This document shows, piece after piece, positions 1 to 64,000 of a stretch of DNA of 64,000 bases. This DNA is from a virus. The position numbers and the translations under genes were made by a program. How positions within the stretch are numbered: the stretch's first letter is position 1; the number at the start of each line of letters is the position of its first letter. Where the stretch lies: positions 1 through 64,000 of IMG/VR virus record IMGVR_UViG_3300020057_001229. One strand, 5' to 3'. Under the pieces are notes generated by a model that was given only the letters and a program-made list of their open reading frames with translations, made no database searches and was not told the DNA's origin.

Positions 1-1425
1 TCATCGTTGCCTTCTGTTGATGGGGGCTGACCAGTCGGAGCTATTTTGGGGAGCTTCAAGATACCACCGAGCCACTTTGTCCCATGACCGCTCCGTTATA
101 AACGTATGTTGATTGTCACGGACTTCTTGGGCGTAAGTTGGTTCTTCGAAAATCTTTTTAATCGTGGTCACGTATTCTTCTATAGAACGACAGACCGGAA
201 TGTAGCCTTTGAACTCGTGGAAGAAGGGAACGTCTCCTACGATTGTCGGCGTGCCGCTAGCAAGAGCAAGACGGACGGCACCGGACGCTCCATGCACTCG
301 CCAATCGGGATGGTTCCAATATGGAAACAGGTTGATTTTAGCCTGTTTCATGTAGGAGAAAAGAACTTGTTCCGATCTGAAGCCTTTATGTAGCACTACG
401 TTGCTATAGAGACTTCGCTCTTCGAGCTGCTCCATCAACTTTTTGTAATATTCTTCGTGGAACGACATGTAGAACTTAGACATATTGAAGATGCCGATGT
501 AGGCAACTTCTGGGTAGTCTTTGATAAGCGCATCGACGACATCTGGAACAGTTGACCACCCTTTGTATTCAAAGCCAAAGCCGAATTGGAAAAGCATGTT
601 CTGATTGTGGAACGTGGAGTGTTTGATTTCGGTTTCAGTTTGCTGCATACAGCCGTGGGGGATGTAGTGGATCGGTGCGTGGGTGATGCCTTTCTGGCGT
701 AGGAGGTCTCTTGCTGTCTCGCTGTGAACGATGATCTCTTGGCAAGGTGATTCAAAGACGAGCTTATCGACGTGTTCGTAAACCGAGTGCAAGATGACGA
801 CGGTCTTGTAGCGAGACGACAAGTAGCCGATCAACATGTTCCAAGACACGGGATTGTGAAAACTGCCGTACTCATGTTGGACGTAGATGATGTCGGGGTT
901 GTATTCTTTGATAGCTCCCAAAATCTTACTGTAGTCGCCCTTCGTTCTATCCCAGCAGCGGACAATGTTTTCTTCCGGTGGGATGTCGTCAGCCTGCTCT
1001 GCGAAGATGCAAATGTTTCCGACGAGCTTTGACATTTCTTCTACAAGCATTTTGCAGTAGGTGGACATCCCACAGTTTGTCCCATAGCTAGAAATGATAG
1101 CTACTTTTTGGTTAGTTTTCTCTTGCTGTGTCACGACTCGCTGACCTAAAGCAGTTGTGGCTGGACTCGTTGAGGGGCGAGACTTAGAGGTTCCCTGTGC
1201 TGCGATTTTATTAAGCATTGCAGCGGAAGTCCCCCTACGGGCAACTTTGCCGTCTACGACTTCGTAGTCTGCTTTTAGAATTTCGGGATCAATGTTTGCT
1301 AAGTCATTGTCTAGACGCACGAAGGTTGTGGTGCTGTTGTAAAGCAAGGTCTTGGAAACGACTTCTATTTTCGAACCACGATAGCCAATATACAAAGCAG
1401 CTTCTCCTAATTCTTTTGATTTCAA
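1..1425 (-). CDS. Glycosyltransferase (GT-B/GT4-like) with N-terminal extension
   Basis: CGMSTY, VQHEYG, IPHG, FGFGFEYKG, FPY...GASGAVRLALASGTPTIV motifs typical of GT4 enzymes. Confidence 0.75.
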   Translation of the reverse strand: MKSKELGEAALYIGYRGSKIEVVSKTLLYNSTTTFVRLDNDLANIDPEILKADYEVVDGKVARRGTSAAMLNKIAAQGTSKSRPSTSPATTALGQRVVTQQEKTNQKVAIISSYGTNCGMSTYCKMLVEEMSKLVGNICIFAEQADDIPPEENIVRCWDRTKGDYSKILGAIKEYNPDIIYVQHEYGSFHNPVSWNMLIGYLSSRYKTVVILHSVYEHVDKLVFESPCQEIIVHSETARDLLRQKGITHAPIHYIPHGCMQQTETEIKHSTFHNQNMLFQFGFGFEYKGWSTVPDVVDALIKDYPEVAYIGIFNMSKFYMSFHEEYYKKLMEQLEERSLYSNVVLHKGFRSEQVLFSYMKQAKINLFPYWNHPDWRVHGASGAVRLALASGTPTIVGDVPFFHEFKGYIPVCRSIEEYVTTIKKIFEEPTYAQEVRDNQHTFITERSWDKVARWYLEAPQNSSDWSAPINRRQR

Positions 1426-1465
1426 AAGAGAATCTAGGAGCGATGGGCGGGAGTGTCCAACCTAC

Positions 1466-1909
1466 CTATTTTGTAGGGTGAAGGTCCCAAAACTCCTTGA
1501 GCCAGCGAGTGACACGGGGACGGTTGTGCGCCATTTGCTCTTTGAACCCACGGTCAAGCCCCATGAAGTCAGAGTCTTGTTTGTAAGGGTCAACATCCTT
1601 AGTGGCGAAGTCGTCGAACATCTTCGAGCCTTCAGTAAGGTCGATCCTCGTGTCGCCGACAACTGCGTAGACGTGATCCGAGTTCCCTCGCATCTTACCG
1701 CCGAAGAGCTTCACGGCGAACATGGCAGCGAAGATGCAGGCGTTGGTGAGGTCTGCCGGGTTGCTTTCGCCTCGCTCCGTGGAGCGTTCCCACCACTTGT
1801 CCAACAGAAACTTCTTCGCCGACTTGATGTTATCCGGCGTCGGTTCGAGGACACGTTTCTCGCCTGCTACGACGACGTATTTGCTTGTGATTTTACGAAT
1901 GATGCTCAT
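1466..1909 (-). CDS. Hypothetical protein with KY-x-V-x-A N-terminal leader (putative virion-packaged)
   Basis: 147-aa ORF; leader shared with several ORFs in the window. Confidence 0.6.
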   Translation of the reverse strand: MSIIRKITSKYVVVAGEKRVLEPTPDNIKSAKKFLLDKWWERSTERGESNPADLTNACIFAAMFAVKLFGGKMRGNSDHVYAVVGDTRIDLTEGSKMFDDFATKDVDPYKQDSDFMGLDRGFKEQMAHNRPRVTRWLKEFWDLHPTK

Positions 1910-1934
1910 GGCACCTAATCTGTGAAACGACGAA

Positions 1935-1960
1935 GGGTGGTTCCCCGTAGGAAACCACCC
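1935..1960 (-). terminator. Hairpin, probable terminator of the lipoprotein gene before IS insertion
   Basis: GGGTGGTT(C)CC/GG(A)AACCACCC inverted repeat just downstream of the reconstructed stop codon. Confidence 0.5.
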
Positions 1961-1981
1961 AAGCTTAGACTACGCTTTTAG

Positions 1982-3136
1982 TTCCTTCTGAAAGAAGCCC
2001 CCGTCCTCCGAGGGCGGGGATGAATTTCAGTTAGTTAAAACCTGAAATCAGTGTAATATAGTTCCATGTTTCTAACCTACAACTTCAGAGTCAAAGACGC
2101 TTCTACCAAGAACCTTCTGAAGAGAATGGCTTCTGACACAAACTTCGTTTGGAACTTTTCAAACAACATAGTCAAAGACAACTGGCAGAAATCTAGAAAA
2201 TATACCTCTAAGTATGATTTGAACCCTCTCTTAAAGGGAAGTTCTAAATACCTTAATATAAACTCGCAGACAATCCAAGCTGTAGCTCATGAATGTGTTT
2301 TGAGGACACAGAAAGCAAAGAAATAAGTCAGATTCAGAACCGCAAAAAGAAACTTGGGGTGGGTTCCAATAAACGGGCAGACCTTCAAACTCCAAGGCTC
2401 AACTCTCATTTATAATAAGAAATACTTCAAACTTTGGAAATCTAGAGACCTGCCTAAAGACGCCCTTATTAAAACAGGATGCTTCTCCCAAAACTCTGAA
2501 GGAAAGTGGTTTTGTAATATAACGTTTGAAACTAAGCTTCTAGCTCGGAAAGCCCCCGAAAGGGAAGTCGCTCTAGATCTCGGTTTAAAAACCCTCTACA
2601 CAACTTCAGACGGTTTAAAGTACGAACTGAGAGTTAATAACACTAAGAAATATGCTTTAAAGCTGGCTAAAGCGCAAAGAGCTAAGAAGAAAAAACAAGT
2701 TACTAAGATCCACACCAAAATTAAGAACTCTAGAAAAGACTGGAACCACAAAGAAACCACAAAACTAGCATCGAATTACAACCTTATTTTCGTCGGAGAC
2801 GTAAGTTCTAAGGCGCTGAAGAAAACTAAGATGGCGAAGTCTGTTTCAGACGTAGCCTGGTTTCAGTTTAAAACTTTCCTGAAGTATAAAGCTATTAAGC
2901 ACTCAGGAGAGATGCATGAAATTAAAGAAAGATTTTCCACAGTAACTTGCTCGGTTTGCCTGTCGAAGACAGGTCCGAGCGGACTAAGAAACTGTGGAGT
3001 AAGAGATTGGATATGCAGCGGTTGTGGCTCTAGCCATGACAGAGATACAAACGCTGCTTCAAACATTCTCCGTTTCGGGCATGAAACGCTTAACTTAAAA
3101 GGAATCCCACGGCTAAAGCCGTGGGGAGGATGTCAA
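1982..3136 (+). mobile_element. IS200/IS605-family (tnpB-only, IS1341-type) element
   Basis: Follows TTAG; left-end hairpin CCCCGTCCT-CCG-AGGGCGGGG; right end GGAATCCCACGGCTAAAGCCGTGGGGAGGATGTCAA; removing it restores ...PGTLKA* for the flanking minus-strand ORF. Confidence 0.9.
2066..3136 (+). pseudogene. tnpB: TnpB RNA-guided nuclease interrupted by an in-frame TAA at 2324-2326
   Basis: ORFs 2066-2326 and 2354- are in the same frame; TYNFR N-terminus, ALDLGLK, CSVC/CSGC zinc ribbon, HDRDTNAA. Confidence 0.9.
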
Positions 3137-3583
3137 CGTACCTGGACGTTCAAACATCTGCTTAAGCCTAAGGCTCTCTGCCGTAATGCGGTAGAAAAGT
3201 TGATCGGCGTAGGTGCCGTAGGTGGTAGCTGCATACGCTGTGCGGAAGCCTGCGTAAGTCATGCGTTCATAAATACGGTACGCATCTTCGACCTTGAAGT
3301 AGGTCACTTCGTTAAGTGCCGTCTCCAAGTTCTCAAGGGAGAGCGTAGCCGTATCTATAGAATCACAAAGAGCCGAGTAGGTGTTTACACAACCTACCGG
3401 CGAACGGATGTCGGTGTAGTCAAGGCGAAGTGTCGTAAGCGAGCTTAAAGCTTCAGCACGACGGAACCAACGGGGATCATTCTCAACCGGAGCTTCAGGC
3501 GTAGGAGCTGAATCACTCTTCTTAGAAGAGCTACCGCAAGACACTAAAAATGTGAGACAGCACAAAGCTACAAGCCTACGCAC
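3113..3583 (-). CDS. Putative lipoprotein; C-terminus altered by the IS insertion
   Basis: Signal peptide and lipobox-like LVSC. Confidence 0.6.
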   Translation of the reverse strand: MRRLVALCCLTFLVSCGSSSKKSDSAPTPEAPVENDPRWFRRAEALSSLTTLRLDYTDIRSPVGCVNTYSALCDSIDTATLSLENLETALNEVTYFKVEDAYRIYERMTYAGFRTAYAATTYGTYADQLFYRITAESLRLKQMFERPGTLTSSPRL

Positions 3584-3870
3584 GCAACAACTCCGTCAGT
3601 TATCCTGTCTGTATAATTTTACCGCAGCACTTTCGGCGGTGAACGCAGCCATAAGTTGTTCTTTGGTCGCTACAGGCGAATGCCGAGGACCGCCAAAGAC
3701 GTAGGTCTTTCTCTTTTTCTTCTTGGACATAGGCTTGCGGGTCCGGTCAGTGATAGCTCCGGGTGCGGCAGGAACCGATGAAGTAAGATAGAATCGCATA
3801 GGAAATACCTCCACGGCAGATAGTGCCATAGTATTCTAATGAATACAAGCTGCATTCTATAAACTGCTTA

Positions 3871-4755
3871 TCATTTCAATAACTTGTACTTAGAAAGGAC
3901 ACGCTCTCTGAGGGAGCCTAAGACACGATTCCACACCGGAAGGTCTTTATCGCCAAGCCGTGCTATCTCTTTTTTGAAGCCTAAGTCTCGGGGCAGGTTC
4001 TTGTAAAAATGCTTAGCCTTCGATTGGCTGATCTTATACTGTTTTTTCACTTCTTCGTCTAGCATGATAATTTTTTGGGCACCGGCTTTTTTTGCCATAT
4101 CAACTAAGGTAGCCAAGAATTTCTTCTCCCAGCCGCCTAAGTGTTTGACCAAGAACTCTTGAAGCTGTTTGGTTTCGTCTACGTTGATGACGGACTTCAT
4201 AAACGTCTCAAGGCTTTCGGTCATCGACGAGAAGTCTTTTTCCCAACCTACGTAGTCCGACTGCATCTCTTCGACGATCCACATATCTTTCAAAGTGTAG
4301 ACCCGAGCCCATGCGAAGGTGTGGTCGCCCAAAGGGTGTTGTGAGCCTTTGTACTTCTCAAAGACTGCCGTAAAGAACTTGTTGGCGGCTGGGTCCGCTT
4401 CGATCTTGGTAATCATCTCTGGTGTGAAGTTGAGCTGGAACACCTTCTGAGCCGAAGGTAGGATCTTTTGCAGGTTCATCTTCCATTCAGTTTCCGAAAG
4501 CCAAAACTTTTCGTCTTTAGGATTGATTTGGCTGATTTCATTCTTGAGATCTTTGACGCTGATTTTGTTGGTCTTCGTAAAAAAGATGCTTTTGAGATTC
4601 TCCGCAATCTCAGGGTAAGCCTCTTTGACATCGTTATAGTGGATGACCCTATCGTCAGGTACAGCTTTTAGATCTTGATGGATCATCTCTTTAATAGGGG
4701 CAATGACCGTAGCGTTGCCTTTTTTGACGGATATTTTTGCGTTTACTTCGAACAC
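3871..4755 (-). CDS. Hypothetical protein, paralogue of 50724-51668 (WARVYTLKD..WI.EE.QSD)
   Basis: Direct alignment of motifs between the two ORFs. Confidence 0.75.
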   Translation of the reverse strand: MFEVNAKISVKKGNATVIAPIKEMIHQDLKAVPDDRVIHYNDVKEAYPEIAENLKSIFFTKTNKISVKDLKNEISQINPKDEKFWLSETEWKMNLQKILPSAQKVFQLNFTPEMITKIEADPAANKFFTAVFEKYKGSQHPLGDHTFAWARVYTLKDMWIVEEMQSDYVGWEKDFSSMTESLETFMKSVINVDETKQLQEFLVKHLGGWEKKFLATLVDMAKKAGAQKIIMLDEEVKKQYKISQSKAKHFYKNLPRDLGFKKEIARLGDKDLPVWNRVLGSLRERVLSKYKLLK

Positions 4756-4760
4756 GGTAG

Positions 4761-6953
4761 TTACCTCGCTAACGGCAAGAGAAGTTGGAGGAGGTCTAGC
4801 TTCTCGTCCGATATTACATCTTGCTTAAGAGCAGTTTTGGGATCAATAGCCTTCTTAAACCTTGGCAGTAAACCTTTGTCTGCAAACGCTTGGAGGAGTT
4901 CTTTAGAAGATTTCAAAGCTGGGATGGTGAGCAGTCGTTTGATAGTCGCCTTGTTGTATTCACCGATTTGTTCCCGGTGCTCAGCCATACGCTCCAAATA
5001 GTCCATTACGACATCTTTTGGATATTTCGATTTACGGTCGAGAAGCTTATTGATCGCAACCGCTTGCACATTGAACTCTTTAACTTCTAGCATCTTCAAA
5101 AGCGTCTTCGAGTTCATTAGATCTACGAACTTTGTAACACGGTCGTTCACTTCTCGAATTTCAATCTTTGTAGGGTTTGCGATCCAGCCTGCAAGTTGTT
5201 TGATGTTATGGTTAGACGCCTGCGTGAAAACGGAAGCATCGTCGCCAAGCTCATTAAGCAAAGGAGCTATCTTTTCGACTGTCGTAGCTTGCGGAAGTTT
5301 TTTGGCGAAGGCTTCCCACTCAGTATCCGTAAGCGAGATATCAACATCTTCTTTCATTGCGATGAGCAGGAGGTCCAACGCAGAGTTGACGTTCACTACA
5401 TTAAGCCAATCCGACGCATCGACTTGGGTCAGCAGCCTGCTCCTAATAAGGGGTGCTGTAAGCGCCATATCGACGAGGGTCTTAAACTGTTTGCTTTCTG
5501 GTCCGTCTGAGATGATCTGGTCGATAATTTCTGGATGCTTGAATATGAGATATGCTTTTTCTTTTTTATAATAGTCGTGGTCTATTAAAGCCTTTGCGTC
5601 ATGGGTAACTAAATCCTTTTCGGAGATGTCGAAAAGATCAAGCAGATGCTTAAAGTCTTCGTCGTTTCCTTTTAAGTTAATTTCGCTGACAATACTTGCA
5701 ACTAGCTTAGTTCCTTCGGTCTTAGCATTTAACACTACTTCTTGTTCATCATCGTCGTCTTCGTCGTCGTCTTCCTTAGCTTCGTATCTTCCCTTAGATG
5801 GTTTTAGGATGCCTAAAACACGAGGAATAAGAGCCTTAACCCACGAAGCATAACCTGACCTTTTATACAACAGGAAGAAGTTGTAAGCATCGTAGGGGTA
5901 ATCGTCAGATGCTAGACTTAATTTATCCCAATCTAAATTGAGGCTTTGGATCTCTTCGGGTTTTAAGCCCAACATAACTTTATAAAAGCTGTTGCCACGG
6001 TAGTCGTAGAGCGCCTCTTTAAATTCGTCAGGTCCGAGGGACTCCAGAATTTTGCTGAAATCCATCTCATGGGCACTCATGTAGGGAAGAAGACCGCTGA
6101 TATGTTTCGTCTCCATTCCAGCGAAGATTCTGTAGTCCGTGGCGTCATCACCATTGTTGGAGATGGCATCTTTTAGCTGTGAAACGAAGTCGTCTTTGTC
6201 TGCTGCTTCTTGGTAAAACCGAGGGACGAGCAGCGGCTTTTTTCTGTATATTTCGTCTACGATATCGTAGTCAGGATTTAAGATTTCGGGGAGATACTTC
6301 TCTCCGACTCTGAGAATATCTCCGAACAGGTCATGCTTACCCGTTGCATTGCTCTTGAAAAACTCGTAGGCAAATGACTTAAAGCGCTCTGGCTTGGGTT
6401 TTGTTCTTAGGTAAGCCTTTAAAAGTCTCAGTGCCGTTAATGAGGAGTCGCCTTCCTCAGCGTCATCCAACTGCTTCTTAAAAGCCGGACAAGAGATAAG
6501 AGCCTTAGCGACGGCTGGATCTGGCTCGTTAGAAGCAGTCAAGCGATTCACCATGGCTGTGAAAATGTTATCGTAGGACTCGTCTGTTCCAGTCGTCAAA
6601 ATATCGAGAAGTTCTGTGCTGTAGTCCCTTTCAAGAACATCAACGTCTTTAGAGAGCAAGTCTTCGTCGCCGTGCTCTTTAATGTCATCGAAAATCATTT
6701 TTCTCTGCACGTCATCTTTTAAGTCCATGAGGATGGAGAGAAGATTTGGACGGTGCTGATAGAGTGCGAACCTGTTCTCTAATGTAAAGGCTTTGGGTAG
6801 CGCCGTCATATAGATGGGAATAAGCTTTTCGTTTTCTCGAAAAAAGTCCACGAAGAAGTCATTATCGTTGATCCCTTCGGCTGCTTCAAGAGCAGTCTCT
6901 TTGTCTTTAGCGGCGTACTTAATAAAGACTTTTTTAAGGATGTTCTCAGACAT
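4761..6953 (-). CDS. Large alpha-helical protein; C-terminus related to 47562-50711
   Basis: Long ORF; probable ATG at 6953; C-terminal LLQLLLPLAR vs LLRLLVQLAR. Confidence 0.75.
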   Translation of the reverse strand: MSENILKKVFIKYAAKDKETALEAAEGINDNDFFVDFFRENEKLIPIYMTALPKAFTLENRFALYQHRPNLLSILMDLKDDVQRKMIFDDIKEHGDEDLLSKDVDVLERDYSTELLDILTTGTDESYDNIFTAMVNRLTASNEPDPAVAKALISCPAFKKQLDDAEEGDSSLTALRLLKAYLRTKPKPERFKSFAYEFFKSNATGKHDLFGDILRVGEKYLPEILNPDYDIVDEIYRKKPLLVPRFYQEAADKDDFVSQLKDAISNNGDDATDYRIFAGMETKHISGLLPYMSAHEMDFSKILESLGPDEFKEALYDYRGNSFYKVMLGLKPEEIQSLNLDWDKLSLASDDYPYDAYNFFLLYKRSGYASWVKALIPRVLGILKPSKGRYEAKEDDDEDDDDEQEVVLNAKTEGTKLVASIVSEINLKGNDEDFKHLLDLFDISEKDLVTHDAKALIDHDYYKKEKAYLIFKHPEIIDQIISDGPESKQFKTLVDMALTAPLIRSRLLTQVDASDWLNVVNVNSALDLLLIAMKEDVDISLTDTEWEAFAKKLPQATTVEKIAPLLNELGDDASVFTQASNHNIKQLAGWIANPTKIEIREVNDRVTKFVDLMNSKTLLKMLEVKEFNVQAVAINKLLDRKSKYPKDVVMDYLERMAEHREQIGEYNKATIKRLLTIPALKSSKELLQAFADKGLLPRFKKAIDPKTALKQDVISDEKLDLLQLLLPLAR

Positions 6954-7012
6954 TGATGCTACCTTTGATTGGAAGTTCGTAGCATTCAATCTTCCTCTCA
7001 GAGTTCCCCAAA

Positions 7013-7504
7013 GTGATTATAACGCCTAAGCAATTGTCTAAAGAGCGCCTCGACATTGGTAACGCTTCCGGCATCTACGTTATGTCTCACGATCAAGCCC
7101 GAACGTTCTACCCGAAGAGGGACGCCTTCTGTATCCGCATTAGGTCGGCGAACTTTGAATGCCAGCCGCTCGTCCACGCCGACCGCTACAAAAGCATCGA
7201 CCTATTCACGTTCGCCGACGTAGACTTCGACGACAAAGACTTTGAGCCCTTCACCACGGCGCAAGCCGCAGCTATGGTTGATCTTTTCGAAAAGTTCAAA
7301 GACCTCAACCTCGTCGTCCACTGCATGGCTGGTCTGTCGAGATCACCGGCTACCGCTTTGGCTTTCCTCTACTTCAAGCAGGACGTTGAAGGCTTCAGGC
7401 AGGCTTCGCTCTACTTCACGATGGCTAACAGCCACGTCTACAGTCTGCTCAAAAACGAGATCGACCGCAGAGCCGAAATTTATACCAATAACGTTATGCC
7501 GTAG
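7013..7504 (+). CDS. Protein-tyrosine/dual-specificity phosphatase-like protein
   Basis: VHCMAGLSRS CX5R P-loop; FADVD acid loop. Confidence 0.8.
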   Translation: MIITPKQLSKERLDIGNASGIYVMSHDQARTFYPKRDAFCIRIRSANFECQPLVHADRYKSIDLFTFADVDFDDKDFEPFTTAQAAAMVDLFEKFKDLNLVVHCMAGLSRSPATALAFLYFKQDVEGFRQASLYFTMANSHVYSLLKNEIDRRAEIYTNNVMP

Positions 7505-8271
7505 ACTTTCTGGAACCGTAAAATGGCGTCTACGAAATGTGAGGGCAGCCGTTTGAAGGTCTCCACCACCATCATCTTCGGGATCTTACGGTAGTGAGCT
7601 TCCGCAATTGCTCCGGCAATGGACGCCTGCGTATCGGCATCTCCACCTAACGAGATCGCAAGCCTTATCGCCGACTCGAAGTCCGTGCTCTCCAAGAAGG
7701 CTCTGATTGCTTGCGGAACGGAGCCTTGGCAGGTGGCGTCCATTTTGTATTTCTTACGGATCATGTCGAGCGGCGTCGAGAGGTCGTAGCCGAAGCGAGT
7801 TTCTAGTTCTTGCCGCAACTTGTCTTTGCAGTAGCCACCATGAACGCACTTGTTCACCCAAACGGCATAAGCAACAGCTTGAGCCCCCTTAATGCCTTCG
7901 GGGTGACTATGTGTGGGGTACGCCGACGCCGCAGCTTCACGTAGAAGGTCGGTCTCTTGGCACTCGCTGTAGGCAACAGGAGAGACCCTCATAGCTGATC
8001 CGTTTCCGAACGAGTCGCCGGGCTTGGGGTCGTCCGACATAAACCAAGCTTTGAACGTCTTGCCGTAGCCTGCGTCAGGGTAGCGGCGACACCAATGAAG
8101 AAGAGCAAGCTCGTAGTCTTTGTGGTGCATCACGGCTTCAGCAACGGCTAAGGTGCAGACCGTATCGTCGGTGAACTTAGAGAACGGTGTAAAGAGTTTG
8201 AAGTCCGTCCGTTTCGTAGGATGAAATTCATAGGTACTTCCAACCATATCGCCAATAAGCGCACCTAGCAT
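7480..8271 (-). CDS. ADP-ribosylglycohydrolase (ARH/DraG family)
   Basis: GALIGDMVG, FTDDT, SFGNGSAMR, THSHPEG, GGDADT. Confidence 0.93.
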   Translation of the reverse strand: MLGALIGDMVGSTYEFHPTKRTDFKLFTPFSKFTDDTVCTLAVAEAVMHHKDYELALLHWCRRYPDAGYGKTFKAWFMSDDPKPGDSFGNGSAMRVSPVAYSECQETDLLREAAASAYPTHSHPEGIKGAQAVAYAVWVNKCVHGGYCKDKLRQELETRFGYDLSTPLDMIRKKYKMDATCQGSVPQAIRAFLESTDFESAIRLAISLGGDADTQASIAGAIAEAHYRKIPKMMVVETFKRLPSHFVDAILRFQKVYGITLLV

Positions 8272-8712
8272 AATTTGATCCTAAGCTATGTTAGAAAGCT
8301 CTTCTTGTTGAACTACGGGAACGTCAAGCCAGAGGGGTGCGTTTTCTTCATCTAAGAACTGCTGCTGCAAAACCTTATCAGGAACTCGCAACATGCGTCC
8401 ATTTTGAAGAGAGACCACATGTCCCCTCTCAACGTAACGAAAGACCGGCGTGACTAAGTAGTTTTTACCTTCGATCTTTTTGAGCCAGCCGTTCGTCATT
8501 TGACCTCCGTCACATCTTCTAACTGGTAAACTCTTCTCACCCAACCGTTCGACACGTTGTCCATGCCGTACCAAACATGTACTTCCGTACAAGCAGGATC
8601 ATAGTAAAGACCGTTTACCTTCTGGCATTGGATGCCTACTACGGTTCCGATGCCGTCTACTGTTTTGACTTTACTGAAGATGGGAAGACGCAGGATGTCA
8701 ACGTGAGGAACA

Positions 8713-8973
8713 TCACCGACTTGGCAGTGTGGATAGCAAGGTAGGTTTTCCATACGTGCCACGGTCTCCAGTAAAAGGTTTCCAATTGGAAATCTCCACG
8801 GCGGAGATCCTGACAATCTGGTCAGACCTTACACGGCACGGCGTATGCACGATGTTGTACCAGTCTACGATGAGCGAGATTGTCCCGTTGTCATCTTTAC
8901 CTAAGTAGCCTCGAAATTCAAGAGCTACGTCAGTGTTTCGGTCATGTTTATAGAGCTGGTGTCTCTCGAACAT
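8713..8973 (-). CDS. Hypothetical protein
   Basis: ORF with GGGAG SD upstream. Confidence 0.5.
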   Translation of the reverse strand: MFERHQLYKHDRNTDVALEFRGYLGKDDNGTISLIVDWYNIVHTPCRVRSDQIVRISAVEISNWKPFTGDRGTYGKPTLLSTLPSR

Positions 8974-9018
8974 TTTTCAACTCCCTTCCGCTGAAGCTGC
9001 TACCGAGGCAGATTACCT

Positions 9019-9055
9019 TTGACATCCTCCCCACGGCTAAAGCCGGGGGATTCCT
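9019..9055 (-). mobile_element. Isolated IS200/IS605 right end
   Basis: AGGAATCCCCCGGCTTTAGCCGTGGGGAGGATGTCAA on the minus strand, closely matching 3100-3136. Confidence 0.8.
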
Positions 9056-9125
9056 CTTTTAGTAACACCAGCACTATTGATCCGCAACTACCTCACAGTA
9101 CACAAAGCCAGTAACATATCTTTAA

Positions 9126-9201
9126 TGGAGCCCGAGGTCGGAGTCGAACCGACGACCTTCACATTACAAGTGTGCTGCTCTACCAACTGAGCTACTCGGG
9201 C
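9126..9201 (-). tRNA. tRNA-Thr(UGU)
   Basis: Cloverleaf; loop CTTGTAA; encoded CCA. Confidence 0.95.
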
Positions 9202-9212
9202 ATTTTAAAAAA

Positions 9213-9299
9213 TGGCGGAAACGGTGGGACTCGAACCCACAAGGCTTTTACACCCACTCGCTTTCCATGCGAGCCGACTACCAATTATCACACGTTTCC
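9213..9299 (-). tRNA. tRNA-Ser(GGA)
   Basis: Cloverleaf with long variable arm; loop ATGGAAA; G73 + CCA. Confidence 0.93.
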
Positions 9300-9307
9300 A
9301 TAAATAA

Positions 9308-9535
9308 TCATTCTTCACAAATCGCAACTCTGAAAATGGGGTCCTTATGAAACAGAGGAGGACAATCGTCGGATTGATACATATTTTCTACACACCCGAT
9401 AAACCCCTCGTCCCCTTCTCGATACTCTACTACTTTCTTTTCTCTCAGCATGAACTTTAAAAACTCACAATGCTCAGGTCTTTGAGCGACTACGGAGTAG
9501 AGTGCTAATTCTGATTCGTAGATCACTCGGTACAT
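9308..9535 (-). CDS. Hypothetical protein within the Ser/Thr tRNA operon
   Basis: Small ORF overlapping the stop of the upstream ORF. Confidence 0.5.
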   Translation of the reverse strand: MYRVIYESELALYSVVAQRPEHCEFLKFMLREKKVVEYREGDEGFIGCVENMYQSDDCPPLFHKDPIFRVAICEE

Positions 9536-9777
9536 TACGTCTCCATTTGAGCTAACAGCGGCGTTACACGAGCGTTTCTCTCTGCAAAATAAATAGGACT
9601 AGGCTGCTTAGCTATCCACTCAACGCACTCTTCTTCCGTATCGAAATCTGCTGCTACGATGTCATCTTGTTCGTCGATTACAAACCAAGCCTTCATCGAC
9701 TTTTCCGACCGCTCTTTACACTCGTCGTGGTACTTGAACCAAGAATCTGGCGGTCTGCCCACGTTTACATCATCCAT
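9535..9777 (-). CDS. Hypothetical protein within the Ser/Thr tRNA operon
   Basis: Small ORF with AGGTG SD. Confidence 0.55.
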   Translation of the reverse strand: MDDVNVGRPPDSWFKYHDECKERSEKSMKAWFVIDEQDDIVAADFDTEEECVEWIAKQPSPIYFAERNARVTPLLAQMET

Positions 9778-9794
9778 AAATCACCTTTGAAAAA

Positions 9795-9882
9795 TGGCGG
9801 AGCAAGTCCGATTTGAACGGACGGTACTTTTACATACGGCGGGTTTCAAGTCCGCTGGTTTAAACCGCTCACCCACTACTCC
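9795..9882 (-). tRNA. tRNA-Ser(UGA)
   Basis: Cloverleaf with long variable arm; loop CTTGAAA; G73 + CCA. Confidence 0.93.
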
Positions 9883-9894
9883 GTTATAAAGCAC

Positions 9895-10116
9895 TTACAA
9901 ACACCTCTGTAGGTTTCCGTTCTTATCTTGTTGCACATCCCAAACAGAACCGTCGTTTTCGACGATGACCGTAATGCGCCCTTCTACGAAGTCACACGTC
10001 ATACATTCGTACTTGTTGACGACACGAACGATGTGGTCTCCTGCAAAGGAGAGAACCATCTTTTCGCTGTTACCGTCCCAAGGGTGTCCTACGAGATCTT
10101 TCAAAACTTGCATCAC
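9895..10116 (-). CDS. Small protein, possibly protease-inhibitor-I78-like
   Basis: DLVG...VRVV...MTCDF..GRITV pattern; family call is tentative. Confidence 0.4.
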   Translation of the reverse strand: MMQVLKDLVGHPWDGNSEKMVLSFAGDHIVRVVNKYECMTCDFVEGRITVIVENDGSVWDVQQDKNGNLQRCL

Positions 10117-10135
10117 TACACTCCGAACTAAAGAA

Positions 10136-10221
10136 TGGCGGTAGCGGAGAGACTTGAACTCTCAAGGCTGTTACACCCGACCGCTTTCGAAACGGCTCCA
10201 ATACCATTATGGGACGCTACC
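10136..10221 (-). tRNA. tRNA-Ser(CGA)
   Basis: Cloverleaf with long variable arm; loop TTCGAAA; G73 + CCA. Confidence 0.93.
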
Positions 10222-10536
10222 ATATCAATAAAATTCAACCTTTGCACTTTTGCCAAACAACTTTTTGAGTCTCTCTTCCGACGCCTCTTTATCTTCTTCG
10301 GACCCCAACCGGGACCTTCGCCGTGGTACCGCTCGTGCTCTTCCAACAAGTCTGCCGCAGCGTAGATCTTGTTACCTAAGTCGTGCCTGATCTTGTCTAA
10401 TTCCTCAGCCGTGTATACTTCTTGAGCAGACGACCCTAAGCCAATTTGCTTACCATTACCTTGCTCCGCTTCAAGCTCGGCAACAGCCGGTAAGTCTTCT
10501 TCGTTATTCATTTTTCAAAGATCCTTAATTGAAGGT

Positions 10537-10579
10537 AAAAAGAAAGAACCCCGCTTCCTAGTCGGAGAGCGGGGTTCTT
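10537..10579 (-). terminator. Attenuator terminator upstream of the Ser/Thr tRNA operon
   Basis: AAGAACCCCGCT/AGCGGGGTTCTT 12-bp stem followed by TCTTTTT. Confidence 0.85.
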
Positions 10580-10605
10580 ATATCGTGCAAACACGCCGTA
10601 AGAAG

Positions 10606-10668
10606 TCACCCGCCCTCGGTCGTCGAGGAGGTTGAGCAGCTACTTGTCGTGGAAACGAAATTCTTCAT
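10606..10668 (-). promoter_or_regulatory. Ser/Thr-rich leader peptide MKNFVSTTSSCSTSSTTEGG
   Basis: 11 of 20 codons are Ser/Thr; its 3' end GAGGGCGGG..TTCTTA can pair with the terminator 5' arm. Confidence 0.85.
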
Positions 10669-10706
10669 ACGTTGGATAATCTCACAAGCAAAAACGAAAC
10701 GCAAGC

Positions 10707-11102
10707 TCACTTAGATACGTAGTGGTAGCCAAGTGCAAAAGTTACTAACAATATGAAGCCCCAAAGGCTACCGAAAAGCAACCACTCTAGCCAACACCAA
10801 TCTTGGAGACCACGGTGCGTCCACAAGATCTCGACACTCTTCTTCTCAGTCTTCTTATGTTGGATTACGAGGACAGCAGAGCGGGGGACGAAAGTCTTTT
10901 CGTCGATCATAATGACTTCTCGGTGCTTGAAGGCGTACTCCATATCGAACTTGCGCCAAACGAGCGGACCTTTTTTGTAGTCGTACCAGTCCGCTTCTTC
11001 TTGGATCAGCTTCGTGTAGGTGTTACCTTTGAGGTCTGTGATCTCAAAGGTGTAGACGTTCACCTCTACATGACGCTGCTCAATTACCGTTTCCCACCGC
11101 AT
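10707..11102 (-). CDS. Hypothetical protein with C-terminal TM helix
   Basis: ORF probably starting MRWETV; hydrophobic C-terminus. Confidence 0.5.
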   Translation of the reverse strand: MRWETVIEQRHVEVNVYTFEITDLKGNTYTKLIQEEADWYDYKKGPLVWRKFDMEYAFKHREVIMIDEKTFVPRSAVLVIQHKKTEKKSVEILWTHRGLQDWCWLEWLLFGSLWGFILLVTFALGYHYVSK

Positions 11103-11595
11103 GGAACGCTCCAAGTCTGTAGAGATCTGTGATGTAGCGCTGGAAGCGTTCGACATCTTTCTCAGTTAATTTACGGTTCTTGAGCCTATCAAGCCTTGCG
11201 TTGTCTTTCATGTCAAGGATTTTGATCTTACGGGCAACGGGGCTCTTTTCAATATTTTGCAAATACTCTTCGTGGTCGAGACCATCTCTCTTAGTAAGAG
11301 CGTCTACGATTTTGAGTTGGCTCGAAGTCATTCCCAAGTTCTCAAGGTCAGGCAAAGACAAGAAAGTATCTTCGACGGCATCGTGGAGCACTCCGCAGAT
11401 CATTTCATCTTCGGTGCCGAGCTGTTCCATGACACGCAGCGGATGCCGGATGTAAGCGTTCTTCCCTTTGTCCTCTTGCGTGCCGTGAGCTACGACGGCG
11501 ATTGCAATCGCTTTCGGAAGCGTCATAGGTCCGTCAAGCAATTTCATAAAGCTTTGCATGAGAACATTTTTGGTTTGTTCGCTTAGAACCGCCAT
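11080..11595 (-). CDS. HD-domain hydrolase, RelA/SpoT (p)ppGpp-hydrolase-like
   Basis: AHGTQEDKG..YIRHP, LHDAVEDT, ALTK, KILDMKDN. Confidence 0.8.
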   Translation of the reverse strand: MAVLSEQTKNVLMQSFMKLLDGPMTLPKAIAIAVVAHGTQEDKGKNAYIRHPLRVMEQLGTEDEMICGVLHDAVEDTFLSLPDLENLGMTSSQLKIVDALTKRDGLDHEEYLQNIEKSPVARKIKILDMKDNARLDRLKNRKLTEKDVERFQRYITDLYRLGAFHAVGNGN

Positions 11596-11597
11596 CG

Positions 11598-11945
11598 TTA
11601 CTCCTCCTTGAAATACACCTTGTACGTGTTGCCGTTGTTGTCGGCTTTGAATATAAACCAGATCTTCTCTACGGCGTCTGAAATTGGATCGTAGATCTCG
11701 GAGACGTAAGGCACCTCCCGAAGATCGTCGCCGTCTTTGTACTCTGCCTTAGAAACTTTAAGGAACCAAGCGTAGGCTTTGTTGTACATCTGACAGCGGG
11801 CATTGATGTCGGAAGCTACTTGGTCTGCCCGCTCGCCGACATCTGCCGAACGCTCGAACCATTTCGTAATGGGTATGACGTGGGCATGGTGGCTGTCGCA
11901 AGGCGTCAGATCCGGGGAGCCGTCTTCATGGAGTACAGGGATCAT
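11598..11945 (-). CDS. Hypothetical protein
   Basis: ORF; probable start near MAMIPV (start approximate). Confidence 0.45.
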   Translation of the reverse strand: MIPVLHEDGSPDLTPCDSHHAHVIPITKWFERSADVGERADQVASDINARCQMYNKAYAWFLKVSKAEYKDGDDLREVPYVSEIYDPISDAVEKIWFIFKADNNGNTYKVYFKEE

Positions 11946-12087
11946 AGCCATACTTAACCCTTTCACATTTTGTCGGAAGTGGGCGAGTACGTCGCAGATA
12001 GTTTTTGCCGTGGCTTTTTCATAGCGACATCTTAGCAAGAGCTAGTCTACGATGTCTTCTTCAAACTCAATTTAGAAAGGTTTTTCT

Positions 12088-12468
12088 ATGACGATTAGCT
12101 ACCGCAAACTGGTAATGCAATCAGACCTCAACCCCGGAGGACGCCTCTTCGGTGGAGACTTGCTTCGTTGGGTGGATGAAGCGGCGGCTCTATATGCTTT
12201 CTGCCAACTACGCTCCTACAGAGTCGTCACTTTGAAGTTGAGCGAAAGCATTTTCAAAATACCAGTTGAGTTAGGTGACTTCTTGGAGTTTGACTGCACC
12301 GTGCTAAAGTTCGGCAAGACGAGCTTGACCATCCATGTGTCGGTCTGCACGAAGATCATCCGCAACATGGACGTAAGGCGGGAAGTATTCGCTACCGACG
12401 TGACGTTTGTTTCCATCGACGCCGATGGTACGCCTGTCGCACACGGCTGCACCGAAGTCAGGACGTAA
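12088..12468 (+). CDS. Acyl-CoA thioesterase (hotdog fold)
   Basis: DLNPGGRLFGGDLLRWVDEAA; GKTSL; FVSIDADG.P. Confidence 0.9.
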   Translation: MTISYRKLVMQSDLNPGGRLFGGDLLRWVDEAAALYAFCQLRSYRVVTLKLSESIFKIPVELGDFLEFDCTVLKFGKTSLTIHVSVCTKIIRNMDVRREVFATDVTFVSIDADGTPVAHGCTEVRT

Positions 12469-12509
12469 AAAACCCCGCTAACCGATGTCAGCGGGGCTTC
12501 GTCAACTAA

Positions 12510-12866
12510 TTACGCAGTAGCAGGTGCGGCTACGCCGAGCTGATTCATTTGCGTTTTCCAAAACGCTTCCCTGACCGGGATGTCATGTTGGTCGGGGATC
12601 AGTCCGAGTTCTTCAAGCTTATACCAGTAACCTGATCCCGGCTTCAGGGTGTCAGTCCTGATTATAAGCGAAGACAGCAGATGTTTCCCGGCAGCAGCAT
12701 CGACTTCCACCATTCGCCCTAGTGCCGTTGCTATCCAAATGCTACGAGGTGAGTGACCTCCTAGCAACTGAGCCAGCTCGTGGTAGTAAAGCGTCTTTTT
12801 CTGTTGGTGGAGATTCAGAAGGATCACGGTGAGACGGATAAGCAGAGAGTCGAATTTCTTGCTCAT
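12510..12866 (-). CDS. Hypothetical wHTH-like protein, paralogue of 15270-15644
   Basis: Y.EL...LG....LLS.(L/I)(I/V)I...T..PG..(Y/F) pattern shared by both. Confidence 0.6.
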   Translation of the reverse strand: MSKKFDSLLIRLTVILLNLHQQKKTLYYHELAQLLGGHSPRSIWIATALGRMVEVDAAAGKHLLSSLIIRTDTLKPGSGYWYKLEELGLIPDQHDIPVREAFWKTQMNQLGVAAPATA

Positions 12867-13150
12867 GGCAAGACTCCTTAGGATACTTGGTCTCCGGCAT
12901 GAAGCTCCGAAATGGAGCTGTATAAGCCGCAGAACATTATGTAGGATGTAGTTACATTGGTAGGAGTTGCAAAGTCAATGGTAATCTTTAAAAGATATCG
13001 TTCGGCTCTTAAAAACTATGGTTCAACTATATGAGGCGAGTAGGCTACGTAGCCGTTTTATTCGCTGCTGTTTCAGCAGCTTGCTTCTTCCACCCCATAG
13101 TGGTCGGAGGTTTCGGCTACGCCTGCGTAGGATATCTGATCGGATATTAT

Positions 13151-13198
13151 CAAAACCCAGCGTAAAACCCCCGGCTTTAGCCGTGGGGAGGATGTCAA
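13151..13198 (+). mobile_element. 48-bp IS200/IS605 mini-element (left-end/right-end chimera, PATE-like)
   Basis: TTAT|CAAAACCCAGCGTAAAACCCCCGGCTTTAGCCGTGGGGAGGATGTCAA. Confidence 0.85.
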
Positions 13199-13455
13199 TT
13201 GTGTATTTCCGAGAACGTCGCCAGTTTTCACGAATGACCTCATTGCAGGTATTCCAGACGAGGTTGACCTGCCCGGCGAATCCCTTCAGCAGGTTTCTTT
13301 TGTTTTGATCTTTTAGACGAAACCTGTAGGTCAATATCATGTGGCACCTGTACGCAAGAGTAGCTGTGGAAGCTAGCGCAATTCATCCCCTCCCTACGTC
13401 TTACCGCTCGTCTCGGGGAGCCGTCGCGACGAGAGGGAGGGGACTTCTTGCTGGA
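13199..13455 (-). pseudogene. tnpB: Truncated second tnpB element (left end plus first ~48 codons)
   Basis: MILTYRFRLKD...NLVWN...ENWRRSRKYT is homologous to 2066-2326; upstream AAGAAGTCCCC...GGGGATGAATT left-end motif. Confidence 0.8.
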
Positions 13456-13476
13456 ATAAGTTAAAACCACGCCTGT

Positions 13477-14043
13477 TCAGAGACCTTTGACGTTGATCTC
13501 GAACTCGCCACGCTTCAAGCGGATAATGTTTTCAACTTTGTAATTACGGACCATGACGGGGTTTGCGAGCCCTTGGTGGCTCATCTCTTCGTCTTCCTCT
13601 TCACGCTTCGGCGGCAAGAACTCGGCGTAGAGATCTTGAAACTCAGACGGCGAATGACGCCTGCCGTCACCGTCGATGACGTAGACTTCGTATTTAAATG
13701 CGTGACAAAGGTTCGGGTAGACTCTGAGGTAAAACTGCTCACGGTCTTTGTGCTTGTAAAGAATAAGCGAGCTGTTGACGGGCAAACAGTAGGTGCGGTC
13801 AGCTTGGAAGTCAGCTTCTTTGCCTTCTTTCACGAGACGGTTGTTGACGGCAGCTTCGTAGTTGTTGCCGAGCGACACCGTAGTCATGATGAACTTTTGA
13901 GCTTGCTCGACATTGGCAGGCGTTGCCACTTTTGTAAGTCGGCTCTTCTTCAACGCCTTGACGGGCGTAAGAGCCTCAAAGCTAAAGATGCCTTTGATGT
14001 CTAGTCCGTAAATTTCGGCAAGCACCTCTTGTTGTGTCATCAT
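13477..14043 (-). CDS. Hypothetical phage protein
   Basis: 188-aa ORF with SD. Confidence 0.65.
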   Translation of the reverse strand: MMTQQEVLAEIYGLDIKGIFSFEALTPVKALKKSRLTKVATPANVEQAQKFIMTTVSLGNNYEAAVNNRLVKEGKEADFQADRTYCLPVNSSLILYKHKDREQFYLRVYPNLCHAFKYEVYVIDGDGRRHSPSEFQDLYAEFLPPKREEEDEEMSHQGLANPVMVRNYKVENIIRLKRGEFEINVKGL

Positions 14044-14367
14044 TGAGCGTCTAATCCTTTATAATTATGTCGTGGTAGAAACGCAGGAGCTAGACCTGAG
14101 TCTCGACCTTACTTCTTTAGCTTTGGAATGCGGCTGAGAATTTCGAAAACCGCAGCAGAGGCTTCTTGCGAAGCTTTCGCAGGGGCGATGGCTTTACGAG
14201 TTTTGTAGAGAATACGGATGTAGCCCATTGCATTTTGCCTTTCCGTTTTGTTGATAGGGACTTATCGGCAGTCCGTTTCAAACCTTGAGCAAAATCTCCT
14301 AAGTACCAGTAAACCAATTGGTTTTTAAGTACCCGTAATTTACAGCCGTTGCTAATTCTAGTGTCCA

Positions 14368-14778
14368 TTATTCGCTCCAGTCTAAGGCTCTGAAAATGTC
14401 TCGGAACTCTGGTGCAAGACCATCGAACCGCTCAGCACCCCGATACTGAAGTAAATTAAGACTCAAAACCTTAGCCATATCTTGTTGATTCAAATAGGCA
14501 CAGAAGCGGAGAAAGCGCAGCTCTTTATGTGTGAGACGACCATCGCCCCTTAAGACCTCTTGGACTTTTTTTAGTTCGAGCTTGCGCTCAAAGCCAGGAG
14601 CATAAAACGCTGCGTGACAACTGTGACAAAGAACAAAATCTAATTCAAGTTGTTCTCTCACATCTAAATTATGCCAAAGGTGAATACCAACACGCTTCTC
14701 GAAAACAAAACTACCACCACACTCGTCGTCGCTGTGTCCGTGTCCAAACATTGAATCGTAGAAGCTAAGTGTTCGCAT
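14368..14778 (-). CDS. MqsA/YgiT-like zinc-finger plus HTH protein
   Basis: CGG...CHSC, then LTHKELRFLR...NQQDMAKVL HTH-like segment. Confidence 0.5.
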   Translation of the reverse strand: MRTLSFYDSMFGHGHSDDECGGSFVFEKRVGIHLWHNLDVREQLELDFVLCHSCHAAFYAPGFERKLELKKVQEVLRGDGRLTHKELRFLRFCAYLNQQDMAKVLSLNLLQYRGAERFDGLAPEFRDIFRALDWSE

Positions 14779-14791
14779 GATGTCTTCTGAC

Positions 14792-15256
14792 TTATTTAAT
14801 TGGCTCTAGCAAAGCTGCTCCAGGCATTCTCGTAACTTTGCATGGAACTAACGCCGTAACACGTTTGATGACATCTTGAGCACGCTCAGGATGCTCACGT
14901 TCACGTCCTTTAAGACGCACCGTGATTTTCACTTTGTCGCCACGCTCAAGAAATTTCTTGATGTGGTTTACTTTCGTTTCAAGATCGTGGTCAGCGATGT
15001 TGACTTTGAATTGAACTTCTTTCAGCTCCGAAACGACTTGCTTCTTTTTCTCTTTCCGCTTTTCGTACTCAAGTTTTTTCAAATCGAGAATACGAACGAC
15101 GAACGGAACAGACTTGTCGCTTACAATCACAAGATCGAGACCTTGATCTTCAGCAAGCCTAAGTGCAACGTCGGTTGACACTACTTCGTTGGTATCGTTA
15201 CTGATGAGACGGACTTTAGGAACATTACGGGCTTGCTGTCTTGTGAGAACTTCCAA
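14792..15256 (-). CDS. infC: Translation initiation factor IF3
   Basis: VRLI, AL.LAEDQGLDLV, LKEVQF, IADHDLETK, FLERGDKVK, GRE; probable TTG start after GAGGTG. Confidence 0.92.
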   Translation of the reverse strand: MEVLTRQQARNVPKVRLISNDTNEVVSTDVALRLAEDQGLDLVIVSDKSVPFVVRILDLKKLEYEKRKEKKKQVVSELKEVQFKVNIADHDLETKVNHIKKFLERGDKVKITVRLKGREREHPERAQDVIKRVTALVPCKVTRMPGAALLEPIK

Positions 15257-15269
15257 AAAATTACACCTC

Positions 15270-15644
15270 TTATTGTTTGTATGCCGCAAAGACCGCCGTG
15301 ACCTCTGCTGACCAATCTGCTAACTTGTCACCACTGTTGCGGTGGACAAGTTCTAGTAGTGGATAAAAATCTTTTCCGGGATTACCCGTTGTGGCGTTGA
15401 TGACGATAGCGGAAAGAAGCACGCCCCTGAGGTCTGCCGAAATTCGAGAGCACGCACCTAAGATCCGCCAAAGCTCAAAGCTCTCGGCGGGCAAGCTGAC
15501 GACGGCTCCAACCGGACTATAGTGCGTCACACTCTTTTTCACCGCCATGTATTCAAGATAGCCGTACACTTTAATCACCTTGAGGGGATCAAGCTTGGGG
15601 TCAATCTCAAAGCGAGACAGACATGACTCCGTAGTCAAATCCAT
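15270..15644 (-). CDS. Hypothetical wHTH-like protein, paralogue of 12510-12866
   Basis: Shared motif with 12510-12866; GGAGG SD. Confidence 0.6.
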   Translation of the reverse strand: MDLTTESCLSRFEIDPKLDPLKVIKVYGYLEYMAVKKSVTHYSPVGAVVSLPAESFELWRILGACSRISADLRGVLLSAIVINATTGNPGKDFYPLLELVHRNSGDKLADWSAEVTAVFAAYKQ

Positions 15645-15728
15645 AAAAAAGCCTCCACATGCGGAATGGGGAGGAGAGTATCACGAATATTGACTATGGT
15701 AAATGTCTAAAAATCCTGTAGTGTTGTG

Positions 15729-15805
15729 TGGTTGCGGGAGCGTGAGTCGAACACGCCGAGCTTTAGGTTATGAGCCTAACGAGCCTCCCTTGCTCCATTC
15801 CCGCT
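15729..15805 (-). tRNA. tRNA-Met(CAU), initiator-like
   Basis: Loop CTCATAA; unpaired 1:72 position; CCA; TTGACT-N17-TAGATT promoter directly upstream. Confidence 0.85.
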
Positions 15806-15850
15806 GAAACCTAATCTACACCAGATCTTCGTGGAGTCAAGACAACGCAA

Positions 15851-15882
15851 CAAAAAAGGCGCTCCGTGAAGAGCGCCTTTTT
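15851..15882. terminator. Bidirectional intrinsic terminator
   Basis: AAAAAAGGCGCTC-CGTGAA-GAGCGCCTTTTT. Confidence 0.8.
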
Positions 15883-15899
15883 AAGTCAGAGACCCAAGC

Positions 15900-16358
15900 T
15901 TAGTTCGAGTCGTTGCCGTCTGGATCGACTGGCTTAGCGACGAGCGTGGTGTACGTCTGACCGTCGTCGCCAGTGATAAAGGCGAAGGTGTAAGTCGTCA
16001 CAGTCTCATTACACTCAGTCAGCGGTTCGTCGCTCCACGTAGGAACGAGCGAGCCGCGAGCGGTGCCCAGCGTACCTGCGGTACGGTAGCCAACGGAGAG
16101 GTTCGGCGAGTAGTCGGCGTCGTTCGTCTGAAGGCGGTAGAGTACCGATGTGTACTGCTGAACCCGCGTAACTTGCGCGAAGTCACCGACTCCCCACTCA
16201 CTGGTGACGATCATCGTTTGCGGGAGAAGGTTCTCGACGCAGACTTGGGCAAAGCGAGCTTCTTGGTCACCGTCGTCGCGTGTCTCAGCAACTTTCGTTG
16301 CGGCGAACGCGGGCACGGCAAGGAGGACTGCGGCTACTGAAAGAAGAAGGCGTTTCAT
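15900..16358 (-). CDS. Secreted hypothetical protein
   Basis: MKRLLLSVAAVLLAVPAFA signal peptide. Confidence 0.65.
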   Translation of the reverse strand: MKRLLLSVAAVLLAVPAFAATKVAETRDDGDQEARFAQVCVENLLPQTMIVTSEWGVGDFAQVTRVQQYTSVLYRLQTNDADYSPNLSVGYRTAGTLGTARGSLVPTWSDEPLTECNETVTTYTFAFITGDDGQTYTTLVAKPVDPDGNDSN

Positions 16359-16503
16359 GGGGGAACCTTTCAAAAGGGGGATTGGATAAGTCCCACCGTA
16401 GACCACGCATTAGAGACGGGCAAGAATTTTTCGATAAAAATGGTAGCTATCATTTAGGAGAACTAAAGGTGTGCAAAAGGAGGACAGCTCAAAGGAGGAC
16501 AGC

Positions 16504-16935
16504 TTAAAACTTGTGCGACTCCGCTACGGCTAAAGCGTCTACGCGGTCGTTGTCAGGATCGCCCGAATGCCCTTTGACCCACCGCCAAGAGACGTTGTGG
16601 TGCTCGACGAGCTTGTCTAATACAAGCCACAGGTCTTGATTCTTGACATCACCCGTGCTGCTTTTCCAACCTTTTTTCTTCCAGCCAACGATCCAACCCT
16701 TGACGAAGGCGTCCATAACGTATTTCGAGTCAGTGATGACTTCGACTTCGACGGGCTCTTTGAGCGCTTCAAGACCTCTGATGACGGCGACAAGCTCCAT
16801 CCTATTGTTGGTGGTAGCTGGATCTCCACCTTGGAGTATTTTCTCGACGCCGTTGTACCGAAGGATGGTCGCCCATCCCCCAGGTCCGGGGTTTTTGCGG
16901 CAAGCGCCGTCCGTAATCATCGTGATCTTTTTCAC
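16504..16935 (-). CDS. rnhA: Ribonuclease HI
   Basis: [41 protein letters not shown]. Confidence 0.95.
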
Positions 16936-16984
16936 TGTGAACTCGCTACTTGAAGTAACTGGCGACTTATTGCATTATTTATCT

Positions 16985-17758
16985 ATGACTCAAACGGATA
17001 CATTCAGCCAGCTTTTCCATGGAGATTGCCTTTCGATAATGAAGGCTTTACCTGATGGTTCCGTAGACCTTATCTTAGCCGATTTGCCTTACGGCACCAC
17101 GGAACTTAGTTGGGACTCGATCATTCCGCTTGAAGCCTTGTGGGCAGAATATTGGAGAGTTCTTAAACCTAAAAATGCCGTTGTTCTTTTTGGCTGCGAG
17201 CCGTTCTCGTCGCTTCTGCGAATGTCGCAGATCAAAGCTTACCGCTACGATTTCGTGTGGGTAAAGAATGGTGTTACTGGCTTTCCTAACGCGAAACACC
17301 GACCTTTAAAACAGTCGGAGCGGATTTCTGTATTTAGTAAAGGTCTCGCAAGACCAAACGCAGGGGATAAAGCGATGCCCTATAACCCTCAAGGTCTGAC
17401 GACTATTCAAAAGACTGTGAAGAACTCGAACGTCGAGCGTTCGACTTGGTGTACGCGCCCGAACCATCGACCACCGTCATACACTCAGACGCAGACGGGT
17501 TACCCTAGAGATGTTCTTTTCTACAACCGTGAGACGGGACTACATCCCACACAAAAACCTGTTCTGCTGCTCGAATACCTAATAAAAACCTACAGCAGTC
17601 AAAGTGAAGTAGTTCTTGACAACTGCATGGGGAGCGGTAGCGCTGGGGTAGCTGCTCATAATACGGGCAGATCTTTTGTCGGCATTGAGCAGGACGAAAC
17701 GTACTTCAAACTTGCATCAGACCGTATCCGAGAGAACCATCTTAGACGGTCTGCTTAG
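16985..17758 (+). CDS. Beta-class N6-adenine/N4-cytosine DNA methyltransferase
   Basis: DLPYG, HPTQKPV, VLDNCMGSGS; probable ATG at 16985. Confidence 0.92.
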   Translation: MTQTDTFSQLFHGDCLSIMKALPDGSVDLILADLPYGTTELSWDSIIPLEALWAEYWRVLKPKNAVVLFGCEPFSSLLRMSQIKAYRYDFVWVKNGVTGFPNAKHRPLKQSERISVFSKGLARPNAGDKAMPYNPQGLTTIQKTVKNSNVERSTWCTRPNHRPPSYTQTQTGYPRDVLFYNRETGLHPTQKPVLLLEYLIKTYSSQSEVVLDNCMGSGSAGVAAHNTGRSFVGIEQDETYFKLASDRIRENHLRRSA

Positions 17759-18331
17759 CATCGCTTTGCGACTCTTCAAGAAATCGCGACCGCTGAACAA
17801 GGACAAACTGATGTTGCTGTCGTGCATCATGTCCTCGGCTGAGGTCGCTGCAACGACCTTGGTCGTCGTCTTGGCAAAAAGGAATAGAACAGCTTTGAAG
17901 GCTTCCCCTTTGCGTGTTTCGACAACTATAAACCCTGAAGTTTTGGTCCCGTAGCCACCTTGCGGGACCGATCTACCTTTCCCTTTTATGACCTTTACGG
18001 CATCGATGTTGGTCTCAGTAAAGACAACACGCACATCGTGTGGAATCGAGGGGTCTTTGCTGGTCGCGTTCGTGATAAGGAGATGCGAGAAAAGTTTTGT
18101 CACTGCGCCTCTTGCGCGTGGTGATGTGGCTATCACAGCACGCTCACGCAAATCTTTGAGGTGCTTTTTAGAAAATTCTCGAACGGAAGCAGTCACATCG
18201 CGCTTTTGCTCAACGTTCCGCGCCGTCTTGATGGCGGCGCTCTTCACGCGTCTCGCGATGTTGTCCGTCCCTAAGGGTTCAAGTCTACTGATAAAGGGCA
18301 GTTCATGACCTGGCATATCAACCTCCATCAT
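17717..18331 (-). CDS. Hypothetical basic protein coupled to the helicase-like ORF
   Basis: 204-aa ORF overlapping the end of 18318-19721. Confidence 0.55.
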   Translation of the reverse strand: MMEVDMPGHELPFISRLEPLGTDNIARRVKSAAIKTARNVEQKRDVTASVREFSKKHLKDLRERAVIATSPRARGAVTKLFSHLLITNATSKDPSIPHDVRVVFTETNIDAVKVIKGKGRSVPQGGYGTKTSGFIVVETRKGEAFKAVLFLFAKTTTKVVAATSAEDMMHDSNISLSLFSGRDFLKSRKAMLSRPSKMVLSDTV

Positions 18332-19721
18332 TAAGGTATCTTAGATAACGCCGAACTCTCTCTGCGTCTGCATACAGGTGAATTTCCGTGTTGTCGGTGA
18401 AACCACAAAAACGCCCCCCAAGACCTTGCATCTCAGTGTCGAGGTTCACACCCGAGTCAAAACCACCCCAAACTTTGTCTTTTTCAGGAAGGTTGACACC
18501 CACCCGTAGAAATCCTAAAATGACCACAAGACACGGCTTTTCAACCTTTACCAACCAATCCTTCATAGGATAGTCTTTTTGACGGTGTTGGTCATAGATG
18601 ACAACGTCAAAAGCTTTCCCGAACTTCTTAAGACAGTGCTTCTTAATCGCCGCAGCTTGTCTACCGTTACCGACTCTCAAATATGAGATGAACCTTTTCT
18701 TCGTGAAGATCGAAGCAAAGTGGTCTAGGAACGTAACGCCGACAGAAGTGATCGTCACAGGCTTATAGGCTTGTTTGCCCCGTATTTTACCACCACCCCT
18801 GAGAGCGGGGCTTCCTCCTGTGTCAGTTAATTGGAGTCGATCTATGCCGTAGTAGCCCTCGAAGTCAAGTACCTCTTTAGGGATACTTAAAGTGAGAAAG
18901 TGGTTCGCCGCAATTTCGCTTCCCTCGACCGCAAAAGCTGTGGCGCTCATAACTATGATGAAGCACCCTGGATCAGACATTGCTTCTGAAAATACGTTCC
19001 GACTAACTAGACTTCCAGATTCAGATCCAAAGTGGATCTCATCTACGATAAGGAGAGAAAGCATCGTGCTTTCCGAATTGTGAAGTCCTGCCTTAGTCTT
19101 GGGTAGGTAAGCGTCGGGGTTTATCTCACAGATTTTTATCTTGTCGCTATCCTTATTCTCTTTGTTCTGAAGCGTGCTCACGAAATGAGCGCTGATTTCA
19201 CCAAGCATTAGCTCGTACTCAGGGGGGAGTTTGACAGTAGGCAGAAACTTTAACCAGAAAAGAACGGCACGAGCGAAGTCTGCTTTTCCGGCTTGAAACG
19301 GGAACGGAATTAAAACCCCTTTCAAGCGCGCCTTGTCATAAAAGCAAGCGACATAGATGTCAATGACAATAAGCGCAGCAACAAGCGCCTGGCGAAAAAG
19401 AAAGGAGCGGGTGCCGTCAACTCCTACTATGCTCAACCCACGCTTGTCAAGCTCGACCGCGCCGCTCTTCAAAGTTAGATCAATCAGGGCACTGCTACGA
19501 GAGCTGCAATAGAAGTCCACACCTTTGAAACGATTGCTCTTTTTTAGCTTCTCAATCCACTGCCTGTAGCAAATCGGCAGGGTATACGCCGCGATTTTTG
19601 CCTTACTGACCTCTTTCGTTACAGCCATTGCGCTGCTTTTCTTTGTAGTAGACGCCGCTCGTACCATGTTCGTACCTCTCAGCTTGAGATGTTCATTTAC
19701 AGAGCACCTATATGGCTCCAA
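18318..19721 (-). CDS. Divergent SF2 helicase/ATPase-like protein
   Basis: QAGKA (degenerate Walker A), IVDEIH, MSAT, LRVGVNL, QGLGGRFCG. Confidence 0.6.
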   Translation of the reverse strand: MEPYRCSVNEHLKLRGTNMVRAASTTKKSSAMAVTKEVSKAKIAAYTLPICYRQWIEKLKKSNRFKGVDFYCSSRSSALIDLTLKSGAVELDKRGLSIVGVDGTRSFLFRQALVAALIVIDIYVACFYDKARLKGVLIPFPFQAGKADFARAVLFWLKFLPTVKLPPEYELMLGEISAHFVSTLQNKENKDSDKIKICEINPDAYLPKTKAGLHNSESTMLSLLIVDEIHFGSESGSLVSRNVFSEAMSDPGCFIIVMSATAFAVEGSEIAANHFLTLSIPKEVLDFEGYYGIDRLQLTDTGGSPALRGGGKIRGKQAYKPVTITSVGVTFLDHFASIFTKKRFISYLRVGNGRQAAAIKKHCLKKFGKAFDVVIYDQHRQKDYPMKDWLVKVEKPCLVVILGFLRVGVNLPEKDKVWGGFDSGVNLDTEMQGLGGRFCGFTDNTEIHLYADAERVRRYLRYLNDGG

Positions 19722-20136
19722 CCGCTATCGTTGGCAAGGAGAATCATCAGACCTGGGAGATGTAGGACATGAGCTTGTGTCAGGCTGATCAGCGATGGCG
19801 AGCGCCGTAGACTTCAGCTCTGTGAACGACAGAGGATCATCTGAGAAGATGTCGTCGCCTTTATCGACTTCGTTGCCGTAGACGAAAGCCCGATAAACCT
19901 TGTAATTTTCATGATCTAACTGCGTCTGAAGCCATGCTTTGTATTTCTTGACCGAAGCGTCTGACGCTGAAGGCAGCCACCAAGTCCGCGAACGTACTGC
20001 TGAATGACCTTCGGAGGCAGCATAAGCTTTTCAGCTTTGGCTTGGACTTTGGTGACATAACGCATGGTTGACCGTAATCATTGTGATCTTTTTCACCATA
20101 GAAGGTTCCTACAAGATTCATGACTAGAGGTCAACG

Positions 20137-20565
20137 ATGCGTTATGTGAATTTAGTCGAAGCTAAGCTTAAAGGCTTTAAAGACAATAAAGTCGGTAAAG
20201 CGCTGACTGGCACAAAGTCTAAAGAAAAACTAACGATCCATTGGGAGTTCTTTGACCTCGACCGAGACGAGTTCTTCTATGGGTGTGAACTGAACATGGT
20301 AGTCAAAAATTCAACACGTATCGAAGTAGGTAGAGCCTATTTTAAATTCGATCAGGATGGGGACGAGCTTGTACCCTTTGACACTTACGATACAGCGGTT
20401 GAAGTAGATGAGAAATATAGACGACTTGGCATAGCGAACAAAATGTACGAGCTAGCTGAGAAGCTCACGTCCAAAAACCTCGTAGGTGGAGGTGAGCAAT
20501 CAAAAGACGCGAGCGCCCTATGGTCACAGAAAAATCGACCTTGGGGGAAGGGGTCCTATAAATGA
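20137..20565 (+). CDS. GNAT-like acetyltransferase
   Basis: VEVDEKYRRLGIANKMY motif A; QS.DA.ALW. Confidence 0.65.
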   Translation: MRYVNLVEAKLKGFKDNKVGKALTGTKSKEKLTIHWEFFDLDRDEFFYGCELNMVVKNSTRIEVGRAYFKFDQDGDELVPFDTYDTAVEVDEKYRRLGIANKMYELAEKLTSKNLVGGGEQSKDASALWSQKNRPWGKGSYK

Positions 20566-21170
20566 GCCTCAAAAATACGATATCAGAACGCTACCACATC
20601 GTAGCCACAGGCGATTATCGCGGCGAGCATGAAGCGCCCGATCGCGACGGCAGCGCTCCTATGCATAAGCTAGACGGGACATACCCCGACGATATCTATT
20701 CGGTGGAGGGTGCTCGCATGTACGGCGACAGCGGCGGCGACAGCCGTGACGTTCAATCGGTATCCGTCATCATAGGCGTCAAAGGTAGACCGAATGCAGG
20801 TGTCAAAGTTTACCGAGCTGTCCCCAATATCCTCTCAAGAGATGGGCAGATCTCAGCACTGCAAGAGCAGAAGCGCTACATCCTGAAGCACGGCAAGGTA
20901 CCTAAAGGCGTCGTCACCAGTTTGAACTCTAGTCGCTACTACGAGAAACTCATTGATGACATTGCCGCTCTAGAGGCTCAACCTTCGACGCCCGACGCAG
21001 AGAAGATCAAGCTAAACAAAGGAGATTGGGTCACCATTAACCGTGCCTACGCCGTTGAACACGGCGAAAGCAACCTCAACAACAGATACAAGATCCTGAC
21101 AAAGACCGTCAAAGCCTCGCAGCTTTTCACGGACGGCAACAGTATTCATGAGTGGGGATTTGATCCATGA
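20562..21170 (+). CDS. Hypothetical protein (possible ART-like fold) with RY-x-I-V-A leader
   Basis: VKVYRAVP...GDWVT...YA.EHG...EWG; fold assignment is inference. Confidence 0.6.
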   Translation: MSLKNTISERYHIVATGDYRGEHEAPDRDGSAPMHKLDGTYPDDIYSVEGARMYGDSGGDSRDVQSVSVIIGVKGRPNAGVKVYRAVPNILSRDGQISALQEQKRYILKHGKVPKGVVTSLNSSRYYEKLIDDIAALEAQPSTPDAEKIKLNKGDWVTINRAYAVEHGESNLNNRYKILTKTVKASQLFTDGNSIHEWGFDP

Positions 21171-21562
21171 CTCGTTTTTGCCAACTTGTTGCAGAAGCTA
21201 CAGCATCAGTGTCCGACCGCACGGTTCTAAAGCATTGGAATGAGACCTACCAAGATGACGAACTTGACCAAGATGAAGGTCCTGGCGAGTTGAAGCCAAA
21301 AGGTCTAAAGGATTTGAAAGGTTTCAAAAAATGGGAGTTGATCGACGTGCCTCTCTCGAAGATCAAACCGCACCACAACATGCCTGAAGATGACCGCGTA
21401 GATACATACACACAGATGAAGGAATCTGGAGGCACTGACTTTCCAGCGATCATTCTCATCCCTAAAGGCACGAAGTACGAAACGCTCGACGGCGTTCATC
21501 GCTATTGGGCTGCGCGCAAAAGTGGTGCTAAGACGATGAAAGCTTACGTTCCCTTGACTTAA
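21167..21562 (+). CDS. ParB/Srx-like domain protein
   Basis: VPLSKI, FPAIIL, LDGVHRYWAA. Confidence 0.75.
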   Translation: MTRFCQLVAEATASVSDRTVLKHWNETYQDDELDQDEGPGELKPKGLKDLKGFKKWELIDVPLSKIKPHHNMPEDDRVDTYTQMKESGGTDFPAIILIPKGTKYETLDGVHRYWAARKSGAKTMKAYVPLT

Positions 21563-21628
21563 GTCCAAGCGGCGAAGACACGCAAGAAGCCTAAGACGCA
21601 GCAGGACGGCATGGATGGGATTTGATCC

Positions 21629-22123
21629 ATGAATCGGAAAGAAGACTTCTTCTCGCCGAGAAAAAAGGCTATTAAGGTTGCTAACTACAACCCAAAACTT
21701 TCAAACGGCAGGACTATAATGGCAAGCGTTCGCATCTCGTGTCTTCGACGTGAAGAGTTGGTAATGAGAGCGGTAAAATCTGCTGCGAAAACGCTAGGTG
21801 AGTGCTTCCACGCGGAAGATAAGGCTCTGGTTTACTTTCAAGGAAGTAAGATTCGTATAGCTGCACGCTTTGCCTCACGCGGTGCCAAAGGCATACATTG
21901 GTTTGGCATAAGTGCGCGAGATCTTGAAATAATAAACGATTCAGGGTACTTGCTTTTTGTGTGTGGGGAAAACGCCTATCTTTTAGAGGCGCTAAAAGCC
22001 GTGGCGGCTAGTGCAGCGTGCCCCCCGTCTAAGAATCATTTTAACTTAAAGCTTCATGTGGCTGATAACATTGCCTATATACGTCTTAAGGATCGCACGG
22101 CTATTATGCCGTTGCGCGTTTAA
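21629..22123 (+). CDS. Hypothetical protein
   Basis: ORF only. Confidence 0.45.
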   Translation: MNRKEDFFSPRKKAIKVANYNPKLSNGRTIMASVRISCLRREELVMRAVKSAAKTLGECFHAEDKALVYFQGSKIRIAARFASRGAKGIHWFGISARDLEIINDSGYLLFVCGENAYLLEALKAVAASAACPPSKNHFNLKLHVADNIAYIRLKDRTAIMPLRV

Positions 22124-22225
22124 GTCGAATTCAAAGAGCTTGACATCTAGGCTCTCGTTACCGTATCTTGCGGTTGCCTAAATTTTAGGCAGTGCAAGTG
22201 ATCGTAACATGGGAGGTACTAGTTC

Positions 22226-23413
22226 ATGGCTAAGGCTAAGGCTAAGAATCTGAAGGTTTTTGCGTTTCCTGCTGAAGCATTTTCCCAGTTTATAAACCCT
22301 AAGTCACCAGGAAGTTTAATAATCTCAGCCTTCTACACCCCGGTCTCGTCTTTAAGTATCCTACCTGCGGATAACAACCCCCGACCAGGATTCGTACCAA
22401 GCCCTAACGTCCGCAGGGAGGTTCTAGCTACCGTCTCCGAAACTCCTGATTCCGCCCCACTAGCAGCCATGAATCGCGGGCTACTTGCTCAGGCGGAGAG
22501 TGTCGAATACCGAGCAAAGGATCGTACAGTTCTCATCACTTTCGATTTAAGTGAAATCAAGTGTGGTTTCCAGGGTTTGTGTGATGGCAACACGACGCAA
22601 ACCACGATTGCGCAAGCCCTCGCTAAGGGCGTCGTTAACCCTGATCAATACATCCGCATTGAGGTTTTGACGGGTGCTTCCGCTCTTATCGCTGAGAGGA
22701 CGGCTCTGGCTCGTAACAACAGCTTGGCTGTCAACGCTTTGACTGTGCGCACCTACACGGGGGTCCATGACTCTTTGAGGAGCCTGTTAGTGCTTTGCCC
22801 TGACAACGTCGTCTTCTCTCAAGGAGATGAAGCCTCTCACCGCAAGAACCACGTTGACGCCGGCAACGTCGTCCAACTTCTCTGTCTTGCCCATCCACTT
22901 CTCGTGCGTGGGGGGGATATGAATAAAGCGAAAAGCCTTTATGTTGGCATGTCGCCAGCGTATAAGCTTCTTGAAGGGCAAGCCAGCAAGTTCGACATGT
23001 ACGAACCTGAGATTGTGCAAGAAATCTTAGGGCTATACGACAGCGTTCATGCAATCTTGGGACCTAAGCCTCGCCAAGTAAAGTCGGCAGGAGACAACGG
23101 CAGCATTTGGAAAGGGTCCTACAGCCCTCTTTTCTCTCGCAACGAGATCGTAGGGCACCGTCTCGGCAAGGGCTTCGCTTTTCCGCTGTTCTTTGCCCTG
23201 ACCTCCGCTTTGACTGTTGTAGATGGGAAAGTGGTTTGGAACATCCCCCTTGAGGATGTTCTAAACCTGTGCAAACGCAAGCGCGACTCGCTCGTCAACT
23301 ATTTCCAGAAGTACGACAACGACACTTTTGGGAAGGATGTGGCGCAGTGGAACATGGTTCACAGCTTGGTTTGGGGCACCGCAAGCGCTTCTAATAGTTT
23401 GGTAGCGGTGTGA
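22226..23413 (+). CDS. AIPR-like protein
   Basis: NNPR, NRGL, GLCDGNTT, ARNNSLAV motifs resembling the AIPR family; strong SD. Confidence 0.65.
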   Translation: MAKAKAKNLKVFAFPAEAFSQFINPKSPGSLIISAFYTPVSSLSILPADNNPRPGFVPSPNVRREVLATVSETPDSAPLAAMNRGLLAQAESVEYRAKDRTVLITFDLSEIKCGFQGLCDGNTTQTTIAQALAKGVVNPDQYIRIEVLTGASALIAERTALARNNSLAVNALTVRTYTGVHDSLRSLLVLCPDNVVFSQGDEASHRKNHVDAGNVVQLLCLAHPLLVRGGDMNKAKSLYVGMSPAYKLLEGQASKFDMYEPEIVQEILGLYDSVHAILGPKPRQVKSAGDNGSIWKGSYSPLFSRNEIVGHRLGKGFAFPLFFALTSALTVVDGKVVWNIPLEDVLNLCKRKRDSLVNYFQKYDNDTFGKDVAQWNMVHSLVWGTASASNSLVAV

Positions 23414-23967
23414 GTCATCGCGAACTGGTTAAGGGCTTCAAAACAGCGGTCGCTCAAGCGATTGTGAATGAGATACCAGAGCACAAGGTATTTGTGCAGC
23501 CCTGTATAGGCTCATACGACGTTTTGAGCCTTAAGCCTCCCTCGCTTAGGGAGATTGTCAGCGACACAAATCTCCACGCCGCACATTTCTTTCGTGATTT
23601 GAGAGACAATACGTCTATAGCTAGAGAGCTACGCAGACACGGCTTTGATAGCCTTGCGTTTGATGCTTCTAAGATACCAATTGACAAAGTCTGTAGGGCA
23701 GCTTTGGATCTGCGTGATCCTTACCCCTTCGCGGCGAGGCTCAAGCTTTGCCAATTTGTCCACAACAGAAGTGAGAGTGTTCTTATCGACGCACATGTTC
23801 TTGATGAACATTGCGTCCTCTATCTCGATCTTCGTTTCACTCCTCTGGAGATTGATTTCAGCGGGCGTGCCAAAGCTTCCATCATCGTTCGCTCTGACTT
23901 TATAAGAAAGTACAAAGGTTTGCGAACTTGCACCGTAGGCAAAGAGCACCTTTATTTCAATTTTTAG
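23410..23967 (+). CDS. Degenerate Dam-like methyltransferase
   Basis: G.K..VAQ.I...IPEH..FVQP..GS N-terminus, but YLDLRF in place of Y.DPPY. Confidence 0.55.
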   Translation: MSHRELVKGFKTAVAQAIVNEIPEHKVFVQPCIGSYDVLSLKPPSLREIVSDTNLHAAHFFRDLRDNTSIARELRRHGFDSLAFDASKIPIDKVCRAALDLRDPYPFAARLKLCQFVHNRSESVLIDAHVLDEHCVLYLDLRFTPLEIDFSGRAKASIIVRSDFIRKYKGLRTCTVGKEHLYFNF

Positions 23968-24011
23968 CGTCTCCGCCATAAGGGCGATCCCGTATTGGAA
24001 AGTTTCCATAA

Positions 24012-24758
24012 ATGTTGAAGACGGTGCTACCTACCTGGGGATCTAAGAGCGGCATTGCTTCACAAATTATTGCCATGCTTCCACCCCACGATCTTTACAT
24101 TGAAATTTTTGCTGGATCGCTGTCTGTCCTTCTAAATAAGCCTCTAAGCAAACATGAGATTGTCTACGATCTTAGCCCTGAAATTATTAACTTCTGGCGT
24201 ATAGTGAAGAACAGCCCTAATGAATTGGCGGAAGCAATATGGCTAACTCCTTACGGGGCTCCAATCCAAGCGTTATCGGATGCCCATCAAGCTGCTGCTT
24301 TTTGTGCCTCCCAAAAGATGGGCTACAGCGGTCACACAAAGAAAAAATTCAGCCTTACTTTAGATACGTCACAAAGCACCACTTCAAAGGCTGAAGTGTG
24401 GGCAAACTGGTTTAAAAGAATTGCCCCAGCAAGTAGGCGCGTCTCAAACGTCACGATGGTTCTCGGAGACGGGCTCTCAGCGCTTGCAAAGTACGGCTGG
24501 AACAAAGACGCAGTCATCTACGCAGATCCTCCCTACTTCGGGCACGAACATGAGTACCAATATGGAATTGGGGTTGAGTATACTGACTTCGTCAAGAAGA
24601 TGGCTTTATGCAAAGCTAGGATCATAGTCTCTGAGAGAGAACAAGCACTTCAATTCTACAAGAATTGGTACGTCACAGAGACGGTAAATCTACGCAGTAG
24701 AACTAAGAGGGCAGAGTTCCTCCTCACAAACTTCCCCAGCATTGGGACTAGAATTTAA
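24012..24758 (+). CDS. Dam-family (alpha-class) adenine methyltransferase
   Basis: WGSK, YIEIFAGS, YADPPY, EFLLTNF. Confidence 0.9.
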   Translation: MLKTVLPTWGSKSGIASQIIAMLPPHDLYIEIFAGSLSVLLNKPLSKHEIVYDLSPEIINFWRIVKNSPNELAEAIWLTPYGAPIQALSDAHQAAAFCASQKMGYSGHTKKKFSLTLDTSQSTTSKAEVWANWFKRIAPASRRVSNVTMVLGDGLSALAKYGWNKDAVIYADPPYFGHEHEYQYGIGVEYTDFVKKMALCKARIIVSEREQALQFYKNWYVTETVNLRSRTKRAEFLLTNFPSIGTRI

Positions 24759-25559
24759 GAGGATCTCGAAGGCTCGCCGCGCTTGGAGCGGTACCACTGA
24801 ATTCCCAAGGGACTTAATTCTGTCCACTTGATTGGGTACCCCATTAACCACTCGCACCAATTTGGGTTCAATTTCCCACGACAAAATGGTTGCACCTCCG
24901 AGCCAGGATTCAAGATCTTCCCCTCCTCGACGATCTGAACGTAGCGACCTAGACTTAAGCTGGTCGTGTGCCCCGTCTGGGTTTCCCGCCGAATGGAGCC
25001 TACCTTCGTCACTACATAGCGATCCTTTGCCCCGAGCACCGCCGCTGCCGTAGCGTCTGTCGTTGTTAAGGTGGGCAAGCATAAACCAACGTTTCCTCGG
25101 GTGAGGAGCGCCAACGGCTCCAGCCGATATAACGAGCCACCTACAATCATACCGAAGTTTGGCAATCTCTCCTGTAACTTCAAGTAGTCCGTTTTTGGTA
25201 ATGTTGGACACGTTTTCCAAGAAGACGAAGCTAGGTCGTAGATCATCAATAAGCCTAACGACTTCGTAGAAAAGACCGCTGCGCTGTCCTGCCAAGCCAT
25301 GTTGACTTCCATGGCTTGAAATGTCCTGGCATGGAAATCCCCCCGTGATGAGATCAATAGAGGACTCAAAGTGATCTTTTGACAAGGTTCGGACATCTCC
25401 CCAGATAGGGGCAAGATCAAGGTAACCGTCGTGCATTCTGGAGAGTAAGACACTCTGGCAAAATTTATTGTTTTCACAATATGCGATTGTTCTGGCGTAG
25501 CCTCTGAGGGAGAGGGACAAGCCCCCAATTCCGCTAAAAAGATCCAAGGCATTTAGCAT
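24690..25559 (-). CDS. C5-cytosine DNA methyltransferase, alpha polypeptide
   Basis: DLFSGIGG, GGFPCQD, LENV, GAPHPRKRW, LGNSVVP; no in-frame motif IX. Confidence 0.93.
   Translation of the reverse strand: MLNALDLFSGIGGLSLSLRGYARTIAYCENNKFCQSVLLSRMHDGYLDLAPIWGDVRTLSKDHFESSIDLITGGFPCQDISSHGSQHGLAGQRSGLFYEVVRLIDDLRPSFVFLENVSNITKNGLLEVTGEIAKLRYDCRWLVISAGAVGAPHPRKRWFMLAHLNNDRRYGSGGARGKGSLCSDEGRLHSAGNPDGAHDQLKSRSLRSDRRGGEDLESWLGGATILSWEIEPKLVRVVNGVPNQVDRIKSLGNSVVPLQARRAFEILLNSSPNAGEVCEEELCPLSSTA
24755..25552 (-). CDS. Out-of-frame nested beta polypeptide of the C5 methyltransferase (M.EcoHK31I-like)
   Basis: 265-codon overlapping ORF containing LPTL and LNPNWCEWLMGYPIKWT (motif IX); true start uncertain. 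Confidence 0.8.
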   Translation of the reverse strand: MPWIFLAELGACPSPSEATPEQSHIVKTINFARVSYSPECTTVTLILPLSGEMSEPCQKITLSPLLISSRGDFHARTFQAMEVNMAWQDSAAVFSTKSLGLLMIYDLASSSWKTCPTLPKTDYLKLQERLPNFGMIVGGSLYRLEPLALLTRGNVGLCLPTLTTTDATAAAVLGAKDRYVVTKVGSIRRETQTGHTTSLSLGRYVQIVEEGKILNPGSEVQPFCRGKLNPNWCEWLMGYPIKWTELSPLGIQWYRSKRGEPSRSS

Positions 25560-25661
25560 CTACTTTGTGTTTCCAGTGTTTCCAGTTATTCACTAACATT
25601 AAATCACAGCGTCAACTTGAAATAAAGACATAATGGAAGACACGCAAGACTTCAAAGGACT

Positions 25662-26075
25662 TCATTTTGAAGAACGACGAGACCTAACAATCAACTCGTC
25701 GAAGAGCTGCTGCCAGTTGGAGCCGTCCGTCTTCGCTTCGTTCAAGTCCGAGTTCATGATGGTGTGCTCGTAGGGATCGTCAGGATGCATGAGACCTACG
25801 GCGCAGTGACCCATCTCGTGGTAGAGCACTTTCCGCTTCTGCCACTTGTTCCCCGTCCGCCAAAACTCAGCATTGAGAAAGATCTCGTGCGTCCACATAT
25901 TGCAATAGGCGTGGGCTTTGCGGCATTGCTGATTCACTACATCGTCAACGTCGGGCATGTCGTCGGAGAGCCTGATGGTGACGGGGGCTTTAGAGATGAA
26001 CAGACGAAAGTCCGTCAGCTCCTCAGAGAGGTCTAAGGACAACATCAGCGCTGCTACAAACAACAAAGGAGCCAT
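25662..26075 (-). CDS. Secreted zinc metallopeptidase
   Basis: HEMGHCAVGLMH plus IM Met-turn; signal peptide. Confidence 0.75.
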   Translation of the reverse strand: MAPLLFVAALMLSLDLSEELTDFRLFISKAPVTIRLSDDMPDVDDVVNQQCRKAHAYCNMWTHEIFLNAEFWRTGNKWQKRKVLYHEMGHCAVGLMHPDDPYEHTIMNSDLNEAKTDGSNWQQLFDELIVRSRRSSK

Positions 26076-26113
26076 GCAGAGAATCTGCGCGGCTCATTGG
26101 CTGACCAGCCAGT

Positions 26114-26722
26114 TTAGTCTTCGACAGGCAGCTTCATGAACTCGATGCGGTCAGTGATCCCTAGCTCCCACAGCATGGTGCGGATGTAGCCGAGGTCTAG
26201 CTTGTCGTCACCGAGCTTGTGGCGAATCGCCATAATGTCGGCTTTGTCTTTGTAGCGCATAGAGCCAAGCTTCGTCAGGATCAAGTCTTCCGCTGAGACG
26301 ATCTTGACGCTTTGACCTAAAAGGGAAGTTGACTTCGCTCTCTTTAGCATCGACGCCGTAAACGTTGCGTCTTTGTAGCCGATGAAATCAACTTCACGCC
26401 CGCGATACTCCATCTTGTAGATGACGCGGTTTGGCTTGACGTAGGGCAGCTCTTCCTTCAAGACGAAGCCAAGCTTCTTGAAGTGGTCAGCGAGCTTGTC
26501 TAGGTCTGCGGCAGCTACCACGAAGTCCAAGTCTTCGGTGGCACGCGGCTTAGCGTGGACAGAGATCGCAAGACCACCAGCAAGCACTGCGTCCTGAGAC
26601 GAAAGCTCTTTCAAGACGAGGTTCAAGAACTCGCCAAGCTGCATTCGGTTAGGGGCAGCGAAGATGGCTTCTAGTTCTAAGGCATCGGCGACGGCTTGTT
26701 GTTCTGGTTGTTTGACGGTCAT
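26114..26722 (-). CDS. Nucleotidyltransferase (AbiEii/DUF6036-like)
   Basis: AGGLA, PRATEDLD, EDLILTKL...R.KD.AD. Confidence 0.75.
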   Translation of the reverse strand: MTVKQPEQQAVADALELEAIFAAPNRMQLGEFLNLVLKELSSQDAVLAGGLAISVHAKPRATEDLDFVVAAADLDKLADHFKKLGFVLKEELPYVKPNRVIYKMEYRGREVDFIGYKDATFTASMLKRAKSTSLLGQSVKIVSAEDLILTKLGSMRYKDKADIMAIRHKLGDDKLDLGYIRTMLWELGITDRIEFMKLPVED

Positions 26723-26874
26723 AGATTCCCTATCGGCTCATCCCTGAAATTCTTTAGACTATAATCTATAACCCCTAGGTTTGCCTACGGGTTTCTACCT
26801 ACTACTGGGACTTCCCAGAACAAACGTATTGATAGGGGCGCGGAGCCCTCGGGCAGCCACCTCGGGAGGGTCTT

Positions 26875-26955
26875 ATGCGAGTCTGGTCCTTGGTTATGTT
26901 CGTCGTCGCCTGCGTCATGTTCTACCTGACGTTAATCGGCAAGCTGCCCGTCTGA
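26875..26955 (+). CDS. 26-aa hydrophobic peptide MRVWSLVMFVVACVMFYLTLIGKLPV
   Basis: GGGAGG SD; structured upstream region; below the ORF-track cutoff. Confidence 0.5.
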   Translation: MRVWSLVMFVVACVMFYLTLIGKLPV

Positions 26956-26966
26956 TTTCACTCAGC

Positions 26967-28106
26967 CTAAATTTGGACTCGGTGACATTGTGTTGACATT
27001 ATAGGATGTTGCTGAGCGTGAGGCTCAAGAACTTCGTTGTCGCCAGTCTCGAAAGGTGGCGTGGTCGTAGCGACCTTACACTCAAGAAGAACCCGTTCGA
27101 GGTCTTCCTCAGTTTCCAACTTGAAGAACCGATCGCCGGTTATCTTGTAGACCTTATCCCAGTCGATTTCCCGTAGCTGATACCTGCGTGGGACATCGTT
27201 TGGCACAGACATGTAGACGAATTCGGCGATGTCGAACGGCTTCTGAATGTTGGGTACAATAATACCTAGCCAGGCAAATCGTTTGATGGTTTTCAGTTTA
27301 TCAGCGTCTTTCTTTTGAACTTCCTTAAAAGCTTCCATGCCGAAAATTGGTTTGTAATGATGAATACCGTTGTACTCTAACACTATGTAGTAGTCCCCAA
27401 CCTTAATTACAGAATCGAATTCCCGCTCTCTGTTTCTATCTTTAACAGCTAGCGCCCCGACGAGCGTTGAAAGAGCGATTGTTGCTACAAGCTCTGGTCG
27501 AGTAGTGGACCTGTTGCGCTTCATATGCGAGCAAATATCATTTAGAATACCAAGCTTACAAGCGGCGCTATATTTGCCGGGACTACCTTCTTTGAAGGCT
27601 AATCTTGTCTCATATTTCAAGGCTTCAGCTTGAAGTGACTCTAAAGTGTGTTCCTTGTAACGAACAATCATATGCGAGCAAATATCAGGTATAATACCAC
27701 GCTTATGAGCGCTATAATATTCGCTGCGGCTACCTTCTTTGAAGGCTGCCATTGTCTCATATTTCAAGGCTTCAGCTTGAAGTGACTCTAAAGTGTGTAC
27801 CTTGTGCTGAGCAATCATATGCGAGCAAATATCATTTAGAATACCAAGCCTCCGAGCGGCGCTATATTCGGCGGGACTACCTCCTTGGAAGGCTGCCCTT
27901 GTCTCATATTTCAAGGCTTCAGCTTGAAGCGACTCTAAAGTGTGTTCCTTACGCTGAGCAATCATATGCGAGCAAATATCGTCTAGAATACCAAGCCTCC
28001 GAGCGGTACTATATTCGGCGGGACTACCTTTCGAGAAGCCTATCCTTGTCTCATATTTCAAGGCTTCAGCTTGAAGTGACTCTAAAGTGTGTTGTTTATT
28101 TGCCAC
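26967..28106 (-). CDS. Tandem-repeat protein with C-terminal PD-(D/E)xK/Vsr-like nuclease domain (putative homing endonuclease)
   Basis: Four 49-aa repeats, then EFD...LEYNGIHHY...QKKDADK. Confidence 0.7.
   Translation of the reverse strand: MANKQHTLESLQAEALKYETRIGFSKGSPAEYSTARRLGILDDICSHMIAQRKEHTLESLQAEALKYETRAAFQGGSPAEYSAARRLGILNDICSHMIAQHKVHTLESLQAEALKYETMAAFKEGSRSEYYSAHKRGIIPDICSHMIVRYKEHTLESLQAEALKYETRLAFKEGSPGKYSAACKLGILNDICSHMKRNRSTTRPELVATIALSTLVGALAVKDRNREREFDSVIKVGDYYIVLEYNGIHHYKPIFGMEAFKEVQKKDADKLKTIKRFAWLGIIVPNIQKPFDIAEFVYMSVPNDVPRRYQLREIDWDKVYKITGDRFFKLETEEDLERVLLECKVATTTPPFETGDNEVLEPHAQQHPIMSTQCHRVQI
27522..28091. repeat. Four tandem 147-bp coding repeats
   Basis: CATATGCGAGCAAATATC recurs at 27522, 27669, 27816 and 27963. 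Confidence 0.92.
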
Positions 28107-28253
28107 TAATGCGCTCCATAGGATTTCTTAAAATAATGAAGCGGTGAGAGCTGGTTGTCAAATTTGAAGAACTTGGAACACCAAATTAAAAGTTTGGTGC
28201 CCTCAAAATAAAATCAGGCAACAGTTGCCGTATACTTTTGTATTTTTTGAGAT

Positions 28254-28328
28254 TGGCGACCCTGGCAGGAATCCAACCTGCACGAAGGCGTTAGAAGCGC
28301 CTGATGCTATGCATTACATCACAGAGTC
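28254..28328 (-). tRNA. tRNA-Arg(UCU)
   Basis: Cloverleaf; loop CTTCTAA; atypical T-loop TTGGATT; CCA. Confidence 0.85.
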
Positions 28329-28380
28329 AATTGTTTGCTGAAGAGAGGGGAGTGCGAACGTAAGATGCAAACGCGGAAGG

Positions 28381-28440
28381 TTACACCCGCCTGCGTTTTG
28401 CCTTAGAGAAAGATCTTGAAGATGTAGAGAGAAAGAACAT
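28381..28440 (-). promoter_or_regulatory. Arg leader peptide MFFLSTSSRSFSKAKRRRV
   Basis: AGA plus tandem CGC AGG CGG; hairpin over the stop codon; ends ~50 nt upstream of tRNA-Arg. Confidence 0.7.
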
Positions 28441-28494
28441 AGTAGTACCTAGATATTCACGTATACAATTTAGTATATTGTCTTCTGGAAAAAA

Positions 28495-28950
28495 ATGTCA
28501 AAGGGAAATTTCATGGATTATCCAATAGCCACCGTCCGCGAGATCAACGGAGAACTTTTTCTCGACGATCCTACGGCGCTTGCCGTCATCAAAGCCACCA
28601 GCCGCGCCGCTTGCCGTAAGACGTTTGAGATGCAAAGAGACCGCGTAGAGCACTTCGTCACTCGCACCAGTGCGCTCAACCTTTCGACGGAAGATGTTGT
28701 CATCGTTTTAGCCAACGCCGATGACCCTAACGGCAAACAGCTCGCCGAAGCCCTCATGCCGAACCACGATTGGCAAGCTTACCGCAACCTAGGCGAGCTT
28801 CCCTTTGCTCGCGGGCTTGCTGAGAGGGAAGGCATCCAGTGGTTCATAGAGGATATGGAGCCTGACATGGCTTCGGTGCTCAAGAACCATGCTGGAGTTG
28901 CTGTAGTCGTCGTAGACCACGGCGTCATAGAAGTTCTTTCGCCGTCGTAA
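28495..28950 (+). CDS. Hypothetical protein
   Basis: ORF. Confidence 0.6.
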   Translation: MSKGNFMDYPIATVREINGELFLDDPTALAVIKATSRAACRKTFEMQRDRVEHFVTRTSALNLSTEDVVIVLANADDPNGKQLAEALMPNHDWQAYRNLGELPFARGLAEREGIQWFIEDMEPDMASVLKNHAGVAVVVVDHGVIEVLSPS

Positions 28951-28990
28951 GAGTAGTGGTAGGCTTTCTGAAATCCCAAAGGAGCGTCTA

Positions 28991-29263
28991 ATGACTGACA
29001 CCCGCGCCGAAGTTGATGCGGCATATGCGGCAATTGCAAAGAGCGAAGCGCGTTTAGCTGAGATTCGTGCAGCTTGTCCTCACACCAACTGCCGCATCGG
29101 AAACTATTCGTACCGCATCGGCAACGTCCAGCCTGTACGGCTTTGTAGCGATTGCGATCGCGTAGTGGGCGCTCTCTCGTATGAAGAATACACCGCTTGG
29201 GCAGGGAAAGAGCCTGTGTCAGCAGTAAGCACAACAACAACTAAGGTGTCTTATGGGTCGTAA
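28991..29263 (+). CDS. Small Cys-containing hypothetical protein
   Basis: GGAG SD; CPH..C, C..C. Confidence 0.6.
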   Translation: MTDTRAEVDAAYAAIAKSEARLAEIRAACPHTNCRIGNYSYRIGNVQPVRLCSDCDRVVGALSYEEYTAWAGKEPVSAVSTTTTKVSYGS

Positions 29264-29522
29264 GCGAGTTGTTCATTTCTCAACTTGGAACGTTTGCGTC
29301 AGCTTCGTCCCTGCGTGCAAGCTAGACTGGTGCTACAACCACGGCTTGTTTGAGGCTCCTCACACCGACGACGAAAGCGAAGTCACTTGCAAGCGTTGCT
29401 TGAAGCAACTTGCGGAGTGGGAGTCGATGGACTTTGAGTTCGTTGACCTCCCAGAGCCACAACCAAACGTAGAACTTCTTTCGTGGCTTGGGCACCCACC
29501 TAAAGACGGTAAAACGGCATGA
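29253..29522 (+). CDS. Hypothetical protein
   Basis: Coupled ORF; VTCKRC. Confidence 0.55.
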   Translation: MGRKRVVHFSTWNVCVSFVPACKLDWCYNHGLFEAPHTDDESEVTCKRCLKQLAEWESMDFEFVDLPEPQPNVELLSWLGHPPKDGKTA

Positions 29523-29839
29523 AAATTAATGTTGAGCAAGCAATCGCCTCCCGCAAGCTTTTGGCTGAACGACTACATGAGTTCTTCAAGGACCAACGTG
29601 GGAAAATGATCAGCAAGGCGCTTTTAGACCAAATGTACGGCGAACTCTACGTGTTGATCGAATCGATTAAGCAAGCAGACGTAGGCGGTATCCCGCTTGA
29701 GGCTCCTAAGTTCATGCTAAGGTTCGACGCTTTTAACAAAAGCATGTTAGAAGTGCTTCCTACCAATGAGTCTGCCGTATGGATGACAATGCTGTGGGAG
29801 ACACTAGACGGCGAACCACCACACGAAAGGCAGGCATAA
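29519..29839 (+). CDS. Hypothetical protein
   Basis: ATGA overlap with the previous ORF. Confidence 0.55.
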   Translation: MKINVEQAIASRKLLAERLHEFFKDQRGKMISKALLDQMYGELYVLIESIKQADVGGIPLEAPKFMLRFDAFNKSMLEVLPTNESAVWMTMLWETLDGEPPHERQA

Positions 29840-29997
29840 GTTTGGACATGGCGACTTGGACACTCGACACAGCCACATTCAAGATTTTGGATGATGCTGT
29901 GGAAGACACTAGACGGCGAACCAGCTACACCATGCGAAAGGCAAGCCTAAGTTTGGACATGGCGACTTTGACACTCGACACAGCCACATTCAAGATT
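29780..29997 (+). repeat. Imperfect ~108-bp tandem duplication of a gene junction
   Basis: AGACACTAGACGGCGAACCA and GACACTCGACACAGCCACATTCAAGATT each occur twice. Confidence 0.85.
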
Positions 29998-30430
29998 GTG
30001 GAAGAGCTGCGGCAGCTTCTGCTAGAGGGGCAACAACAGTTCAAGTTTGAAATGTTCAACGATCCTAAGTGCTACGGCTTTGATCTTGAAGTTGAAAGCT
30101 TTAAAGCGTCCGTCTATCTGTGGCACGAACTCAGCGCGATTGTCGTAGCTGTCTGCGGAGACGGAAGCGTCAAGAATTCAAAACAAGAGAAATTTCCGTT
30201 GATACACTTCTACGGCAAAGACACCGCCGTCGCAGAGTTCGTGCTCAAGAGTCTCGGTGCGCAGACCAAGTTCTCGCGCTGGAGTGACGCTCTTTGAAAG
30301 AGGCAGCTTGAGTTGCCCTAAAAATATATACTTTGCAAATCAACTAGTTACAAGCTTTACTTAAAGCTTTAAGATTAAATCCCGAGAAGTCTCCTGTTGG
30401 TGCCACGCACCACATCACAAAGGAGACCAG

Positions 30431-31162
30431 ATGCCAATCATCACTCGCAAGCAAGACGGCACCGAAGAGCTGACCTTCGTAGGTATGGTTCTTCAAGTCC
30501 ACGGTTACGTCTATATGGGTAACGACTGTGAGAAGGCGTTTGCTACGGTCTGGCTCGAAGCTGAGGGTCGCCCTAAGCGCGTCGGCTACAGCTCGCTCCA
30601 CTACGACTACGGTCAAGACCGCAACTCTGCCGTCATCGACGCCTCCCCAGAGATCAAGACCCTCTTCAACAACTGGTGTGCCGCCGAAGAGGCGCGCCAC
30701 GACGCAGAGGAAGCTGCTCGCCGCGAGCGCGAGTTCGGTCGCGGTAAGAAGGTCGTCGTCGCTCGCGGACGCAAGGTCCCTAAAGGCACCATCGGTGAAA
30801 TCTTCTGGATCGGTGACAACGGCTACGGCGAGTCGCTGGGGCTCTTCCTAGCTGACGGCACGAAGGTCTTCACGGCATCGAAGAACTGCGACATCATTCT
30901 TAAGAACGGTGTTGCTGAGCGTGCGGAAGGGGCGGCGTCCACTGAGACAGTCAAAGCTGAGTTCGCCAAAGGCGTCGGCGTCGAACTGAACGGCGAGCAG
31001 GGAACCATCTTCTGGATTGGGCAAGCAAAGAACGGCAGCGGCGTTCGTGTAGGCGTCGAATTTGCGGACGGCGACCGCCGCTTCTACGCACAGGAGCAGG
31101 TCGCAATTCCAGGTGCGCAAGTGCAGAAGAGCCTTGAGGCAAGCACGCAAGCACACCTCTGA
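30431..31162 (+). CDS. Hypothetical protein with a duplicated G.IFWIG beta-domain
   Basis: Strong AAGGAG SD; internal repeat. Confidence 0.75.
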   Translation: MPIITRKQDGTEELTFVGMVLQVHGYVYMGNDCEKAFATVWLEAEGRPKRVGYSSLHYDYGQDRNSAVIDASPEIKTLFNNWCAAEEARHDAEEAARREREFGRGKKVVVARGRKVPKGTIGEIFWIGDNGYGESLGLFLADGTKVFTASKNCDIILKNGVAERAEGAASTETVKAEFAKGVGVELNGEQGTIFWIGQAKNGSGVRVGVEFADGDRRFYAQEQVAIPGAQVQKSLEASTQAHL

Positions 31163-31473
31163 AAAGATCAGATGATGATCAGGCAGTTACCAGTCTTACT
31201 CTAAAGTCTTTAACCATTCGTCCGATAGAAGTCGTAACCACTCACAGAAGGCTTACCAATGAAAATCAAATTGGACCTAGACGATCGGCTCAAGTTAGAA
31301 AAGCTAGCGAAGCTAGAGGGCTTCTCGTCTGCATCTGAGTACGCCTGCTTTCTCTTGGATAGTGCTATGAACTCCCTCTTGGAGAAGGCTGGTGGTGACG
31401 AAGACTACGCCGCTCTACTTGGCGCGGAAGAACTCTTCGGGAAGCAACTCCGTCAATAAAGAGAGGCAAGAAA

Positions 31474-31872
31474 GTGAAGATCAAGCTTCAGGGGAACCTT
31501 CACGTTGCCCAAGAAGTCTTGAACGCCGTACAAGCTTTAGGCGTTCTCGACTCGTCGTTGCTGTGGGTGGAAGCCTACTCTAACGGGCGTGAGCAGGGCT
31601 TTGCGATCTTTCGTGCGACATCGAAAACAATGTCCGCCCGCTACATCATGTTCTCGGAATCTCGCGGCTCAGACCGCATCGTCATCTACGACAACGGCGA
31701 CAAGTCTCCCAACATGCAAGGCAACACGCCGTCTGAAGAGGCGTACAAAAAAGCGACGTACTTCGACTGCGGGCACTACACGCTCGCTGCCCAACACATC
31801 ATCGGTCTTCTCGAAGAAGTTCCTACGACACGGCTCCAACGCTGGACGCAGAACCTTTCCCTCTCCGACTAA
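31474..31872 (+). CDS. Hypothetical protein
   Basis: GAGG SD, GTG start. Confidence 0.6.
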   Translation: MKIKLQGNLHVAQEVLNAVQALGVLDSSLLWVEAYSNGREQGFAIFRATSKTMSARYIMFSESRGSDRIVIYDNGDKSPNMQGNTPSEEAYKKATYFDCGHYTLAAQHIIGLLEEVPTTRLQRWTQNLSLSD

Positions 31873-32360
31873 AAAGTCTAGACAAAAAGACCGCTACGGT
31901 TTAAAGGTGCAATACCTTCTCCTTCCATCGCTACCGTAAAGGTGCAGAGCAACCCGTCCCTTTCTATTTTTCAAGGCAGAAAGGGAAACGAAGTGAGCAC
32001 CATCTGGATGAAGCTGTTCAATAAGGTCGAAGAGGTAGCCAAGCCCTTCCTCGTCATTTCTGAAACCGCCACCTCGACCTGGCACTACCACTTCCGACTG
32101 GTAGGTCCCGAGGGCGCGGCAGCGCTATGCGGCGCGAAACTCGGATGGGACACGACGATGCCGCTCTCGACGTGGGGGCTCAAGGATCACATCCCGTCCC
32201 GCTACTGCGGAACATGCGAAAAGGAAGCGCGTGCTCGCGGTTTGTGGGCGGGGTGAAGCTTAAGCTCTGCGTCTGCGAGAAGACCGCTGACGACTAAAAA
32301 ATTCTCATCTACGCCTCGAAAAGTATTGACGAAGAGACCGTACTACGATACGGTTAATTT

Positions 32361-32414
32361 ATGCAATACTTTCTCCCTCCATTGCTACCCCTCCTGACCA
32401 AGCTCTTACCGTAA
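32361..32414 (+). promoter_or_regulatory. Leu/Pro leader peptide MQYFLPPLLPLLTKLLP
   Basis: 7 Leu and 4 Pro of 17 codons; TTGACG-N17-TACGGT promoter ending 6 nt upstream; hairpin over the stop codon. Confidence 0.85.
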
Positions 32415-32483
32415 AGGTAAAAGCAACACCGGTCCTATCTCCGTCTCTATTTTTCACCAGCTAAGTTTTTGAGGACAATCGTC

Positions 32484-32644
32484 ATGTTAAAATGACTCCA
32501 TATCAGTGTTCGTGCTGTGGCTCCAAGACGACGCTCCCAACGTTGGTTTGGTTGCCTGAAAAAGCGCCAGAGATAGTTAAGGTAGAATGTTTAAGGTGCG
32601 GGTTTGTGTGGTTGAAGCCGAAGGGCTTTAGTATCGTTCGATAA
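32484..32644 (+). CDS. Small zinc-ribbon protein
   Basis: CSCCG...CLRCG; GAGG SD; start approximate (zinc-ribbon frame begins at ATG 32492). Confidence 0.45.
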
Positions 32645-32645
32645 T

Positions 32646-32723
32646 CGGGCAGTGGGCTAATTGGTAAGCCGCTTGGTTTGGGACCAAGACATCATGCGAG
32701 TTCAAGTCTCGCCTGCCCGACCA
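32646..32723 (+). tRNA. tRNA-Pro(UGG)
   Basis: Cloverleaf; loop TTTGGGA; A73 + CCA. Confidence 0.93.
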
Positions 32724-32763
32724 CTTCCTTAGATTCGTTTGGGAACTCAAAAGGAGATCCCAA

Positions 32764-33129
32764 ATGTCTGACGACATAGAGAAAAAAAGAAAGTATTGGC
32801 GTGATTGGTACTACAGAAAGATGGATCAAGATCCTGAGTGGCGTAAAGCAGAATCAGAGCGGAATAGCGTCAAGCGCAAAGTTAAGAGGGACTGGTTAGT
32901 AGGGCTGAAAAAAAGTATGAAGTGCGCCAGATGTGATTTTTCAGATTTTAGGGCGTTGTGCTTCCATCACTCCGATCCTTCGCAGAAAAAGGGGGAGATC
33001 GCAAATATGATAAAAGAAAACTACGGCAAAGAGCGGATTTTGGAGGAGATGGCTAAGTGTGAAGTTCTGTGTCAGAATTGCCACCATATTGAACACTATG
33101 AACAGCGTACACAGTCTAAAGTCGCATAA
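32764..33129 (+). CDS. Free-standing HNH endonuclease
   Basis: CARC...LCFHH.DP..K...KCEVLCQNCH. Confidence 0.85.
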   Translation: MSDDIEKKRKYWRDWYYRKMDQDPEWRKAESERNSVKRKVKRDWLVGLKKSMKCARCDFSDFRALCFHHSDPSQKKGEIANMIKENYGKERILEEMAKCEVLCQNCHHIEHYEQRTQSKVA

Positions 33130-33359
33130 ATATCTTTTGAGTCTCGTGTGGTGGTGAAACTGGTTTACTTAGGATTGGGGGGAGAGAAGTAGGGCATCTA
33201 TAGGTTCTATAGGACCATTTTCACCTACTTCTCAAAGGGCTTTTTCAATGGCATATTTCAACGGTTTCGTTAGCGGCGTTCTATTTGGTCTCGGACTTTT
33301 CGTCGCTTCTGTGTTAGTACAGGCATTGTTCCATATGCCTTTGCTTGGGTAAATCTTCC

Positions 33360-33444
33360 GCTGGCATGGTGGAATTGGTAGACACATCAGTCTGAGAGGC
33401 TGACGGGGAAACTTGTGCAGGTTCGAGTCCTGTTGCCAGCACCA
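33360..33444 (+). tRNA. tRNA-Leu(GAG)
   Basis: Long variable arm; loop CTGAGAG; A73 + CCA. Confidence 0.93.
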
Positions 33445-33462
33445 TGTTTAGAAGAGAGTTCT

Positions 33463-33861
33463 GTGGAAATTAAAGGCACGCTAGCGGGTTGGTTTGAGAC
33501 TGGTTCTGAAGGTACCTATTGGACCCTTCAAGATGAGAAACACATCGACGACAAAGGCATGTACTCCTACGAAGGGATGCATGTACTAAAAAGCGGTATG
33601 CAGCTAGTTATCCACTATCCAAAGTCAGATAAAGTCTATTGGGAAGGTCAGCTTGTTCTCGTTCCGGGTTACGATCCGAAACTTTTGAAAAAGCTAGGGT
33701 TGCATTACTACGTAAAAAAGCATCCGTCAGGGCTTAAGCAGCTCTCACTCGGCGGCTACTGGATACATAATTTACCGGTCGGGTTTGATTTAGCAATTTG
33801 GTACCGGATCTTCTTTCTCGACGAAGGTTGGACCGGGACCTTAACCTTAATTAAGGACTAG
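33463..33861 (+). CDS. Hypothetical protein
   Basis: GTG start after the tRNA; FETGSEG.YW. Confidence 0.65.
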   Translation: MEIKGTLAGWFETGSEGTYWTLQDEKHIDDKGMYSYEGMHVLKSGMQLVIHYPKSDKVYWEGQLVLVPGYDPKLLKKLGLHYYVKKHPSGLKQLSLGGYWIHNLPVGFDLAIWYRIFFLDEGWTGTLTLIKD

Positions 33862-33864
33862 CTG

Positions 33865-34101
33865 ATGCTACGAATGACGTTAGGTGCCAAAGCATATCTT
33901 GCGGGAAAAGCTCTTACGACGCCGCTGCTCAATGATCCCGTAGGTGATGAAGTGATACGCAGGCTCGACAAAGAGGATAGTGACGATCAGTTCGATGCTT
34001 ACATGATGTCTTTAGGCGACGGTGCTTCGCCCGACGACGTAGAGCTTACAGACGAAGAGTTAGACGAGTTGCGAAGAAGCAGTGAAGAGTACGAAGACTA
34101 A
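33865..34101 (+). CDS. Acidic hypothetical protein
   Basis: AAGGA SD. Confidence 0.55.
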   Translation: MLRMTLGAKAYLAGKALTTPLLNDPVGDEVIRRLDKEDSDDQFDAYMMSLGDGASPDDVELTDEELDELRRSSEEYED

Positions 34102-34102
34102 A

Positions 34103-34186
34103 GGACCGATGATGGAATGGTAGACATGTCAGTTTCAAAAGCTGATGCTGTAAGGTGTGAGGGTTCAAGTCCCTCTCGGTCCACCA
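34103..34186 (+). tRNA. tRNA-Leu(CAA)
   Basis: Long variable arm; loop TTCAAAA; A73 + CCA. Confidence 0.93.
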
Positions 34187-34279
34187 TAGCGGGGACGTGG
34201 TGAAATCGATAGACGAAAAGGGCAGACTTACCCATAATGAAAACGACTATTCTAACCACTTCTCATAAAGAAGAGTGCC

Positions 34280-34566
34280 ATGCAACAGCTCATTAACATG
34301 TTTGTTGGGAATCTTCCAAAACGAGTGTCTACCATTCGAGAAGCACAAGAAAGTGGGGACCTAGCAGAGGTTCAAAATTTAGCACATCAGATGTTGGGAT
34401 GTGCTGAAGGTTACGGCTTCCCTCAGTTAGGGCAAGTAGCAAGCAAGCAAGCAAGCTCGAAGCACTAATAAAAGACCATGGCAGCGAGCATAGCATCGAG
34501 TTGATGATTAATGCATTCGATGCCCAATGCCACTGCATTATCATCAGGCATGGTAATAGGCACTGA
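34280..34566 (+). pseudogene. Hpt (histidine phosphotransfer) protein frameshifted at (GCAA)4
   Basis: LAHQMLGCAEGYGFPQL motif; continuation KLEALIK... lies in another frame ending at 34566. Confidence 0.8.
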
Positions 34567-34569
34567 AAT

Positions 34570-34654
34570 GGGGACGTGGTGAAATTGGTAGACACACCGC
34601 GCTTAGAATGCGGCGATGAAAGTCATGTCGGTTCAAGTCCGACCGTCCCCACCA
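34570..34654 (+). tRNA. tRNA-Leu(UAG)
   Basis: Long variable arm; loop CTTAGAA; A73 + CCA. Confidence 0.93.
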
Positions 34655-34683
34655 CTTTAAGTTAGCAAAACACATATCTCTAA

Positions 34684-34759
34684 GTCCACGTAATCCAACG
34701 GCAGAGATAGAGCGCTTAAAACGCTTCCAGCGTGGGTTCGAATCCCACCGTGGACACCA
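34684..34759 (+). tRNA. tRNA-Leu(UAA) with short variable loop
   Basis: 76-nt cloverleaf; loop CTTAAAA; A73 + CCA. Confidence 0.88.
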
Positions 34760-34840
34760 ATTTTTTATCCGAAGTATCAAGGCGCTCCGTTTTAGGCTAG
34801 ACTCTATACGGAATTGCCCTCTCATACAAAGGTTTTAAAA

Positions 34841-35134
34841 ATGGAAACCAACTTCGCTAAACTTAATGATTTAATTGCCGATCATCTCATGGACGGCGAC
34901 GTTGCAAACTATTCTAATGATGCTGCTGACGCTATTCTTATTGTTAAGAAGTTCCGCATGGACTTCATAGCTAATTTGACTGTCACCGACCATATGACCT
35001 TTATCACCTTAACGCATCTTTTAGAAACTAACAGAACTGTCACTATTAAAGAGCACAAGGCTGAAATGAGTGACCCCATCGCTACAGCCATTTGCAAAGC
35101 GTACTTAGCTATCCACGAGATCGAGTACGATTAG
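34841..35134 (+). CDS. Hypothetical phage protein
   Basis: YS.D..DA..IV...AICKA.L pattern; ATG at 34841. Confidence 0.6.
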   Translation: METNFAKLNDLIADHLMDGDVANYSNDAADAILIVKKFRMDFIANLTVTDHMTFITLTHLLETNRTVTIKEHKAEMSDPIATAICKAYLAIHEIEYD

Positions 35135-35197
35135 CACTCCCCGATATGCCAAAGCTATTGTTGACACCTCCCATCATTTCGGACGTGCTGGTGACAC

Positions 35198-35329
35198 GTT
35201 CGGTTCCCCCATGTAGGTCTTACAAGCACTGTAAATGCCGTTGCGTTGGTTCGAACCCAACCCTCCCGGTAACGGGGGGTAGCTCAGTTGGTAGAGCACG
35301 AAATTTAGCCCTATAACCTTGAACCGAAC
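35198..35329 (+). ncRNA. YrlA-type Y RNA (tRNA mimic), copy 1
   Basis: Terminal stem GTTCGGTTC/GAACCGAAC; T-arm, loop-closed acceptor stem and D-arm in permuted order. Confidence 0.8.
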
Positions 35330-35373
35330 TTCACCCACCGCAAGGTGGGTGTCCTCTTTCTGGAGATATTTAT

Positions 35374-35422
35374 CAAAACCCAGCGTAAAACCCCCTGCTT
35401 TAGCCGTGGGGATATAAGCTGG
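35374..35422 (+). mobile_element. Isolated IS200/IS605 left end
   Basis: TTAT|CAAAACCCAGCGTAAAACCCCCTGCTTTAGCCGTGGGGATATAAGCTGG. Confidence 0.75.
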
Positions 35423-35556
35423 CATTAAAACTAGTGCTAATATATATCATATTTACCTTAGCTGGTGCTGTAGGTGGTGGCATCGTCTTCGGCAGCAAAA
35501 GGTTAGGCAAGTGCTTAGCCATCGTCGAGTTTCCGTCCCGTCGAAAGTCACGCCGT

Positions 35557-35830
35557 CTTAGGCGTCATTCTGCGGTTGGGCTGTCGCCACTGTCTCAAAA
35601 AACAGCGCGGTTTTTATGCGCGCACGAGCAAGGTGTTTGAGGTGACCGTTTCGAGTCGTAATTGTCTCAATTCGGGCTATCTGCGATGGACGGGGTACCG
35701 CCATTTCTCGATGATTTTGAACGTCCGCGCAACCCCAATGGCAACAAGAGCAAGTGGCACCCGAGCAAATGTTGACAATATCTCAGTAATATCTATGTGT
35801 TGTCATCCCAACCGTAGAATGACGCCTAAG
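35557..35830. mobile_element. 274-bp MITE with 24-bp TIRs and 8-bp target-site duplication
   Basis: TIR CTTAGGCGTCATTCT(G/A)CGGTTGGG (23/24); CACGCCGT on both sides. Confidence 0.85.
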
Positions 35831-36005
35831 CACGCCGTAGTACACCCGCAGGTAGAGCCTTTTACAAAGCGAGTTCGGGGATCGCTTCGTTCTTTACGTT
35901 CTTTCAGATCTTCGTCGTGAACTTCAAGAAGGATCATTGTCCTTCCATTGAATGGGACGACTAAGAGATGTAAGCTGGAACTTCATATTCACAAAGGAGT
36001 TCTAG

Positions 36006-36320
36006 ATGTCCGAAGTAAAGAACAATGACCTCGCCTCGCATATTCCCGATAGCAAAATTACCTTCGTCGATTTTTGGGCTCCGTGGTGCGGACCCTGCAA
36101 AGGGCTTACGCCTATCCTTGAAGGCTTAGAAAAAGAAAACCCTGACAAGATGAAGCTCGTCAAGGTCAACATCGAAGACAACCAAGAGCTGTCTGAAAAG
36201 TTTGGTATCCGCACCGTCCCTACGATCATTGTCTACAAAGACGGTCAAGAAAAGCAGCGGATCATCGGCTCAAAACCTAAAAAGTTTTGGGAAGAGATCC
36301 TGACCGCTGATGACTTTTAG
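36006..36320 (+). CDS. trxA: Thioredoxin
   Basis: DFWAPWCGPCK; IRTVPT. Confidence 0.95.
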   Translation: MSEVKNNDLASHIPDSKITFVDFWAPWCGPCKGLTPILEGLEKENPDKMKLVKVNIEDNQELSEKFGIRTVPTIIVYKDGQEKQRIIGSKPKKFWEEILTADDF

Positions 36321-37111
36321 TCGATGTAGTAAGTTCCCTGAAACTCTATGGTCTTATTGAACGGAGCCGACGTTGCAATGGCTACGCCGGAGACTACGGC
36401 GGCAGAGTTATCAATTACCTCTGCGATACGAAGACTTGTACTTGCGTTAGCAATAAAAAGATCGGCTTGAATGGTTGTCGCACCGAGGTCGATGTTCGAG
36501 AGGTACGTTGGAATTGGCGATCTGCCGCCTAAGGTAATAGCAGCATAAGGAGCGCCGTTTATTTGAAATGATACCGATCCACCGGTTGCAGCCGACCACA
36601 CTACGAGTCCGTAAAGAAAAACGGCTTTTTCGGTGCGGAGGTAGTAGCCGACTTGGGACACGTAGACTACGCCAGTGTAGGCACCTGAGCTTCCGGTGAT
36701 GCTCGGCGTCCAAGTTCCAGACTCTACGACCTCTTCCACCCACCAATGCGCTGGCGTGGTGGGGTTGTCTTGCAGAGCTATCACTTGAACACGCCCTGCT
36801 CTAATCGCTGCCAAGCCTCCTGAGCCACCTGCACTAGTAAGTGACGTGCCGTTGCTAGCTTTGATGTCAAGAACGAAGTTAGAGCGGTTCACAAACTTGA
36901 AGCAGCGCCCTTGCTTGACCGTCTTAGTGTCGGGGTCTGTAGAGGGAAGCGTTACGGCACGGTTTGCCGAGATGTTGAAATAATGGATATCGTTTGCTGT
37001 CGATAAAAGCGTGATGTCGGAATCCGCTTGAAAAGAAGCTTTGTGACCGAGACCTGTATAGCCATCGGGGAACTGAGCTATGGTGCTTAACGCCCCAGGT
37101 ATAATTGCCAT
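36317..37111 (-). CDS. Putative virion (tail-fibre/decoration-like) protein
   Basis: MAIIPGA N-terminus shared with the adjacent ORF; EVVESGTWTP beta-rich C-terminus. Confidence 0.6.
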   Translation of the reverse strand: MAIIPGALSTIAQFPDGYTGLGHKASFQADSDITLLSTANDIHYFNISANRAVTLPSTDPDTKTVKQGRCFKFVNRSNFVLDIKASNGTSLTSAGGSGGLAAIRAGRVQVIALQDNPTTPAHWWVEEVVESGTWTPSITGSSGAYTGVVYVSQVGYYLRTEKAVFLYGLVVWSAATGGSVSFQINGAPYAAITLGGRSPIPTYLSNIDLGATTIQADLFIANASTSLRIAEVIDNSAAVVSGVAIATSAPFNKTIEFQGTYYID

Positions 37112-37157
37112 TTTAAATACTCCTTATATCATTACGAATACAGTCAATTTTCCAGGC

Positions 37158-38330
37158 TTACAATTCGGCTGAATTGCTTATTACAGTGGTTATGAGGTAC
37201 AAAGACGCACCACCCGTCAGTCCGTGTGTGGTTTTCGCTGCTTGAATAAGAATTGCGTCCACCCCAAGGGTGTAGGTACTGAATGTAAAACCTGTTTGCG
37301 ACACTCCTTGTAAATTCGCAACAGAGATGTCGGTATCTGCAACGCCGTAGTTTACGACTCCAATCGCTCTCATTGGTGCGAACGAGTAGGAAAAGTAGAT
37401 GTTGTTAGACGACTGCTCGACCTGACTGATGCGGCGAGATAACCCTGACCCACCCCATACTTGAAAATAACGCTGACAGAGATCGAACTCTGCTTGGATA
37501 CTTACGCCTGTGCGACTAAACGGCACGGCAGCCGCAGGTACCGTAGAGAAGTCTCCAGGGCAAAGAGACATTTGAGCAATTCGGAACGTAGCTCCCGTAG
37601 TTGCAGCCCAATCAACGCATCCCGTAGGTCCGTTTGCAGAAGACGCTATCCAACTGTTTGTGGTGCTTGCTTGGAAGTTGGTTCCTAGACTTAAGTTTAT
37701 CAAGATGTAGAGACCAAGACTGTTGTCAAATATCCATGTACCTGTCGTGTCAAAGGTCAAATCTATCGCTTTTAGTTCCCAGGTGTTTGCGGCATTGATT
37801 GTAAACTTTGTAAGATAAGCCCGTGTCGAACCGTTGCCGAGACCTAAGCTGTAGTCGCCGGTTATAGACGCCTTTACCCAAAAGCTAAGCCTTGCAGGAC
37901 GACCATGTAGCTCTTGGAGGTTGTAGCCTTCGAGCCTGTGTTGGACTTGTGTGAAGCCGCCAACGGCGGTGGCAGCTCCGGTTCCGTTCGTGAACAGGGC
38001 ACTGTACACGCTTTGGTAGCCTGACTCGGCTAGTGTCGGTACGTCCGTCGAGCGTGTGGCTGTGGTTGTGTGGGCAGAATCCACAACTAAACGAAGACGG
38101 TCGGCGGTGTAACCGTTCGTGTTTGAGATAGTGAAAGACGTTCCCCGCTGCCAAAAGTCCATGTTTCCGTTGATTAGCTGATTTCGACGGGGAGCTTGTG
38201 AGACATAAGTGAAGGCTCCGGTCGAAGTCGTACTTACAAGAGATCCGGCAGGTAAAGTTGTTGCCGTCGTAAGCTGCGTGCCTGAGGGAAGTTGAGCTGG
38301 CGCACCTATCGCTCCGGGTATAATTGCCAT
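37158..38330 (-). CDS. Putative tail-fibre-associated protein
   Basis: RRNQLINGNMDFWQRG, YTADR, E..LCQRYF motifs common in phage fibre proteins. Confidence 0.7.
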   Translation of the reverse strand: MAIIPGAIGAPAQLPSGTQLTTATTLPAGSLVSTTSTGAFTYVSQAPRRNQLINGNMDFWQRGTSFTISNTNGYTADRLRLVVDSAHTTTATRSTDVPTLAESGYQSVYSALFTNGTGAATAVGGFTQVQHRLEGYNLQELHGRPARLSFWVKASITGDYSLGLGNGSTRAYLTKFTINAANTWELKAIDLTFDTTGTWIFDNSLGLYILINLSLGTNFQASTTNSWIASSANGPTGCVDWAATTGATFRIAQMSLCPGDFSTVPAAAVPFSRTGVSIQAEFDLCQRYFQVWGGSGLSRRISQVEQSSNNIYFSYSFAPMRAIGVVNYGVADTDISVANLQGVSQTGFTFSTYTLGVDAILIQAAKTTHGLTGGASLYLITTVISNSAEL

Positions 38331-38458
38331 CTATGATCCTCGTAGTAAAAAATTTAACCTTTAGAAGCTCTCCAACTCCTGAACGGACGCTGGACGCCTA
38401 GAATAATAATCTGAGGTAAGTGCTCGAAAGATTCGTTGGTATGAAGAAGATTGGACAA

Positions 38459-38692
38459 TTTTTTAATGCTCTTTTCCCGCAAGATAAAGCGATACACTTC
38501 ATCGTCGGTCTACTGGCTTTCGCCTTAGGGGCATTTTGGTCGCCGTGGTTAGGCAGCGGACTTTGTGTAGGAGCGGCATTTTTGAAGGAATATTGCGACA
38601 AGTACCTCGAAACAGGACATTTCGAGGTTGCCGACTTTATCTACACCGTAGCAGGTGGTGCGGTAGGTCTTTATCTGACGTTGTGTACGTGA
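38459..38692 (+). CDS. Small membrane protein
   Basis: QDKAIHF, KE..D, DF.YT..GG; start approximate (ATG at 38441 also possible). Confidence 0.5.
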   Translation, partial: FFNALFPQDKAIHFIVGLLAFALGAFWSPWLGSGLCVGAAFLKEYCDKYLETGHFEVADFIYTVAGGAVGLYLTLCT

Positions 38693-39243
38693 TCCATCCA
38701 GTCAGGTTTCAAACGCTCTAAGAGCGTGAGCACATCGTTCCACATAAACCCCACGACAGGATTAGTACGGATGAGCTTAGGGTCTAAAGCCCCGAACTCT
38801 TCGTCGTCGTCTAAAATCACGATGTCGTCCACTTGAAACTTCGGCATAAGGCAAGACTGCTCTGAGACTTTGGTGTTCTCGTCGAGCCAAGCTTGAACTT
38901 CTTCCCCTCTGATGACATTCCGATGCATGTCCCCCCACGGCGTTTTCGTGGACGACGACAGGTACGGCGTTTTGTCAAGTACCCGATCTGAATAGAGAAA
39001 TCCGTTGCTTGTCAGTATTTTCCGCAAAGTACATACATCTCGGTTTGTCCTCCAGCTTGACGATATGACGACGTTGAGGTCTGCAATCATCTCGCAGACG
39101 AAGTTCAAGTTCGAGATCGCAAGCGGGCAGAAAAAGTCAACGGGCATCCCGAACTCGTCGGAACGTCCTAACCCTCTGAGGTGGTAGACATCGCTTTGAG
39201 CGGAATTGAGGACGCCATCGAAATCAAGGAAGAGCAGTTTCAT
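38671..39243 (-). CDS. HAD-family phosphatase (Swiss-Army-knife RNA-repair type)
   Basis: FLDFDGVLN, VISSSWR, RGEEV..WL, ILDD. Confidence 0.85.
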   Translation of the reverse strand: MKLLFLDFDGVLNSAQSDVYHLRGLGRSDEFGMPVDFFCPLAISNLNFVCEMIADLNVVISSSWRTNRDVCTLRKILTSNGFLYSDRVLDKTPYLSSSTKTPWGDMHRNVIRGEEVQAWLDENTKVSEQSCLMPKFQVDDIVILDDDEEFGALDPKLIRTNPVVGFMWNDVLTLLERLKPDWMDHVHNVR

Positions 39244-39254
39244 AACTTAGTATG

Positions 39255-39668
39255 TTACTTGGCTGCCTTCATTTCCACTATGACTTTTTTGAGGAAAGCT
39301 TCTACGTTGGTCATGTCTACGAAGGCGTAGTCAAACCCAGGCTGCTTGTGGAGGTCGATGACTAAAGGAGCTTGGGGGTCTAAGAAGTCTTTGTGCTCTT
39401 CTGGGATCAAGTAAACGATGGCTGCGCCGTCTGTGTACTCCATTACGTCGTCGATCCAAAGACGAGCTACGAAGTGCCCTGCTTTGGTGACCTCAAAATA
39501 CTCACCTTTGAACTTGTCGAAGGTCTTCGCTGTGGCGACGTAGCCGAGCTTCTTGAAGCCGTCGAAGACGGCGTGGTAAAGCGAAGCTGGCTCCGACTTC
39601 GGCAGCTCGTCGGTGCCTTCAGAAGGCTTTGCCGAAACTTGGTATTTGTTGTGGAGCCACTTAAGCAT
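39255..39668 (-). CDS. Hypothetical protein with KYQVSA leader
   Basis: GAGGA SD; shared leader. Confidence 0.65.
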   Translation of the reverse strand: MLKWLHNKYQVSAKPSEGTDELPKSEPASLYHAVFDGFKKLGYVATAKTFDKFKGEYFEVTKAGHFVARLWIDDVMEYTDGAAIVYLIPEEHKDFLDPQAPLVIDLHKQPGFDYAFVDMTNVEAFLKKVIVEMKAAK

Positions 39669-39754
39669 TGGAGTCCTCGGATTTTCTATTAAAGAATCTC
39701 CGAAGGCAGGCAGCTATCCATCTAATTCGGACGGTTAAGAGCCTAAAGCTGCGC

Positions 39755-40267
39755 TTAAGCGGCTTCTTTGACGGATAAGAGTTTCAAAGCTTTAAGCATC
39801 ATGGCTATATCTTTGAGATCAACGATGCCTTTATAGATCCACTTCAAACCATCGAATTGAAAAAGAACAGGCACGTCAGCTTCGTCGTCGAAGTTCTCTT
39901 TGTCGGAGTCCTGAAGACGAACGATGAGATCCGGGATCATAGGTGCAAGCGCCTCGGCGACACCTTGCTTCAACGATCTTTCGGTGTCATCGGTATCGTC
40001 GATAAATTTCCCTGACGGAAGTTGGGTCATATATTGGTATGTGAAACCTACATGCAGCGGAATCTTAGCTGGGGTTTCATCAGCATCGTCATCTACTTCA
40101 CTATCACGGGCTCTGATATCAGAGGTGTAAGACTTTTTTGGAGGAGCTTTTCTCCAATTCTTGTCCAAATACACAACGATAGAACCGTAGTCGGCGCGGT
40201 GTGATTCGCAGATCTGAATTTGAACTAGGCAGTAAGTGCCTTGCTCCGTTACGAGTTCTTCTGACAT
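39755..40267 (-). CDS. Hypothetical acidic protein
   Basis: GGAGG SD. Confidence 0.6.
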   Translation of the reverse strand: MSEELVTEQGTYCLVQIQICESHRADYGSIVVYLDKNWRKAPPKKSYTSDIRARDSEVDDDADETPAKIPLHVGFTYQYMTQLPSGKFIDDTDDTERSLKQGVAEALAPMIPDLIVRLQDSDKENFDDEADVPVLFQFDGLKWIYKGIVDLKDIAMMLKALKLLSVKEAA

Positions 40268-40352
40268 TTTTTTGTCCTCCAGCAGAAAAAACTACCAGAG
40301 GTAAGGTGAAACATCAAACTTTAAAGTAAAGCAACCGTAATTTATTTGTCTC

Positions 40353-41018
40353 TTAGTCGGGTATCGCCGCCGAGCTGATGGCGTGTTCAGTTTTCAAATC
40401 TAGCAAACCTATGTAGAGCAAGTACATCACTACAGCATTAAAAATGTGCCACATGAAGTGGGTGCCTAGCGGGAAAGACTTGCAAAGTGGCAAGTCCAAA
40501 GCCCTCAACGTCAAAGAGGCTATAAACAGTACAGTTGCGCCTACGAACTTTTTGGTTGCTACCGAGCCTTTAACCCACACTTGGTAAGTAGCGATGGCGC
40601 TGAGCAGTAGAGTTCCGAAGTAGTAGTTGGAGTTGGCGACTAGGGAGTGATCGACGTAGGTCAAGAAGCCAAAGTTGATAGCGAAGAAGAGGGCGTAAAT
40701 TGAAAGAACTATCCAAGGTCCCAACGCCAACGCACTGTAGAAGGCTCCTATAAAGACTATGATCCAAGAAACCAACGGAAAGACATCAAGCCACCTCCCC
40801 CACGGCTCGCCGTAGACGTGCAGTAAAGCACTGCCTAAGCCCGTTACGAAGGTAAAGAAGGTCAAAAGAACTTTCGATAGAGACCAGTTCTTTGTCTCTA
40901 GTATCATGAACAGACCAGCAATCAGGAAGGCGACGTTTGACCATGTATTGAGAGGCTCGTAGAAGACTCTAGTGCCCGTTAAGCGTTCGCAGTAGGACGT
41001 AAGTGTGTTGTAGTCCAT
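40353..41018 (-). CDS. Ceramidase-like (CREST superfamily) membrane protein
   Basis: YCER...EPLNTWSN, GS.LLH, D..P, HFMWHI; multiple TM helices. Confidence 0.8.
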   Translation of the reverse strand: MDYNTLTSYCERLTGTRVFYEPLNTWSNVAFLIAGLFMILETKNWSLSKVLLTFFTFVTGLGSALLHVYGEPWGRWLDVFPLVSWIIVFIGAFYSALALGPWIVLSIYALFFAINFGFLTYVDHSLVANSNYYFGTLLLSAIATYQVWVKGSVATKKFVGATVLFIASLTLRALDLPLCKSFPLGTHFMWHIFNAVVMYLLYIGLLDLKTEHAISSAAIPD

Positions 41019-41034
41019 AGGTTCTCCAATCAGG

Positions 41035-41829
41035 TCATCCGCTCGATAGACCCGTCGAAGATGAATCTTGAGCCCTGCGAATGACTGGAATTTGGGATCT
41101 TAAGAAATCCCTGTTTTGGGTAAACACTGGAATATTATTATCAAGCACAAACCCCTCATCTTTAGGGGACTTAACAACCATTCGCCCCCTTTTCTGATAG
41201 ATTGGCAGATCGTTCCAGTTGATCCCCTTTGCCATTAGCATGTCGTGCATATTAGAGCAGTTCTTACCTTCTAGCTCTTTATGAGAATAAAGGCTTCTAG
41301 CCATCATCTGAAGGCTGTTGCGGGAGGCGTCTTGCTGCCGCCAAATGAAGTAGTTTTCTACCTCGATGGGGTCCGCAATTGTGAAGACTCTAGAATCGAA
41401 AAGAGCTATTTTGAATGTATCTTGAGAGCTTCGGAACCGGTTAGGAGCAAACGGAAAATCGTGGACCGATCCCTCACTTTGGAAACGGTTGTTAAAAGCC
41501 GCCGTAGCTACAGACGCACTTATTGAACAGATCTTCTGTATGTTGCCGTCAAAATAAGCGTCGGTGTTGTCGTTGCCGAAGTCTGTCATGAGAACCGAGA
41601 TTTCGTCGCTTTGTGTATACGAAAAGACCGCTCCGCTTAATGTCGTGCAAAGCAGATCGGCAGCGGCGTCCATGGAGCAAACAAGGCTGTCATCAATGGG
41701 GAAGTTCATTCCCTTCGTGAACGTATGGAAGGCTTTGCCGTCGATCCTGACCACCGTATACGTCCGCCGTGGCAAAAAGTAACGGGTGCGGTTTTCGTAG
41801 TTGCCTTTCATCCGGTCGCCGAGTTCCAT
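41035..41829 (-). CDS. Thg1-like (tRNA-His guanylyltransferase / 3'-5' polymerase) protein
   Basis: RIDGKAFH, YTQSDEIS, FDSRVF, YFIWRQQDA.RNS, KGINWN..P...KRG. Confidence 0.93.
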   Translation of the reverse strand: MELGDRMKGNYENRTRYFLPRRTYTVVRIDGKAFHTFTKGMNFPIDDSLVCSMDAAADLLCTTLSGAVFSYTQSDEISVLMTDFGNDNTDAYFDGNIQKICSISASVATAAFNNRFQSEGSVHDFPFAPNRFRSSQDTFKIALFDSRVFTIADPIEVENYFIWRQQDASRNSLQMMARSLYSHKELEGKNCSNMHDMLMAKGINWNDLPIYQKRGRMVVKSPKDEGFVLDNNIPVFTQNRDFLRSQIPVIRRAQDSSSTGLSSG

Positions 41830-42647
41830 CGTCGAGGTCGCCTTTCTTTTACTTCGCTTACGTTACCCAAAGACCAGACGAGGTTCTCATCTATGTGGAG
41901 AAGCTGCAAGATATTTACGAGATGGTCTTCCTTCGGCACGTCTTTGTCGGAGTGAATGCAAATGCTGAAAAGCTTCTTGTCTGGAGTTCTTACCTTTACG
42001 GTGCCAAAGTACGGAATGACGTAGTAACCACGGACGCCTTGGAAGCCGACGAACTTTCTAACTACGAAGCGTTTGTAGTCCGCCTCCGAGATCATGTCCC
42101 GCAACGACAGTCGTGCTCTGAGGTCTGCACCGGGAAGCTTGACCTTCTTTGCCTTGCTTTCGTAGAGAGCCCGCATCTTCATTATCACATCGTCGTCGTC
42201 AAAATATTTGGCGGGCTTGTGCTTGCGGACTAAGCGGTCCTTCAAACTTTTAAGCGGGTTGCGGTAAAACTTGCCGTTTTCAACCAAAACTACGTAGCGT
42301 TCTAGCGACTGCAAAACCGTGTTCATGTTGGGGTGTATGAGGGGAGCAGATTGGGTCTCGTCAAGCTTTTGAAAGCTCGTGATGTAGCCTTCCTCGATTC
42401 CAAAGTTGAGGTCTTCGGACAGGATGCGGAAGCACTGCGTACCTTCGACCATGAATGTGCAAGCCTCGAAAGCTAAGCCAGCGATGCTCGTAACCGTACC
42501 GTCAGCATTTTTGATGTAGTCTTCGTGGACGAACTCGGGGTTGGTGACGTGAAGCTCGATGTCGGTACGACGCAAGATGTCTTCAAGACGAAGCCCGATG
42601 TCACATGCTGGTTGCATAATAGCTGCTGGTTGTGTACTGGTAGGCAT
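41808..42647 (-). CDS. Hypothetical protein
   Basis: Long ORF; start approximate. Confidence 0.6.
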   Translation of the reverse strand: MPTSTQPAAIMQPACDIGLRLEDILRRTDIELHVTNPEFVHEDYIKNADGTVTSIAGLAFEACTFMVEGTQCFRILSEDLNFGIEEGYITSFQKLDETQSAPLIHPNMNTVLQSLERYVVLVENGKFYRNPLKSLKDRLVRKHKPAKYFDDDDVIMKMRALYESKAKKVKLPGADLRARLSLRDMISEADYKRFVVRKFVGFQGVRGYYVIPYFGTVKVRTPDKKLFSICIHSDKDVPKEDHLVNILQLLHIDENLVWSLGNVSEVKERRPRRWNSATG

Positions 42648-43060
42648 AGACTTTCCCGTGCAAATTTTAGGCTGAATGGTGTACAATAGTACATCCACGC
42701 CTCGAACACTAAGTCAAAGATAAACCAAAGGAGTCGCCAACTTATGCCAATTGCAAAACGACTTTTAGCGAAAGCTGCCGCCCTCAGTCAGCTCGTAAGC
42801 ATCGAGGCTGAGAGCCTCTTTAGGATGTTCGAGAGACGCAACTACCGTGAGCAAGAAGTCGAGCGGATTCTTACGTGCTTCAAAGATATGGGAGCTAACC
42901 CTGAGAACCTAGAAGGCGAACGCAGGCGTCTATTGGAAGATGATCTCTACTTAGAGTCATGGCAGGAAGCGACATCTGCGTAAAAAATACGCAAAAGAAA
43001 AAAGCGAACGACACCGAAAAAGCTCTTGCACTCTTCGAGTGGTTCACTTAAAACCTTCCT

Positions 43061-43712
43061 TGTCGGAAGCACTGAAGCAAACGTCGCAAGACAAGCCTGC
43101 TTCGGGGACTGAGAAGAGATAAGGCTTTAAATCGTGCTTTCTCAAAATCGAGCCGACACTCGGTTGAGTTAGGGTTTAACTCAATGAAAAGCATTGGTGA
43201 CAATGCAAGTCGAACTTGTGACAAGACAAGCCTTAAAATTTGTCAGAGATCAGGTTCAACTAAAAACTCCCTCGAAGATATCAAATTCGAGGCAAGCCGA
43301 CTCTTGAACTGTAGAGGTTCAAGGCGTAACTGGAGATAGACAGCTTGCGGCTCTCCATGGGGAGAAAGAGTTTGACATCGTTCAAGCTCCCGGATCTTGA
43401 AAATCCGGACCTCTGAAACCCGTCCAGACATGACGTAAAAATGTACGCTTCTCGCTCAAAGGGTTAAACCTACGAGCAAACTATAAGGTTCCCTGTAAGG
43501 GACGTTAAAGGAGAAGGGCGATGGCGGAGAAAAGTTGGGATTGTAATTCTAGACCGATCATCTGGAATATCTAAACGCCCCCAACAGAGAGACAACTCTT
43601 CAAACAATCGGAACTGCAACAGGGATTAATTATCCCGCCTTCGGCTAAGAGGATTAGTGCTCATCTTAGGGTGAGCCGAGTTAGCCAGGAGTGTAACGGT
43701 CCTAGTTCCGCG
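43061..43712 (+). ncRNA. Large structured non-coding RNA candidate (~650 nt), unassigned
   Basis: No credible ORF; more than 12 hairpins; upstream TTGCAC-N17-TAAAAC; 3' domain closed by CGGAACT/AGTTCCG. Confidence 0.7.
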
Positions 43713-43717
43713 TCCGA

Positions 43718-43755
43718 GGAAGCCCGCTTAGGTTTACAGACCTAAGCGGGCTTCC
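43718..43755 (+). terminator. 16-bp perfect hairpin after the large ncRNA
   Basis: GGAAGCCCGCTTAGGT-TTACAG-ACCTAAGCGGGCTTCC; weak U-tract. Confidence 0.65.
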
Positions 43756-43838
43756 AACATTTAATTTGGCTTGCTTGAGCATCGTGCTGACACTACTCTC
43801 AGGCGTCTGAAGACATATCCGAGTAGAGGGTTGCCGAC

Positions 43839-45329
43839 ATGCTGAAGGCAGTGCTGCGCATAGGAGGTGGTTTAGTCGCCGTGTTCGGTGTCGTGCTGGT
43901 GACGTACACACTTAAGAGGATAGACTCTTACCTCGCGGACACACCCCTGCTTCTAGGCATATCTTCGCTTACGCTGATCGCGTTTTTCTTCGGCTGGTGG
44001 TCCGCCGTCATCTCCGCGCTTGCTTTTATTACCCTCATTAAGCTCTACGTTTCGCCAGAAATCCACACGGTGTCTTTCAGTCTTTTTGTCGCTCAGACTG
44101 CGATCATTGCGGGGCTCATCGAGAAGCTAGGTAACGCACGCCGTAGCTGCTCAGACGAAGCTACCAAATGCCAAGAGACCGAACACGAGCTTCGAGCCGC
44201 AAAAGAGCACGCAGAAAGATCTAACCAGACTAAGGGAGAATTTCTAGCCAACATGAGCCACGAGCTTCGCACTCCTCTCGGTGTCATTCTAGGCTACAGC
44301 GAAATCATAGCGAACGACACGCCTTCAAAGGAAGAGAAGATAGAATATGCTGACGCTATTAAGCGCAATGGTGAAACGTTAGCCAGATTGATAGATGACA
44401 TACTTGACCTAAGTCTTGCAGAAGCACAAAAGATAAGTATTGAAATACTACCTACATGCCTTAAAGATCTATGTACAGTTTTAGAAAAAGAGATGACGCC
44501 TCTAGCTGTACTAAAAAATATACGATTAAAGGTACACTGCGCCGATGTTCCTAATAACATACGCACTGACCCAATTCGTCTTAGACAAATACTTAGCAAT
44601 CTAGTTAACAACGGTATTAAATTCACCCCTTACGGAGGTGAAGTAAGCGTGTATGTGGAAAAATATGAAGAGACGCTATGCTTCGTCGTTCGGGACAATG
44701 GTAAGGGAATTTCTACTGAAGAAGCTAAGAAGCTTTTCAAGCCCTTCTCACAAGCCGACAGCTCTACGACGCGGAAATATGGGGGGACAGGCTTAGGCTT
44801 AGCGCTTTCTAAAAAGCTTGCTCAAAGCCTTGGCGGGGATGTTTTTTTGCGGGAAAGCGTTCCCGGCAAAGGGAGCACATTCGTTGTTCAAATCCACTTG
44901 ACGCCGACATCCTTGCACGAGACCAAGAGCAAGCATAAACATTTTGACGGCGCTCTCGACGGTGTCCGAGTCCTTCTTGCCGACGATGCCTTCGATAACA
45001 GACTGCTTTTGAAAGCGCTTTTGAAGCCAACGGGTGCGCTGCTTCGACTAGTGGAAGACGGCGAGCAAGCGCTTCAAGCTGTGCAACAGCACGACTTTGA
45101 CGTTGTTTTCTTAGATCTTCAAATGCCTATAATGGACGGCTACGAAGCTTGCCGTGCGCTGAGAAGTCAAGGCTACACAAAACCTATCATCGCTTTGACC
45201 GCGCACGCTATGCAGGAAGAAAGAACCAAAACGAAGACTGCTGGGTTCGATGCCCATGTCACTAAGCCGGTCAACGTCGGAAACCTCGTGAGCGCAATTC
45301 GTGCCTCGCTCGACGCCAAACCGAGTTAG
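43839..45329 (+). CDS. Membrane-bound hybrid sensor histidine kinase with receiver domain
   Basis: FLANMSHELRTPL, NLVNNGIKFT, DNGKG, GGTGLGL, LADD...FLDLQMPIMDG...KP. Confidence 0.95.
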   Translation: MLKAVLRIGGGLVAVFGVVLVTYTLKRIDSYLADTPLLLGISSLTLIAFFFGWWSAVISALAFITLIKLYVSPEIHTVSFSLFVAQTAIIAGLIEKLGNARRSCSDEATKCQETEHELRAAKEHAERSNQTKGEFLANMSHELRTPLGVILGYSEIIANDTPSKEEKIEYADAIKRNGETLARLIDDILDLSLAEAQKISIEILPTCLKDLCTVLEKEMTPLAVLKNIRLKVHCADVPNNIRTDPIRLRQILSNLVNNGIKFTPYGGEVSVYVEKYEETLCFVVRDNGKGISTEEAKKLFKPFSQADSSTTRKYGGTGLGLALSKKLAQSLGGDVFLRESVPGKGSTFVVQIHLTPTSLHETKSKHKHFDGALDGVRVLLADDAFDNRLLLKALLKPTGALLRLVEDGEQALQAVQQHDFDVVFLDLQMPIMDGYEACRALRSQGYTKPIIALTAHAMQEERTKTKTAGFDAHVTKPVNVGNLVSAIRASLDAKPS

Positions 45330-45430
45330 TCAGGAGTGTGACGGTCCTATTTCCAACCAGGGGTTCTGGGATAAAATTGAGGTACAAAAAAAGGAGGCAT
45401 AGCCTCCTTTTTCTTCGCGCCTCTAATGAC

Positions 45431-45886
45431 TTACTCCGTAAAGAGCATGACGTTGATGCGGCGGTTGAGTTCCTCGAAGAGCAGTTGCGTCTTAGCGAGA
45501 TGCAATGCTAGGTCAGCGTAGCGACCAGCGAACGGACGAAGCTGCGTGCGTGTGTGCAGCCACTCAGAGCGAAGCTCGTAGAACGAGTCGCCGATATCGT
45601 AGGTCCCGTAACCATCTTGCGCACCGTTCAGCGCCTTCGAAAGGTAACGACCGTGGCTCTTCACCGACTGCACTTCGTCCGTGAAATGGACGATGCGGTT
45701 GTTGTTCGAGACAACATTGAAAAGCTTTTGAACTTCGCGATTGAAGTTCTGACTCGCCGTGATGGCGTCTTGGGACGTGAGCTGAACGCTTTGGACCGAT
45801 GATTGGTCCTGCGTACCGGTCTCGGCTACGCCGTAAGCGGCTGGGAGGGCGAGAGCGAACGCAAAGGCAACTTTCAACAACTTCAT
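45431..45886 (-). CDS. Secreted hypothetical protein
   Basis: MKLLKVAFAFALALPAAYGVA signal; GGAGG SD. Confidence 0.65.
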   Translation of the reverse strand: MKLLKVAFAFALALPAAYGVAETGTQDQSSVQSVQLTSQDAITASQNFNREVQKLFNVVSNNNRIVHFTDEVQSVKSHGRYLSKALNGAQDGYGTYDIGDSFYELRSEWLHTRTQLRPFAGRYADLALHLAKTQLLFEELNRRINVMLFTE

Positions 45887-46649
45887 GACAAGAACCTCCA
45901 AAGAAACGTTTAAGGGAGTTCGGGTTTACGCCCGCTACCCCTCACCGTCAATGGAATTTCCCTATACGAGTCTGCCTACTTGCTGAGCATTATCGCCGTT
46001 GAAGACCTTCGATATCTGAAGGTCTCACTAGCGCCGCAACAGCTACGGCGTCTTTGAGGCTCGTCGGCTGACCTGCGAGGACAGCGCGAAGTTTTTGGCA
46101 GTCCATGGCTGCCATGCCACAATCTTGAGCAGACCGTCCCCAACTTACGGCATGGACCGTGTTCGTTTTATGGTCACGAGCGAAGACGATGATCTGATCC
46201 AAGCCGTAGCTGTCAGCAAGCGCCTTTGCCGCGTCTACAGGTAGATCAGTCACTTTCGGAACCCCACAGTGGCTTCCAAATTGAGAATGAAGTTTCCTAA
46301 AGGAAAGTATTCAGCATTGACCATGAGGTCGTGCGGACCCTCCCCAGGGAACGCCCCACAACTTACCAAAAACTTGTAGTAGCAGCTTCTGAAGTCTCCG
46401 CTGCCTACGCAGTTCTCTTCAGCTTCGAGCCTGTCTGTGGTCGGCAGGTCGCAGGAGACAGGGTACGCCTTCTCGACGACGCCAACAAAACGAACAAGGC
46501 GAGCGTCTTGAAGGATCAAGGTTGCTAGACGTGGATCGACGGGCTCAGCTCTGAGGTTCGTCGGGAGGCTTGTAGCCAACAAGGTCGCAAACACCTTCAA
46601 ATTAGGAAGCATTTTCAATGACCCTACTTGTTTGGTAAATGGTGAGCAA

Positions 46650-47111
46650 CTAGCATTGAAATTTCTCAGGCGTACAGACTGTCCAAGTGCGGAGGTCTTG
46701 GATCTTTTCAATAAGAGCTTTGGACTGCTCCCAAGGCACGTAGAAAAGTCCGCTGTTGAAGCGGTTGCTGTAGATCTCTAGCTCTTTAGGAGCTTTCATC
46801 ATGAGGTCCATCAAAGCAAGAACGGTTGCGGTGAGGATCTTTGAGGGAGAGTCAACTTGAGCGCCGTAAGCCACTGAGGTCATCAGACAGCCGATGAAGT
46901 AGCCGCTGTCTTTAACTATGACGGCTCTTCCTAAGAGGTCTGCGCCGTGCTTTTCACAGGAGGCTCTATATTGTTCGTAGCCGACTGGGAAGCGTTCGCG
47001 AAAGGATTTGGCGATACCACTACCCCAGACGCCCTTAGTGTTGCAGGCATGAACAAGAAGGCTACCTGGAGCTGCTTCAAAGAGATCGTCCGAGGTCTCG
47101 ACTACCTTCAT
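46650..47111 (-). CDS. Macro-domain protein (Poa1p/TARG1/DarG-like)
   Basis: DLF, HACNTKGVWGSGIAK.F...FP, NSGLF.VPW. Confidence 0.88.
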   Translation of the reverse strand: MKVVETSDDLFEAAPGSLLVHACNTKGVWGSGIAKSFRERFPVGYEQYRASCEKHGADLLGRAVIVKDSGYFIGCLMTSVAYGAQVDSPSKILTATVLALMDLMMKAPKELEIYSNRFNSGLFYVPWEQSKALIEKIQDLRTWTVCTPEKFQC

Positions 47112-47457
47112 ATGAAATCGAACCTTTCTTCACGCCTCTTTGACTGAGAAGCTTTGCGTTGTGTTTGTGGTAGGCGTGGGGACGACTTAATTTATACAAG
47201 CCTACCGCTAAAAGCAAAGTTAAAACAGTAGAGAATAGTTCGGTATGCAATGGTGGTCGATAGCCTTGCGCAGCAATCTCAAAACAGACTAACGCCCGAC
47301 GAAGCGTCGAGAAGCTAAAGGCTAAAGTGATGAAAAACCAACCTTTGTTGTACTTGAAACCTAACCTCGTATTGAGGGTCACCGACATCACGGCGCTGTA
47401 GGCTTGAAAGATCAAGGTCAGGAGCGACAAAACTATGAGAACGTGCAAGGTGGTCAC
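47077..47457 (-). CDS. Membrane protein
   Basis: Three hydrophobic segments. Confidence 0.5.
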   Translation of the reverse strand: MTTLHVLIVLSLLTLIFQAYSAVMSVTLNTRLGFKYNKGWFFITLAFSFSTLRRALVCFEIAAQGYRPPLHTELFSTVLTLLLAVGLYKLSRPHAYHKHNAKLLSQRGVKKGSISYEGSRDLGRSL

Positions 47458-47561
47458 GCTGGTACTTCTCCTTTCTTGAGTAGTTTCACTTAATCTGCGC
47501 CCGTAGAAGACCTACTAGAACGTCAGATTAAATCATAAACTTACGCCTGGAGCGCTCCTCT

Positions 47562-50500
47562 ATGTCCTATTTGAAACGAGTCAACGAAGTTCTTGCTTGG
47601 GGTAACAACTGGTATTTTCACGAGCCTACTGATCCAGATGAAAAGAAGGATCAAACAGACGAGTGGACCAAGGAGCCTTTGCAGTCGATTAAACGTCCTT
47701 TAGGTAAGTACGCGAAGACGGGCAAGCTCTTCGACGAAGACGCCAACTACACTAGGTGGGACCACGACAAAAACGACAGCGAACGTAAGGCAATGATGGT
47801 CGAAGCTCCTAACTCGGCTGCCGTAGAAGAGGCTCATAAGAAAGCAGCCACTAAGTCTCGTAAGCGTAGTGACCGCTATATCGCTATCAAGAAAATCCAA
47901 GATCAGAAATTCTTGAAGGACATGGTGCTTGATAGTAGCGTCCACGAAGATCTTCGGTCTGCTGCTGCCACACGCATCAAAGACGAGAAAGACATCGAAG
48001 ATCTCTTCCTTAAGCGCGTAGAGGGTGACTCAAGCTTTCCTGTTTCGACGCTTGTAGATTTCTTAAAGAACGAAGCTTTCATCATCAAGAATTTCGACAA
48101 GATCAAGAAGGCAGATGCTCTTCTTCATGTCAACGACGAGAAGCTTTTGACTGAACTACTGCTCGCAAATGCTGACCTCAGAGAGCACTCCTCCGACGTT
48201 CGTAGAATTCTCGACAAGATCAACGACCAGAAGCTTATCTCCAAACTGGCTTTAGACACTAAGAACGGCGACGACCAACAGTACCGCGAGTTTCTCGCCG
48301 TAAAAAGCGACGACAAGAAAGCCTTAGAGCATCTCGCCGAACTAAAGATCGAGCGTGATCCAGCTCGCCACTACTACCACAGTGAGCCAGTTAACCATGC
48401 TGCGTCAGTAGCCTTGTTTAAGCTCAAAGACAAGAATCTCGCCAAGAAAGCCTTAGACGACTCTAACACTACCTACTTAGAAAAGCAGGTAGCGCTCTCC
48501 GTTCTTGAAGATGAAAACGAGTTCAAGAAAGTTGTCACTGACGCTGTCAAAGACGCCAGAAGGAAAAAAGCTGCCCGCGATAACGACAGCGGCAATGACG
48601 AAGACGAAAACATCGACGATGCAGGAATCGAATTTGACGATGAAGACAACTTAGACATGCCTTCGTTCAAAACAGGTTATAACCACTACAGAGGTGGTGA
48701 GCGTAACGAGCTTGTCAATTTTGCTTTGAGCAACATTAAAGACCAAGACTTCCTCAAGAAGGTTCTCCCTACGAGCCCTGACTTTTGGGATCTGGTTAAA
48801 GACCAAAAGTGGAAAGAAGAAATTTTCAAGACGAAAAAGGCAGAAGACGGCTCAGCGCCTGTCGAATATTTGAGCAAAGTAGGCGACGAAAAATTCATCA
48901 TGAAAGAGATTATCGACGCTCTAAAACGTGGCTCTAGCCGTTGGATTATCGACGCCATCAAAGAAGTCCACGATCAACCCTTCTTGAAAATCCTCTATGG
49001 GAAAATGGATCCTAAGAAAGAAGGCAGCTCCCTTCGTAAGGTCATCGTCGAAAACATCACAGACTCTGAATTTCTACTCAAGATCTACAAAAGCGACAAG
49101 TCTACTGACGTTCGGGAAGCTGCCTTCAAGCACTTAGAAGATCCAGAAGCACTCTTCAAAATGTTGATGAAAGAGCGCAGCAAGAGTAACCGCCACACAC
49201 TCATTTGGAAGCTTAGAAAGAACCCTGAGTGGATTGCCAAATATCTAGCTGAAGACTTCGACGACTCAGACACGCACTCTTACGGTACTGGTAAATTAGA
49301 CGCAGCTACAGCCAAAAAGATCTTGAGCGGCGATATCAAAGGTCCCCACATTAGTAGTCTTGATATGAAGAAGTTTACTGAAATTTTCAAAGACGATCAG
49401 CCAACTCTTATCAAGATGCACAACCGCAACGACCGTTTTTCTGGAAGCGCCGTAGACTACATCACCGACGAAGACTTCATTATGGAGAATGTCGGCGCAG
49501 AGAATATGGCTTGGGAAATTGTCGAGAAGCTAAAGAAGCCCGCTAACATTGCCAAGATTGCTATAGAAAATAGAGATTCTACTGTTGCAATGCGCGCGTT
49601 CCACAATCTTAAGAATCCCCCTATCGAAATTTACAACGAGATCGCCGTCAAAGCGAAAGCTGCTGACGTCCGTAAGGCAGCCGTGCCTTATGTCACCGAC
49701 GACAAAGTGCTGAAGAACATTCTACTTTTCGACAAAGATATCGGTACCGTCGTACTTCCCCACTTCAAAGGTGACCTCAAGACCTTGCAAGAAGCTCTTC
49801 TTAAGGCAAAAGATCCTGGAGTGCTCAAAGCCCTCGCAGGGCGTATCAAAGACGACGCGACGTTGAAAGCCTTCGTCCTGAAGGCAACCAACCCCGAAGT
49901 TGGAAGCCTCGCTCTCAAAAGAGTCAAGGACAAAGAATTCCTGAAAACTGTCGCTGAGAAAGGCGTTGAACCGACGTTGGTTCGAACTGCTCTTACGACG
50001 CTAGCTGAAGACGAAGGCAATAAGGCGTTTCTAAGAACGATCTACTTCGAGCGCGACTGGCAGCCGATCTTCGATAAATCGGGTTGGAGATCGCCGTTCG
50101 GTCCCGAAAACCTCAATACTTTGATCGCTCCCTTTCTTAACGCAGACGATATGAAAAGTATCGTCATGAATCCGTCACTACTCAACAACTTCCCTCCTGA
50201 AAAGTTGGATCTAGACGAGAAGATTGCTGCCGAGGCTCTGTCGCAAAAGCCAGAGATTGTTAAAGGCTATAACAACAACCAGCTTCAAGTTCTCTTCGAC
50301 TTAGCTCCAGAGAAAGCAAAAGCGTTCTTCAGTATGAGTTTAGAGAAAATGCTCTTGTACCCGAGCATTCTCTTCGTGGCTGTGCTCCATCTTGAGCCTG
50401 AAGACCTGAACGAAGAAAACATCAGCAGCGTATACGACTGTATAAAGAAGTCGCCGCTGCAAAACCGTATTCCACAAAAAATCATCGACAAGAGTTACGA

Positions 50501-50711
50501 GCTTGGTGATGAAGTGCAGAAGGCAGCTCTCGCTAACCGAGCTTCTGAAGGCGTCCTGACTCCAGAGCACAAAGACAAAATTGGACGTGAGCGCTTTAAG
50601 TACCGGTCGCCTACTAACCGTAACAAGCACAACCTTCCGACGAAGATCAAAGAGGCGGTCAAACATCCTAAAGAAGAGTTGTTGCGTCTTCTCGTTCAAC
50701 TCGCACGCTGA
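47562..50711 (+). CDS. Large HEAT-like alpha-solenoid protein
   Basis: Recurrent VR.AA..I.D..(F/L)L motif; 1049 aa. Confidence 0.8.
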   Translation: MSYLKRVNEVLAWGNNWYFHEPTDPDEKKDQTDEWTKEPLQSIKRPLGKYAKTGKLFDEDANYTRWDHDKNDSERKAMMVEAPNSAAVEEAHKKAATKSRKRSDRYIAIKKIQDQKFLKDMVLDSSVHEDLRSAAATRIKDEKDIEDLFLKRVEGDSSFPVSTLVDFLKNEAFIIKNFDKIKKADALLHVNDEKLLTELLLANADLREHSSDVRRILDKINDQKLISKLALDTKNGDDQQYREFLAVKSDDKKALEHLAELKIERDPARHYYHSEPVNHAASVALFKLKDKNLAKKALDDSNTTYLEKQVALSVLEDENEFKKVVTDAVKDARRKKAARDNDSGNDEDENIDDAGIEFDDEDNLDMPSFKTGYNHYRGGERNELVNFALSNIKDQDFLKKVLPTSPDFWDLVKDQKWKEEIFKTKKAEDGSAPVEYLSKVGDEKFIMKEIIDALKRGSSRWIIDAIKEVHDQPFLKILYGKMDPKKEGSSLRKVIVENITDSEFLLKIYKSDKSTDVREAAFKHLEDPEALFKMLMKERSKSNRHTLIWKLRKNPEWIAKYLAEDFDDSDTHSYGTGKLDAATAKKILSGDIKGPHISSLDMKKFTEIFKDDQPTLIKMHNRNDRFSGSAVDYITDEDFIMENVGAENMAWEIVEKLKKPANIAKIAIENRDSTVAMRAFHNLKNPPIEIYNEIAVKAKAADVRKAAVPYVTDDKVLKNILLFDKDIGTVVLPHFKGDLKTLQEALLKAKDPGVLKALAGRIKDDATLKAFVLKATNPEVGSLALKRVKDKEFLKTVAEKGVEPTLVRTALTTLAEDEGNKAFLRTIYFERDWQPIFDKSGWRSPFGPENLNTLIAPFLNADDMKSIVMNPSLLNNFPPEKLDLDEKIAAEALSQKPEIVKGYNNNQLQVLFDLAPEKAKAFFSMSLEKMLLYPSILFVAVLHLEPEDLNEENISSVYDCIKKSPLQNRIPQKIIDKSYELGDEVQKAALANRASEGVLTPEHKDKIGRERFKYRSPTNRNKHNLPTKIKEAVKHPKEELLRLLVQLAR

Positions 50712-50723
50712 AAAGGATCTCAA

Positions 50724-51668
50724 ATGTTTTTCACTATCACGGCTGACCCCATTAAGGTCACAGAAGTAAAGAAGGCTCCAAGCCTTCCTATCAAGCAGAT
50801 CCTCCTCGACGAGAAAGGCGATAAGGTCTTAGAGAACATCTCAGACGAAGCAGAAGTCTTTTGGGCAGACGTAAAGAAAGCCTTCCCAGCTCTCGAAGCG
50901 CAGCTCAAAGCGATCTTCGGTGGTAAAGACCGTCTCTCTGTTGGCGATCTCAAAAAGAAGATGGGGACTGTAGAAGACGACGAAGCAGCTCTCTGGCTCT
51001 CGCACGTTGACTACAACGACGCATGGCGTATTCAGCGGGAGCTTCCTGAAAACGGCGACGACGATGAAGAAGGCAACAGGGTCGAGTATAAACAGATCGC
51101 GATCCAGCTCAACATCGGACCTTCACTTGTGAAAGCTATCGACGCTGACCCCATTGCGCAAAAGTTCTTCGAGGCTTACTCAAAAATGACTGAAGGTGAT
51201 CACCTTCACCCTAACCACACCCAGTCGATTGCTTGGGCGCGTGTCTACACCTTGAAAGACAAATGGATCATCGAAGAGCTTCAAAGCGATATTTGGGGCG
51301 CTAGTCTTAAAGCTAATGAAATTCCAGACGATGCTAAAGCCTACGACATCATCAATAAGATGCCGAAAGAGGAACAGTCTGACCTCGAACGCTTCTTTCA
51401 TAAGCACTTCATGGATTGGGACAAGAAGCTCATTGCATCCGTCATCAACATGGCGCGTAAGGCAGGTGTCAAAGACATCTATATGTGGGACGAGTCGATC
51501 AAGCAGAAGGTGACACGCTCCAAAAGCAAGCTCGACAAATACTACAAGATCGTACCGCGTGACTTAGGCTTCAAGAAAGATACGCTCAACATCGCAAACA
51601 AAGATCGTCAGGTGTGGCACCGCATTGTCGCCACCTTCAAAGACAGAATTACAGCGAGTCTCAAATGA
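50724..51668 (+). CDS. Hypothetical protein, paralogue of 3871-4755
   Basis: Shared motifs throughout. Confidence 0.8.
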   Translation: MFFTITADPIKVTEVKKAPSLPIKQILLDEKGDKVLENISDEAEVFWADVKKAFPALEAQLKAIFGGKDRLSVGDLKKKMGTVEDDEAALWLSHVDYNDAWRIQRELPENGDDDEEGNRVEYKQIAIQLNIGPSLVKAIDADPIAQKFFEAYSKMTEGDHLHPNHTQSIAWARVYTLKDKWIIEELQSDIWGASLKANEIPDDAKAYDIINKMPKEEQSDLERFFHKHFMDWDKKLIASVINMARKAGVKDIYMWDESIKQKVTRSKSKLDKYYKIVPRDLGFKKDTLNIANKDRQVWHRIVATFKDRITASLK

Positions 51669-52141
51669 AAATCGTAAAAGAGAAATATCAAATTGTAGCC
51701 AAAGATTGGTCTAACGAAACATATTGGGCTTGCTTCGCTTTCGAAGACGAGATCCCCGACGACCTCCACTGCACGCACAAGTTCTTCGGTGAACAAAGCG
51801 ACGAAAGCCGGGACAAGATCTTGGAGACGATGGATTCTTACTTCGCCAAGAAACCTTACGAGACCATCCAAGCCAAGTTTGACCACGAAGAGTTCTTCGG
51901 GGCTGATAAAGACGTTCGGGTTCTTCGGCTTGAGGACGGCGCTAGCCTCGATCCGTTTCTTCTCGATCTCCGCAAGAAGCTTGACGCTTTCGCCGACGAC
52001 AGCTTCCCCGGCTACAAGCCGCACGTCACGACGGACCTCCCCGTAGTCGAGAAGCCTCTGACACGCTACTGTCTTTGTCAGGGTGACAAGATTATCAAGG
52101 AGTGGAAAGCAATGGAGAAAAAAGCAGCAGCAGCAGCTTAG
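51665..52141 (+). CDS. 2H phosphoesterase (Acb1/LigT-like)
   Basis: Two HxT motifs: LHCT and YKPHVT; KYQIVA leader; ATGA overlap at 51665. Confidence 0.8.
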   Translation: MKIVKEKYQIVAKDWSNETYWACFAFEDEIPDDLHCTHKFFGEQSDESRDKILETMDSYFAKKPYETIQAKFDHEEFFGADKDVRVLRLEDGASLDPFLLDLRKKLDAFADDSFPGYKPHVTTDLPVVEKPLTRYCLCQGDKIIKEWKAMEKKAAAAA

Positions 52142-52194
52142 GGTTGACGAGTTCTGTGAGAGCTGCTAGGATTTGGGTAATGGGAGTTCACAAA

Positions 52195-52236
52195 ATGTTC
52201 CGTTCCGTAAATAACAATAATGAAGAAACAAGCTAG
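52195..52236 (+). promoter_or_regulatory. Asn/Glu leader peptide MFRSVNNNNEETS
   Basis: GGGAG SD; promoter TTGACG-N17-TAGGAT; four tandem Asn codons. Confidence 0.88.
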
Positions 52237-52261
52237 GGTCGAAAGTCCTTTCTGGCTTACG

Positions 52262-52290
52262 ACCCGTTTGGTAACCCAAGCGGGTTTTTT
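52262..52290 (+). terminator. Attenuator terminator upstream of tRNA-Asn
   Basis: ACCCGTTTGG-TAAC-CCAAGCGGGT plus T-tract. Confidence 0.88.
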
Positions 52291-52307
52291 ATTTGTATCG
52301 AATTTAT

Positions 52308-52385
52308 TCCGGTGTGGGGGAAGTTGGTAATCCCGCCTCGCTGTTACCGAGGAGCATGTACGTTCGATCCGTACCACCGGAGCCA
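52308..52385 (+). tRNA. tRNA-Asn(GUU)
   Basis: Cloverleaf; loop CTGTTAC; G73 + CCA. Confidence 0.92.
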
Positions 52386-52633
52386 ACTTTTTTAAAGGAC
52401 ACCATGAGAACTTTGAACACGCATCCGAATTGTCCGCCGACTGTCAGCAAAAACTCTGACGGTACCTTTACTGCACACGACATCGGCGAGATGTTGGATT
52501 GGCTTGCGGGAAGTCATGGGGACAGCGGTGTCCTGAAAATGTTGGCTCCAATGAAAGCAGTTGATACAGGTCGAGTCAGTGGTGTTGAGCCTGATGTTAG
52601 CGTTAGTTTAGGAAGTTACGAAGTGTGTGTAGT

Positions 52634-53137
52634 TTAAGCAGTTTCTAGCCTTATTTCTTGGTGTATTTCACGGTGGCAGTTAGCGCAGACCATAACACAT
52701 TTGTCTAATTCTTGTTTTGTACGTTCCCAAGATCTAGTGTGTCCTCCTTGAGAGGGATTGAAATCTTTCACGTTAGGGTCGAGATGGTGAAACTCAAGGG
52801 CGCTTACGCATTTACTGTAGCCGCAACGAGCACAGGAGCCTCCTTTATATGCAATAGATAGCTGCTTTAACTCTCGTCTTCTGTTCGTTACTTTGTCTTT
52901 ACTGTTACAGTTTATCGAGCAGAAACGTGTTTGGGTTCCAGTTAGAGGTTTTTGGCATACGTGCCATGTGCAATAGTTTCCGTTAGGTAGAGGGTTGCGT
53001 TCGTTTAGTGAGCGGGTATTGTGTAAGCCAAAGGGCGAGCAAGTAAGACAAAATTTGCGGTTACACAAATTTCTTTTTTTACCGTCAATTACAGTGTTTA
53101 TTGAGAAATGTGTGTTGCACTTTAGACAAGTAGGCAT
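52634..53137 (-). CDS. Free-standing HNH endonuclease with Cys-rich N-terminus
   Basis: CARCG...ALEFHHLDP..K...KC..VCANCH. Confidence 0.88.
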   Translation of the reverse strand: MPTCLKCNTHFSINTVIDGKKRNLCNRKFCLTCSPFGLHNTRSLNERNPLPNGNYCTWHVCQKPLTGTQTRFCSINCNSKDKVTNRRRELKQLSIAYKGGSCARCGYSKCVSALEFHHLDPNVKDFNPSQGGHTRSWERTKQELDKCVMVCANCHREIHQEIRLETA

Positions 53138-53202
53138 AAGTGTTTTCCGTAGCTAAGAGTTGGGTAACCAAATGGTGTTACTTAATCTAAGCGACGGTCA
53201 TG

Positions 53203-53290
53203 GGGAGAGTAGCCTATCGGCACGAGGCAGCGGCTTGTTAAGCCGCCAGTGGACGTAAGTCCGAAGTGGGTTCGATTCCCACCTCTCCCT
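53203..53290 (+). tRNA. Atypical tRNA with GUU anticodon and long variable arm, no CCA
   Basis: GGGAGAG/CTCTCCC acceptor, GCGGC-TTGTTAA-GCCGC, TGGAC-GTAA-GTCCG arm, GTGGG-TTCGATT-CCCAC. Confidence 0.75.
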
Positions 53291-53316
53291 CTTTTTTTCT
53301 ATAAGGAATTTTCGAT

Positions 53317-53358
53317 ATGCTGTTTCGACTAGAAGAAGAACAAATTAATTCGGGCTGA
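53317..53358 (+). promoter_or_regulatory. Glu leader peptide MLFRLEEEQINSG
   Basis: AAGGA SD; GAA GAA GAA; 3' TCGGGC is complementary to the terminator 5' arm. Confidence 0.88.
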
Positions 53359-53385
53359 GAGAGTCGGTAACGACAACTCTTTTAT

Positions 53386-53412
53386 GCCCGATCTTTGGAT
53401 CGGGCTTTTTTT
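53386..53412 (+). terminator. Attenuator terminator upstream of the tRNA-Glu pair
   Basis: GCCCGATC-TTTG-GATCGGGC-TTTTTTT. Confidence 0.9.
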
Positions 53413-53416
53413 ATGT

Positions 53417-53491
53417 GGCGTGCTCGTCTAGTGGTTAGGACGCTTGGTTCTCAGCCAGGAAAGAGGGGTTCAATTCCCCTGCACGCCTCCA
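53417..53491 (+). tRNA. tRNA-Glu(CUC)
   Basis: Cloverleaf; loop TTCTCAG; CCA. Confidence 0.9.
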
Positions 53492-53496
53492 AGTTC

Positions 53497-53570
53497 GGCG
53501 CATTCGTCTATTGGTAGGATTTCAGAATTTCAATCTGAAGAAAGGGGTTCAATTCCCCTATGCGTCACCA
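53497..53570 (+). tRNA. tRNA-Glu(UUC)
   Basis: Cloverleaf; loop ATTTCAA; CCA. Confidence 0.9.
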
Positions 53571-53624
53571 CTTTACACATTAAAGATTCAGTGTCAGCCC
53601 AGCACCCGCAAGGAGCTTTGACGC

Positions 53625-54380
53625 ATGAATCGCACTCTCTCCGGTTGGTTATCTGCTCACGAAGCGATATGTCCTTCGTGGAGAGAGTTTGTGCATCACG
53701 ACCTACCCTTCGATCACTTAGCACTTAGAACCTTTGCTCACTACGGCGTCGGACAAGACCTCGGTCTAGATGCTCTCAGCTCCATGATCTGCCAAGACAT
53801 GGGTTACAAAGTAGCAGCCGAGTACAACCTAACTGAAAAAAAGGTACGAGCTTACTACCTCGAACGTCAAGACTACCCCAAGATCTTTATCAGCGAGCTT
53901 CTTTGGAGGGAGTTCACTGAAGATGTCCAAAAGGTTTTAGAACGTGTTTTGTCCCACAATGCACCTGTAAGGCTTGCGCCGTGGCTCTTCAAAGGAACTA
54001 GACCTTGGATCAACGCAAGTAAAGAGGACTACGACGCGGTAGCTAAGGAGTCTAGCTACGGCGCTTGGCTGATTGCTTGGGGTTATGTCGCCAACCACTT
54101 CGCCGTTCACCTCAGCATGGACAAGTCGATAGCTCTCTGCAAAAGTCTCAACTTGTCGATGAATGGTGACGGCAAAGTGCAAGGCTCTAAGAGTGTAGGT
54201 TTAGAACAGTGCTCCACGAAGGCGGATCAAATTGTCCACCCACTCTTCGGAGCCTATCTCGACGGCGGCTTCGTTGAGTTCGTTCAGCGTTGGCAAGACC
54301 CCCAAGATCCATTCAAGCTCTACTCCGGCTTCGTAGAGAAGTCGGCAAGCAAAGTCATGGAGTCTACGGGGGAGCGTTGA
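53625..54380 (+). CDS. DUF1338 family (2-oxoadipate dioxygenase/decarboxylase-like)
   Basis: FDHLALRTF, PKIFISEL, ESSYGAW...G..ANHF, LEQ.ST.AD, FVEF..R, A.K..EST. Confidence 0.8.
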   Translation: MNRTLSGWLSAHEAICPSWREFVHHDLPFDHLALRTFAHYGVGQDLGLDALSSMICQDMGYKVAAEYNLTEKKVRAYYLERQDYPKIFISELLWREFTEDVQKVLERVLSHNAPVRLAPWLFKGTRPWINASKEDYDAVAKESSYGAWLIAWGYVANHFAVHLSMDKSIALCKSLNLSMNGDGKVQGSKSVGLEQCSTKADQIVHPLFGAYLDGGFVEFVQRWQDPQDPFKLYSGFVEKSASKVMESTGER

Positions 54381-54508
54381 AAAAAGCTCCCGGTCGATCT
54401 CGTCACATTCCCTGTTTATCTCCTGAGTTACGGTCCAATACTCTAAAAGATCTTCGATCACAATTCCCATAAAAAAGCCCCCCTTGGTAAAGAGAGGCTT
54501 TTAGTAGT

Positions 54509-54877
54509 TTACGGCGGCAGATGTCGAGCGACATCAAAGGTCCGCCACGGACATCCGTGAGCTTTAAACCATGACACTAGCTCCGCACGCTCGCTGTCGG
54601 ACGGCTGCGTAGGAAACCTAGAAGGGGGCATCTTTTTCTCTTCGGCTTCGTGAGCAGCTTTGCGAGCAAACGCTGCGGCGTGCTCCGTCGTGTCGAGGAC
54701 GACGTTTGCCTTCGGTTCGGGACCGCTATGACATCTAGCACAGTAGGTGGTCAGAAGCTCTTGAGCCCTTGCGTCAGTAACCGCAGCAGGTGCAGGAGTG
54801 TCGTCGTGGTTAGACCCTTTGTCGTCACCACAGCCAGTCAGAAGCAGTGCAAGAGCAAGGCTTGAACGTAATAGTAT
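54509..54877 (-). CDS. Lipoprotein c-type cytochrome; ATA start or start-codon-lost pseudogene
   Basis: LLLTGC lipobox, CARCH haem motif, MPP, ERAELVSW; not in the ORF track. Confidence 0.75.
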   Translation of the reverse strand: MLLRSSLALALLLTGCGDDKGSNHDDTPAPAAVTDARAQELLTTYCARCHSGPEPKANVVLDTTEHAAAFARKAAHEAEEKKMPPSRFPTQPSDSERAELVSWFKAHGCPWRTFDVARHLPP

Positions 54878-54961
54878 GGAAATCCCCCCAATCTAAATTT
54901 ATAGACAATCGGTTGATTGTAGAGCCCAAAGGTATGGCTATCAAGCTGTCATAATGGCGGG

Positions 54962-55234
54962 TTAAAAACCGCTCACGAGGACGCCGTTATTTATGTTGAG
55001 GAAGTCGAAGAGTTCTGAGTAGGGATAATACCATTCTCTAGTCCCTTCCACTCGGTACTCTTTTAAGTGCTCGTGGTAGAAACGCTCGTCTTCGATATCA
55101 CCGTTGTCGATGCGTAAGACTAAAAGTTGCTGCGGGAGGGTAGCTGCGAGGACGGCTATGCGTTTATCAGCATCTTTACTAAAGCCGATTTTAACACGGT
55201 GAGGTGCCTCTTTTTCTTGAATCACGTAGACCAT
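54962..55234 (-). CDS. GIY-YIG / T5orf172-like protein
   Basis: VYVIQ...VKIGFS...RI..L; E..(F/Y)H; REWY. Confidence 0.8.
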   Translation of the reverse strand: MVYVIQEKEAPHRVKIGFSKDADKRIAVLAATLPQQLLVLRIDNGDIEDERFYHEHLKEYRVEGTREWYYPYSELFDFLNINNGVLVSGF

Positions 55235-55378
55235 GACTCAAGTCTATCTGGTATTGAATACCAGTACAACTGGGTTTCTTAATTGTCGTGTTCGCTATTT
55301 TGGTGCCCACACTTGTTACAGGTCTCACCTTTGACTAGAAGTCGGTAAAACCAAACACCGATACCTGCACCAACTATA

Positions 55379-55426
55379 TTGACATCCTCCCCACGGCTAA
55401 AGCAGGGGGTTTTACGCTGAGTTTCG
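55379..55426 (-). mobile_element. 48-bp IS200/IS605 mini-element (second copy)
   Basis: TTAT|CGAAACTCAGCGTAAAACCCCCTGCTTTAGCCGTGGGGAGGATGTCAA on the minus strand. Confidence 0.85.
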
Positions 55427-55531
55427 ATAAAAAAGCCGCTTAAGGCGGCTTCTTTTGTAGAGCTTCTTGCTCTCGACTATTTTGATGGGCACTCATAGCA
55501 CTCTGTTGTCGGAGCCTTCCTCGGTTTGTAC

Positions 55532-55888
55532 TTAGGGTGTTTTTCGCAACGGTTCATAGACTCTTTTTCCCATGAAGTAGCTCGGCTGCAAATCGTCGTA
55601 AAACAAGTAGGGCTTGTTGACAACGATGTCAACGTAATCTTGTAACTCTAAAGCCCTCACCACCTTCTCTGCCCACTGACTACCACCCTGCGACCAAACG
55701 ACAATTACATACTCATCAAGCTCCTTGTGATCTTTGAGAAGTGCGATGTGGTTCGTTGCTTTGAGAAATCTAGTGCCGTCTACGGTGACGATATCTCTTT
55801 CAGGAGTGTCGTCTTGGATACGGTCGTACAAGATGAGCGTGTCGTCGATATCAAAAAAAATAGTTGGCTTATCTGGTAGAACATTCAT
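55532..55888 (-). CDS. HAD-superfamily phosphatase
   Basis: FFDIDDTL, VWSQGG, KP..FYDD. Confidence 0.8.
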   Translation of the reverse strand: MNVLPDKPTIFFDIDDTLILYDRIQDDTPERDIVTVDGTRFLKATNHIALLKDHKELDEYVIVVWSQGGSQWAEKVVRALELQDYVDIVVNKPYLFYDDLQPSYFMGKRVYEPLRKTP

Positions 55889-56209
55889 ACTGGTGATTGT
55901 AGGGTAACCCCGAGGTTTTTACACCTCGCTTTTCGCCGTAGGGAACAAAAAGAACAAGCCCATCCTAGGCAAGCTGGGAACTCGGTTTAAAGTGAGGCAA
56001 TCGTGAAGAAGACAGCCAGTAAGCAAAGCACCACGAGACGTGTCAAGGACATCTATACACCCTCTACAAAATTTGCAGCCCAACCTTTAGTAAACTTGAA
56101 AGATGCTCTTGCAATTAATCTTTGCTAAATAATCCCGTATCAATACATAAGTTTTAACAATGGCTGGTAACATTCCCGCTTATGTGTAGCCCAGCTAAAG
56201 GTTTAGAAA

Positions 56210-57505
56210 ATGATCGACTTACATGCCTTAATCACTGATCAAATAGCCGAATTGAAAGGCAACCAGTTCTTTCATGGTGGTTTCATACTCGGCGTGTTGG
56301 GTGCGATAGCGGCGATCTTTAGGCAAGTTCCACATAAGATCTGGGGTCTTTTTCTCCGCTACATTCTGACGACGGTGGAGTTTACGAGTCAGGACGATTT
56401 CTATGTATGGTTCAGTCTTTGGTTGAACAAGCAAACGTTCATCAAAGACAAAAACCGTCTACGCATTCAAACCAAAGTGCATCGTGACGGCGACCACGGT
56501 CCACGCTTTGGGGGAGGAGCCGACCAACAGCGAAAGATCGACGTGATTTACACTTTAGGCAACGGCACCCACATCGTCCGCTTCGGCTCTCTGTTTATGC
56601 GTGCGACGAAAGAGAAAGAGCCGCAGACGCAGGGTTCCGCCCACGGCAATATGGCGGCACGAGACATGTTCGTACTCACCATCTTAAGCTTCCAACGCCG
56701 CAGACTAGAACGACTTATTACGTCTATCAGTGACGAGTTCCAGAAAGAGCACACCAACAAAACCACCATTTTGCACTTCAACGTAGGCTACGACGAGTGG
56801 GTGCCGTTGTCGGTGCAGTCCAAGCGGGACATTTCGTGCGTCGTCCTCAAAGAAGGTCAGATGGAAGAAATTTTAATTGACTACGAAAACTTTCAAAAGG
56901 ACAAACCGCTTTATGATTCTTTAGGCATCCCCTACCAAAGGGGTTACCTCTTGCAGGGACCGCCAGGTACAGGCAAGACGAGCTTGATCTTTGCCTTTGC
57001 GAGCTACTACGACTTAGCCGTATGTACGTTGAGCCTCAGTGACTTCGAATCTGACCGTCAGTTTCAAAAAGCGGTCATGGGTATGCCGGACAAAGCAGCA
57101 CTCGTCATCGAAGACATCGACTCGTTCTTCAAAGGTAGAGAAACCGTCTCTGAGAAGCCTGCGTTTTTATCGTTCTCAGGCTTGTTGAATGCCCTCGGCG
57201 GACTCGCCGTCAAAGAGGGTAGGGTTCTCTTCGTTACCACCAACAAGCCTGAAGACATCGACCCTGCGTTGACTAGAGCAGGTCGTCTAGATAAGAGCTT
57301 CCTATTGTCCTACGCCGATGCCTACCAAGTCCGCCGTTTGTTCCTGCAAGTCTTTCCAAATGCCGTAAGCCAAGCAGATTCATTTGCTGAGACGGTCGCC
57401 GAGATGAACCTGTCCCCGGCTAAACTTGTGGACTACCTTTTCACAAACAAAAGCAGTCTCTCGGACACACTCCGACTTACGCATAGGCTCAGCGCTGGAG
57501 GATAA
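56210..57505 (+). CDS. BCS1-like membrane AAA+ ATPase
   Basis: N-terminal TM, GIPYQRGYLLQGPPGTGKTS, IEDID, LSFSGLLNAL, DPALTRAGRLD. Confidence 0.92.
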   Translation: MIDLHALITDQIAELKGNQFFHGGFILGVLGAIAAIFRQVPHKIWGLFLRYILTTVEFTSQDDFYVWFSLWLNKQTFIKDKNRLRIQTKVHRDGDHGPRFGGGADQQRKIDVIYTLGNGTHIVRFGSLFMRATKEKEPQTQGSAHGNMAARDMFVLTILSFQRRRLERLITSISDEFQKEHTNKTTILHFNVGYDEWVPLSVQSKRDISCVVLKEGQMEEILIDYENFQKDKPLYDSLGIPYQRGYLLQGPPGTGKTSLIFAFASYYDLAVCTLSLSDFESDRQFQKAVMGMPDKAALVIEDIDSFFKGRETVSEKPAFLSFSGLLNALGGLAVKEGRVLFVTTNKPEDIDPALTRAGRLDKSFLLSYADAYQVRRLFLQVFPNAVSQADSFAETVAEMNLSPAKLVDYLFTNKSSLSDTLRLTHRLSAGG

Positions 57506-57528
57506 CGACAACATCGGCGACACCTACT

Positions 57529-58641
57529 TTAAAGGGCTTCCAGAAGTCTTGAAGCATTGTCGTGACATGTTGTAGCTCGTTCGCTGCAACTACCGCTATC
57601 CGGTTCTGGGAGTCGGGGTGGTTGGTGAGGGAGTAACTTACATGGTACATAATCATGCGTGATGCCCTTGCGCTGAGCTGCGAGTAGAGCCCGCTTTCGG
57701 CGACCTCTCTCGCACTCGAAGTTCCTGTTCAACATATAGTACATTTTACGGTAGTGCTTTTCGCACATCCCCTTACAGTGCCCTAGCTCTGTACAGTTTT
57801 CAACTCTACACTCCGTCTTGTTGTGCCGTTTTACGACAACTTCCTTTCCAAGACGTTGCCGTGTGTAGTGATTCTTACACATAAGCAGAGCATGTGCAGG
57901 CTGCTTGCACTTGAAGACCGAACAGGTTTTGCCGACGTTGTAGTTGGCGATCTTTCTAAGTGGGACGCCACGGTCATCTATGAAGCCCATCTCCCACTGC
58001 TTGTAGTGGCGAACGCAGAAGCATCGTGACTTCGGTCGCATCTTACACCCACGAGCACGGCACTGCTCGTTAGCGCCGTATGTTTTACGGTTGCGTCGAA
58101 GCTCGCCGCCGTCGTTGTCGATCAAGCCGTAGCGGTGTTCTTGTTGGTAGTGTTTGTGGCACAGTCCCCGGAGGAGGTCACCACCTGCTGTACAAAGGCG
58201 ACAGGTTTTCAGTGTGTGGCTTTTACCTTCCCGCTTTTCTCCTAGATGGATCTTGCAGAGCTTCTCGTCAACGCTGCGGTATTGGCAGTTGAGGACGTAG
58301 CAGAAGGCACGACCCTTCTGCCTCGGCTGGCGTATGATTTTCCCTTCGAGGTCACAGTCACCCTTCAAGAACCAATTGTAGTGACGTTTGCAAAAGCGAC
58401 CGCCATGTATCAGCGGCTTGTATTCTTTGCAGCCCTCGATAAGACATTTTCTTTTACGCAATTCTTCGTCTAAGACGACGGCGTAAATCTCGGTGCGTAA
58501 GCCGTCTTCCGTGATGTGGTTTTCCTTGAACTTGCGGTAGTGATAGCCGCAAAACCTTTTGGCGTAGAACGCCTTACCGCAATGTTCGAAAATGCAAGTC
58601 GGCTTTCCAACAGCAACAACAGCCTCAACCAACATCCGCAC
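57529..58641 (-). CDS. Protein with repeated C-x4-C...C-x2-HY zinc-finger-like units
   Basis: About 7 repeats of C..C...C..H(Y). Confidence 0.7.
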   Translation of the reverse strand: MRMLVEAVVAVGKPTCIFEHCGKAFYAKRFCGYHYRKFKENHITEDGLRTEIYAVVLDEELRKRKCLIEGCKEYKPLIHGGRFCKRHYNWFLKGDCDLEGKIIRQPRQKGRAFCYVLNCQYRSVDEKLCKIHLGEKREGKSHTLKTCRLCTAGGDLLRGLCHKHYQQEHRYGLIDNDGGELRRNRKTYGANEQCRARGCKMRPKSRCFCVRHYKQWEMGFIDDRGVPLRKIANYNVGKTCSVFKCKQPAHALLMCKNHYTRQRLGKEVVVKRHNKTECRVENCTELGHCKGMCEKHYRKMYYMLNRNFECERGRRKRALLAAQRKGITHDYVPCKLLPHQPPRLPEPDSGSCSERATTCHDNASRLLEAL

Positions 58642-58908
58642 GTCTCCATCGCTTCACGTACAAACCAGGATTCCTCCGCTCGAAGGAAGCAAAGAGCTTC
58701 TCTTTCGTGGAGAGAACGGTGCCTAAGTAGCAACCATTTTTTAGGGTGCGATTTGTCCAGCCCGCAGAGCAGCTCCGATCACCGTAGCGACCGCGAACGC
58801 AGTAAATGCATGGTACAAATTTTATATAGTTGGAATTAGCTTCCCGCACTTTATTTTCCGAATCCGCAAAAAGTCTTGAAATTTGATTGGCGGATAACTC
58901 AAGAGAAG

Positions 58909-59052
58909 AGTGAGTCGGTCCAAGATGCCAATGCGTATTTTCCGTGCTCTACCAACTGAGCTACCTCCCGGTAAAGTCGGGAGGGTTGGACTTGAACCAA
59001 CGACAGCGGGCTTTAATAGCGTGTAAGCACTGACTGAGGGGACCGACTCACT
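58909..59052 (-). ncRNA. YrlA-type Y RNA (tRNA mimic), copy 2
   Basis: Perfect 13-bp terminal stem AGTGAGTCGGTCC/GGACCGACTCACT; permuted T-arm/acceptor loop/D-arm; TTGCGT-N17-TACCAT promoter. Confidence 0.82.
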
Positions 59053-59173
59053 GGTGTATGGTAGATGAGACTGGATACTGACGCAAGCGTAAAATTTGAG
59101 TGGACATGTTCTTGCAGTCGCCTCGACGACAACCAATCATGGAAGATGTATAAAAAAAGCGCAGGAGGCACCT

Positions 59174-59575
59174 TTGCGTATTTTAACAGTAGACGATAGC
59201 CATGACAGTGTAGTCCTTCTAGCGAAGGTGTTAGGCGACCATAACGTCATCTATTGCACGACGGAGCAAGAGATCCATGACGAGCTAAAAAGGTTTAAAC
59301 CCGAGTTGATTATTTTTGACTACTTGATACATGAGACGAACGCAATAGAGATTTACGACAGGCTTTCCGAACAAATGGAGCTGCCGACCTGCTTTTGCGT
59401 CTCGGGCTACTCCCCGAAGAATCTAGGGCTTTGCCTTGCCGCCACGCCGTTCTCGGCTTGGTTTCAGAAGCCTTTTAATTGGCGGGATCTCAGGGAGGCG
59501 ATCACTCGATTGGAACTTGGAGTATTCGCAGAGGGGACTTTTTCAGCTTCTCAATCAGCATCCTCAGCGTTCTGA
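59174..59575 (+). CDS. Single-domain response regulator (receiver)
   Basis: ILTVDD, PELIIFDY, VSG, QKP; GGAGG SD before TTG. Confidence 0.85.
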   Translation: MRILTVDDSHDSVVLLAKVLGDHNVIYCTTEQEIHDELKRFKPELIIFDYLIHETNAIEIYDRLSEQMELPTCFCVSGYSPKNLGLCLAATPFSAWFQKPFNWRDLREAITRLELGVFAEGTFSASQSASSAF

Positions 59576-60200
59576 CTTCTTCTACCAAAGACGGCACCCA
59601 AGAGGCAGCGTTGCGAGCAAATTCGTCTACGGCGTATTGCTCGCTTTTGGTATAGCCGCCGAGGCAAGTTCCGGCGTGTTCGGCAATTTCCTGCATATGG
59701 ACTAAAAACGATTCAGTTAAAAGATGTTGGTTTGTTTTAGTCACCGACGACATACCTTTTGTTTTGCAGGGCTCTGTACTCTTCGTGATCTACATGCCCA
59801 TTTTCTGTCATGTAGCCCCAAGGAAAGCGACTCTTTCCCACAAAGCAAAGACCCCACACTTCGTCCGACAGGAGGCGAAGCTTGTGGTATTGGGTCGTCG
59901 GCATCCAAAAGCATGACAGAAAACTGTTGCACCGCAAGCCGTCGTCGTAAGCACCACGTAAGATCAATCCGACAAAGTTCCAGGGGTGGTTATGGGGAGG
60001 ATGTCAACACTTTCTAATAGATGAAGCAGATAGACATCGCCCCAAGGAGTCGATAGCAGTAGCCAACGACGAAAATGTAAGGCACTAGCATTAGTGCAGA
60101 TCTCTCTTAGCATTTTCATAAACTGCTTACCAACTTAAGTACCACCCCAATGATCTACTGAAACGGGTATCTTACGGCGTCCAAGCTGAGGGTTCCCTAA

Positions 60201-60560
60201 TTAGCTCTTTCGCCAATAAAAGTTGGTATCTAAGGCGCTGCCGCTTAGCGTAGTTTGCGTACAAAGCCATTCGTCATCAGCTTCGATCATAATTTTAAGA
60301 ACCATGAGACCGAGTAAAAAAGCGGCAGTAGGCTCGTCTTCAGCGATGTCGTAGACGTAGATGAGGGGTGTGTTCCACTCCTTAGGAACAAGGCTGCCTA
60401 TGGCAAATTTGGTCTCGCCTTTGAGCCGTGCTTGGAGGTGCGAGCAAACTTTTCCGTAGGCACCTGGGGGAAACATCGAAATCCAACGATCAAAGTTCCG
60501 ACCAAAAGGGATAGTTTTAAGCTCGCAAAAGCCCCCGCTTTCGCCTATCGTACTCAACAT
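60201..60560 (-). CDS. Hypothetical protein
   Basis: GGAG SD. Confidence 0.6.
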   Translation of the reverse strand: MLSTIGESGGFCELKTIPFGRNFDRWISMFPPGAYGKVCSHLQARLKGETKFAIGSLVPKEWNTPLIYVYDIAEDEPTAAFLLGLMVLKIMIEADDEWLCTQTTLSGSALDTNFYWRKS

Positions 60561-60662
60561 TAGCCACTCCGTTTATTGGAACTGAATGAGAGCACCGTAG
60601 CAAACGGCTATCTTCTTTTCAAGAGCTTAAAACTTTTTATTTATTTATCAGATCAGGTGTTT

Positions 60663-61310
60663 ATGAAAGAGCTGCCTAAAACTAGAGACGAGCAAAAGCA
60701 AGCCATTTTAGACCTAGCCAAGCTCAAGCTGACCTTCGGGCGGGAGCAGCCTGTTTCCTTCTTTTTCTTCAAAGGTCCCACCTGTCTAGTTATCAACAAT
60801 GAGGCAGGCTTTTCACGAAACACCCTTTTATTGCTTGCACAGACGGTTGTACTTTGGTTGAGCCCAGACGAGTACGTAACTGTGTCGGAAGCTGTCATGA
60901 CAACTTTTCCAATGGACGAAGATAAAACCCCAGAAGAAATTCAGAAAAATTTCGATGAGAGAGCTAAAGAGGTGCAAGCCAAGTTGGAGGCAGGTGAAGG
61001 CACACGTATAGAATGTCTGCTTTTCGCCGAAGCAACGAAGACTAGTCGCAAGCTTGTGACTTACGAAATAAAACGTACCGGCGAGTTCGTAGACTTTGTA
61101 AAAGCCATCGCACCTACAAGCCCTGAAGTGGAATTGCGCGGAGACTTCTTCTCTCTGTTCGACTACACAGCAGAAGTGAAGGATGGTCACGACATCAATA
61201 AGGTATTTGAGCCCTTATTCGAACAGGGAATTTTGATGACGTTTAAGGACTACTGGAAGCGCTGCCAAGATCTGCTTAAACAAGACAAACAGGACGTTAT
61301 TTGGAACTGA
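60663..61310 (+). CDS. Hypothetical protein
   Basis: AGGTG SD; ATG at 60663. Confidence 0.6.
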   Translation: MKELPKTRDEQKQAILDLAKLKLTFGREQPVSFFFFKGPTCLVINNEAGFSRNTLLLLAQTVVLWLSPDEYVTVSEAVMTTFPMDEDKTPEEIQKNFDERAKEVQAKLEAGEGTRIECLLFAEATKTSRKLVTYEIKRTGEFVDFVKAIAPTSPEVELRGDFFSLFDYTAEVKDGHDINKVFEPLFEQGILMTFKDYWKRCQDLLKQDKQDVIWN

Positions 61311-62013
61311 TTCCTTTGGGGAGATCAAGTTGGAACGTCACAGGCTTATTGACCATGCGGTAGTCACGATTTACGACTGAGGCATTAATCATCTTGATCC
61401 CTTCAAGATCCCCACGTCCGTCGAAAACTCCGTAGCCCTCATGGATATGCCCGAAGATGTGAGCTTGCGGCTTCACACGACGGATTGCGTCTAGAAGCTC
61501 GTGGCAGCCGACGTATTCGTGCTTGACGACGCTGCGCTCAGACAGGTCAGGACTACGACGCCAATAGACTCTATCCACTCTGTCGCCGTAGCCGTGCGGT
61601 GGACCATGTGTGATTAAGATGTCGGTATCGTCGGGGATCTGGTCCCAATGGATAAATAAATCACCACGGGGAACATTGAACGCCCAATCGCAGAACTCAG
61701 GCTGTTGCGGTGCGCCGTAGATCTTGAAGCCGTCAATGATGACTTCGTTTTCTTGGAGGTAGATCAAGCGGTCGGACAGGTGTTCCTTTATGAACATGTC
61801 TCGTTGGTCTTTACGCTCGAACGTCAGCTCGTGGTTACCTGCAATGAAGACGATGTGACGGTAGATGGCGAGCTGCTTTTTGAAATAATCAATGGTCGCC
61901 ATGACCTCTTCACGTCGTCCCTTCCACGTAAAGTCACCTGCATGTAGGAGGAGATCGCCACCAGGAAGTTCAGGAAATTGACAATGGGTATCGCTGATGG
62001 CGGTTACTAACAT
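61297..62013 (-). CDS. Calcineurin-like metallophosphoesterase
   Basis: ISDTH, HAGD, IAGNHE, THGPP, FGHIHE. Confidence 0.92.
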   Translation of the reverse strand: MLVTAISDTHCQFPELPGGDLLLHAGDFTWKGRREEVMATIDYFKKQLAIYRHIVFIAGNHELTFERKDQRDMFIKEHLSDRLIYLQENEVIIDGFKIYGAPQQPEFCDWAFNVPRGDLFIHWDQIPDDTDILITHGPPHGYGDRVDRVYWRRSPDLSERSVVKHEYVGCHELLDAIRRVKPQAHIFGHIHEGYGVFDGRGDLEGIKMINASVVNRDYRMVNKPVTFQLDLPKGISSK

Positions 62014-62263
62014 GGGGTCTCTCTTTACGGTTCCTTAGCTGGAATTATTATGGTGTCCACAACGTCGTCGGCTTGCGTGTAGGTTCCTTCGCCACGAGGA
62101 CGAACTGATTTAGCTGCCTCAAAAGCAGCCATGAACCAGTGGATGAGTTCTATACGTTGAGGTTCGGAATACTTCTGCCACATCGTTTGTGCTTTTATGT
62201 GCCAGGAGCGGTCAAGTGTCGTGCCGTACTCGGTGCCTAAACGTTCAATCTCTGCTTGAAGAC

Positions 62264-62584
62264 TCATCGAGTTATCTCTCCTAGTTTGGTTGTAATTTGT
62301 GTTCTGAAGGCATTTGACAGCATAAGTTTTAAGATCTCAGGAGCGCCCTGCAAAACGAACCCACCAAGAACTTCGTGGATGTTCTTTTCAAGACCGTACT
62401 TAGAGCCTCTTGCTGCCGGAACATCAAACTCGCCCGAAGAGGTTTCAAGAGCTTGGTAAATAACCTTTTCATCTCGTTCTAGCTTGTTGGTGCGTTTGTT
62501 TTTAAAATCTACACCCTCTTCGATGACACAACGAATCCAAGCGAGAGCTAGAACTTGTTTTATGAGCATTTCAACCTGAGTCAT
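62264..62584 (-). CDS. Hypothetical protein
   Basis: Coupled ORF in the minus-strand run. Confidence 0.5.
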   Translation of the reverse strand: MTQVEMLIKQVLALAWIRCVIEEGVDFKNKRTNKLERDEKVIYQALETSSGEFDVPAARGSKYGLEKNIHEVLGGFVLQGAPEILKLMLSNAFRTQITTKLGEITR

Positions 62585-62941
62585 TACTATCTCCCACCGA
62601 AGTAGCCGTAGGTTTCATAACTGTCGTCGGAGTCGTGAGCATTGTTGTTTGCGACTACAGGACATTCTTCTTTTAACTGTGGCGGATCTTTCACCAACTT
62701 TAGCAGATGGAGAAGATACTCACCAGGATCTTCTGCATCACTCACCGCTTTTTCCTTTTCAGGATAAAGGGGATGTCCGCTGGCTTTTTTAACCAGTTTG
62801 ATGTCTTCGAAGAGGTTGTCTACAACCGTCTCGTCGGTATCTAAATTGCGTATGATGACTTTGAACATAGGGAGGTAATCTCAGGGCGCAAAAAAGCCTT
62901 CTTGGTTCCCCTACGGCGACAAGAAGGCTTTAATGCAAAGC

Positions 62942-63319
62942 TTAGAACGTAACGATAGCTTTACACTTATCGAGGATAAGTTTTTCGCCTTCAGCACCGA
63001 TAGCACCACCCGTACAACCCCATTCGGTTGGAAGAGCAGAAACACCCATACCGACGACAAACTTGCTGACCTGACCGCAGACGAGATCGCCGACGAGCCC
63101 TTGAGCACCTTCAGCACACATCTTAAGGTCGGTGACTGGCTTGGTTAGTGTTGCTTTGACTGCGGCAACATTGGAACAAGCAAGTGCTTCAGCTACACCT
63201 TGAGCAGCACCGTCAAGAGCACGGACGGCAGTGTCACAGAGGGGATCTGTAACGGCGGTCTTTGTGCAGCCTGAAAGAGCGATGACCGCAAAAAGCGGTA
63301 GAACTAGAAAACGTTTCAT
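62942..63319 (-). CDS. Cys-rich lipoprotein
   Basis: LSGC lipobox; GGAGG SD. Confidence 0.7.
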   Translation of the reverse strand: MKRFLVLPLFAVIALSGCTKTAVTDPLCDTAVRALDGAAQGVAEALACSNVAAVKATLTKPVTDLKMCAEGAQGLVGDLVCGQVSKFVVGMGVSALPTEWGCTGGAIGAEGEKLILDKCKAIVTF

Positions 63320-63390
63320 AAGGAGCCTCCAAAAAGTGAATCATGATTAGTCTGAAGTCTATGGAAAAAACCAGACGAAGGCAAGCCTTC

Positions 63391-63969
63391 TCACACCTTT
63401 TTCTTAGCTGGTGCCTTTTTCTTAGTCTTAGGTTTCGGCGTCAAAGGTGTAACGAGAGGAGCTGGTGCCTTTACTTTTTTAACAGCGGGCTTTTTCTTTG
63501 CTGCTGGCTTCTTAACCGTTGACAGAAGCTCCCAAGCTCCAGCTAAGCCTTTAGCAGCTTTGGCTGCCTTCAGCTCGTGGACGGTTACAGCAGTCTTCCA
63601 TTGGACGTGGGGGTACTCTGGAAAGGAAGTCCAATCACCTGCCCAACTTAACTTGTCTGAAAACTGCGCCTTGATAATTTTCCCAAGTAGACCGTAGTTA
63701 CCATTCCAAGTCCACTGATAACCCGGCTTCGCGGCGTCGTTGTCGAAAACGAGGTCTACGGCAAGTCCGTAGTTGTGGAAGCTTAAACCGGCGTCGGCGT
63801 TTGTTACTTTGATCCCAGGAGTTGTTCGACCTTGAGCGTAGAGCTGAGCTTGACGCTCGTCGGAGCGGTTTGCTTCAAAGGCGTAAATTAAAAGACCCTC
63901 TTTGTGGCACTCCGTAAGTAGCGCTGCGATTGCGTCAGCGAACGGCTTGTAGACGGAAGGATCTGCCAT
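63391..63969 (-). CDS. M15-family peptidase (endolysin-like) with Lys/Ala/Pro-rich tail
   Basis: R..ERQ..LYAQGRT.PG, SFHNYGLAVD, WAGDW, EYPHVQ. Confidence 0.9.
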   Translation of the reverse strand: MADPSVYKPFADAIAALLTECHKEGLLIYAFEANRSDERQAQLYAQGRTTPGIKVTNADAGLSFHNYGLAVDLVFDNDAAKPGYQWTWNGNYGLLGKIIKAQFSDKLSWAGDWTSFPEYPHVQWKTAVTVHELKAAKAAKGLAGAWELLSTVKKPAAKKKPAVKKVKAPAPLVTPLTPKPKTKKKAPAKKKV

Positions 63970-64000
63970 GTCTCTATTGATAGGGAACGCAACAGCAGCA

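Follow-up and report, generated by a model that had tools for sequence, protein, structure and literature searches.

Candidate leader-peptide attenuators upstream of tRNA genes in an uncultured phage

What decides when a phage transcribes its own tRNA genes? We examined this question in IMG/VR record IMGVR_UViG_3300020057_001229 (88,687 bp), which comes from a large, uncultured phage of microbial-mat origin. The window analysed here is the 64,000-nucleotide stretch at positions 1 to 64,000 of this record, and ARAGORN identified 15 tRNAs in it. These tRNAs are grouped by amino acid in separate units, matching what isotype-specific control would require. The original prediction, made from the sequence, was that each elongator-tRNA unit is preceded on the same strand by a short ORF, and all five peptides are indeed encoded as stated, each upstream of its unit and on its strand (Table 1). 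The same prediction spoke of tRNA operons; the units are mixed operons, in which small protein genes accompany the tRNAs. Within 500 nt 5' of the first tRNA of each unit, we counted one ATG ORF of 8–30 codons for Ser, two for Arg, two for Pro/Leu, one for Asn and three for Glu. Because there are just one to three candidates for each leader-bearing unit, the leaders were not cherry-picked, the scope for doing so being limited. For tRNA-Met(CAU), which had been put forward as an internal contrast without a leader, the same search found no ATG ORF, and a promoter-like site ends 7 nt 5' of the gene.

Table 1. Coordinates of leader ORFs, predicted regulatory elements and tRNA units in the window.
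Feature	Coordinates	Strand	Description
Ser/Thr leader ORF	10606..10668	-	20 codons + stop; sense codons 10668..10609
Ser/Thr antiterminator (predicted)	10565..10617	-	Leader's last three sense codons paired with terminator 5' arm, around small inner hairpin
Ser/Thr intrinsic terminator	10537..10578	-	11-pair G+C-rich stem 10578..10545, T run to 10537
Ser/Thr unit	9126..10511	-	ORF 10511..10128, tRNA-Ser(CGA), 73-aa I78-inhibitor-like ORF, tRNA-Ser(UGA), two small ORFs, tRNA-Ser(GGA), tRNA-Thr(UGU)
tRNA-Met(CAU)	15729..15840	-	Unpaired 1:72 position
Arg candidate leader	28381..28440	-	19 codons + stop; sense codons 28440..28384
tRNA-Arg(UCU)	28328..28254	-	
Pro/Leu leader ORF	32361..32414	+	17 codons + stop; sense codons 32361..32411
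Pro/Leu unit	32492..34759	+	50-aa zinc-ribbon ORF, tRNA-Pro(UGG), HNH endonuclease gene, tRNA-Leu(GAG), small ORFs, tRNA-Leu(CAA), (UAG), (UAA)
Asn-unit promoter-like site	52144..52172	+	9/12 consensus matches, extended -10 TG
Asn leader ORF	52195..52236	+	13 codons + stop; sense codons 52195..52233
Asn antiterminator (predicted)	52229..52270	+	6-bp core, 52236-52241 paired with 52260-52265
Asn intrinsic terminator	52261..52296	+	11 pairs (stem 52261-52286) + T run
tRNA-Asn(GUU)	52308..52385	+	First gene past Asn attenuator; full cloverleaf
Glu leader ORF	53317..53358	+	13 codons + stop; sense codons 53317..53355
Glu antiterminator (predicted)	53350..53391	+	Last two sense codons 53350-53355 paired with terminator 5' arm 53386-53391, inner hairpin between
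Glu intrinsic terminator	53386..53412	+	8 pairs (stem 53386-53405) + run of 7 T
tRNA-Glu(CUC) and tRNA-Glu(UUC)	53417..53570	+	

The composition of each leader was compared with that of all 604 ATG ORFs of 8–30 codons in the 88,687-bp record, both strands included. Of the 19 residues that follow Met in the Ser/Thr leader, 6 are Ser and 5 are Thr, an S+T score reached by one of the 604 ORFs, the leader itself. The Pro/Leu leader shows the strongest enrichment, with 7 Leu and 4 Pro in the 16 residues behind Met; its P+L score was also reached by 1 of 604, as was the N score of the Asn leader, in which four Asn codons in a row are followed by two Glu codons. The Glu leader has three Glu codons in a row and falls within the top three (3/604). 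The Arg leader, with 4 Arg, has an R score reached by 38 of 604 short ORFs, which is not distinguishable from chance. In a 5 × 5 cross table, every leader scored highest for the amino acids of its own unit. Among random 500-nt windows (n = 7056), the observed score was reached by 17 for Ser/Thr, 631 for Arg, 18 for Pro/Leu, 18 for Asn and 55 for Glu; the Fisher combined p for the five leaders was 2.2e-7, and these values are conservative because the true windows are included among those counted. The Arg leader alone gave p = 0.09 in this test, no more than chance.

The enrichment had been predicted for codons of the downstream tRNAs themselves. Decodable codons in leaders were 7/11, 2/4 and 9/11, compared with genome expectations of 0.57, 0.27 and 0.83, respectively, and two of the six Ser codons in the Ser/Thr leader belong to the AGY box, which no phage tRNA reads. 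The match between leader and tRNA is at the level of the amino acid and not of the specific codons read by the downstream anticodons. By amino acid, the predicted enrichment stands for Ser/Thr, Pro/Leu, Asn and Glu, and is not significant for Arg.

We masked the ribosome footprint, folded the RNA co-transcriptionally as far as the terminator loop, and compared each segment with 1,000 dinucleotide shuffles for both energy and arm occupancy. Three intrinsic terminators with a 5' arm complementary to the end of the leader had been predicted, and these proved real for Ser/Thr, Asn and Glu, each stem being followed by a T run. The leader stop codon adjoins or lies within the antiterminator's 5' half in each of the three cases, and the antiterminators formed with a stalled ribosome have energies of -17 to -26 kcal/mol. 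For Ser/Thr, 11 of 11 bases of the terminator 5' arm are sequestered when the ribosome stalls anywhere from Ser6 to Ser14, and 0 of 11 when it sits at the stop codon (z -3.77; 0/1000 shuffles did as well on both measures). In the ribosome-free fold, the end of this leader pairs with control codons 13–15 (a 1:2 hairpin) and the terminator forms. The Ser/Thr terminator is present in every fold, and none of 200 shuffles of its region folds as well (z -3.28); a simple scan overlooked it, its loop being larger than that scan allows. For Asn, the antiterminator core starts with the final base of the stop codon and its partner is the base of the terminator 5' arm. A stall at Asn6–8 sequesters 10 of the 11 bases of this arm, whereas 5 of 11 are in weak pairs when the ribosome has reached the stop codon (z -3.83; 1/1000 shuffles). 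For Glu, the corresponding values are 6 of 8 and 0 of 8 (z -4.79; 0/1000 shuffles). The Ser/Thr terminator ends about 25 nt 5' of the first gene of its unit (start codon at 10511), the Asn terminator 12 nt before tRNA-Asn and the Glu terminator 4 nt before tRNA-Glu(CUC). This leaves no space for a promoter between terminator and genes, which would be expressed by read-through alone. The tRNA-Asn(GUU) at 52308..52385 gave no match to the Rfam tRNA model.

Could these terminators simply belong to the transcription units before them, with chance short ORFs, constitutive leaky read-through and a coincidental amino-acid match? A same-strand gene or tRNA does precede each of them (gene 51614..52141, tRNA-Asn 53203-53291 and gene 10707..11156), terminator-like and promoter-like sites are common, the latter no more so than in shuffles, and the Arg ORF is within chance. 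We nevertheless regard this explanation as very unlikely, given that four leaders rank first or within the top three of the record, each for its own unit, with the combined p given above, that the antiterminators sit at leader stop codons and are 3.8–4.8 s.d. more stable than shuffles, and that terminators end 4–12 nt before tRNAs without a promoter of their own. When the whole leader is folded to equilibrium with the ribosome stalled, the terminator is still favoured, and an attenuation model therefore needs kinetic, co-transcriptional control. The trp attenuator likewise depends on such control.

Signals for expression of the leaders differ between units. Shine–Dalgarno cores precede 39 of 87 long ORFs versus 9.6% of random positions; one lies at 52182-52186, 8 nt 5' of the Asn leader ATG, and another at 53303-53307, 9 nt 5' of the Glu leader. 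No such core was found before the Ser/Thr or the Pro/Leu leader, and promoter-like hexamers there were below the scan threshold. Traced backwards from its ATG, the Ser/Thr frame stays open as far as a GTG at 10710..10708, and this GTG shares bases with the stop codon of the gene upstream (10707..11156). The Pro/Leu ATG follows a weak -10-like hexamer by 7 nt, so this leader may be leaderless. Since promoter-like sites are no commoner than in shuffles, the site of the Asn unit is weak evidence. The Glu leader ORF begins only 25 nt 3' of the second tRNA-Asn (53203-53291) and must therefore be transcribed from upstream.

The missing Shine–Dalgarno core in two of the five leaders would be accounted for if the short ORFs were untranslated and the switch were an RNA-only or factor-dependent riboregulator, such as a T-box-like or protein-binding element responding directly to tRNA or to some other signal; in ribosome-free folds, purine-rich runs of control codons can also pair with terminator T runs. 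This is the least probable of the alternatives that we considered. There were no matches to T-box or other cis-regulatory families, the gathering score being reached by tRNA matches only, and at a permissive threshold the non-tRNA matches in 51900-53700 were weak sRNA ones far below the cut-off. The leaders, at about 100 nt, are much shorter than T-boxes, the cognate runs are confined to the frame with an ATG that ends at the antiterminator, and the stop codons lie exactly at the antiterminator arm in three of three cases.

The two remaining leaders lack this architecture. Ahead of the Arg candidate lies the window's best promoter match (28501..28472, 11/12), but the region of this candidate has no terminator, the hairpin at 28401..28367 being without a T run, and the ORF may be a chance occurrence. 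No intrinsic terminator follows the Pro/Leu leader, the region of which folds no better than shuffles (z -0.66); its spacer is skewed towards C over G (skew 0.20, about the 95th–99th percentile), and the 50-aa zinc-ribbon ORF stops 1 nt 5' of tRNA-Pro(UGG). The Pro/Leu leader follows the same amino-acid logic, and might conceivably act by way of Rho or by affecting how the neighbouring zinc-ribbon ORF is translated. Of the proposed leader-peptide attenuators gating phage tRNA genes, then, those of Ser/Thr, Asn and Glu are supported by the stall-dependent choice between antiterminator and terminator in masked folds; Arg, neither enriched nor followed by a terminator, and Pro/Leu, for want of an intrinsic one, are not.

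We consider it likely that at least three tRNA units (three Ser plus Thr; Asn; two Glu) are under classical ribosome-mediated transcription attenuation, with each tRNA set probably made only when ribosomes decode its codons slowly. Transcription would enter the short leader ORF, with its control codons for the same amino acids as the tRNAs downstream. With ample charged cognate tRNA, the ribosome would reach the stop codon and cover the 5' half of the antiterminator, the intrinsic terminator would form and transcription would stop just before the tRNA genes. With slow cognate decoding, the ribosome would stall 10–40 nt upstream and the antiterminator would form first, taking the base of the terminator 5' arm, so that RNA polymerase would read into the tRNA genes and the interspersed small ORFs. 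New phage tRNA, once charged, would relieve the stall, giving negative feedback with a separate circuit for each amino-acid group. The attenuators for Asn and Glu would be nested in a single operon; two Glu codons are present in the Asn leader as well. Decoding might be slow if the host tRNA pool serves these codons poorly, becomes depleted as infection proceeds or is cleaved by a nuclease of the host. The sequence shows the ORFs with their compositional bias, the terminators and the mutually exclusive pairings with their geometry; from these we infer that the leaders are translated and coupled to RNA polymerase, in which direction the switch responds and what triggers it physiologically. The purpose may be rescue from anticodon nucleases; a simpler demand-and-supply feedback fits as well.

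Real, translated attenuators could also report general translation capacity or amino-acid starvation and time whole mixed operons rather than the supply of specific tRNAs. The response of the trp, his and thr leaders to charged tRNA, and hence to amino-acid starvation, is established, and attenuators of this kind here would share it. The one to five small protein genes that units carry beside their tRNAs, and a match to amino acids rather than to the codons of the encoded anticodons, would suit such a role. General timing does not, however, need leader amino acids that equal the downstream tRNA isotypes, as they do in four of five units, and the Glu attenuator governs nothing but its two tRNA-Glu genes, the next gene being at 53625. 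We judge this reading unlikely, although the strongest of the alternatives, and favour control of specific tRNA supply.

How widespread is the design? The nearest relative compared (70% capsid identity) has 3 tRNAs, and none of the three is preceded by a cognate leader. A diverged relative (one contig, run X5) retains the stretch 52229-52317, comprising antiterminator, terminator and tRNA start, and the sole indel listed is located in the loop of the antiterminator. That contig lacks the 540-bp HNH gene, and 52037-52228, a stretch with the promoter-like site and Asn leader codons 1 to 11, is not alignable, so conservation may not extend to the leader in this relative. A scan of IMG/VR for tRNA-Asn genes preceded, at equal spacing, by four Asn codons yielded seven stretches, and none of the seven had a short ORF with a terminator. 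By eye, we saw no cognate leaders in a 33-tRNA array of another phage or in the cultured Aeromonas phage 65; the design is thus not general. In the literature searched, we found no description of leader-peptide attenuation of tRNA genes.

The closest parallels are the leaders of enterobacterial amino-acid operons (thr, ilv, trp, his, leu and phe), in which a short ORF likewise contains a run of regulatory codons and the position of the ribosome selects antiterminator or intrinsic terminator. Multivalent leaders (thr, sensing Thr and Ile, and ilv) sense two amino acids with one leader, as would those for Ser+Thr, Pro+Leu and Asn+Glu here, and a 1:2 hairpin enforces termination without translation, as predicted for the Ser leader. 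The phage elements resemble the Rfam leader families neither in sequence nor by covariance model, the sole match being a 14-nt terminator tail (E 7.6). Enterobacterial leaders regulate biosynthetic enzymes, whereas the targets here are phage tRNA genes with small ORFs; the sensed charged tRNA would derive from the product of the regulated gene, which makes the loop direct, unlike that of the amino-acid operons. The pheM leader attenuator controls pheST, the phenylalanyl-tRNA synthetase operon, by the level of one charged tRNA. It too is leader-peptide attenuation of a component of the translation apparatus (homology was compared by Rfam scans), but its target is a synthetase encoded by a bacterial chromosomal gene rather than a phage tRNA gene. 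T-boxes work without an ORF, through direct binding of uncharged tRNA. They resemble the present elements in that the state of one tRNA species switches terminator and antiterminator before translation-related genes; the phage elements differ in being built around an ORF and in lacking a T-box match.

Salmonella mgtL and mgtP are, in outline, proline-codon leader ORFs with Rho-dependent or terminator-less control (PMC3641672). The Pro/Leu leader resembles them in being rich in Pro codons, without an intrinsic terminator and followed by a C-over-G spacer, and differs in that its region has no prominent alternative stem-loops. Phage tRNAs have been described as counter-defence against tRNA-cleaving immunity (eLife 2023, PMC10264068; Nature 2024, PMC11464382; Nat Commun 2024, PMC11555353). 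The abstracts of these studies concern the tRNAs themselves, which replace depleted or cut host tRNAs, and do not mention leader peptides that control how these tRNAs are transcribed. A switch set off by stalling would be well suited to such replacement. The genes attenuated here would be phage tRNA genes, instead of the known biosynthetic or synthetase targets.

Fifteen tRNA genes were called by ARAGORN in the window, where they are grouped by amino acid into units. Small protein and HNH endonuclease genes are interspersed with them, so that the units are mixed operons; the term tRNA operons used in the original prediction holds for the presence of tRNA units but not for pure tRNA content. 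The IMG/VR record that carries them is 88,687 bp long (the window being its first 64 kb), is classed as a provirus and is estimated to be 32% complete. Its genes include those for a major head protein (PHROG 2522, E 6e-59), a thymidylate synthase, a tail-fibre-like protein and several HNH endonucleases. The nearest relative that we reached is a 236-kb viral contig with 70% identity in the capsid protein, and near-identical DNA is present in microbial-mat metagenomes. All six runs listed are DNA runs, mostly from microbial mats, and no RNA run holding the stretch was among them. Gene content, the distant relative and the occurrence in mat metagenomes together indicate a large uncultured phage.

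Five short ORFs had been predicted to precede the elongator-tRNA units, and re-translation recovered all five at their positions, on the strand of their tRNAs. These leaders start with ATG and have 13–20 codons. The 500-nt stretches before the units contain few ATG ORFs of 8–30 codons, namely 1 (Ser), 2 (Arg), 2 (Pro/Leu), 1 (Asn) and 3 (Glu), so the choice of leaders left little freedom; upstream of tRNA-Met, predicted to be leaderless, there were 0. We scored every ATG ORF of 8–30 codons on both strands of the whole record (604 ORFs) by a binomial test for enrichment in the amino acids of each unit. The Ser/Thr leader (11 of 19 residues are Ser or Thr), the Pro/Leu leader (11 of 16 residues, the strongest composition signal of the five) and the Asn leader (four consecutive Asn) each ranked first of 604 for S+T, P+L and N, respectively. 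The Glu leader was within the best 3 for E and the Arg leader within the best 38 for R, and when all leaders were scored against all units, every leader had its top score for the amino acids of its own unit. Random 500-nt windows containing an ORF that reached the observed score numbered 17 (ST), 631 (R), 18 (PL), 18 (N) and 55 (E) of 7056, giving a Fisher combined p = 2.2e-7 for the five leaders, with the true windows included in the counts. Cognate enrichment before every elongator-tRNA unit, as originally proposed, is therefore borne out for Ser/Thr, Pro/Leu, Asn and Glu but is unsupported for Arg (38/604), where the Arg content of the leader could be chance.

The match is one of amino acids and not, as had been claimed, of particular codons. 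Cognate-amino-acid codons readable by the downstream anticodons made up 7/11, 2/4 and 9/11, which we do not read as above genome usage (0.57, 0.27 and 0.83), and we rejected codon-level matching to the anticodons on this basis. Two of the Ser codons in the Ser/Thr leader are from the AGY box, and the phage encodes no tRNA for these. Among the five leaders, only those of the Asn and Glu units have Shine-Dalgarno cores; the frame of the Ser/Thr leader opens at a GTG that overlaps the stop codon of the upstream gene.

Coordinates of tRNA units, leaders, switch elements and HNH endonuclease genes (window positions)
Feature	Position	Strand	Details
tRNAs Ser(CGA), Ser(UGA), Ser(GGA), Thr(UGU)	10.2-9.1 kb	-	ARAGORN
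tRNA Met(CAU)	15.8 kb		ARAGORN
tRNA Arg(UCU)	28.3 kb		ARAGORN
tRNAs Pro(UGG) and four Leu	32.6-34.8 kb		ARAGORN
tRNAs Asn, Asn, Glu(CUC), Glu(UUC)	52.3-53.6 kb		ARAGORN
Ser/Thr leader	10668..10606	-	
Ser/Thr terminator	10578..10545, T run to 10537	-	11 pairs
Arg leader	28440..28381	-	
Pro/Leu leader	32361..32414	+	
Asn promoter-like site	52144-52172	+	
Asn leader	52195-52236	+	13 codons: four Asn, then two Glu; Shine-Dalgarno core 8 nt before ATG
Asn antiterminator core	from last stop-codon base; pairs with 52260-52265	+	6 bp
Asn terminator	52261-52286, T run to 52296	+	11 pairs
tRNA-Asn	from 52308	+	behind Asn terminator
Glu leader	53317-53358	+	three Glu codons; Shine-Dalgarno core 9 nt upstream
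Glu terminator	53386-53405, seven T	+	8 pairs; ends 4 nt before tRNA-Glu(CUC)
HNH endonuclease genes inside or beside tRNA units	32764-33129	+	
	52634-53137	-	
	26967-28106	-	
	57529-58641	-	

An intrinsic terminator lies between the leader and the regulated genes in three of the five units (Ser, Asn and Glu), each with a 5′ arm complementary to the end of the leader, as predicted; terminator scans and folds found none after the Pro/Leu and Arg leaders. The pairing with the arm involves the last three sense codons of the Ser/Thr leader, the last two of the Glu leader and, in the Asn element, a core that starts at the last base of the stop codon. In the ribosome-free fold of the Ser/Thr element, the end of the leader pairs instead with control codons 13–15 and the terminator forms, an arrangement shared with regions 1 to 4 of the trp leader. 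Each of the three complete elements spans about 100–170 nt, and the gap between each terminator and the next gene is too short for a promoter, so those tRNAs can be made by read-through only. We considered whether the hairpins are bidirectional terminators that serve genes on the opposite strand and rejected this for Asn and Glu, as the sequence before these hairpins gives no T run in that direction.

The Asn and Glu elements share one operon, in which tRNA-Asn is followed by a 77-amino-acid ORF, a second tRNA-Asn, the Glu attenuator and two tRNA-Glu genes. Because the Glu leader starts 25 nt past the second tRNA-Asn, it must be transcribed from upstream, and because the tRNA-Glu pair lies in the Asn operon too, the two Glu codons of the Asn leader fit the operon as a whole. 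The HNH gene at 52634–53137 (−) interrupts this operon on the opposite strand; a contig from a diverged relative (metagenome run X5) lacks it, with a joint that skips 540 bases, as expected of a mobile homing endonuclease.

To model the switch, we folded the nascent RNA up to the terminator loop; the ribosome footprint was represented by masking all bases from the 5′ end through the position 12 nt downstream of the A-site codon's first base. With the ribosome stalled at codons 6–14 of the Ser/Thr leader, 11 of 11 bases of the terminator 5′ arm were sequestered, and 4 of 11 at codon 17. Stalls on the control codons sequestered 10 of 11 arm bases in the Asn element (8 of 11 at the fourth Asn) and 6 of 8 in the Glu element (5 of 8 at the third Glu). 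Antiterminator energies with a stalled ribosome ranged from −17 to −26 kcal/mol across the three elements, and a ribosome that had reached the stop codon left 0 (Ser/Thr), 5 (Asn) and 0 (Glu) arm bases paired. We then replaced the free segment with 1000 dinucleotide shuffles per element. Relative to these, the z scores of the antiterminator energy were −3.77 (Ser/Thr), −3.83 (Asn) and −4.79 (Glu), and 0, 1 and 0 shuffles per 1000, respectively, equalled energy and arm occupancy jointly. Arm occupancy alone was equalled by 11, 100 and 426 per 1000, so most of the signal comes from stability. When the whole region was folded, the z scores were −3.28 for Ser, −2.12 for Asn and −2.67 for Glu. In these models, the antiterminator of all three elements would exclude the terminator, and its 5′ half is predicted to be covered by a ribosome at the stop codon and free when the ribosome stalls. 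For the full transcript with a stalled ribosome at equilibrium, the terminator is still the minimum-energy fold; the model thus requires kinetic, co-transcriptional control, as classical attenuators do.

The attenuator reading as a whole is supported by masked folds and shuffles for Ser/Thr, Asn and Glu, is plausible for Pro/Leu, which has no terminator, and is unsupported for Arg. The Pro/Leu leader lacks a Shine-Dalgarno core, and its ATG lies 7 nt past a weak −10-like hexamer (a site not listed by a simple scan); its mRNA may be leaderless. The Pro/Leu region folds no better than shuffled sequence (z −0.66; 49 of 200 shuffles fold equally well). Rho would load on a C-rich, G-poor, unstructured tract after the leader; the spacer that follows the Pro/Leu leader has a C-minus-G skew of 0.20 in its core, about the 95th–99th percentile of the genome (0.175 and 0.25 in 40-nt windows), and the Arg spacer reaches 0.27–0.30. 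Downstream of the Pro/Leu leader lies a 50-amino-acid zinc-ribbon ORF, 32492–32644 (+), whose stop codon is 1 nt before tRNA-Pro. Sequestration of the ribosome-binding site of this ORF by the leader was considered and set aside: the pairing appears in folds, yet the region does no better than shuffles. Rho-dependent or translation-coupled control of the Pro/Leu unit is possible, and attenuator control there remains plausible. The Arg ORF lies behind the highest-scoring promoter match in the window (11/12), and its hairpin has no T run. At tRNA-Met, a promoter-like site ends 7 nt before the first base, with the terminator of the preceding gene upstream, and position 1:72 is unpaired, which we take to recall an initiator tRNA.

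Several other genes accompany the tRNA units. The first ORF of the Ser unit, 10128–10511 (−), extends 94 nt into tRNA-Ser(CGA) before its stop codon, and tRNA processing would cut its message and that of the zinc-ribbon ORF at or within their 3′ ends. A 73-amino-acid ORF between two tRNA-Ser genes, 9895–10116 (−), gives an above-cut-off match to the I78 family of peptidase inhibitors (E 3.9e-7), and two tRNA-Leu genes flank a 62-amino-acid Hpt-domain ORF, 34280–34468 (+). The gene at 43839–45329 (+) codes for a hybrid histidine kinase that includes a receiver domain (HisKA, HATPase_c and Response_reg); the kinase and the Hpt protein could form a phosphorelay together. Elsewhere in the window we found a BCS1-like AAA ATPase, 56210–57505 (+), a weak match, just under the cut-off, to the abortive-infection-related family AIPR, 22226–23413 (+), and a transposase-like gene, 2354–3448 (+).

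Some of the tRNAs are themselves unusual. Of the two tRNAs with an Asn anticodon (GUU), the second, 53203–53291 (+), is 89 nt long, has a long variable arm and, unlike its neighbours, lacks an encoded CCA. Long variable arms characterize class II tRNAs, which in bacteria are those for Ser, Leu and Tyr, and the charging identity of this tRNA may be other than Asn. ARAGORN draws complete cloverleaves for tRNA-Asn(GUU) at 52308–52385 and tRNA-Met(CAU) at 15729–15805; the Rfam tRNA model matches neither (for tRNA-Asn, even at E up to 10). At 35244–35341 (+), the tRNA-like part of YrlA (Y RNA-like) matches with 28.8 bits (E 3e-4, below the gathering score), overlapped by a weak tRNA match of 18 bits, with no tRNA called by ARAGORN. 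The stretch 43026–43755 was flagged as ORF-free and structured; the Rfam scan of the window at gathering score returned tRNAs only.

Comparison of the contigs of four runs revealed near-identical copies in runs X3 and X4 and the diverged relative in X5. One X5 contig retains 52229–52317 at at least 80% identity, and the sole indel among those listed falls in the antiterminator loop; 52037–52228, which includes the first part of the Asn leader, could not be aligned. Capsid relatives were found at 70–71% identity only, and bacterial genomes gave one weak match of 39 residues. Scans of IMG/VR with the 251- and 1049-amino-acid neighbour proteins gave no match. The 314-amino-acid neighbour had 25 homologues in a protein search, and a profile built from 21 of its homologues reached 4 viral and 24 metagenome loci, all without tRNAs. 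Conservation of cognate leaders before the tRNA genes of related phages, a check suggested with the original prediction, was not observed at any of 6 tRNAs in three related or loosely related viral records (3, 2 and 1 tRNAs). A degenerate IMG/VR pattern, in which four Asn codons precede the anticodon loop and T loop of a tRNA-Asn by 85–115 nt, returned 7 stretches, none with a short ORF and terminator. A 17-letter tRNA-Asn arm matched 2 contigs, one of which is a 33-tRNA array of another phage with HNH-like ORFs in the gaps; by eye, no cognate leaders were seen in these gaps, nor in any of 8 gaps before tRNAs in the 16-tRNA locus of cultured Aeromonas phage 65. The attenuator regions have only tRNA and HNH pieces in common with GenBank phages.

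On the strength of the modelled folds and the composition of the leaders, we consider it likely that the Ser/Thr, Asn and Glu elements, at least, are functional, cognate-specific attenuators of tRNA transcription. Read-through is predicted to depend both on leader translation and on how much charged cognate tRNA is available. As the regulated genes are tRNA genes, the ribosome would gauge the supply of the operon's own product, a direct feedback on decoding capacity. A wider proposal, which we hold to be rather doubtful, is that the units form a modular surveillance of tRNA supply, with one translation-speed sensor per amino-acid group. The sensors would register a loss of host tRNAs separately for each codon family, whether it came from anticodon nucleases, other tRNA-cleaving defences or host shut-off, and within seconds the phage would transcribe precisely those of its tRNAs that match. 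Such a network would act as a counter-defence induced on demand, and no earlier case of leader-peptide attenuation would have the sensed tRNA itself as its regulated product. If the attenuators of the tRNA units work in the way proposed, they would account for a phage's ability to keep many tRNA genes at no cost while the host pool suffices. The elements would then be natural, compact sensors of single tRNA species, usable as reporters of tRNA depletion, and would connect phage tRNAs, in a way open to experiment, with the immune systems that cleave tRNAs and have been described since 2023.

Leader-peptide attenuation is textbook knowledge for genes that serve amino-acid biosynthesis or transport and for synthetase genes; thr and ilv have multivalent leader attenuators, and pheM is the leader of a synthetase operon. 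In the window, the Rfam models Trp_leader, His_leader, Thr_leader and Leu_leader gave no match at gathering score, where the only matches were tRNAs, and a Trp_leader match of 11.3 bits (cut-off 41) covered the terminator tail only. For the T-box, the window gave no match that reached the gathering score, and 51900–53700 gave none even with E allowed up to 1. We accordingly set aside a T-box or another known RNA family, having no covariance-model match, and a captured host biosynthetic attenuator, having no Rfam leader match; as no model of the leader families or T-boxes matches, the phage elements are an analogue and not a homologue of these. A full-text literature search found no description of leader-peptide control of tRNA genes, in line with the original prediction. 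The nearest known systems are the multivalent thr and ilv leaders and pheM, with which the phage elements would have the mechanism, classical leader-peptide attenuation, in common. What is new, and sets them apart from classical attenuators, is the target, tRNA genes in a phage, where the sensed species would derive from the regulated product.

Follow-up and report, generated by a model that had tools for sequence, protein, structure and literature searches.

A probable Ser/Thr leader-peptide attenuator in front of a tRNA gene block in an uncultured phage

It has long been asked what phages gain from tRNA genes of their own and how they control them. Common answers are the matching of codon usage and the replacement of host tRNAs that are degraded or cleaved, and these answers treat the genes themselves as simply expressed. 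An uncultured phage from microbial mats (IMG/VR record IMGVR_UViG_3300020057_001229, of which positions 1 to 64,000 are the window analyzed here) raises the question of whether such genes may be gated by the translation of codons that their own products read. On its minus strand, a mini-ORF is followed by an intrinsic terminator with a competing pairing and then by genes for tRNA-Ser(cga), tRNA-Ser(tga), tRNA-Ser(gga), and tRNA-Thr(tgt) (Table 1). An initial annotation, made from the letters of the window, had proposed a Ser/Thr attenuator at this site. We consider it probable that positions 10537 to 10706 of the minus strand form a leader-peptide transcription attenuator that gates the block of three tRNA-Ser genes and one tRNA-Thr gene together with the intervening small ORFs, and the phage probably makes these Ser/Thr tRNAs mainly when the leader codons are read slowly. 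The elements of such a device are present and exceed chance expectation. When folded in a model they act as a switch, and other tRNA units of the same phage repeat the design.

The leader lies 3' of an operon consisting of an HD-hydrolase gene and a 149-aa ORF, and in what follows its nucleotides are numbered from the A of the ATG (nt 1 = position 10668). The region was identical in four other DNA runs, with zero differences and no population variation. The mini-ORF has 20 codons, and 6 Ser and 5 Thr residues make up 11 of the 19 positions after the initial Met. Dinucleotide shuffling of the 195-nt intergenic stretch gave an ORF of at least this Ser/Thr richness in 18 of 20,000 trials, and the binomial chance of at least 11 Ser/Thr in 19 residues is 5.7e-6 given the content of the phage (Ser plus Thr, 13.2%). 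The Ser codons listed in the initial annotation (TCC AGT AGC TCA TCC TCG) and its Thr codons (ACG ACA ACC ACG ACC) match the sequence exactly, and they do include codons of all four downstream tRNAs (TCC, TCA, and TCG plus ACA and ACG, against the anticodons gga, tga, cga, and tgt). The Ser/Thr codon run (codons 6 to 17) falls within a 33-nt loop between the two helices of the proposed antiterminator, a loop similar in size to a ribosome footprint.

Table 1. Features of the Ser/Thr leader, the gene block behind it, and the sister tRNA units
Feature	Positions	Strand	Remarks
Upstream ORF, 149 aa	10707..11156	minus	no Pfam family
Candidate leader promoter	10676..10704	minus	-35-like TTGCGT 10704-10699, 17 nt, TG-n-GATTAT 10684-10676
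Leader mini-ORF MKNFVSTTSSCSTSSTTEGG + stop	10606..10668	minus	ATG 10668-10666, TGA 10608-10606
Second antiterminator strand, leader nt 4-18, codons 2-6	10651..10665	minus	complement to terminator 3' arm
Ser/Thr codon run, codons 6-17	10618..10653	minus	inside the 33-nt loop that separates the antiterminator helices
Segment 1, codons 12-15 TCA ACC TCC TCG	10624..10635	minus	pairs with segment 2, -12.6 kcal/mol
Segment 2, ORF end + TGA + 7 nt	10599..10617	minus	antiterminator 5' strand
Inner 4-bp hairpin CGTG-TTTG-CACG	10584..10595	minus	nt 74-85, enclosed by antiterminator
Segment 3 TAAGAACCCCGCTCTC	10565..10580	minus	common to antiterminator and terminator 5' arm
Intrinsic terminator	10537..10579	minus	12+3 bp hairpin 10579-10544 + TCTTTTT 10543-10537, -25.4 kcal/mol
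First ORF behind terminator, 127 codons as read	10128..10511	minus	AAGGA precedes; end runs through tRNA-Ser(cga)
Promoter-like TTGGCA-17-TTTTAT	10228..10256	minus	ends 7 nt before tRNA-Ser(cga), 9/12 positions
tRNA-Ser(cga)	10136..10221	minus	
tRNA-Ser(tga)	9795..9882	minus	
tRNA-Ser(gga)	9213..9299	minus	
tRNA-Thr(tgt)	9126..9201	minus	
Arg unit	28381..28501	minus	TTGACA-18-TATACT, mini-ORF MFFLSTSSRSFSKAKRRRV, tRNA-Arg(tct); weakest sister unit
Leu/Pro unit	32326..32414	plus	TTGACG-17-TACGGT, 6 nt, mini-ORF MQYFLPPLLPLLTKLLP, tRNA-Pro + four tRNA-Leu
Asn unit	52144..52292	plus	TTGACG-17-TAGGAT, mini-ORF MFRSVNNNNEETS 52195-52236, terminator 52263-52284 + T-run, tRNA-Asn at 52308
Glu unit	53317..53412	plus	mini-ORF MLFRLEEEQINSG 53317-53358, terminator 53387-53404 + T-run, tRNA-Glu(ctc), tRNA-Glu(ttc)

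If the mini-ORF acts as a sensor, it must be translated. No GGAG-like Shine-Dalgarno motif occurs within 12 nt of the ATG, in agreement with the initial annotation, and leader translation would therefore rest on either a leaderless or a coupled start. The ATG was said to lie about 7 nt after a putative -10 hexamer, and the extended -10 element of the candidate promoter does end 7 nt before its A. This promoter agrees with the consensus at only 7 of 12 positions and was missed by both consensus scans; the same 7-nt spacing between hexamer and ATG is found in the leaders of three cultured phages described below. A leaderless start at 10668 is plausible given this arrangement. A possible competitor is the GTG at 10710-10708, which shares the reading frame of the leader and overlaps the stop codon of the 149-aa ORF (TGA 10709-10707); as a coupled start, it would give a 34-codon leader.

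The 12-bp stem of the terminator (nt 90-101 with 114-125, plus three further inner pairs) is present as the initial annotation had it, and its 5' arm is shared with a competing structure. In that antiterminator, the end of the reading frame with its stop codon and trailer, GAGGGCGGG-TGAC-TTCTTA (nt 52-70), pairs with TAAGAA-C-CCCGCTCTC (nt 89-104) around the inner CGTG-TTTG-CACG hairpin, as had been proposed, at a predicted -25.0 kcal/mol. With a ribosome on the stop codon, the 5' strand of this helix lies under its footprint. An upstream complement to the terminator 5' arm as strong as the one found (-20.6 kcal/mol) arose in 1 of 1,000 shuffles. We applied the same measure to other terminator-like hairpins of the genome; of the 18 hairpins found in all, those at 13064 (plus), 50787 (minus), and 85517 (plus) were left out of the controls beforehand for poor T-tails. 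The corresponding frequencies were 24/1,000 and 18/1,000 for the Asn and Glu tRNA units and between 166/1,000 and 977/1,000 for the twelve others. The present analysis adds a pairing that was absent from the initial annotation. Codons 2 to 6 of the leader (nt 4-18) can form a 15-bp helix that includes four G-T pairs with the 3' arm of the terminator (nt 111-125), at -19.8 kcal/mol, and none of 2,000 shuffles equalled this value. The helix between segments 1 and 2 (nt 34-45 with 51-63, -12.6 kcal/mol) does not rise beyond chance, since 650 of 2,000 shuffles equalled it, and plain minimum free energy folding of 201 nt was unremarkable (z = -1.84).

The terminator and the antiterminator are almost equal in predicted energy, as a riboswitch-like element would also require, and the locus could in principle sense tRNA itself as a T-box does, bind a small molecule, or respond to a phage antiterminator protein, with the ORF irrelevant. 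We regard this as very unlikely. A search of positions 8500 to 12000 with Rfam cmscan at E of 1 or less returned only tRNAs and subthreshold sRNA matches, with no Thr_leader and no T-box, and the positions that matter for the switch coincide with the reading frame and its stop codon.

The initial annotation had suggested constrained folding as a check on its attenuator, and this was carried out as a switch model in which the RNA is folded at equilibrium under a ribosome-sized mask, with five footprint sizes tried. The probability of the terminator was about 0.96 with the ribosome absent, with the ribosome at codons 2 to 10, or with the ribosome anywhere from codon 16 to the stop, and it fell to 0.02 or less, with all five footprints, when the ribosome stalled around codon 13 (TCA-ACC-TCC-TCG). 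None of 357 shuffled leaders behaved in this switch-like way. Two proposals of the initial annotation can be judged against these results. That a ribosome at the stop codon permits termination is borne out in the model, as the antiterminator 5' strand is then covered. That stalling on Ser/Thr codons permits read-through holds in the model for codons 11 to 15, but not for the rest of the Ser/Thr run. The three Ser codons of segment 1 (TCA, TCC, and TCG) are cognate to the three downstream tRNA-Ser genes, one each.

Masking either antiterminator strand brought the probability of termination back to 0.96. The same value was kept when all RNA 5' of the ribosome was masked, so the pairing of segments 2 and 3 alone does not displace the terminator at equilibrium. 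The antiterminator on which the initial annotation had relied to exclude the terminator thus exists, but is by itself insufficient in the model. The flip, as modeled, also needs the pairing of nt 4-18 with the terminator 3' arm or, alternatively, kinetic trapping of the kind invoked for classical attenuators. Were a second ribosome to queue behind the first, nt 4-18 would be covered, which would count against such a clamp.

From this arrangement we infer leader translation, the promoter used, terminator function in the host, and the dependence of the tRNAs on read-through, and the device might operate as follows. Transcription would start either at the weak extended -10 promoter of the leader, in which case the mRNA would be leaderless, or farther upstream, within the HD-hydrolase/149-aa operon, and a ribosome would translate the 20-codon ORF. 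When Ser and Thr codons are decoded fast, the ribosome would arrive at the TGA and cover nt 46-72; because the antiterminator 5' strand would then be covered, the terminator (-25 kcal/mol) would form and transcription would stop before the tRNAs. When decoding is slow, the ribosome would dwell around codons 11 to 15 (TGC TCA ACC TCC TCG), within the 33-nt loop, leaving nt 4-18 to capture the 3' arm of the terminator and nt 52-70 its 5' arm, and polymerase would read through into the tRNA genes. Because its products are tRNAs that read the sensed codons, such a circuit would regulate the supply of decoding capacity by negative feedback.

A simpler account is that the hairpin is the ordinary operon-end terminator of the HD-hydrolase/149-aa unit and that the mini-ORF and its pairings are an accident of C/T-rich sequence lying opposite G-rich sequence. 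The terminator does sit 128 nt behind the stop codon of the 149-aa ORF, the segment 1-segment 2 helix resembles those of shuffled sequences, and the leader lacks both a Shine-Dalgarno motif and a strong promoter. Such an accident would have to reproduce the Ser/Thr content (18/20,000), the two arm complements (1/1,000 and 0/2,000), and the switch-like response (0/357), whereas the twelve other hairpins of the genome are without such complements and four other tRNA units carry cognate-rich leaders. We consider this account distinctly improbable.

Those four sister units, for Asn, Glu, Leu/Pro, and Arg, each place a mini-ORF in front of tRNA genes. Each of the four mini-ORFs is enriched in the amino acids of its own tRNAs, with between 95 and 368 of 20,000 shuffles doing as well. 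The Fisher combined probability over the five units is 1.5e-7, or 9.7e-6 without the Ser/Thr unit, and in 5/5 leaders the highest enrichment was for the unit's own tRNA set. The tRNA-Met unit is the sole tRNA unit without a leader. The five leaders have no common sequence, and a recent duplication was therefore rejected. Not every component recurs, as we found no intrinsic terminator in the Leu/Pro unit and no T-run terminator in the Arg unit. Pairing of the leader 5' region with the terminator 3' arm was unsupported in the Glu (351/2,000 shuffles) and Asn (1,377/2,000) units. In the mask model the Asn leader gave no clean switch (minimum terminator probability, 0.65), and the Glu leader was already in the read-through state when unoccupied (0.11), with no clean switch upon stalling.

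The sister leaders also bear on the possibility that the product of the mini-ORF has a function of its own as a Ser/Thr-rich micropeptide, such as a precursor or a small regulator, with the hairpin as the terminator of its gene. The frame is open and flanked by a promoter-like site on one side and a terminator on the other, and leader peptides that act in trans, such as peTrpL, have been published. The peptide has no known family or relatives, though, and the five leaders lack a common sequence while each mirrors its own tRNAs. In the three cultured phages described below, the order of leader residues is permuted with composition kept, a pattern that speaks against a folded or processed peptide as the object of selection. 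A micropeptide is, in our judgment, the most improbable of the explanations treated here.

If the attenuator acts as proposed, what it controls should depend on it. The genes behind the terminator are the three tRNA-Ser genes, tRNA-Thr, and small ORFs, with no biosynthetic or synthetase genes among them. An ADP-ribosylglycohydrolase is among the protein ORFs behind the terminator, and the first ORF behind the terminator (10128 to 10511) has no family and no relatives that we could find. An explanation that we rate as unlikely, if less so than the others, is a translation-coupled switch that is not specific for Ser/Thr and responds to general ribosome availability or to the coupling of transcription with translation, or one that serves mainly the protein ORFs (10511-10128 and the ADP-ribosylglycohydrolase), the tRNAs being largely self-started. 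The gated unit does include several protein ORFs, the next strong minus-strand hairpin occurs only at 3125, and four of the 11 sensed codons (AGT, AGC, and ACC twice) are, by standard wobble rules, unread by the four tRNAs. Set against this are the flipping window of the model, whose Ser codons TCA, TCC, and TCG each match a different downstream tRNA-Ser, and the match between leader and tRNA amino acids at 5/5 leader-bearing units.

Self-starting of the tRNAs would call for a promoter between the terminator and the tRNA genes, and the initial annotation had named a separate dominant promoter there as the kind of finding that would speak against its reading. The pattern TTGACN-16..18-TANNNT occurs 12 times in the record and 4 of these 12 sites head tRNA units, but it is absent from positions 15840 to 6599 of the minus strand, hence also from the interval in question. 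A 9/12 match, TTGGCA-17-TTTTAT, does stand there, and it shares the geometry of the tRNA-Met promoter, but its -10 hexamer lacks the A at position 2. Judged by its sequence, this site might let transcription bypass the attenuator.

Cognate mini-ORFs in front of tRNA blocks are not confined to this phage. In Erythrobacter phages vB_EliS-L02 and XM05 and in Sphingobium phage Lacusarx, mini-ORFs list the amino acids of the tRNA block that follows; three of these mini-ORFs occupy positions 1566-1652, 3157-3219, and 4688-4771 of the cultured-phage locus L041. These leaders start with M, 0 to 2 residues, and F, and between them composition is kept, residue order is permuted, and one compensatory change occurs in the hairpin. 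The units resemble those described here in having a promoter, a cognate mini-ORF, a hairpin, and a tRNA block. They differ in that the hairpin abuts the stop codon and lacks a clear T-run, and their leaders show no sequence similarity to ours; their switch logic may differ from that of the Ser/Thr unit. The words "attenuat," "leader," and "terminator" never occur in the paper describing the vB_EliS-L02 genome.

Closer relatives of the Ser/Thr locus were sought through its neighbors. Searches of viral contigs with the 149-aa ORF, a 96-aa downstream ORF, and the ADP-ribosylglycohydrolase returned zero relatives, and an exact 28-nt piece of tRNA-Ser(cga) had no match there. An alignment of 32 HD-hydrolase homologues led to 19 viral and 16 metagenome loci, of which 8/19 and 15/16, respectively, were scanned for tRNAs. 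Only three of the scanned loci contained any (L005, L034, and L040), and the four viral records with the most similar HD proteins (54 to 56% identity) had 0 to 3 tRNAs and no evident cognate leader. The closest HD homologues (P0002 to P0006, 66 to 74% identity) lie outside the loci examined. In L034, the HD gene is followed by a 32-codon ORF, a terminator, two tRNA-Ala genes, and three tRNA-Met genes, the contig ending 263 nt past the last tRNA. This ORF has a modest cognate content, with 7 Ala and a single internal Met among 31 residues, and the mask model showed no switch, with a terminator probability of 0.99 throughout. Among the loci examined, no other phage yielded a homologue of the Ser/Thr leader with which its pairings could be tested for covariation.

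If the attenuator is real, the phage gauges the decoding speed of particular codons and responds with the matching tRNAs. The shortage that it meets could come from the degradation or cleavage of host tRNAs during infection or from a host pool that fits the codon use of the phage poorly. A more ambitious version of this reading, which we put forward tentatively and hold to be somewhat doubtful, is a closed feedback loop in which the phage controls its own tRNA supply through a two-handed clamp and, together with the Asn, Glu, Leu/Pro, and Arg leaders, measures decoding codon family by codon family and tops up only those tRNAs that are short. A leader-peptide sensor in front of tRNA genes would extend attenuation, a textbook mechanism, to a new class of target, namely, RNA genes that feed back on their own sensor, and the 160-nt element would provide a small, modular sensor of how selected codons are decoded. 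No published leader-peptide control of tRNA genes turned up in our literature search, which in part went by titles and opening lines of abstracts; the feedback loop would be a mode of tRNA-gene regulation for which we found no description in any organism. As three of the phages with cognate mini-ORFs are in culture, experiments are possible without the present uncultured phage.

Among known systems, the nearest are the leader-peptide attenuators of enterobacteria, represented by thrL, trpL, hisL, leuL, pheL, and ilvL, of which the thr leader senses two amino acids. The thr leader is the closest of these, as it shares with the present locus a short ORF with regulatory codons, an intrinsic terminator, and the sensing of two amino acids. 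In the enterobacterial attenuators, as here, the 5' strand of the antiterminator overlaps the end of the ORF and its stop codon, and the position of the ribosome sets the outcome. They differ in several respects from the phage locus, which has no sequence or Rfam match to them. Its targets are phage tRNA genes rather than biosynthetic enzymes, its antiterminator appears to be two-handed, with both terminator arms captured by segments that flank a ribosome-sized loop, its helix between segments 1 and 2 is without statistical support, and its translation probably starts in a leaderless or coupled fashion rather than from a Shine-Dalgarno sequence. T-box riboswitches sense the supply of charged tRNA by binding tRNA directly, with no ORF needed, and switch between terminator and antiterminator. 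The physiological role that we propose here is equal to theirs, whereas the switch is tied to a reading frame and shows no T-box match. Leaderless leader peptides are on record from Streptomyces lividans and Deinococcus deserti, in front of aminoacyl-tRNA synthetase and biosynthesis genes (PMC8079986, PMC4007540). As in the phage, these ORFs lie at the 5' end of the transcript, are rich in the cognate amino acid, and precede genes that serve the supply of decoding, among them thrS, leuS, alaS, trpS, and cysS, as far as the portions of these reports that we draw on describe them (PMC8079986, PMC4007540). The targets named in those portions are cellular synthetase and enzyme genes, with tRNA genes unmentioned (PMC8079986, PMC4007540), whereas in the phage the proposed targets are viral tRNA genes.

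The virus record, drawn by IMG/VR from microbial-mat metagenomes, is 88,687 bp long (CheckV completeness, 32%), and the window is its first 64 kb, in which all 15 of its tRNA genes lie, clustered by amino acid. On the minus strand, the 195-nt gap between a 149-amino-acid (149-aa) open reading frame (ORF) and the ORF starting at 10511 contains no long ORF. It holds the elements that the initial annotation had read from sequence as an attenuator, and since the mini-ORF, with exactly the Ser and Thr codons listed there, the antiterminator (2:3 helix), the terminator, and the tRNAs all lie where that annotation placed them, its observation was correct in every detail. The finding itself is real, and this Ser/Thr unit is probably a leader-peptide attenuator that gates the phage tRNA-Ser/Thr block, a reading that our computations support.

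Features of the Ser/Thr locus, its sister units, and related phage loci (nt, leader numbering with nt 1 at position 10668)
Feature	Position	Strand	Remark
HD-domain protein	11080-11595	-	Two genes upstream of leader; PF13328 match below cutoff (E 3.5e-4)
149-aa ORF, end	10707	-	Upstream of leader
Leader mini-ORF MKNFVSTTSSCSTSSTTEGG	ATG at 10668, TGA 10608-10606	-	Inside 195-nt gap
Antiterminator (2:3)	nt 52-70 (GAGGGCGGG TGAC TTCTTA) with nt 89-104 (TAAGAA C CCCGCTCTC)	-	-25.0 kcal/mol; encloses 4-bp hairpin
Terminator	nt 90-125	-	12+3-bp hairpin, -25.4 kcal/mol, then TCTTTTT
tRNA-Ser(cga), Ser(tga), Ser(gga), Thr(tgt)	Behind terminator	-	Small ORFs interspersed
First ORF behind terminator	10128-10511	-	Stop only at 10128
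tRNA-Ser(cga)	10221-10136	-	Spanned by preceding ORF
I78-like ORF, 73 aa	9895-10116	-	Peptidase-inhibitor-like; between two tRNA-Ser genes
ADP-ribosylglycohydrolase	7480-8271	-	PF03747, E 1.5e-32
tRNA-Met(cat) unit	15652-15877	-	Plain promoter TTGACT-16-TAGATT ending 7 nt before tRNA
Asn unit			MFRSVNNNNEETS and terminator, ahead of tRNA-Asn
Glu unit			MLFRLEEEQINSG and terminator, ahead of two tRNA-Glu genes
Leu/Pro unit			MQYFLPPLLPLLTKLLP heads tRNA-Pro and four-tRNA-Leu block
Arg unit			MFFLSTSSRSFSKAKRRRV, ahead of tRNA-Arg; weakest case
Second tRNA-Asn(gtt)	53203-53291	+	89 nt by ARAGORN
vB_EliS-L02, first leader			MFNVIAMNNPAPAIMVPVAMACVEGTRD, ahead of Pro, Pro, Val, Ile, Ala, Asn
vB_EliS-L02, second leader			MTFGRTKRDRREGDERGFTS, ahead of Lys, Lys, Gly, Gly, Asp, Ile, Glu, Glu, Arg, Arg, Phe, Arg
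vB_EliS-L02, third leader			MFTQTALHLLTQTTLCWQCQYSSLSPF, ahead of Ser, Tyr, Leu, Leu, Thr, His, Gln, Gln, Ser, Cys, Trp, Thr, Leu
HD homologue, metagenome contig L034	2378-2794		50% identical; directly ahead of mini-ORF, terminator, and tRNA block
Mini-ORF starts with M-(0-2)-F	Window 10668, 52195, 53317, 32361, 28440; vB_EliS-L02 locus (OL955261.1 69345-81462) 1566, 3157, 4688; L034 2917		

An ATG ORF with at least 11 Ser/Thr codons arose in 18 of 20,000 dinucleotide shuffles of the gap, and with Ser and Thr making up 13.2% of codons in the 69 long ORFs of the record, 11 such residues in 19 have a binomial tail probability of 5.7e-6. Between the terminator 5' arm and the 87 nt upstream of it, the best duplex reaches -20.6 kcal/mol, against a mean of -10.3 (SD, 2.4) for shuffled upstream sequence, 1 in 1,000 of which reaches the observed value. 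The same test gave 24 and 18 of 1,000 for the two other terminators directly ahead of tRNAs (Asn and Glu, respectively) and 166 to 977 of 1,000 for twelve other terminator-like hairpins, with 3 of the 18 genome hairpins left out. The 1:2 hairpin, in which codons 12-15 (TCA ACC TCC TCG) pair with the last codons and stop of the ORF (-12.6 kcal/mol), was excluded from the evidence because 650 of 2,000 shuffles were equally good.

Folding with a ribosome-sized mask revealed a second antiterminator strand that is missing from the initial annotation. Leader nt 4-18 (codons 2-6) pair with the terminator 3' arm (nt 111-125) over 15 bp at -19.8 kcal/mol (shuffle mean, -9.0; SD, 2.2; observed value reached in 0 of 2,000). 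The two antiterminator helices are nested and enclose a 33-nt loop (nt 19-51) in which most of the Ser/Thr run lies; such a two-handed clamp is an unusual anatomy. Nucleotides 4-18 (10651-10665) resemble the terminator 5' arm (10564-10579, minus strand) with several C-to-T changes, G-T pairs preserving the pairing with the 3' arm, and the second strand may have originated by duplication.

In the mask model, the stretch around each A-site codon was forced unpaired, and P(terminator) was taken as the pair probability averaged over the 12 base pairs of the terminator. In line with the termination that the initial annotation had ascribed to a ribosome on the stop codon, P(terminator) was 0.94 to 0.97 from codon 16 to the stop, without a ribosome, and at codons 2-10, and it fell to ≤0.02 around codon 13. 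The proposed read-through upon stalling at Ser/Thr codons was reproduced around codon 13 but not at codons 2-10 or from codon 16 on. The flipping window covers 2 to 5 of codons 11-15, varying with footprint (five tried); it includes TCA, TCC, and TCG, each cognate to a different one of the three downstream tRNA-Ser genes. Masking either nt 4-18 or nt 52-70 alone returned P(terminator) to 0.96. When nt 1-88 were shuffled, none of the 357 resulting leaders gave a switch-like profile, and the native minimum was 0.002, compared with 0.84 at the 1% quantile of the shuffled leaders. The mask model assumes equilibrium, but attenuation is a kinetic process. With all RNA 5' of the ribosome masked, as by a queued second ribosome, P(terminator) stayed at 0.96, so that the 2:3 helix would need to act there as a kinetic trap. 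If the transcript stops at nt 104, the 2:3 structure has the lowest energy in the ribosome-free state, when a ribosome occupies codons 12-14, and, in shortened form, at codon 15; at codon 9 most of this pairing is kept together with a small upstream hairpin, and at the stop codon it is gone.

The features from which a leaderless mRNA had been proposed are present: no GGAG-like motif precedes the leader ATG, and a putative -10 element, TG-n-GATTAT (10684-10676), ends 7 nt before its A. With TTGCGT 17 nt upstream of the hexamer, this candidate promoter matches 7 of 12 consensus positions; it is absent from the output of both promoter scans. Within this phage, the Leu/Pro leader carries TTGACG-17-TACGGT 6 nt before its ATG, and in three cultured-phage leaders TATACT or TATCAT stands exactly 7 nt ahead of the ATG. 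Leaderless leader peptides are described for Streptomyces and Deinococcus (PMC8079986, PMC4007540). Alternatively, coupled translation could begin at GTG 10710-10708 (minus strand), which is in frame with the leader and overlaps the TGA of the 149-aa ORF, giving a leader of 34 codons. The leader mini-ORFs seen all open with M, 0 to 2 residues, and F (MKNF, MF, MLF, MQYF, MFF, MFN, MTF, MFT, MFN), a feature that a T-rich start region or a common requirement for initiation might explain.

As to a separate promoter between terminator and tRNAs, 4 of the 12 TTGACN-16..18-TANNNT sites in the record stand ahead of tRNA units (Leu/Pro, Asn, Arg, and Met), and the minus strand from 15840 to 6599 contains no such site. 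A relaxed scan picked up TTGGCA-17-TTTTAT, the end of which lies 7 nt ahead of tRNA-Ser(cga); it matches 9 of 12 positions but lacks the A at -10 position 2. This candidate could be active and let the tRNAs bypass the switch.

Four sister units in the same phage are also headed by cognate mini-ORFs, matched in 95 (Asn), 368 (Glu), 157 (Leu/Pro), and 219 (Arg) of 20,000 shuffles; Fisher's method combines these to p = 9.7e-6, or to 1.5e-7 once the Ser/Thr unit is added. In all five leaders the strongest enrichment is for the leader's own tRNA set, and the five have no sequence in common. Alone among the tRNA units, tRNA-Met(cat) lacks a leader; it is flanked on both sides by terminator-like hairpins. 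No terminator was found at the Leu/Pro leader. In the mask model, the Asn leader gave no clean switch (minimum, 0.65), and the Glu leader was in read-through when unoccupied (0.11) and terminated with a ribosome anywhere on the ORF; these modeled profiles count against one uniform mechanism. At 89 nt, the ARAGORN call of the second tRNA-Asn(gtt) is unusually long for this tRNA type.

Searches with neighboring genes, HD-homologue loci, and a piece of tRNA-Ser(cga) found no homologous Ser/Thr leader outside this phage. The cultured Erythrobacter phage vB_EliS-L02, reached through a tRNA-level match, carries 32 tRNAs in 6.4 kb and three units, each with a TTGACA promoter, mini-ORF, and hairpin ahead of a tRNA block. 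Its third leader has homologues in Erythrobacter phage XM05 (MFTQTALHLLTQTPLYCQWQYSCSSL) and Sphingobium phage Lacusarx (MFTQTTLLTQCHYWQLLSSSSL), under accessions PV416404.1 and KY629563.1, in which the amino acid set is conserved and the residue order permuted; the Lacusarx hairpin shows a compensatory pair of changes. Unlike in the Ser/Thr unit, the hairpin in these cultured phages borders directly on the stop codon and has no clear T-run, and our claim for them covers the presence of cognate mini-ORFs, not their mode of action. A term search of the vB_EliS-L02 genome paper (PMC9127768) returned no mention of the mini-ORFs.

As read, the first ORF behind the terminator spans all of tRNA-Ser(cga), which has the same orientation; searches found neither relatives nor a family for this ORF. 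The ADP-ribosylglycohydrolase and the I78-like ORF may be cotranscribed with the tRNAs behind the switch. Homologues of the HD-domain protein are named (p)ppGpp synthase/HD hydrolase by some sources, and its neighborhood in the window and in L034 hints at a connection between alarmone hydrolysis and tRNA supply.

No Rfam family matched the Ser/Thr unit, and full-text literature searches found no published account of leader-peptide control of tRNA genes. An attenuator ahead of tRNA genes would, if true, imply feedback on tRNA supply. The mechanism class is textbook; the tRNA-gene target and the implied feedback are not.

Follow-up and report, generated by a model that had tools for sequence, protein, structure and literature searches.

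A 19-codon open reading frame (ORF) with four arginine codons precedes the tRNA-Arg(UCU) gene of the phage record analysed here, and its setting in the genome leads us to conclude that it is probably a translated, working gauge of Arg-codon reading for this tRNA and one member of a phage-wide set. Of the 15 tRNAs in the record, 14 stand in amino-acid groups, each preceded by a short ORF rich in the corresponding codons (Ser/Thr, Leu/Pro, Asn, Glu, and Arg). Host Rho would be the most likely effector at the Arg leader because this leader lacks an intrinsic terminator; the full mechanism including Rho is, however, a proposal that the sequence lets us advance only tentatively. Leader-peptide gauges are textbook control of amino-acid synthesis and of some synthetase genes, and what appears to be new here, as far as the literature open to our search extends, is the probable application of codon-supply leader control to a tRNA gene, in a terminator-less form.

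The phage and its tRNA genes

The source record of this uncultured phage (IMGVR_UViG_3300020057_001229) comprises 88,687 bases, and its CheckV completeness of 32% suggests a jumbo phage; the stretch of DNA analysed throughout (“the window”) is its first 64 kb. Near-identical DNA is present in sequencing runs labelled microbial mat metagenomes, and no RNA run is among those listed. Most proteins have no family; the families seen include DNA methylases and HNH endonucleases, as well as a tail-fibre-like protein and thymidylate synthase. Pfam and PHROGs revealed no host flank in the record. Host inference gave no assignment: the thymidylate synthase is 58–67% identical to genes of many phyla, and a 496-aa protein matches sensor kinases in many phages. 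The ORF of the latter (43839–45329, plus strand; phrog_20458) looks like a hybrid sensor histidine kinase, its tblastn hits carrying BarA/ArcB-like annotations. On the minus strand, a 202-aa ORF (26114–26722) has matches to nucleotidyltransferase families, among them the AbiEii toxin family (Pfam DUF6036, AbiEii).

All 15 tRNA genes of the record lie within the window, grouped by amino acid across five places (Table 1). The second tRNA-Asn(GUU) (53203–53291, plus strand, 89 nt) has a long extra arm of a sort typical of Leu, Ser, and Tyr tRNAs. Some 800 nt separate it from the first tRNA-Asn, an interval with a small plus-strand ORF and an apparent minus-strand ORF.

Anatomy of the Arg unit

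The Arg unit occupies 28501–28207 on the minus strand and consists, in order, of a promoter-like site, a leader with the ORF, a spacer, tRNA-Arg(UCU), and a weak terminator-like hairpin (Table 1). From the placement of the promoter-like site—one of four in a 1-kb region where 0.9 were expected—transcription would start near 28465. The Shine–Dalgarno (SD) signal of the Arg ORF is weak: its pairing to an anti-SD motif is worth −3.7 kcal/mol (about the 25th percentile of random sites), with −6.8 kcal/mol for the Asn leader and −6.2 kcal/mol for the Glu leader on the same motif.

The preliminary description of this region had pointed to four different Arg codons, a UC-rich and G-poor 5′ half, a hairpin across the stop codon, and a C-rich tract with no U-tract terminator, all upstream of tRNA-Arg(UCU), and each of these features is present in the minus-strand ORF and its flanks. 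The Arg codons fall at codon 9 (AGA) and codons 16–18 (CGC, AGG, CGG), and are outnumbered by Ser codons (four against five). The pyrimidine content of the 5′ half stands at the 99.5th percentile of 36-nt windows on both strands, and G as scarce as this occurs in 0.44% of them; this half is a candidate for the upstream part of a Rho loading site. The arms of the hairpin reported earlier lie inside the folded segment listed in Table 1, the 5′ arm containing codons 14–18 (Ala, Lys, Arg, Arg, Arg), with codon 19 (Val) and the stop codon in and beside the loop; the structure takes in the stop and the three Arg codons nearest to it. Over its full 137 nt, the leader is no more stably folded than its shuffles (z = −1.55).

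The hairpin is followed by a U-poor stretch rather than a U tract, and no terminator-like site was found between the ORF (28381) and the tRNA (28329). The C/G skew of the spacer reaches the 99.65th percentile of 52-nt windows, a value that is somewhat selected, this being the best window in the leader; its last 38 nt, past the hairpin, hold 14 C and 3 G. Rho sites are usually quoted as 78 nt in size, and for 78-nt windows of the Arg leader the C–G excess falls only between the 85th and the 97.7th percentile; in addition, the G-rich hairpin splits the candidate site.

The tRNA gene is called by both ARAGORN and Rfam, and an Rfam search over the Arg leader returned nothing besides the tRNA. A hidden tRNA-like gene was rejected on the results of the same two programs. 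A small functional protein was likewise rejected as a role for the ORF, the peptide having only 19 residues and no membrane-spanning stretch. The T loop of tRNA-Arg(UCU) is unusual in having G in place of the conserved C56, and the D loop is without the usual GG, oddities that may represent a swapped tertiary pair.

Table 1. Coordinates of the Arg unit, of the other leaders, and of the tRNA genes in the window
Feature	Position	Strand	Details
Promoter-like site, Arg unit	28501-28472	-	TTGACA / 18 nt / TATACT; 11/12, consensus matches only
Predicted 5′ untranslated stretch	28465-28441	-	~25 nt; weak Shine–Dalgarno-like AGG 7 nt before ATG
Arg leader ORF	ATG 28440-28438, TAA 28383-28381	-	MFFLSTSSRSFSKAKRRRV; 19 codons + TAA
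Arg codons of the leader ORF	AGA 28416-28414, CGC 28395-28393, AGG 28392-28390, CGG 28389-28387	-	
5′ half of Arg ORF	28437-28402	-	pyrimidine-rich, G-poor; 27/36 pyrimidines, 2 G
Hairpin	28401-28367	-	−13.9 kcal/mol, z = −2.08; 7/200 shuffles fold as well
Spacer, stop codon to tRNA	28380-28329	-	52 nt, C-rich, G-poor; C 20, G 6
tRNA-Arg, anticodon UCU	28328-28254	-	CCA end encoded; ARAGORN; Rfam tRNA 48.7 bits
Weak terminator-like hairpin (28229-28217) with T-rich tail	28229-28207	-	would end a single-tRNA transcription unit
Promoter-like site of downstream 379-aa gene	28161-28133	-	
Ser/Thr leader ORF	10668-10606		11/19 cognate codons after Met; ahead of tRNA-Ser ×3 and tRNA-Thr
tRNA-Ser ×3 and tRNA-Thr	9126-10221		
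tRNA-Met	15729-15805		
Leu/Pro leader ORF	32361-32414		11/16 cognate codons; ahead of tRNA-Pro and four tRNA-Leu
tRNA-Pro and tRNA-Leu ×4	32646-34759		
Asn leader	52144-52307	+	promoter-like site 52144-52172; ORF 52195-52236, MFRSVNNNNEETS; tRNA-Asn at 52308
tRNA-Asn ×2 and tRNA-Glu ×2	52308-53570		
Glu leader	53292-53416	+	ORF 53317-53358, MLFRLEEEQINSG; three GAA in a row, good SD

Chance expectation for the Arg ORF

We compared the Arg ORF with a null set, namely the 452 ATG-initiated ORFs of 12–30 codons that the genome holds in its six frames. Of these, 39 reach an Arg fraction of 0.22 or more, 57 contain at least four Arg, 15 have an RRR run, and 11 have both. By itself, then, the Arg content is ordinary and not significant, while the composition is beyond chance. 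The label “Arg leader”, under which the region was originally described, receives strong, if indirect, backing from the matching-codon ORFs that the sibling tRNA units carry. Dinucleotide shuffling of the leader (5000 shuffles) produced an ORF with four or more Arg in 0.6% of cases and one with RRR in 0.08%, with the caveat that such a null dismantles the G-rich hairpin patch, one of whose three frames encodes RRR.

The mixture of codons counts against the proposed mechanism, as by standard decoding rules tRNA-Arg(UCU) reads only AGA and AGG and not CGC or CGG. The objection is softened because the four Arg codons represent four different decoding classes, a spread that has a probability of 0.027 given the codon usage of the phage and of 0.056 if usage is taken as uniform. 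Synonymous codons are mixed in the Ser/Thr and Leu/Pro leaders as well, including Ser AGT/AGC, for which the fragment has no tRNA.

A phage-wide set of cognate-codon leaders

Short ORFs were enumerated upstream of every tRNA gene in the record, which brought up the Asn and Glu leaders. The four sibling leaders have a cognate content far more extreme than that of the Arg leader, which is by far the weakest and least clear-cut of the five. The Ser/Thr leader ORF is followed by a strong terminator hairpin with a T run. The Asn leader ORF has four Asn in a row plus two Glu, a good SD, and an in-frame ATG at 52180, near the predicted transcript start; its terminator (52261–52286) carries a T run, and a competing upstream helix uses some of the same bases. 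In the Glu leader, which precedes tRNA-Glu(CUC) at 53417 and tRNA-Glu(UUC) at 53497, the terminator (53386–53405) carries seven T, and the last two ORF codons can pair with its 5′ arm. These three leaders show the classic terminator plus antiterminator layout, whereas a classic terminator is absent from the Arg and Leu/Pro leaders.

Several comparisons indicate that the pattern is non-random. Among the 452 short ORFs, an equal or higher cognate fraction occurs in two for Ser/Thr, one for Leu/Pro, none for Asn, and two for Glu; NNN and EEE runs occur once each in the whole set, in the Asn and Glu leaders, respectively. When the five leaders are permuted against the five tRNA groups, the true pairing scores best of all 120 permutations, and the Arg fraction is 0.22 in the Arg leader vs. 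0 to 0.08 in the other four. All five leaders have Phe at residue 2–4, as do 70 of the 452 short ORFs, although this feature was picked post hoc. The one tRNA outside the set, tRNA-Met, has no leader: a promoter-like site ends 7 nt before it, so that a 137-nt leader is not the default in this phage.

As a control, we took the tRNA regions at 10 loci of 5 distantly related jumbo-phage records, reached via the protein that neighbours the Arg unit. Their 151 tRNAs form large mixed clusters, and 86 have 60 nt or more of free sequence upstream. Of these 86, 3 have an upstream ATG ORF with at least four cognate codons and none has a cognate run of at least three; by the same test, 5 of the 12 tRNAs with such free upstream sequence in the phage record studied here (G000) match, 3 of them with runs.

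Within the set, the Arg leader most resembles the Leu/Pro leader in lacking a terminator, in having a small hairpin over the stop, and in carrying cognate codons up to or beside the stop. Both have C–G windows at or above the 99.6th percentile, and the three terminator-bearing leaders stay at or below the 97.6th, though the C-richness of the Leu/Pro leader is largely that of its own Pro and Leu codons. A CU-rich motif common to the Arg and Leu/Pro spacers, noticed by eye, was rejected: it has one match in the window, and at least one match appears in 44 of 100 shuffles. The 5′ ends also differ, as the Ser/Thr, Leu/Pro, and perhaps Asn transcripts look leaderless while the Arg ORF has a 5′ UTR of ~25 nt. 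A further ORF (33248–33352, plus strand), hydrophobic and of 34 codons with seven Leu, starts MAYF and stops 7 nt short of tRNA-Leu(GAG); it may encode a small membrane protein or may be one more leader rich in codons of one kind.

How the Arg leader might work

We propose that the 19-codon ORF would report the speed at which Arg codons are read and so set the share of transcripts from the strong predicted promoter that yield tRNA-Arg(UCU). When Arg decoding is fast, the ribosome would finish and leave the leader naked, whereupon Rho could load on the two G-poor stretches (one pyrimidine-rich, one C-rich) that flank the hairpin and would stop RNA polymerase in or just past the tRNA gene. When Arg decoding is slow, the ribosome would linger on the three Arg codons beside the stop and melt the hairpin; it would also queue following ribosomes over the upstream stretch, and with Rho thus blocked the tRNA would be made. 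The anatomy, the composition, and the pattern across the genome are observed, while translation of the ORF, the stalling, the part played by Rho, and any effect on the tRNA are what we infer.

The geometry was modelled with an assumed ribosome footprint of 30 nt. In this model the hairpin persists on ribosome-free RNA and with a ribosome at AGA (codon 9), and is melted by a ribosome at codons 16–18 or at the stop. A ribosome at codons 16–18 covers the hairpin and at most the first few bases of the spacer (~5 at codon 18; ~12 at the stop), and a stall at codon 9 leaves the hairpin and the whole spacer free. The earlier suggestion that stalling at Arg codons masks a Rho utilisation site therefore fits only in part: the hairpin and the first spacer bases would be covered, but the richest part in C would stay exposed. 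Because a stall at AGA exposes the spacer, feedback under Rho would have the wrong sign at that codon, which is the one most specific to tRNA-Arg(UCU).

Involvement of Rho would, provided that the host has Rho, be compatible with the two G-poor stretches and with the lack of an intrinsic terminator; the traits shared with the Leu/Pro leader (high C–G windows, cognate codons reaching the stop) and the modelled response of the hairpin to ribosome position also speak for it. Against it stand the modest C–G excess in 78-nt windows, the 52-nt C-rich spacer, which ends at the tRNA and leaves little room for a termination zone, and, as modelled, the failure of a ribosome stalled at codons 16–18 to reach past the start of that spacer. 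The same Arg gauge might instead work without Rho, through competing RNA folds that alter the 5′ processing or stability of the tRNA precursor, or through non-canonical, U-poor termination or pausing at the hairpin. We regard such a gauge as rather unlikely, even though all the genomic context that speaks for the leader ORF applies to it equally and the shortness of the spacer for a Rho terminator is in its favour. In the modelled transcript, a ribosome on codons 16–18 releases the 3′ arm of the hairpin, which can then base-pair with a complementary 6-nt stretch whose end lies 4 nt upstream of the tRNA 5′ end, where RNase P cleaves. Yet the resulting helix, with 6 pairs around a 28-nt loop, is weak (−3.7 kcal/mol), and the tRNA cloverleaf forms in the full-transcript fold regardless; no U tract follows the hairpin, and the two G-poor stretches would be left unexplained.

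The Arg ORF might also be no gauge at all, but a frame that arose by chance in an ordinary 5′ leader trimmed off by RNase P. The region would then owe its length to the divergent gene's promoter, which it also contains, and the hairpin and composition would have some other cause or none. We consider this unlikely. It accords with the ordinary Arg content, with the weak SD, and with the ease with which the G-rich hairpin patch gives Arg-Arg-Arg in one frame of three by chance. A weak plus-strand promoter-like site for the divergent gene (28450–28479, 9/12) indeed overlaps the predicted Arg 5′ UTR, and the gene callers place the start of that gene next to the leader at 28513 (145-aa form, P0001), which is likely the true start. 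The ORF, however, lies outside this promoter-like site, and tRNA-Met manages without any leader. Nor does chance sit well with the rarity of such an ORF among leader shuffles, with the highly non-random cognate leaders of the four other tRNA units, or with the absence of cognate runs in the control phages. That the inverted repeat acts as DNA, namely as a binding site for a regulator of divergent promoters, is highly improbable: it does lie between two divergent transcription units, but its arms of 8–9 nt are ~18 nt apart and roughly 100 bp upstream of the plus-strand start, such spacing is unusual for an operator, and an exact-match scan for the hairpin in viral contigs gave no match.

Comparison with known leader systems

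The tnaC leader, with a spacer of about 220 nt, controls protein-coding genes over a long distance, while the Arg leader has a 52-nt spacer, a tRNA target, and a putative role for Rho; tnaC moreover senses free tryptophan via the nascent peptide at its stop codon, and not codon supply. Otherwise the two share a short ORF, the lack of an intrinsic terminator, and C-richness next to the stop codon, and in both a ribosome held at the ORF end would bar Rho, as tnaC is presented in a review (PMC12360218). That text bears out the statement, made when the region was first described, that tnaC and mgtL leaders act through Rho, and it places both among the uORF-controlled Rho attenuators together with corL, speFL, and cruR; hisL may combine intrinsic with Rho-dependent termination (PMC12360218). 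In mgtL–mgtA and corL–corA of Salmonella, as there described, the speed at which uORF codons are read picks between folds that hide or expose a Rho site (PMC12360218), much as we envisage for the Arg leader. These are, however, long, well-mapped riboswitch-like RNAs that respond to Mg2+ and proline, whereas the Arg leader has only one significant hairpin and one weak alternative.

Classical attenuators (hisL, trpL, thrL, and pheL, as well as pheM–pheST) resemble the Arg leader in their short ORF with a run of cognate codons near its end. Unlike it, they have a U-tract terminator hairpin opposed by an antiterminator, and their targets are genes for biosynthesis or for synthetases rather than for tRNAs. 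In layout only, the Arg leader also recalls lambda tR1, where the Rho loading site is split into rutA and rutB by the boxB hairpin: both show two G-poor, pyrimidine-rich stretches parted by a hairpin. No leader ORF controls lambda tR1, however, and what it terminates is a segment of mRNA.

A full-text literature search, with subscription journals outside its reach, found no leader-peptide or Rho attenuator ahead of tRNA genes, and no tRNA gene is among the targets listed in the available part of the Rho review (PMC12360218). If the gauges are real, 14 of 15 viral tRNAs would answer decoding trouble rather than being made constitutively, which would be relevant to the long-standing question of why tRNA genes occur in phages. 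The Arg unit, as a small assembly of promoter, 137-nt leader, one tRNA, and end signal, would be an easy test object for the terminator-less device. At its broadest, the idea is that the phage runs an on-demand tRNA supply in which every tRNA group, sorted by amino acid, answers to a codon gauge of its own that ribosomes read, the Arg gauge sampling one codon of each of the four decoding classes and acting through a Rho site split around a hairpin; as a whole we find this conjecture doubtful. Were it true, the gauges would switch on phage tRNAs when host tRNAs run short, e.g., after cleavage by a host anticodon nuclease, and would form part of a counter-defence against the tRNA-targeting defences treated in two publications (PMC10264068; PMC12409363).

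Relatives and strain variation

Three further runs (X2, X3, and X4) have contigs in which the Arg ORF is preserved in full, with zero substitutions in the leader. The run of C in the spacer (28350–28347) is one base longer in X2 and X3, behind 28346, and identical in X4, so that spacer length is not fixed to the base. As near-identical strains, these contigs are uninformative on constraint acting on the ORF. More distant relatives of the Arg region did not emerge: blastn of 3 kb around it gave no match in phage records, patterns built on the tRNA-Arg gave none in viral or metagenome contigs, and the 151-aa neighbour protein had none in viral (IMG/VR) or metagenome (JGI) contigs. For the neighbour protein 33 homologues were found, with seven loci in jumbo-phage records, and at none of these seven does a tRNA lie beside the homologue.

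Downstream of the Arg unit, the 379-aa gene (26967–28106, minus strand) encodes four ~50-residue repeats in tandem, and its C-terminal part is HNH-like (phrog_20046, phrog_559). Contigs of X7, a more divergent strain, do not cover 27806–28407, and so not the tRNA-Arg locus; they break inside the 379-aa gene, with unlike sequence after 27648. The region may vary between strains.
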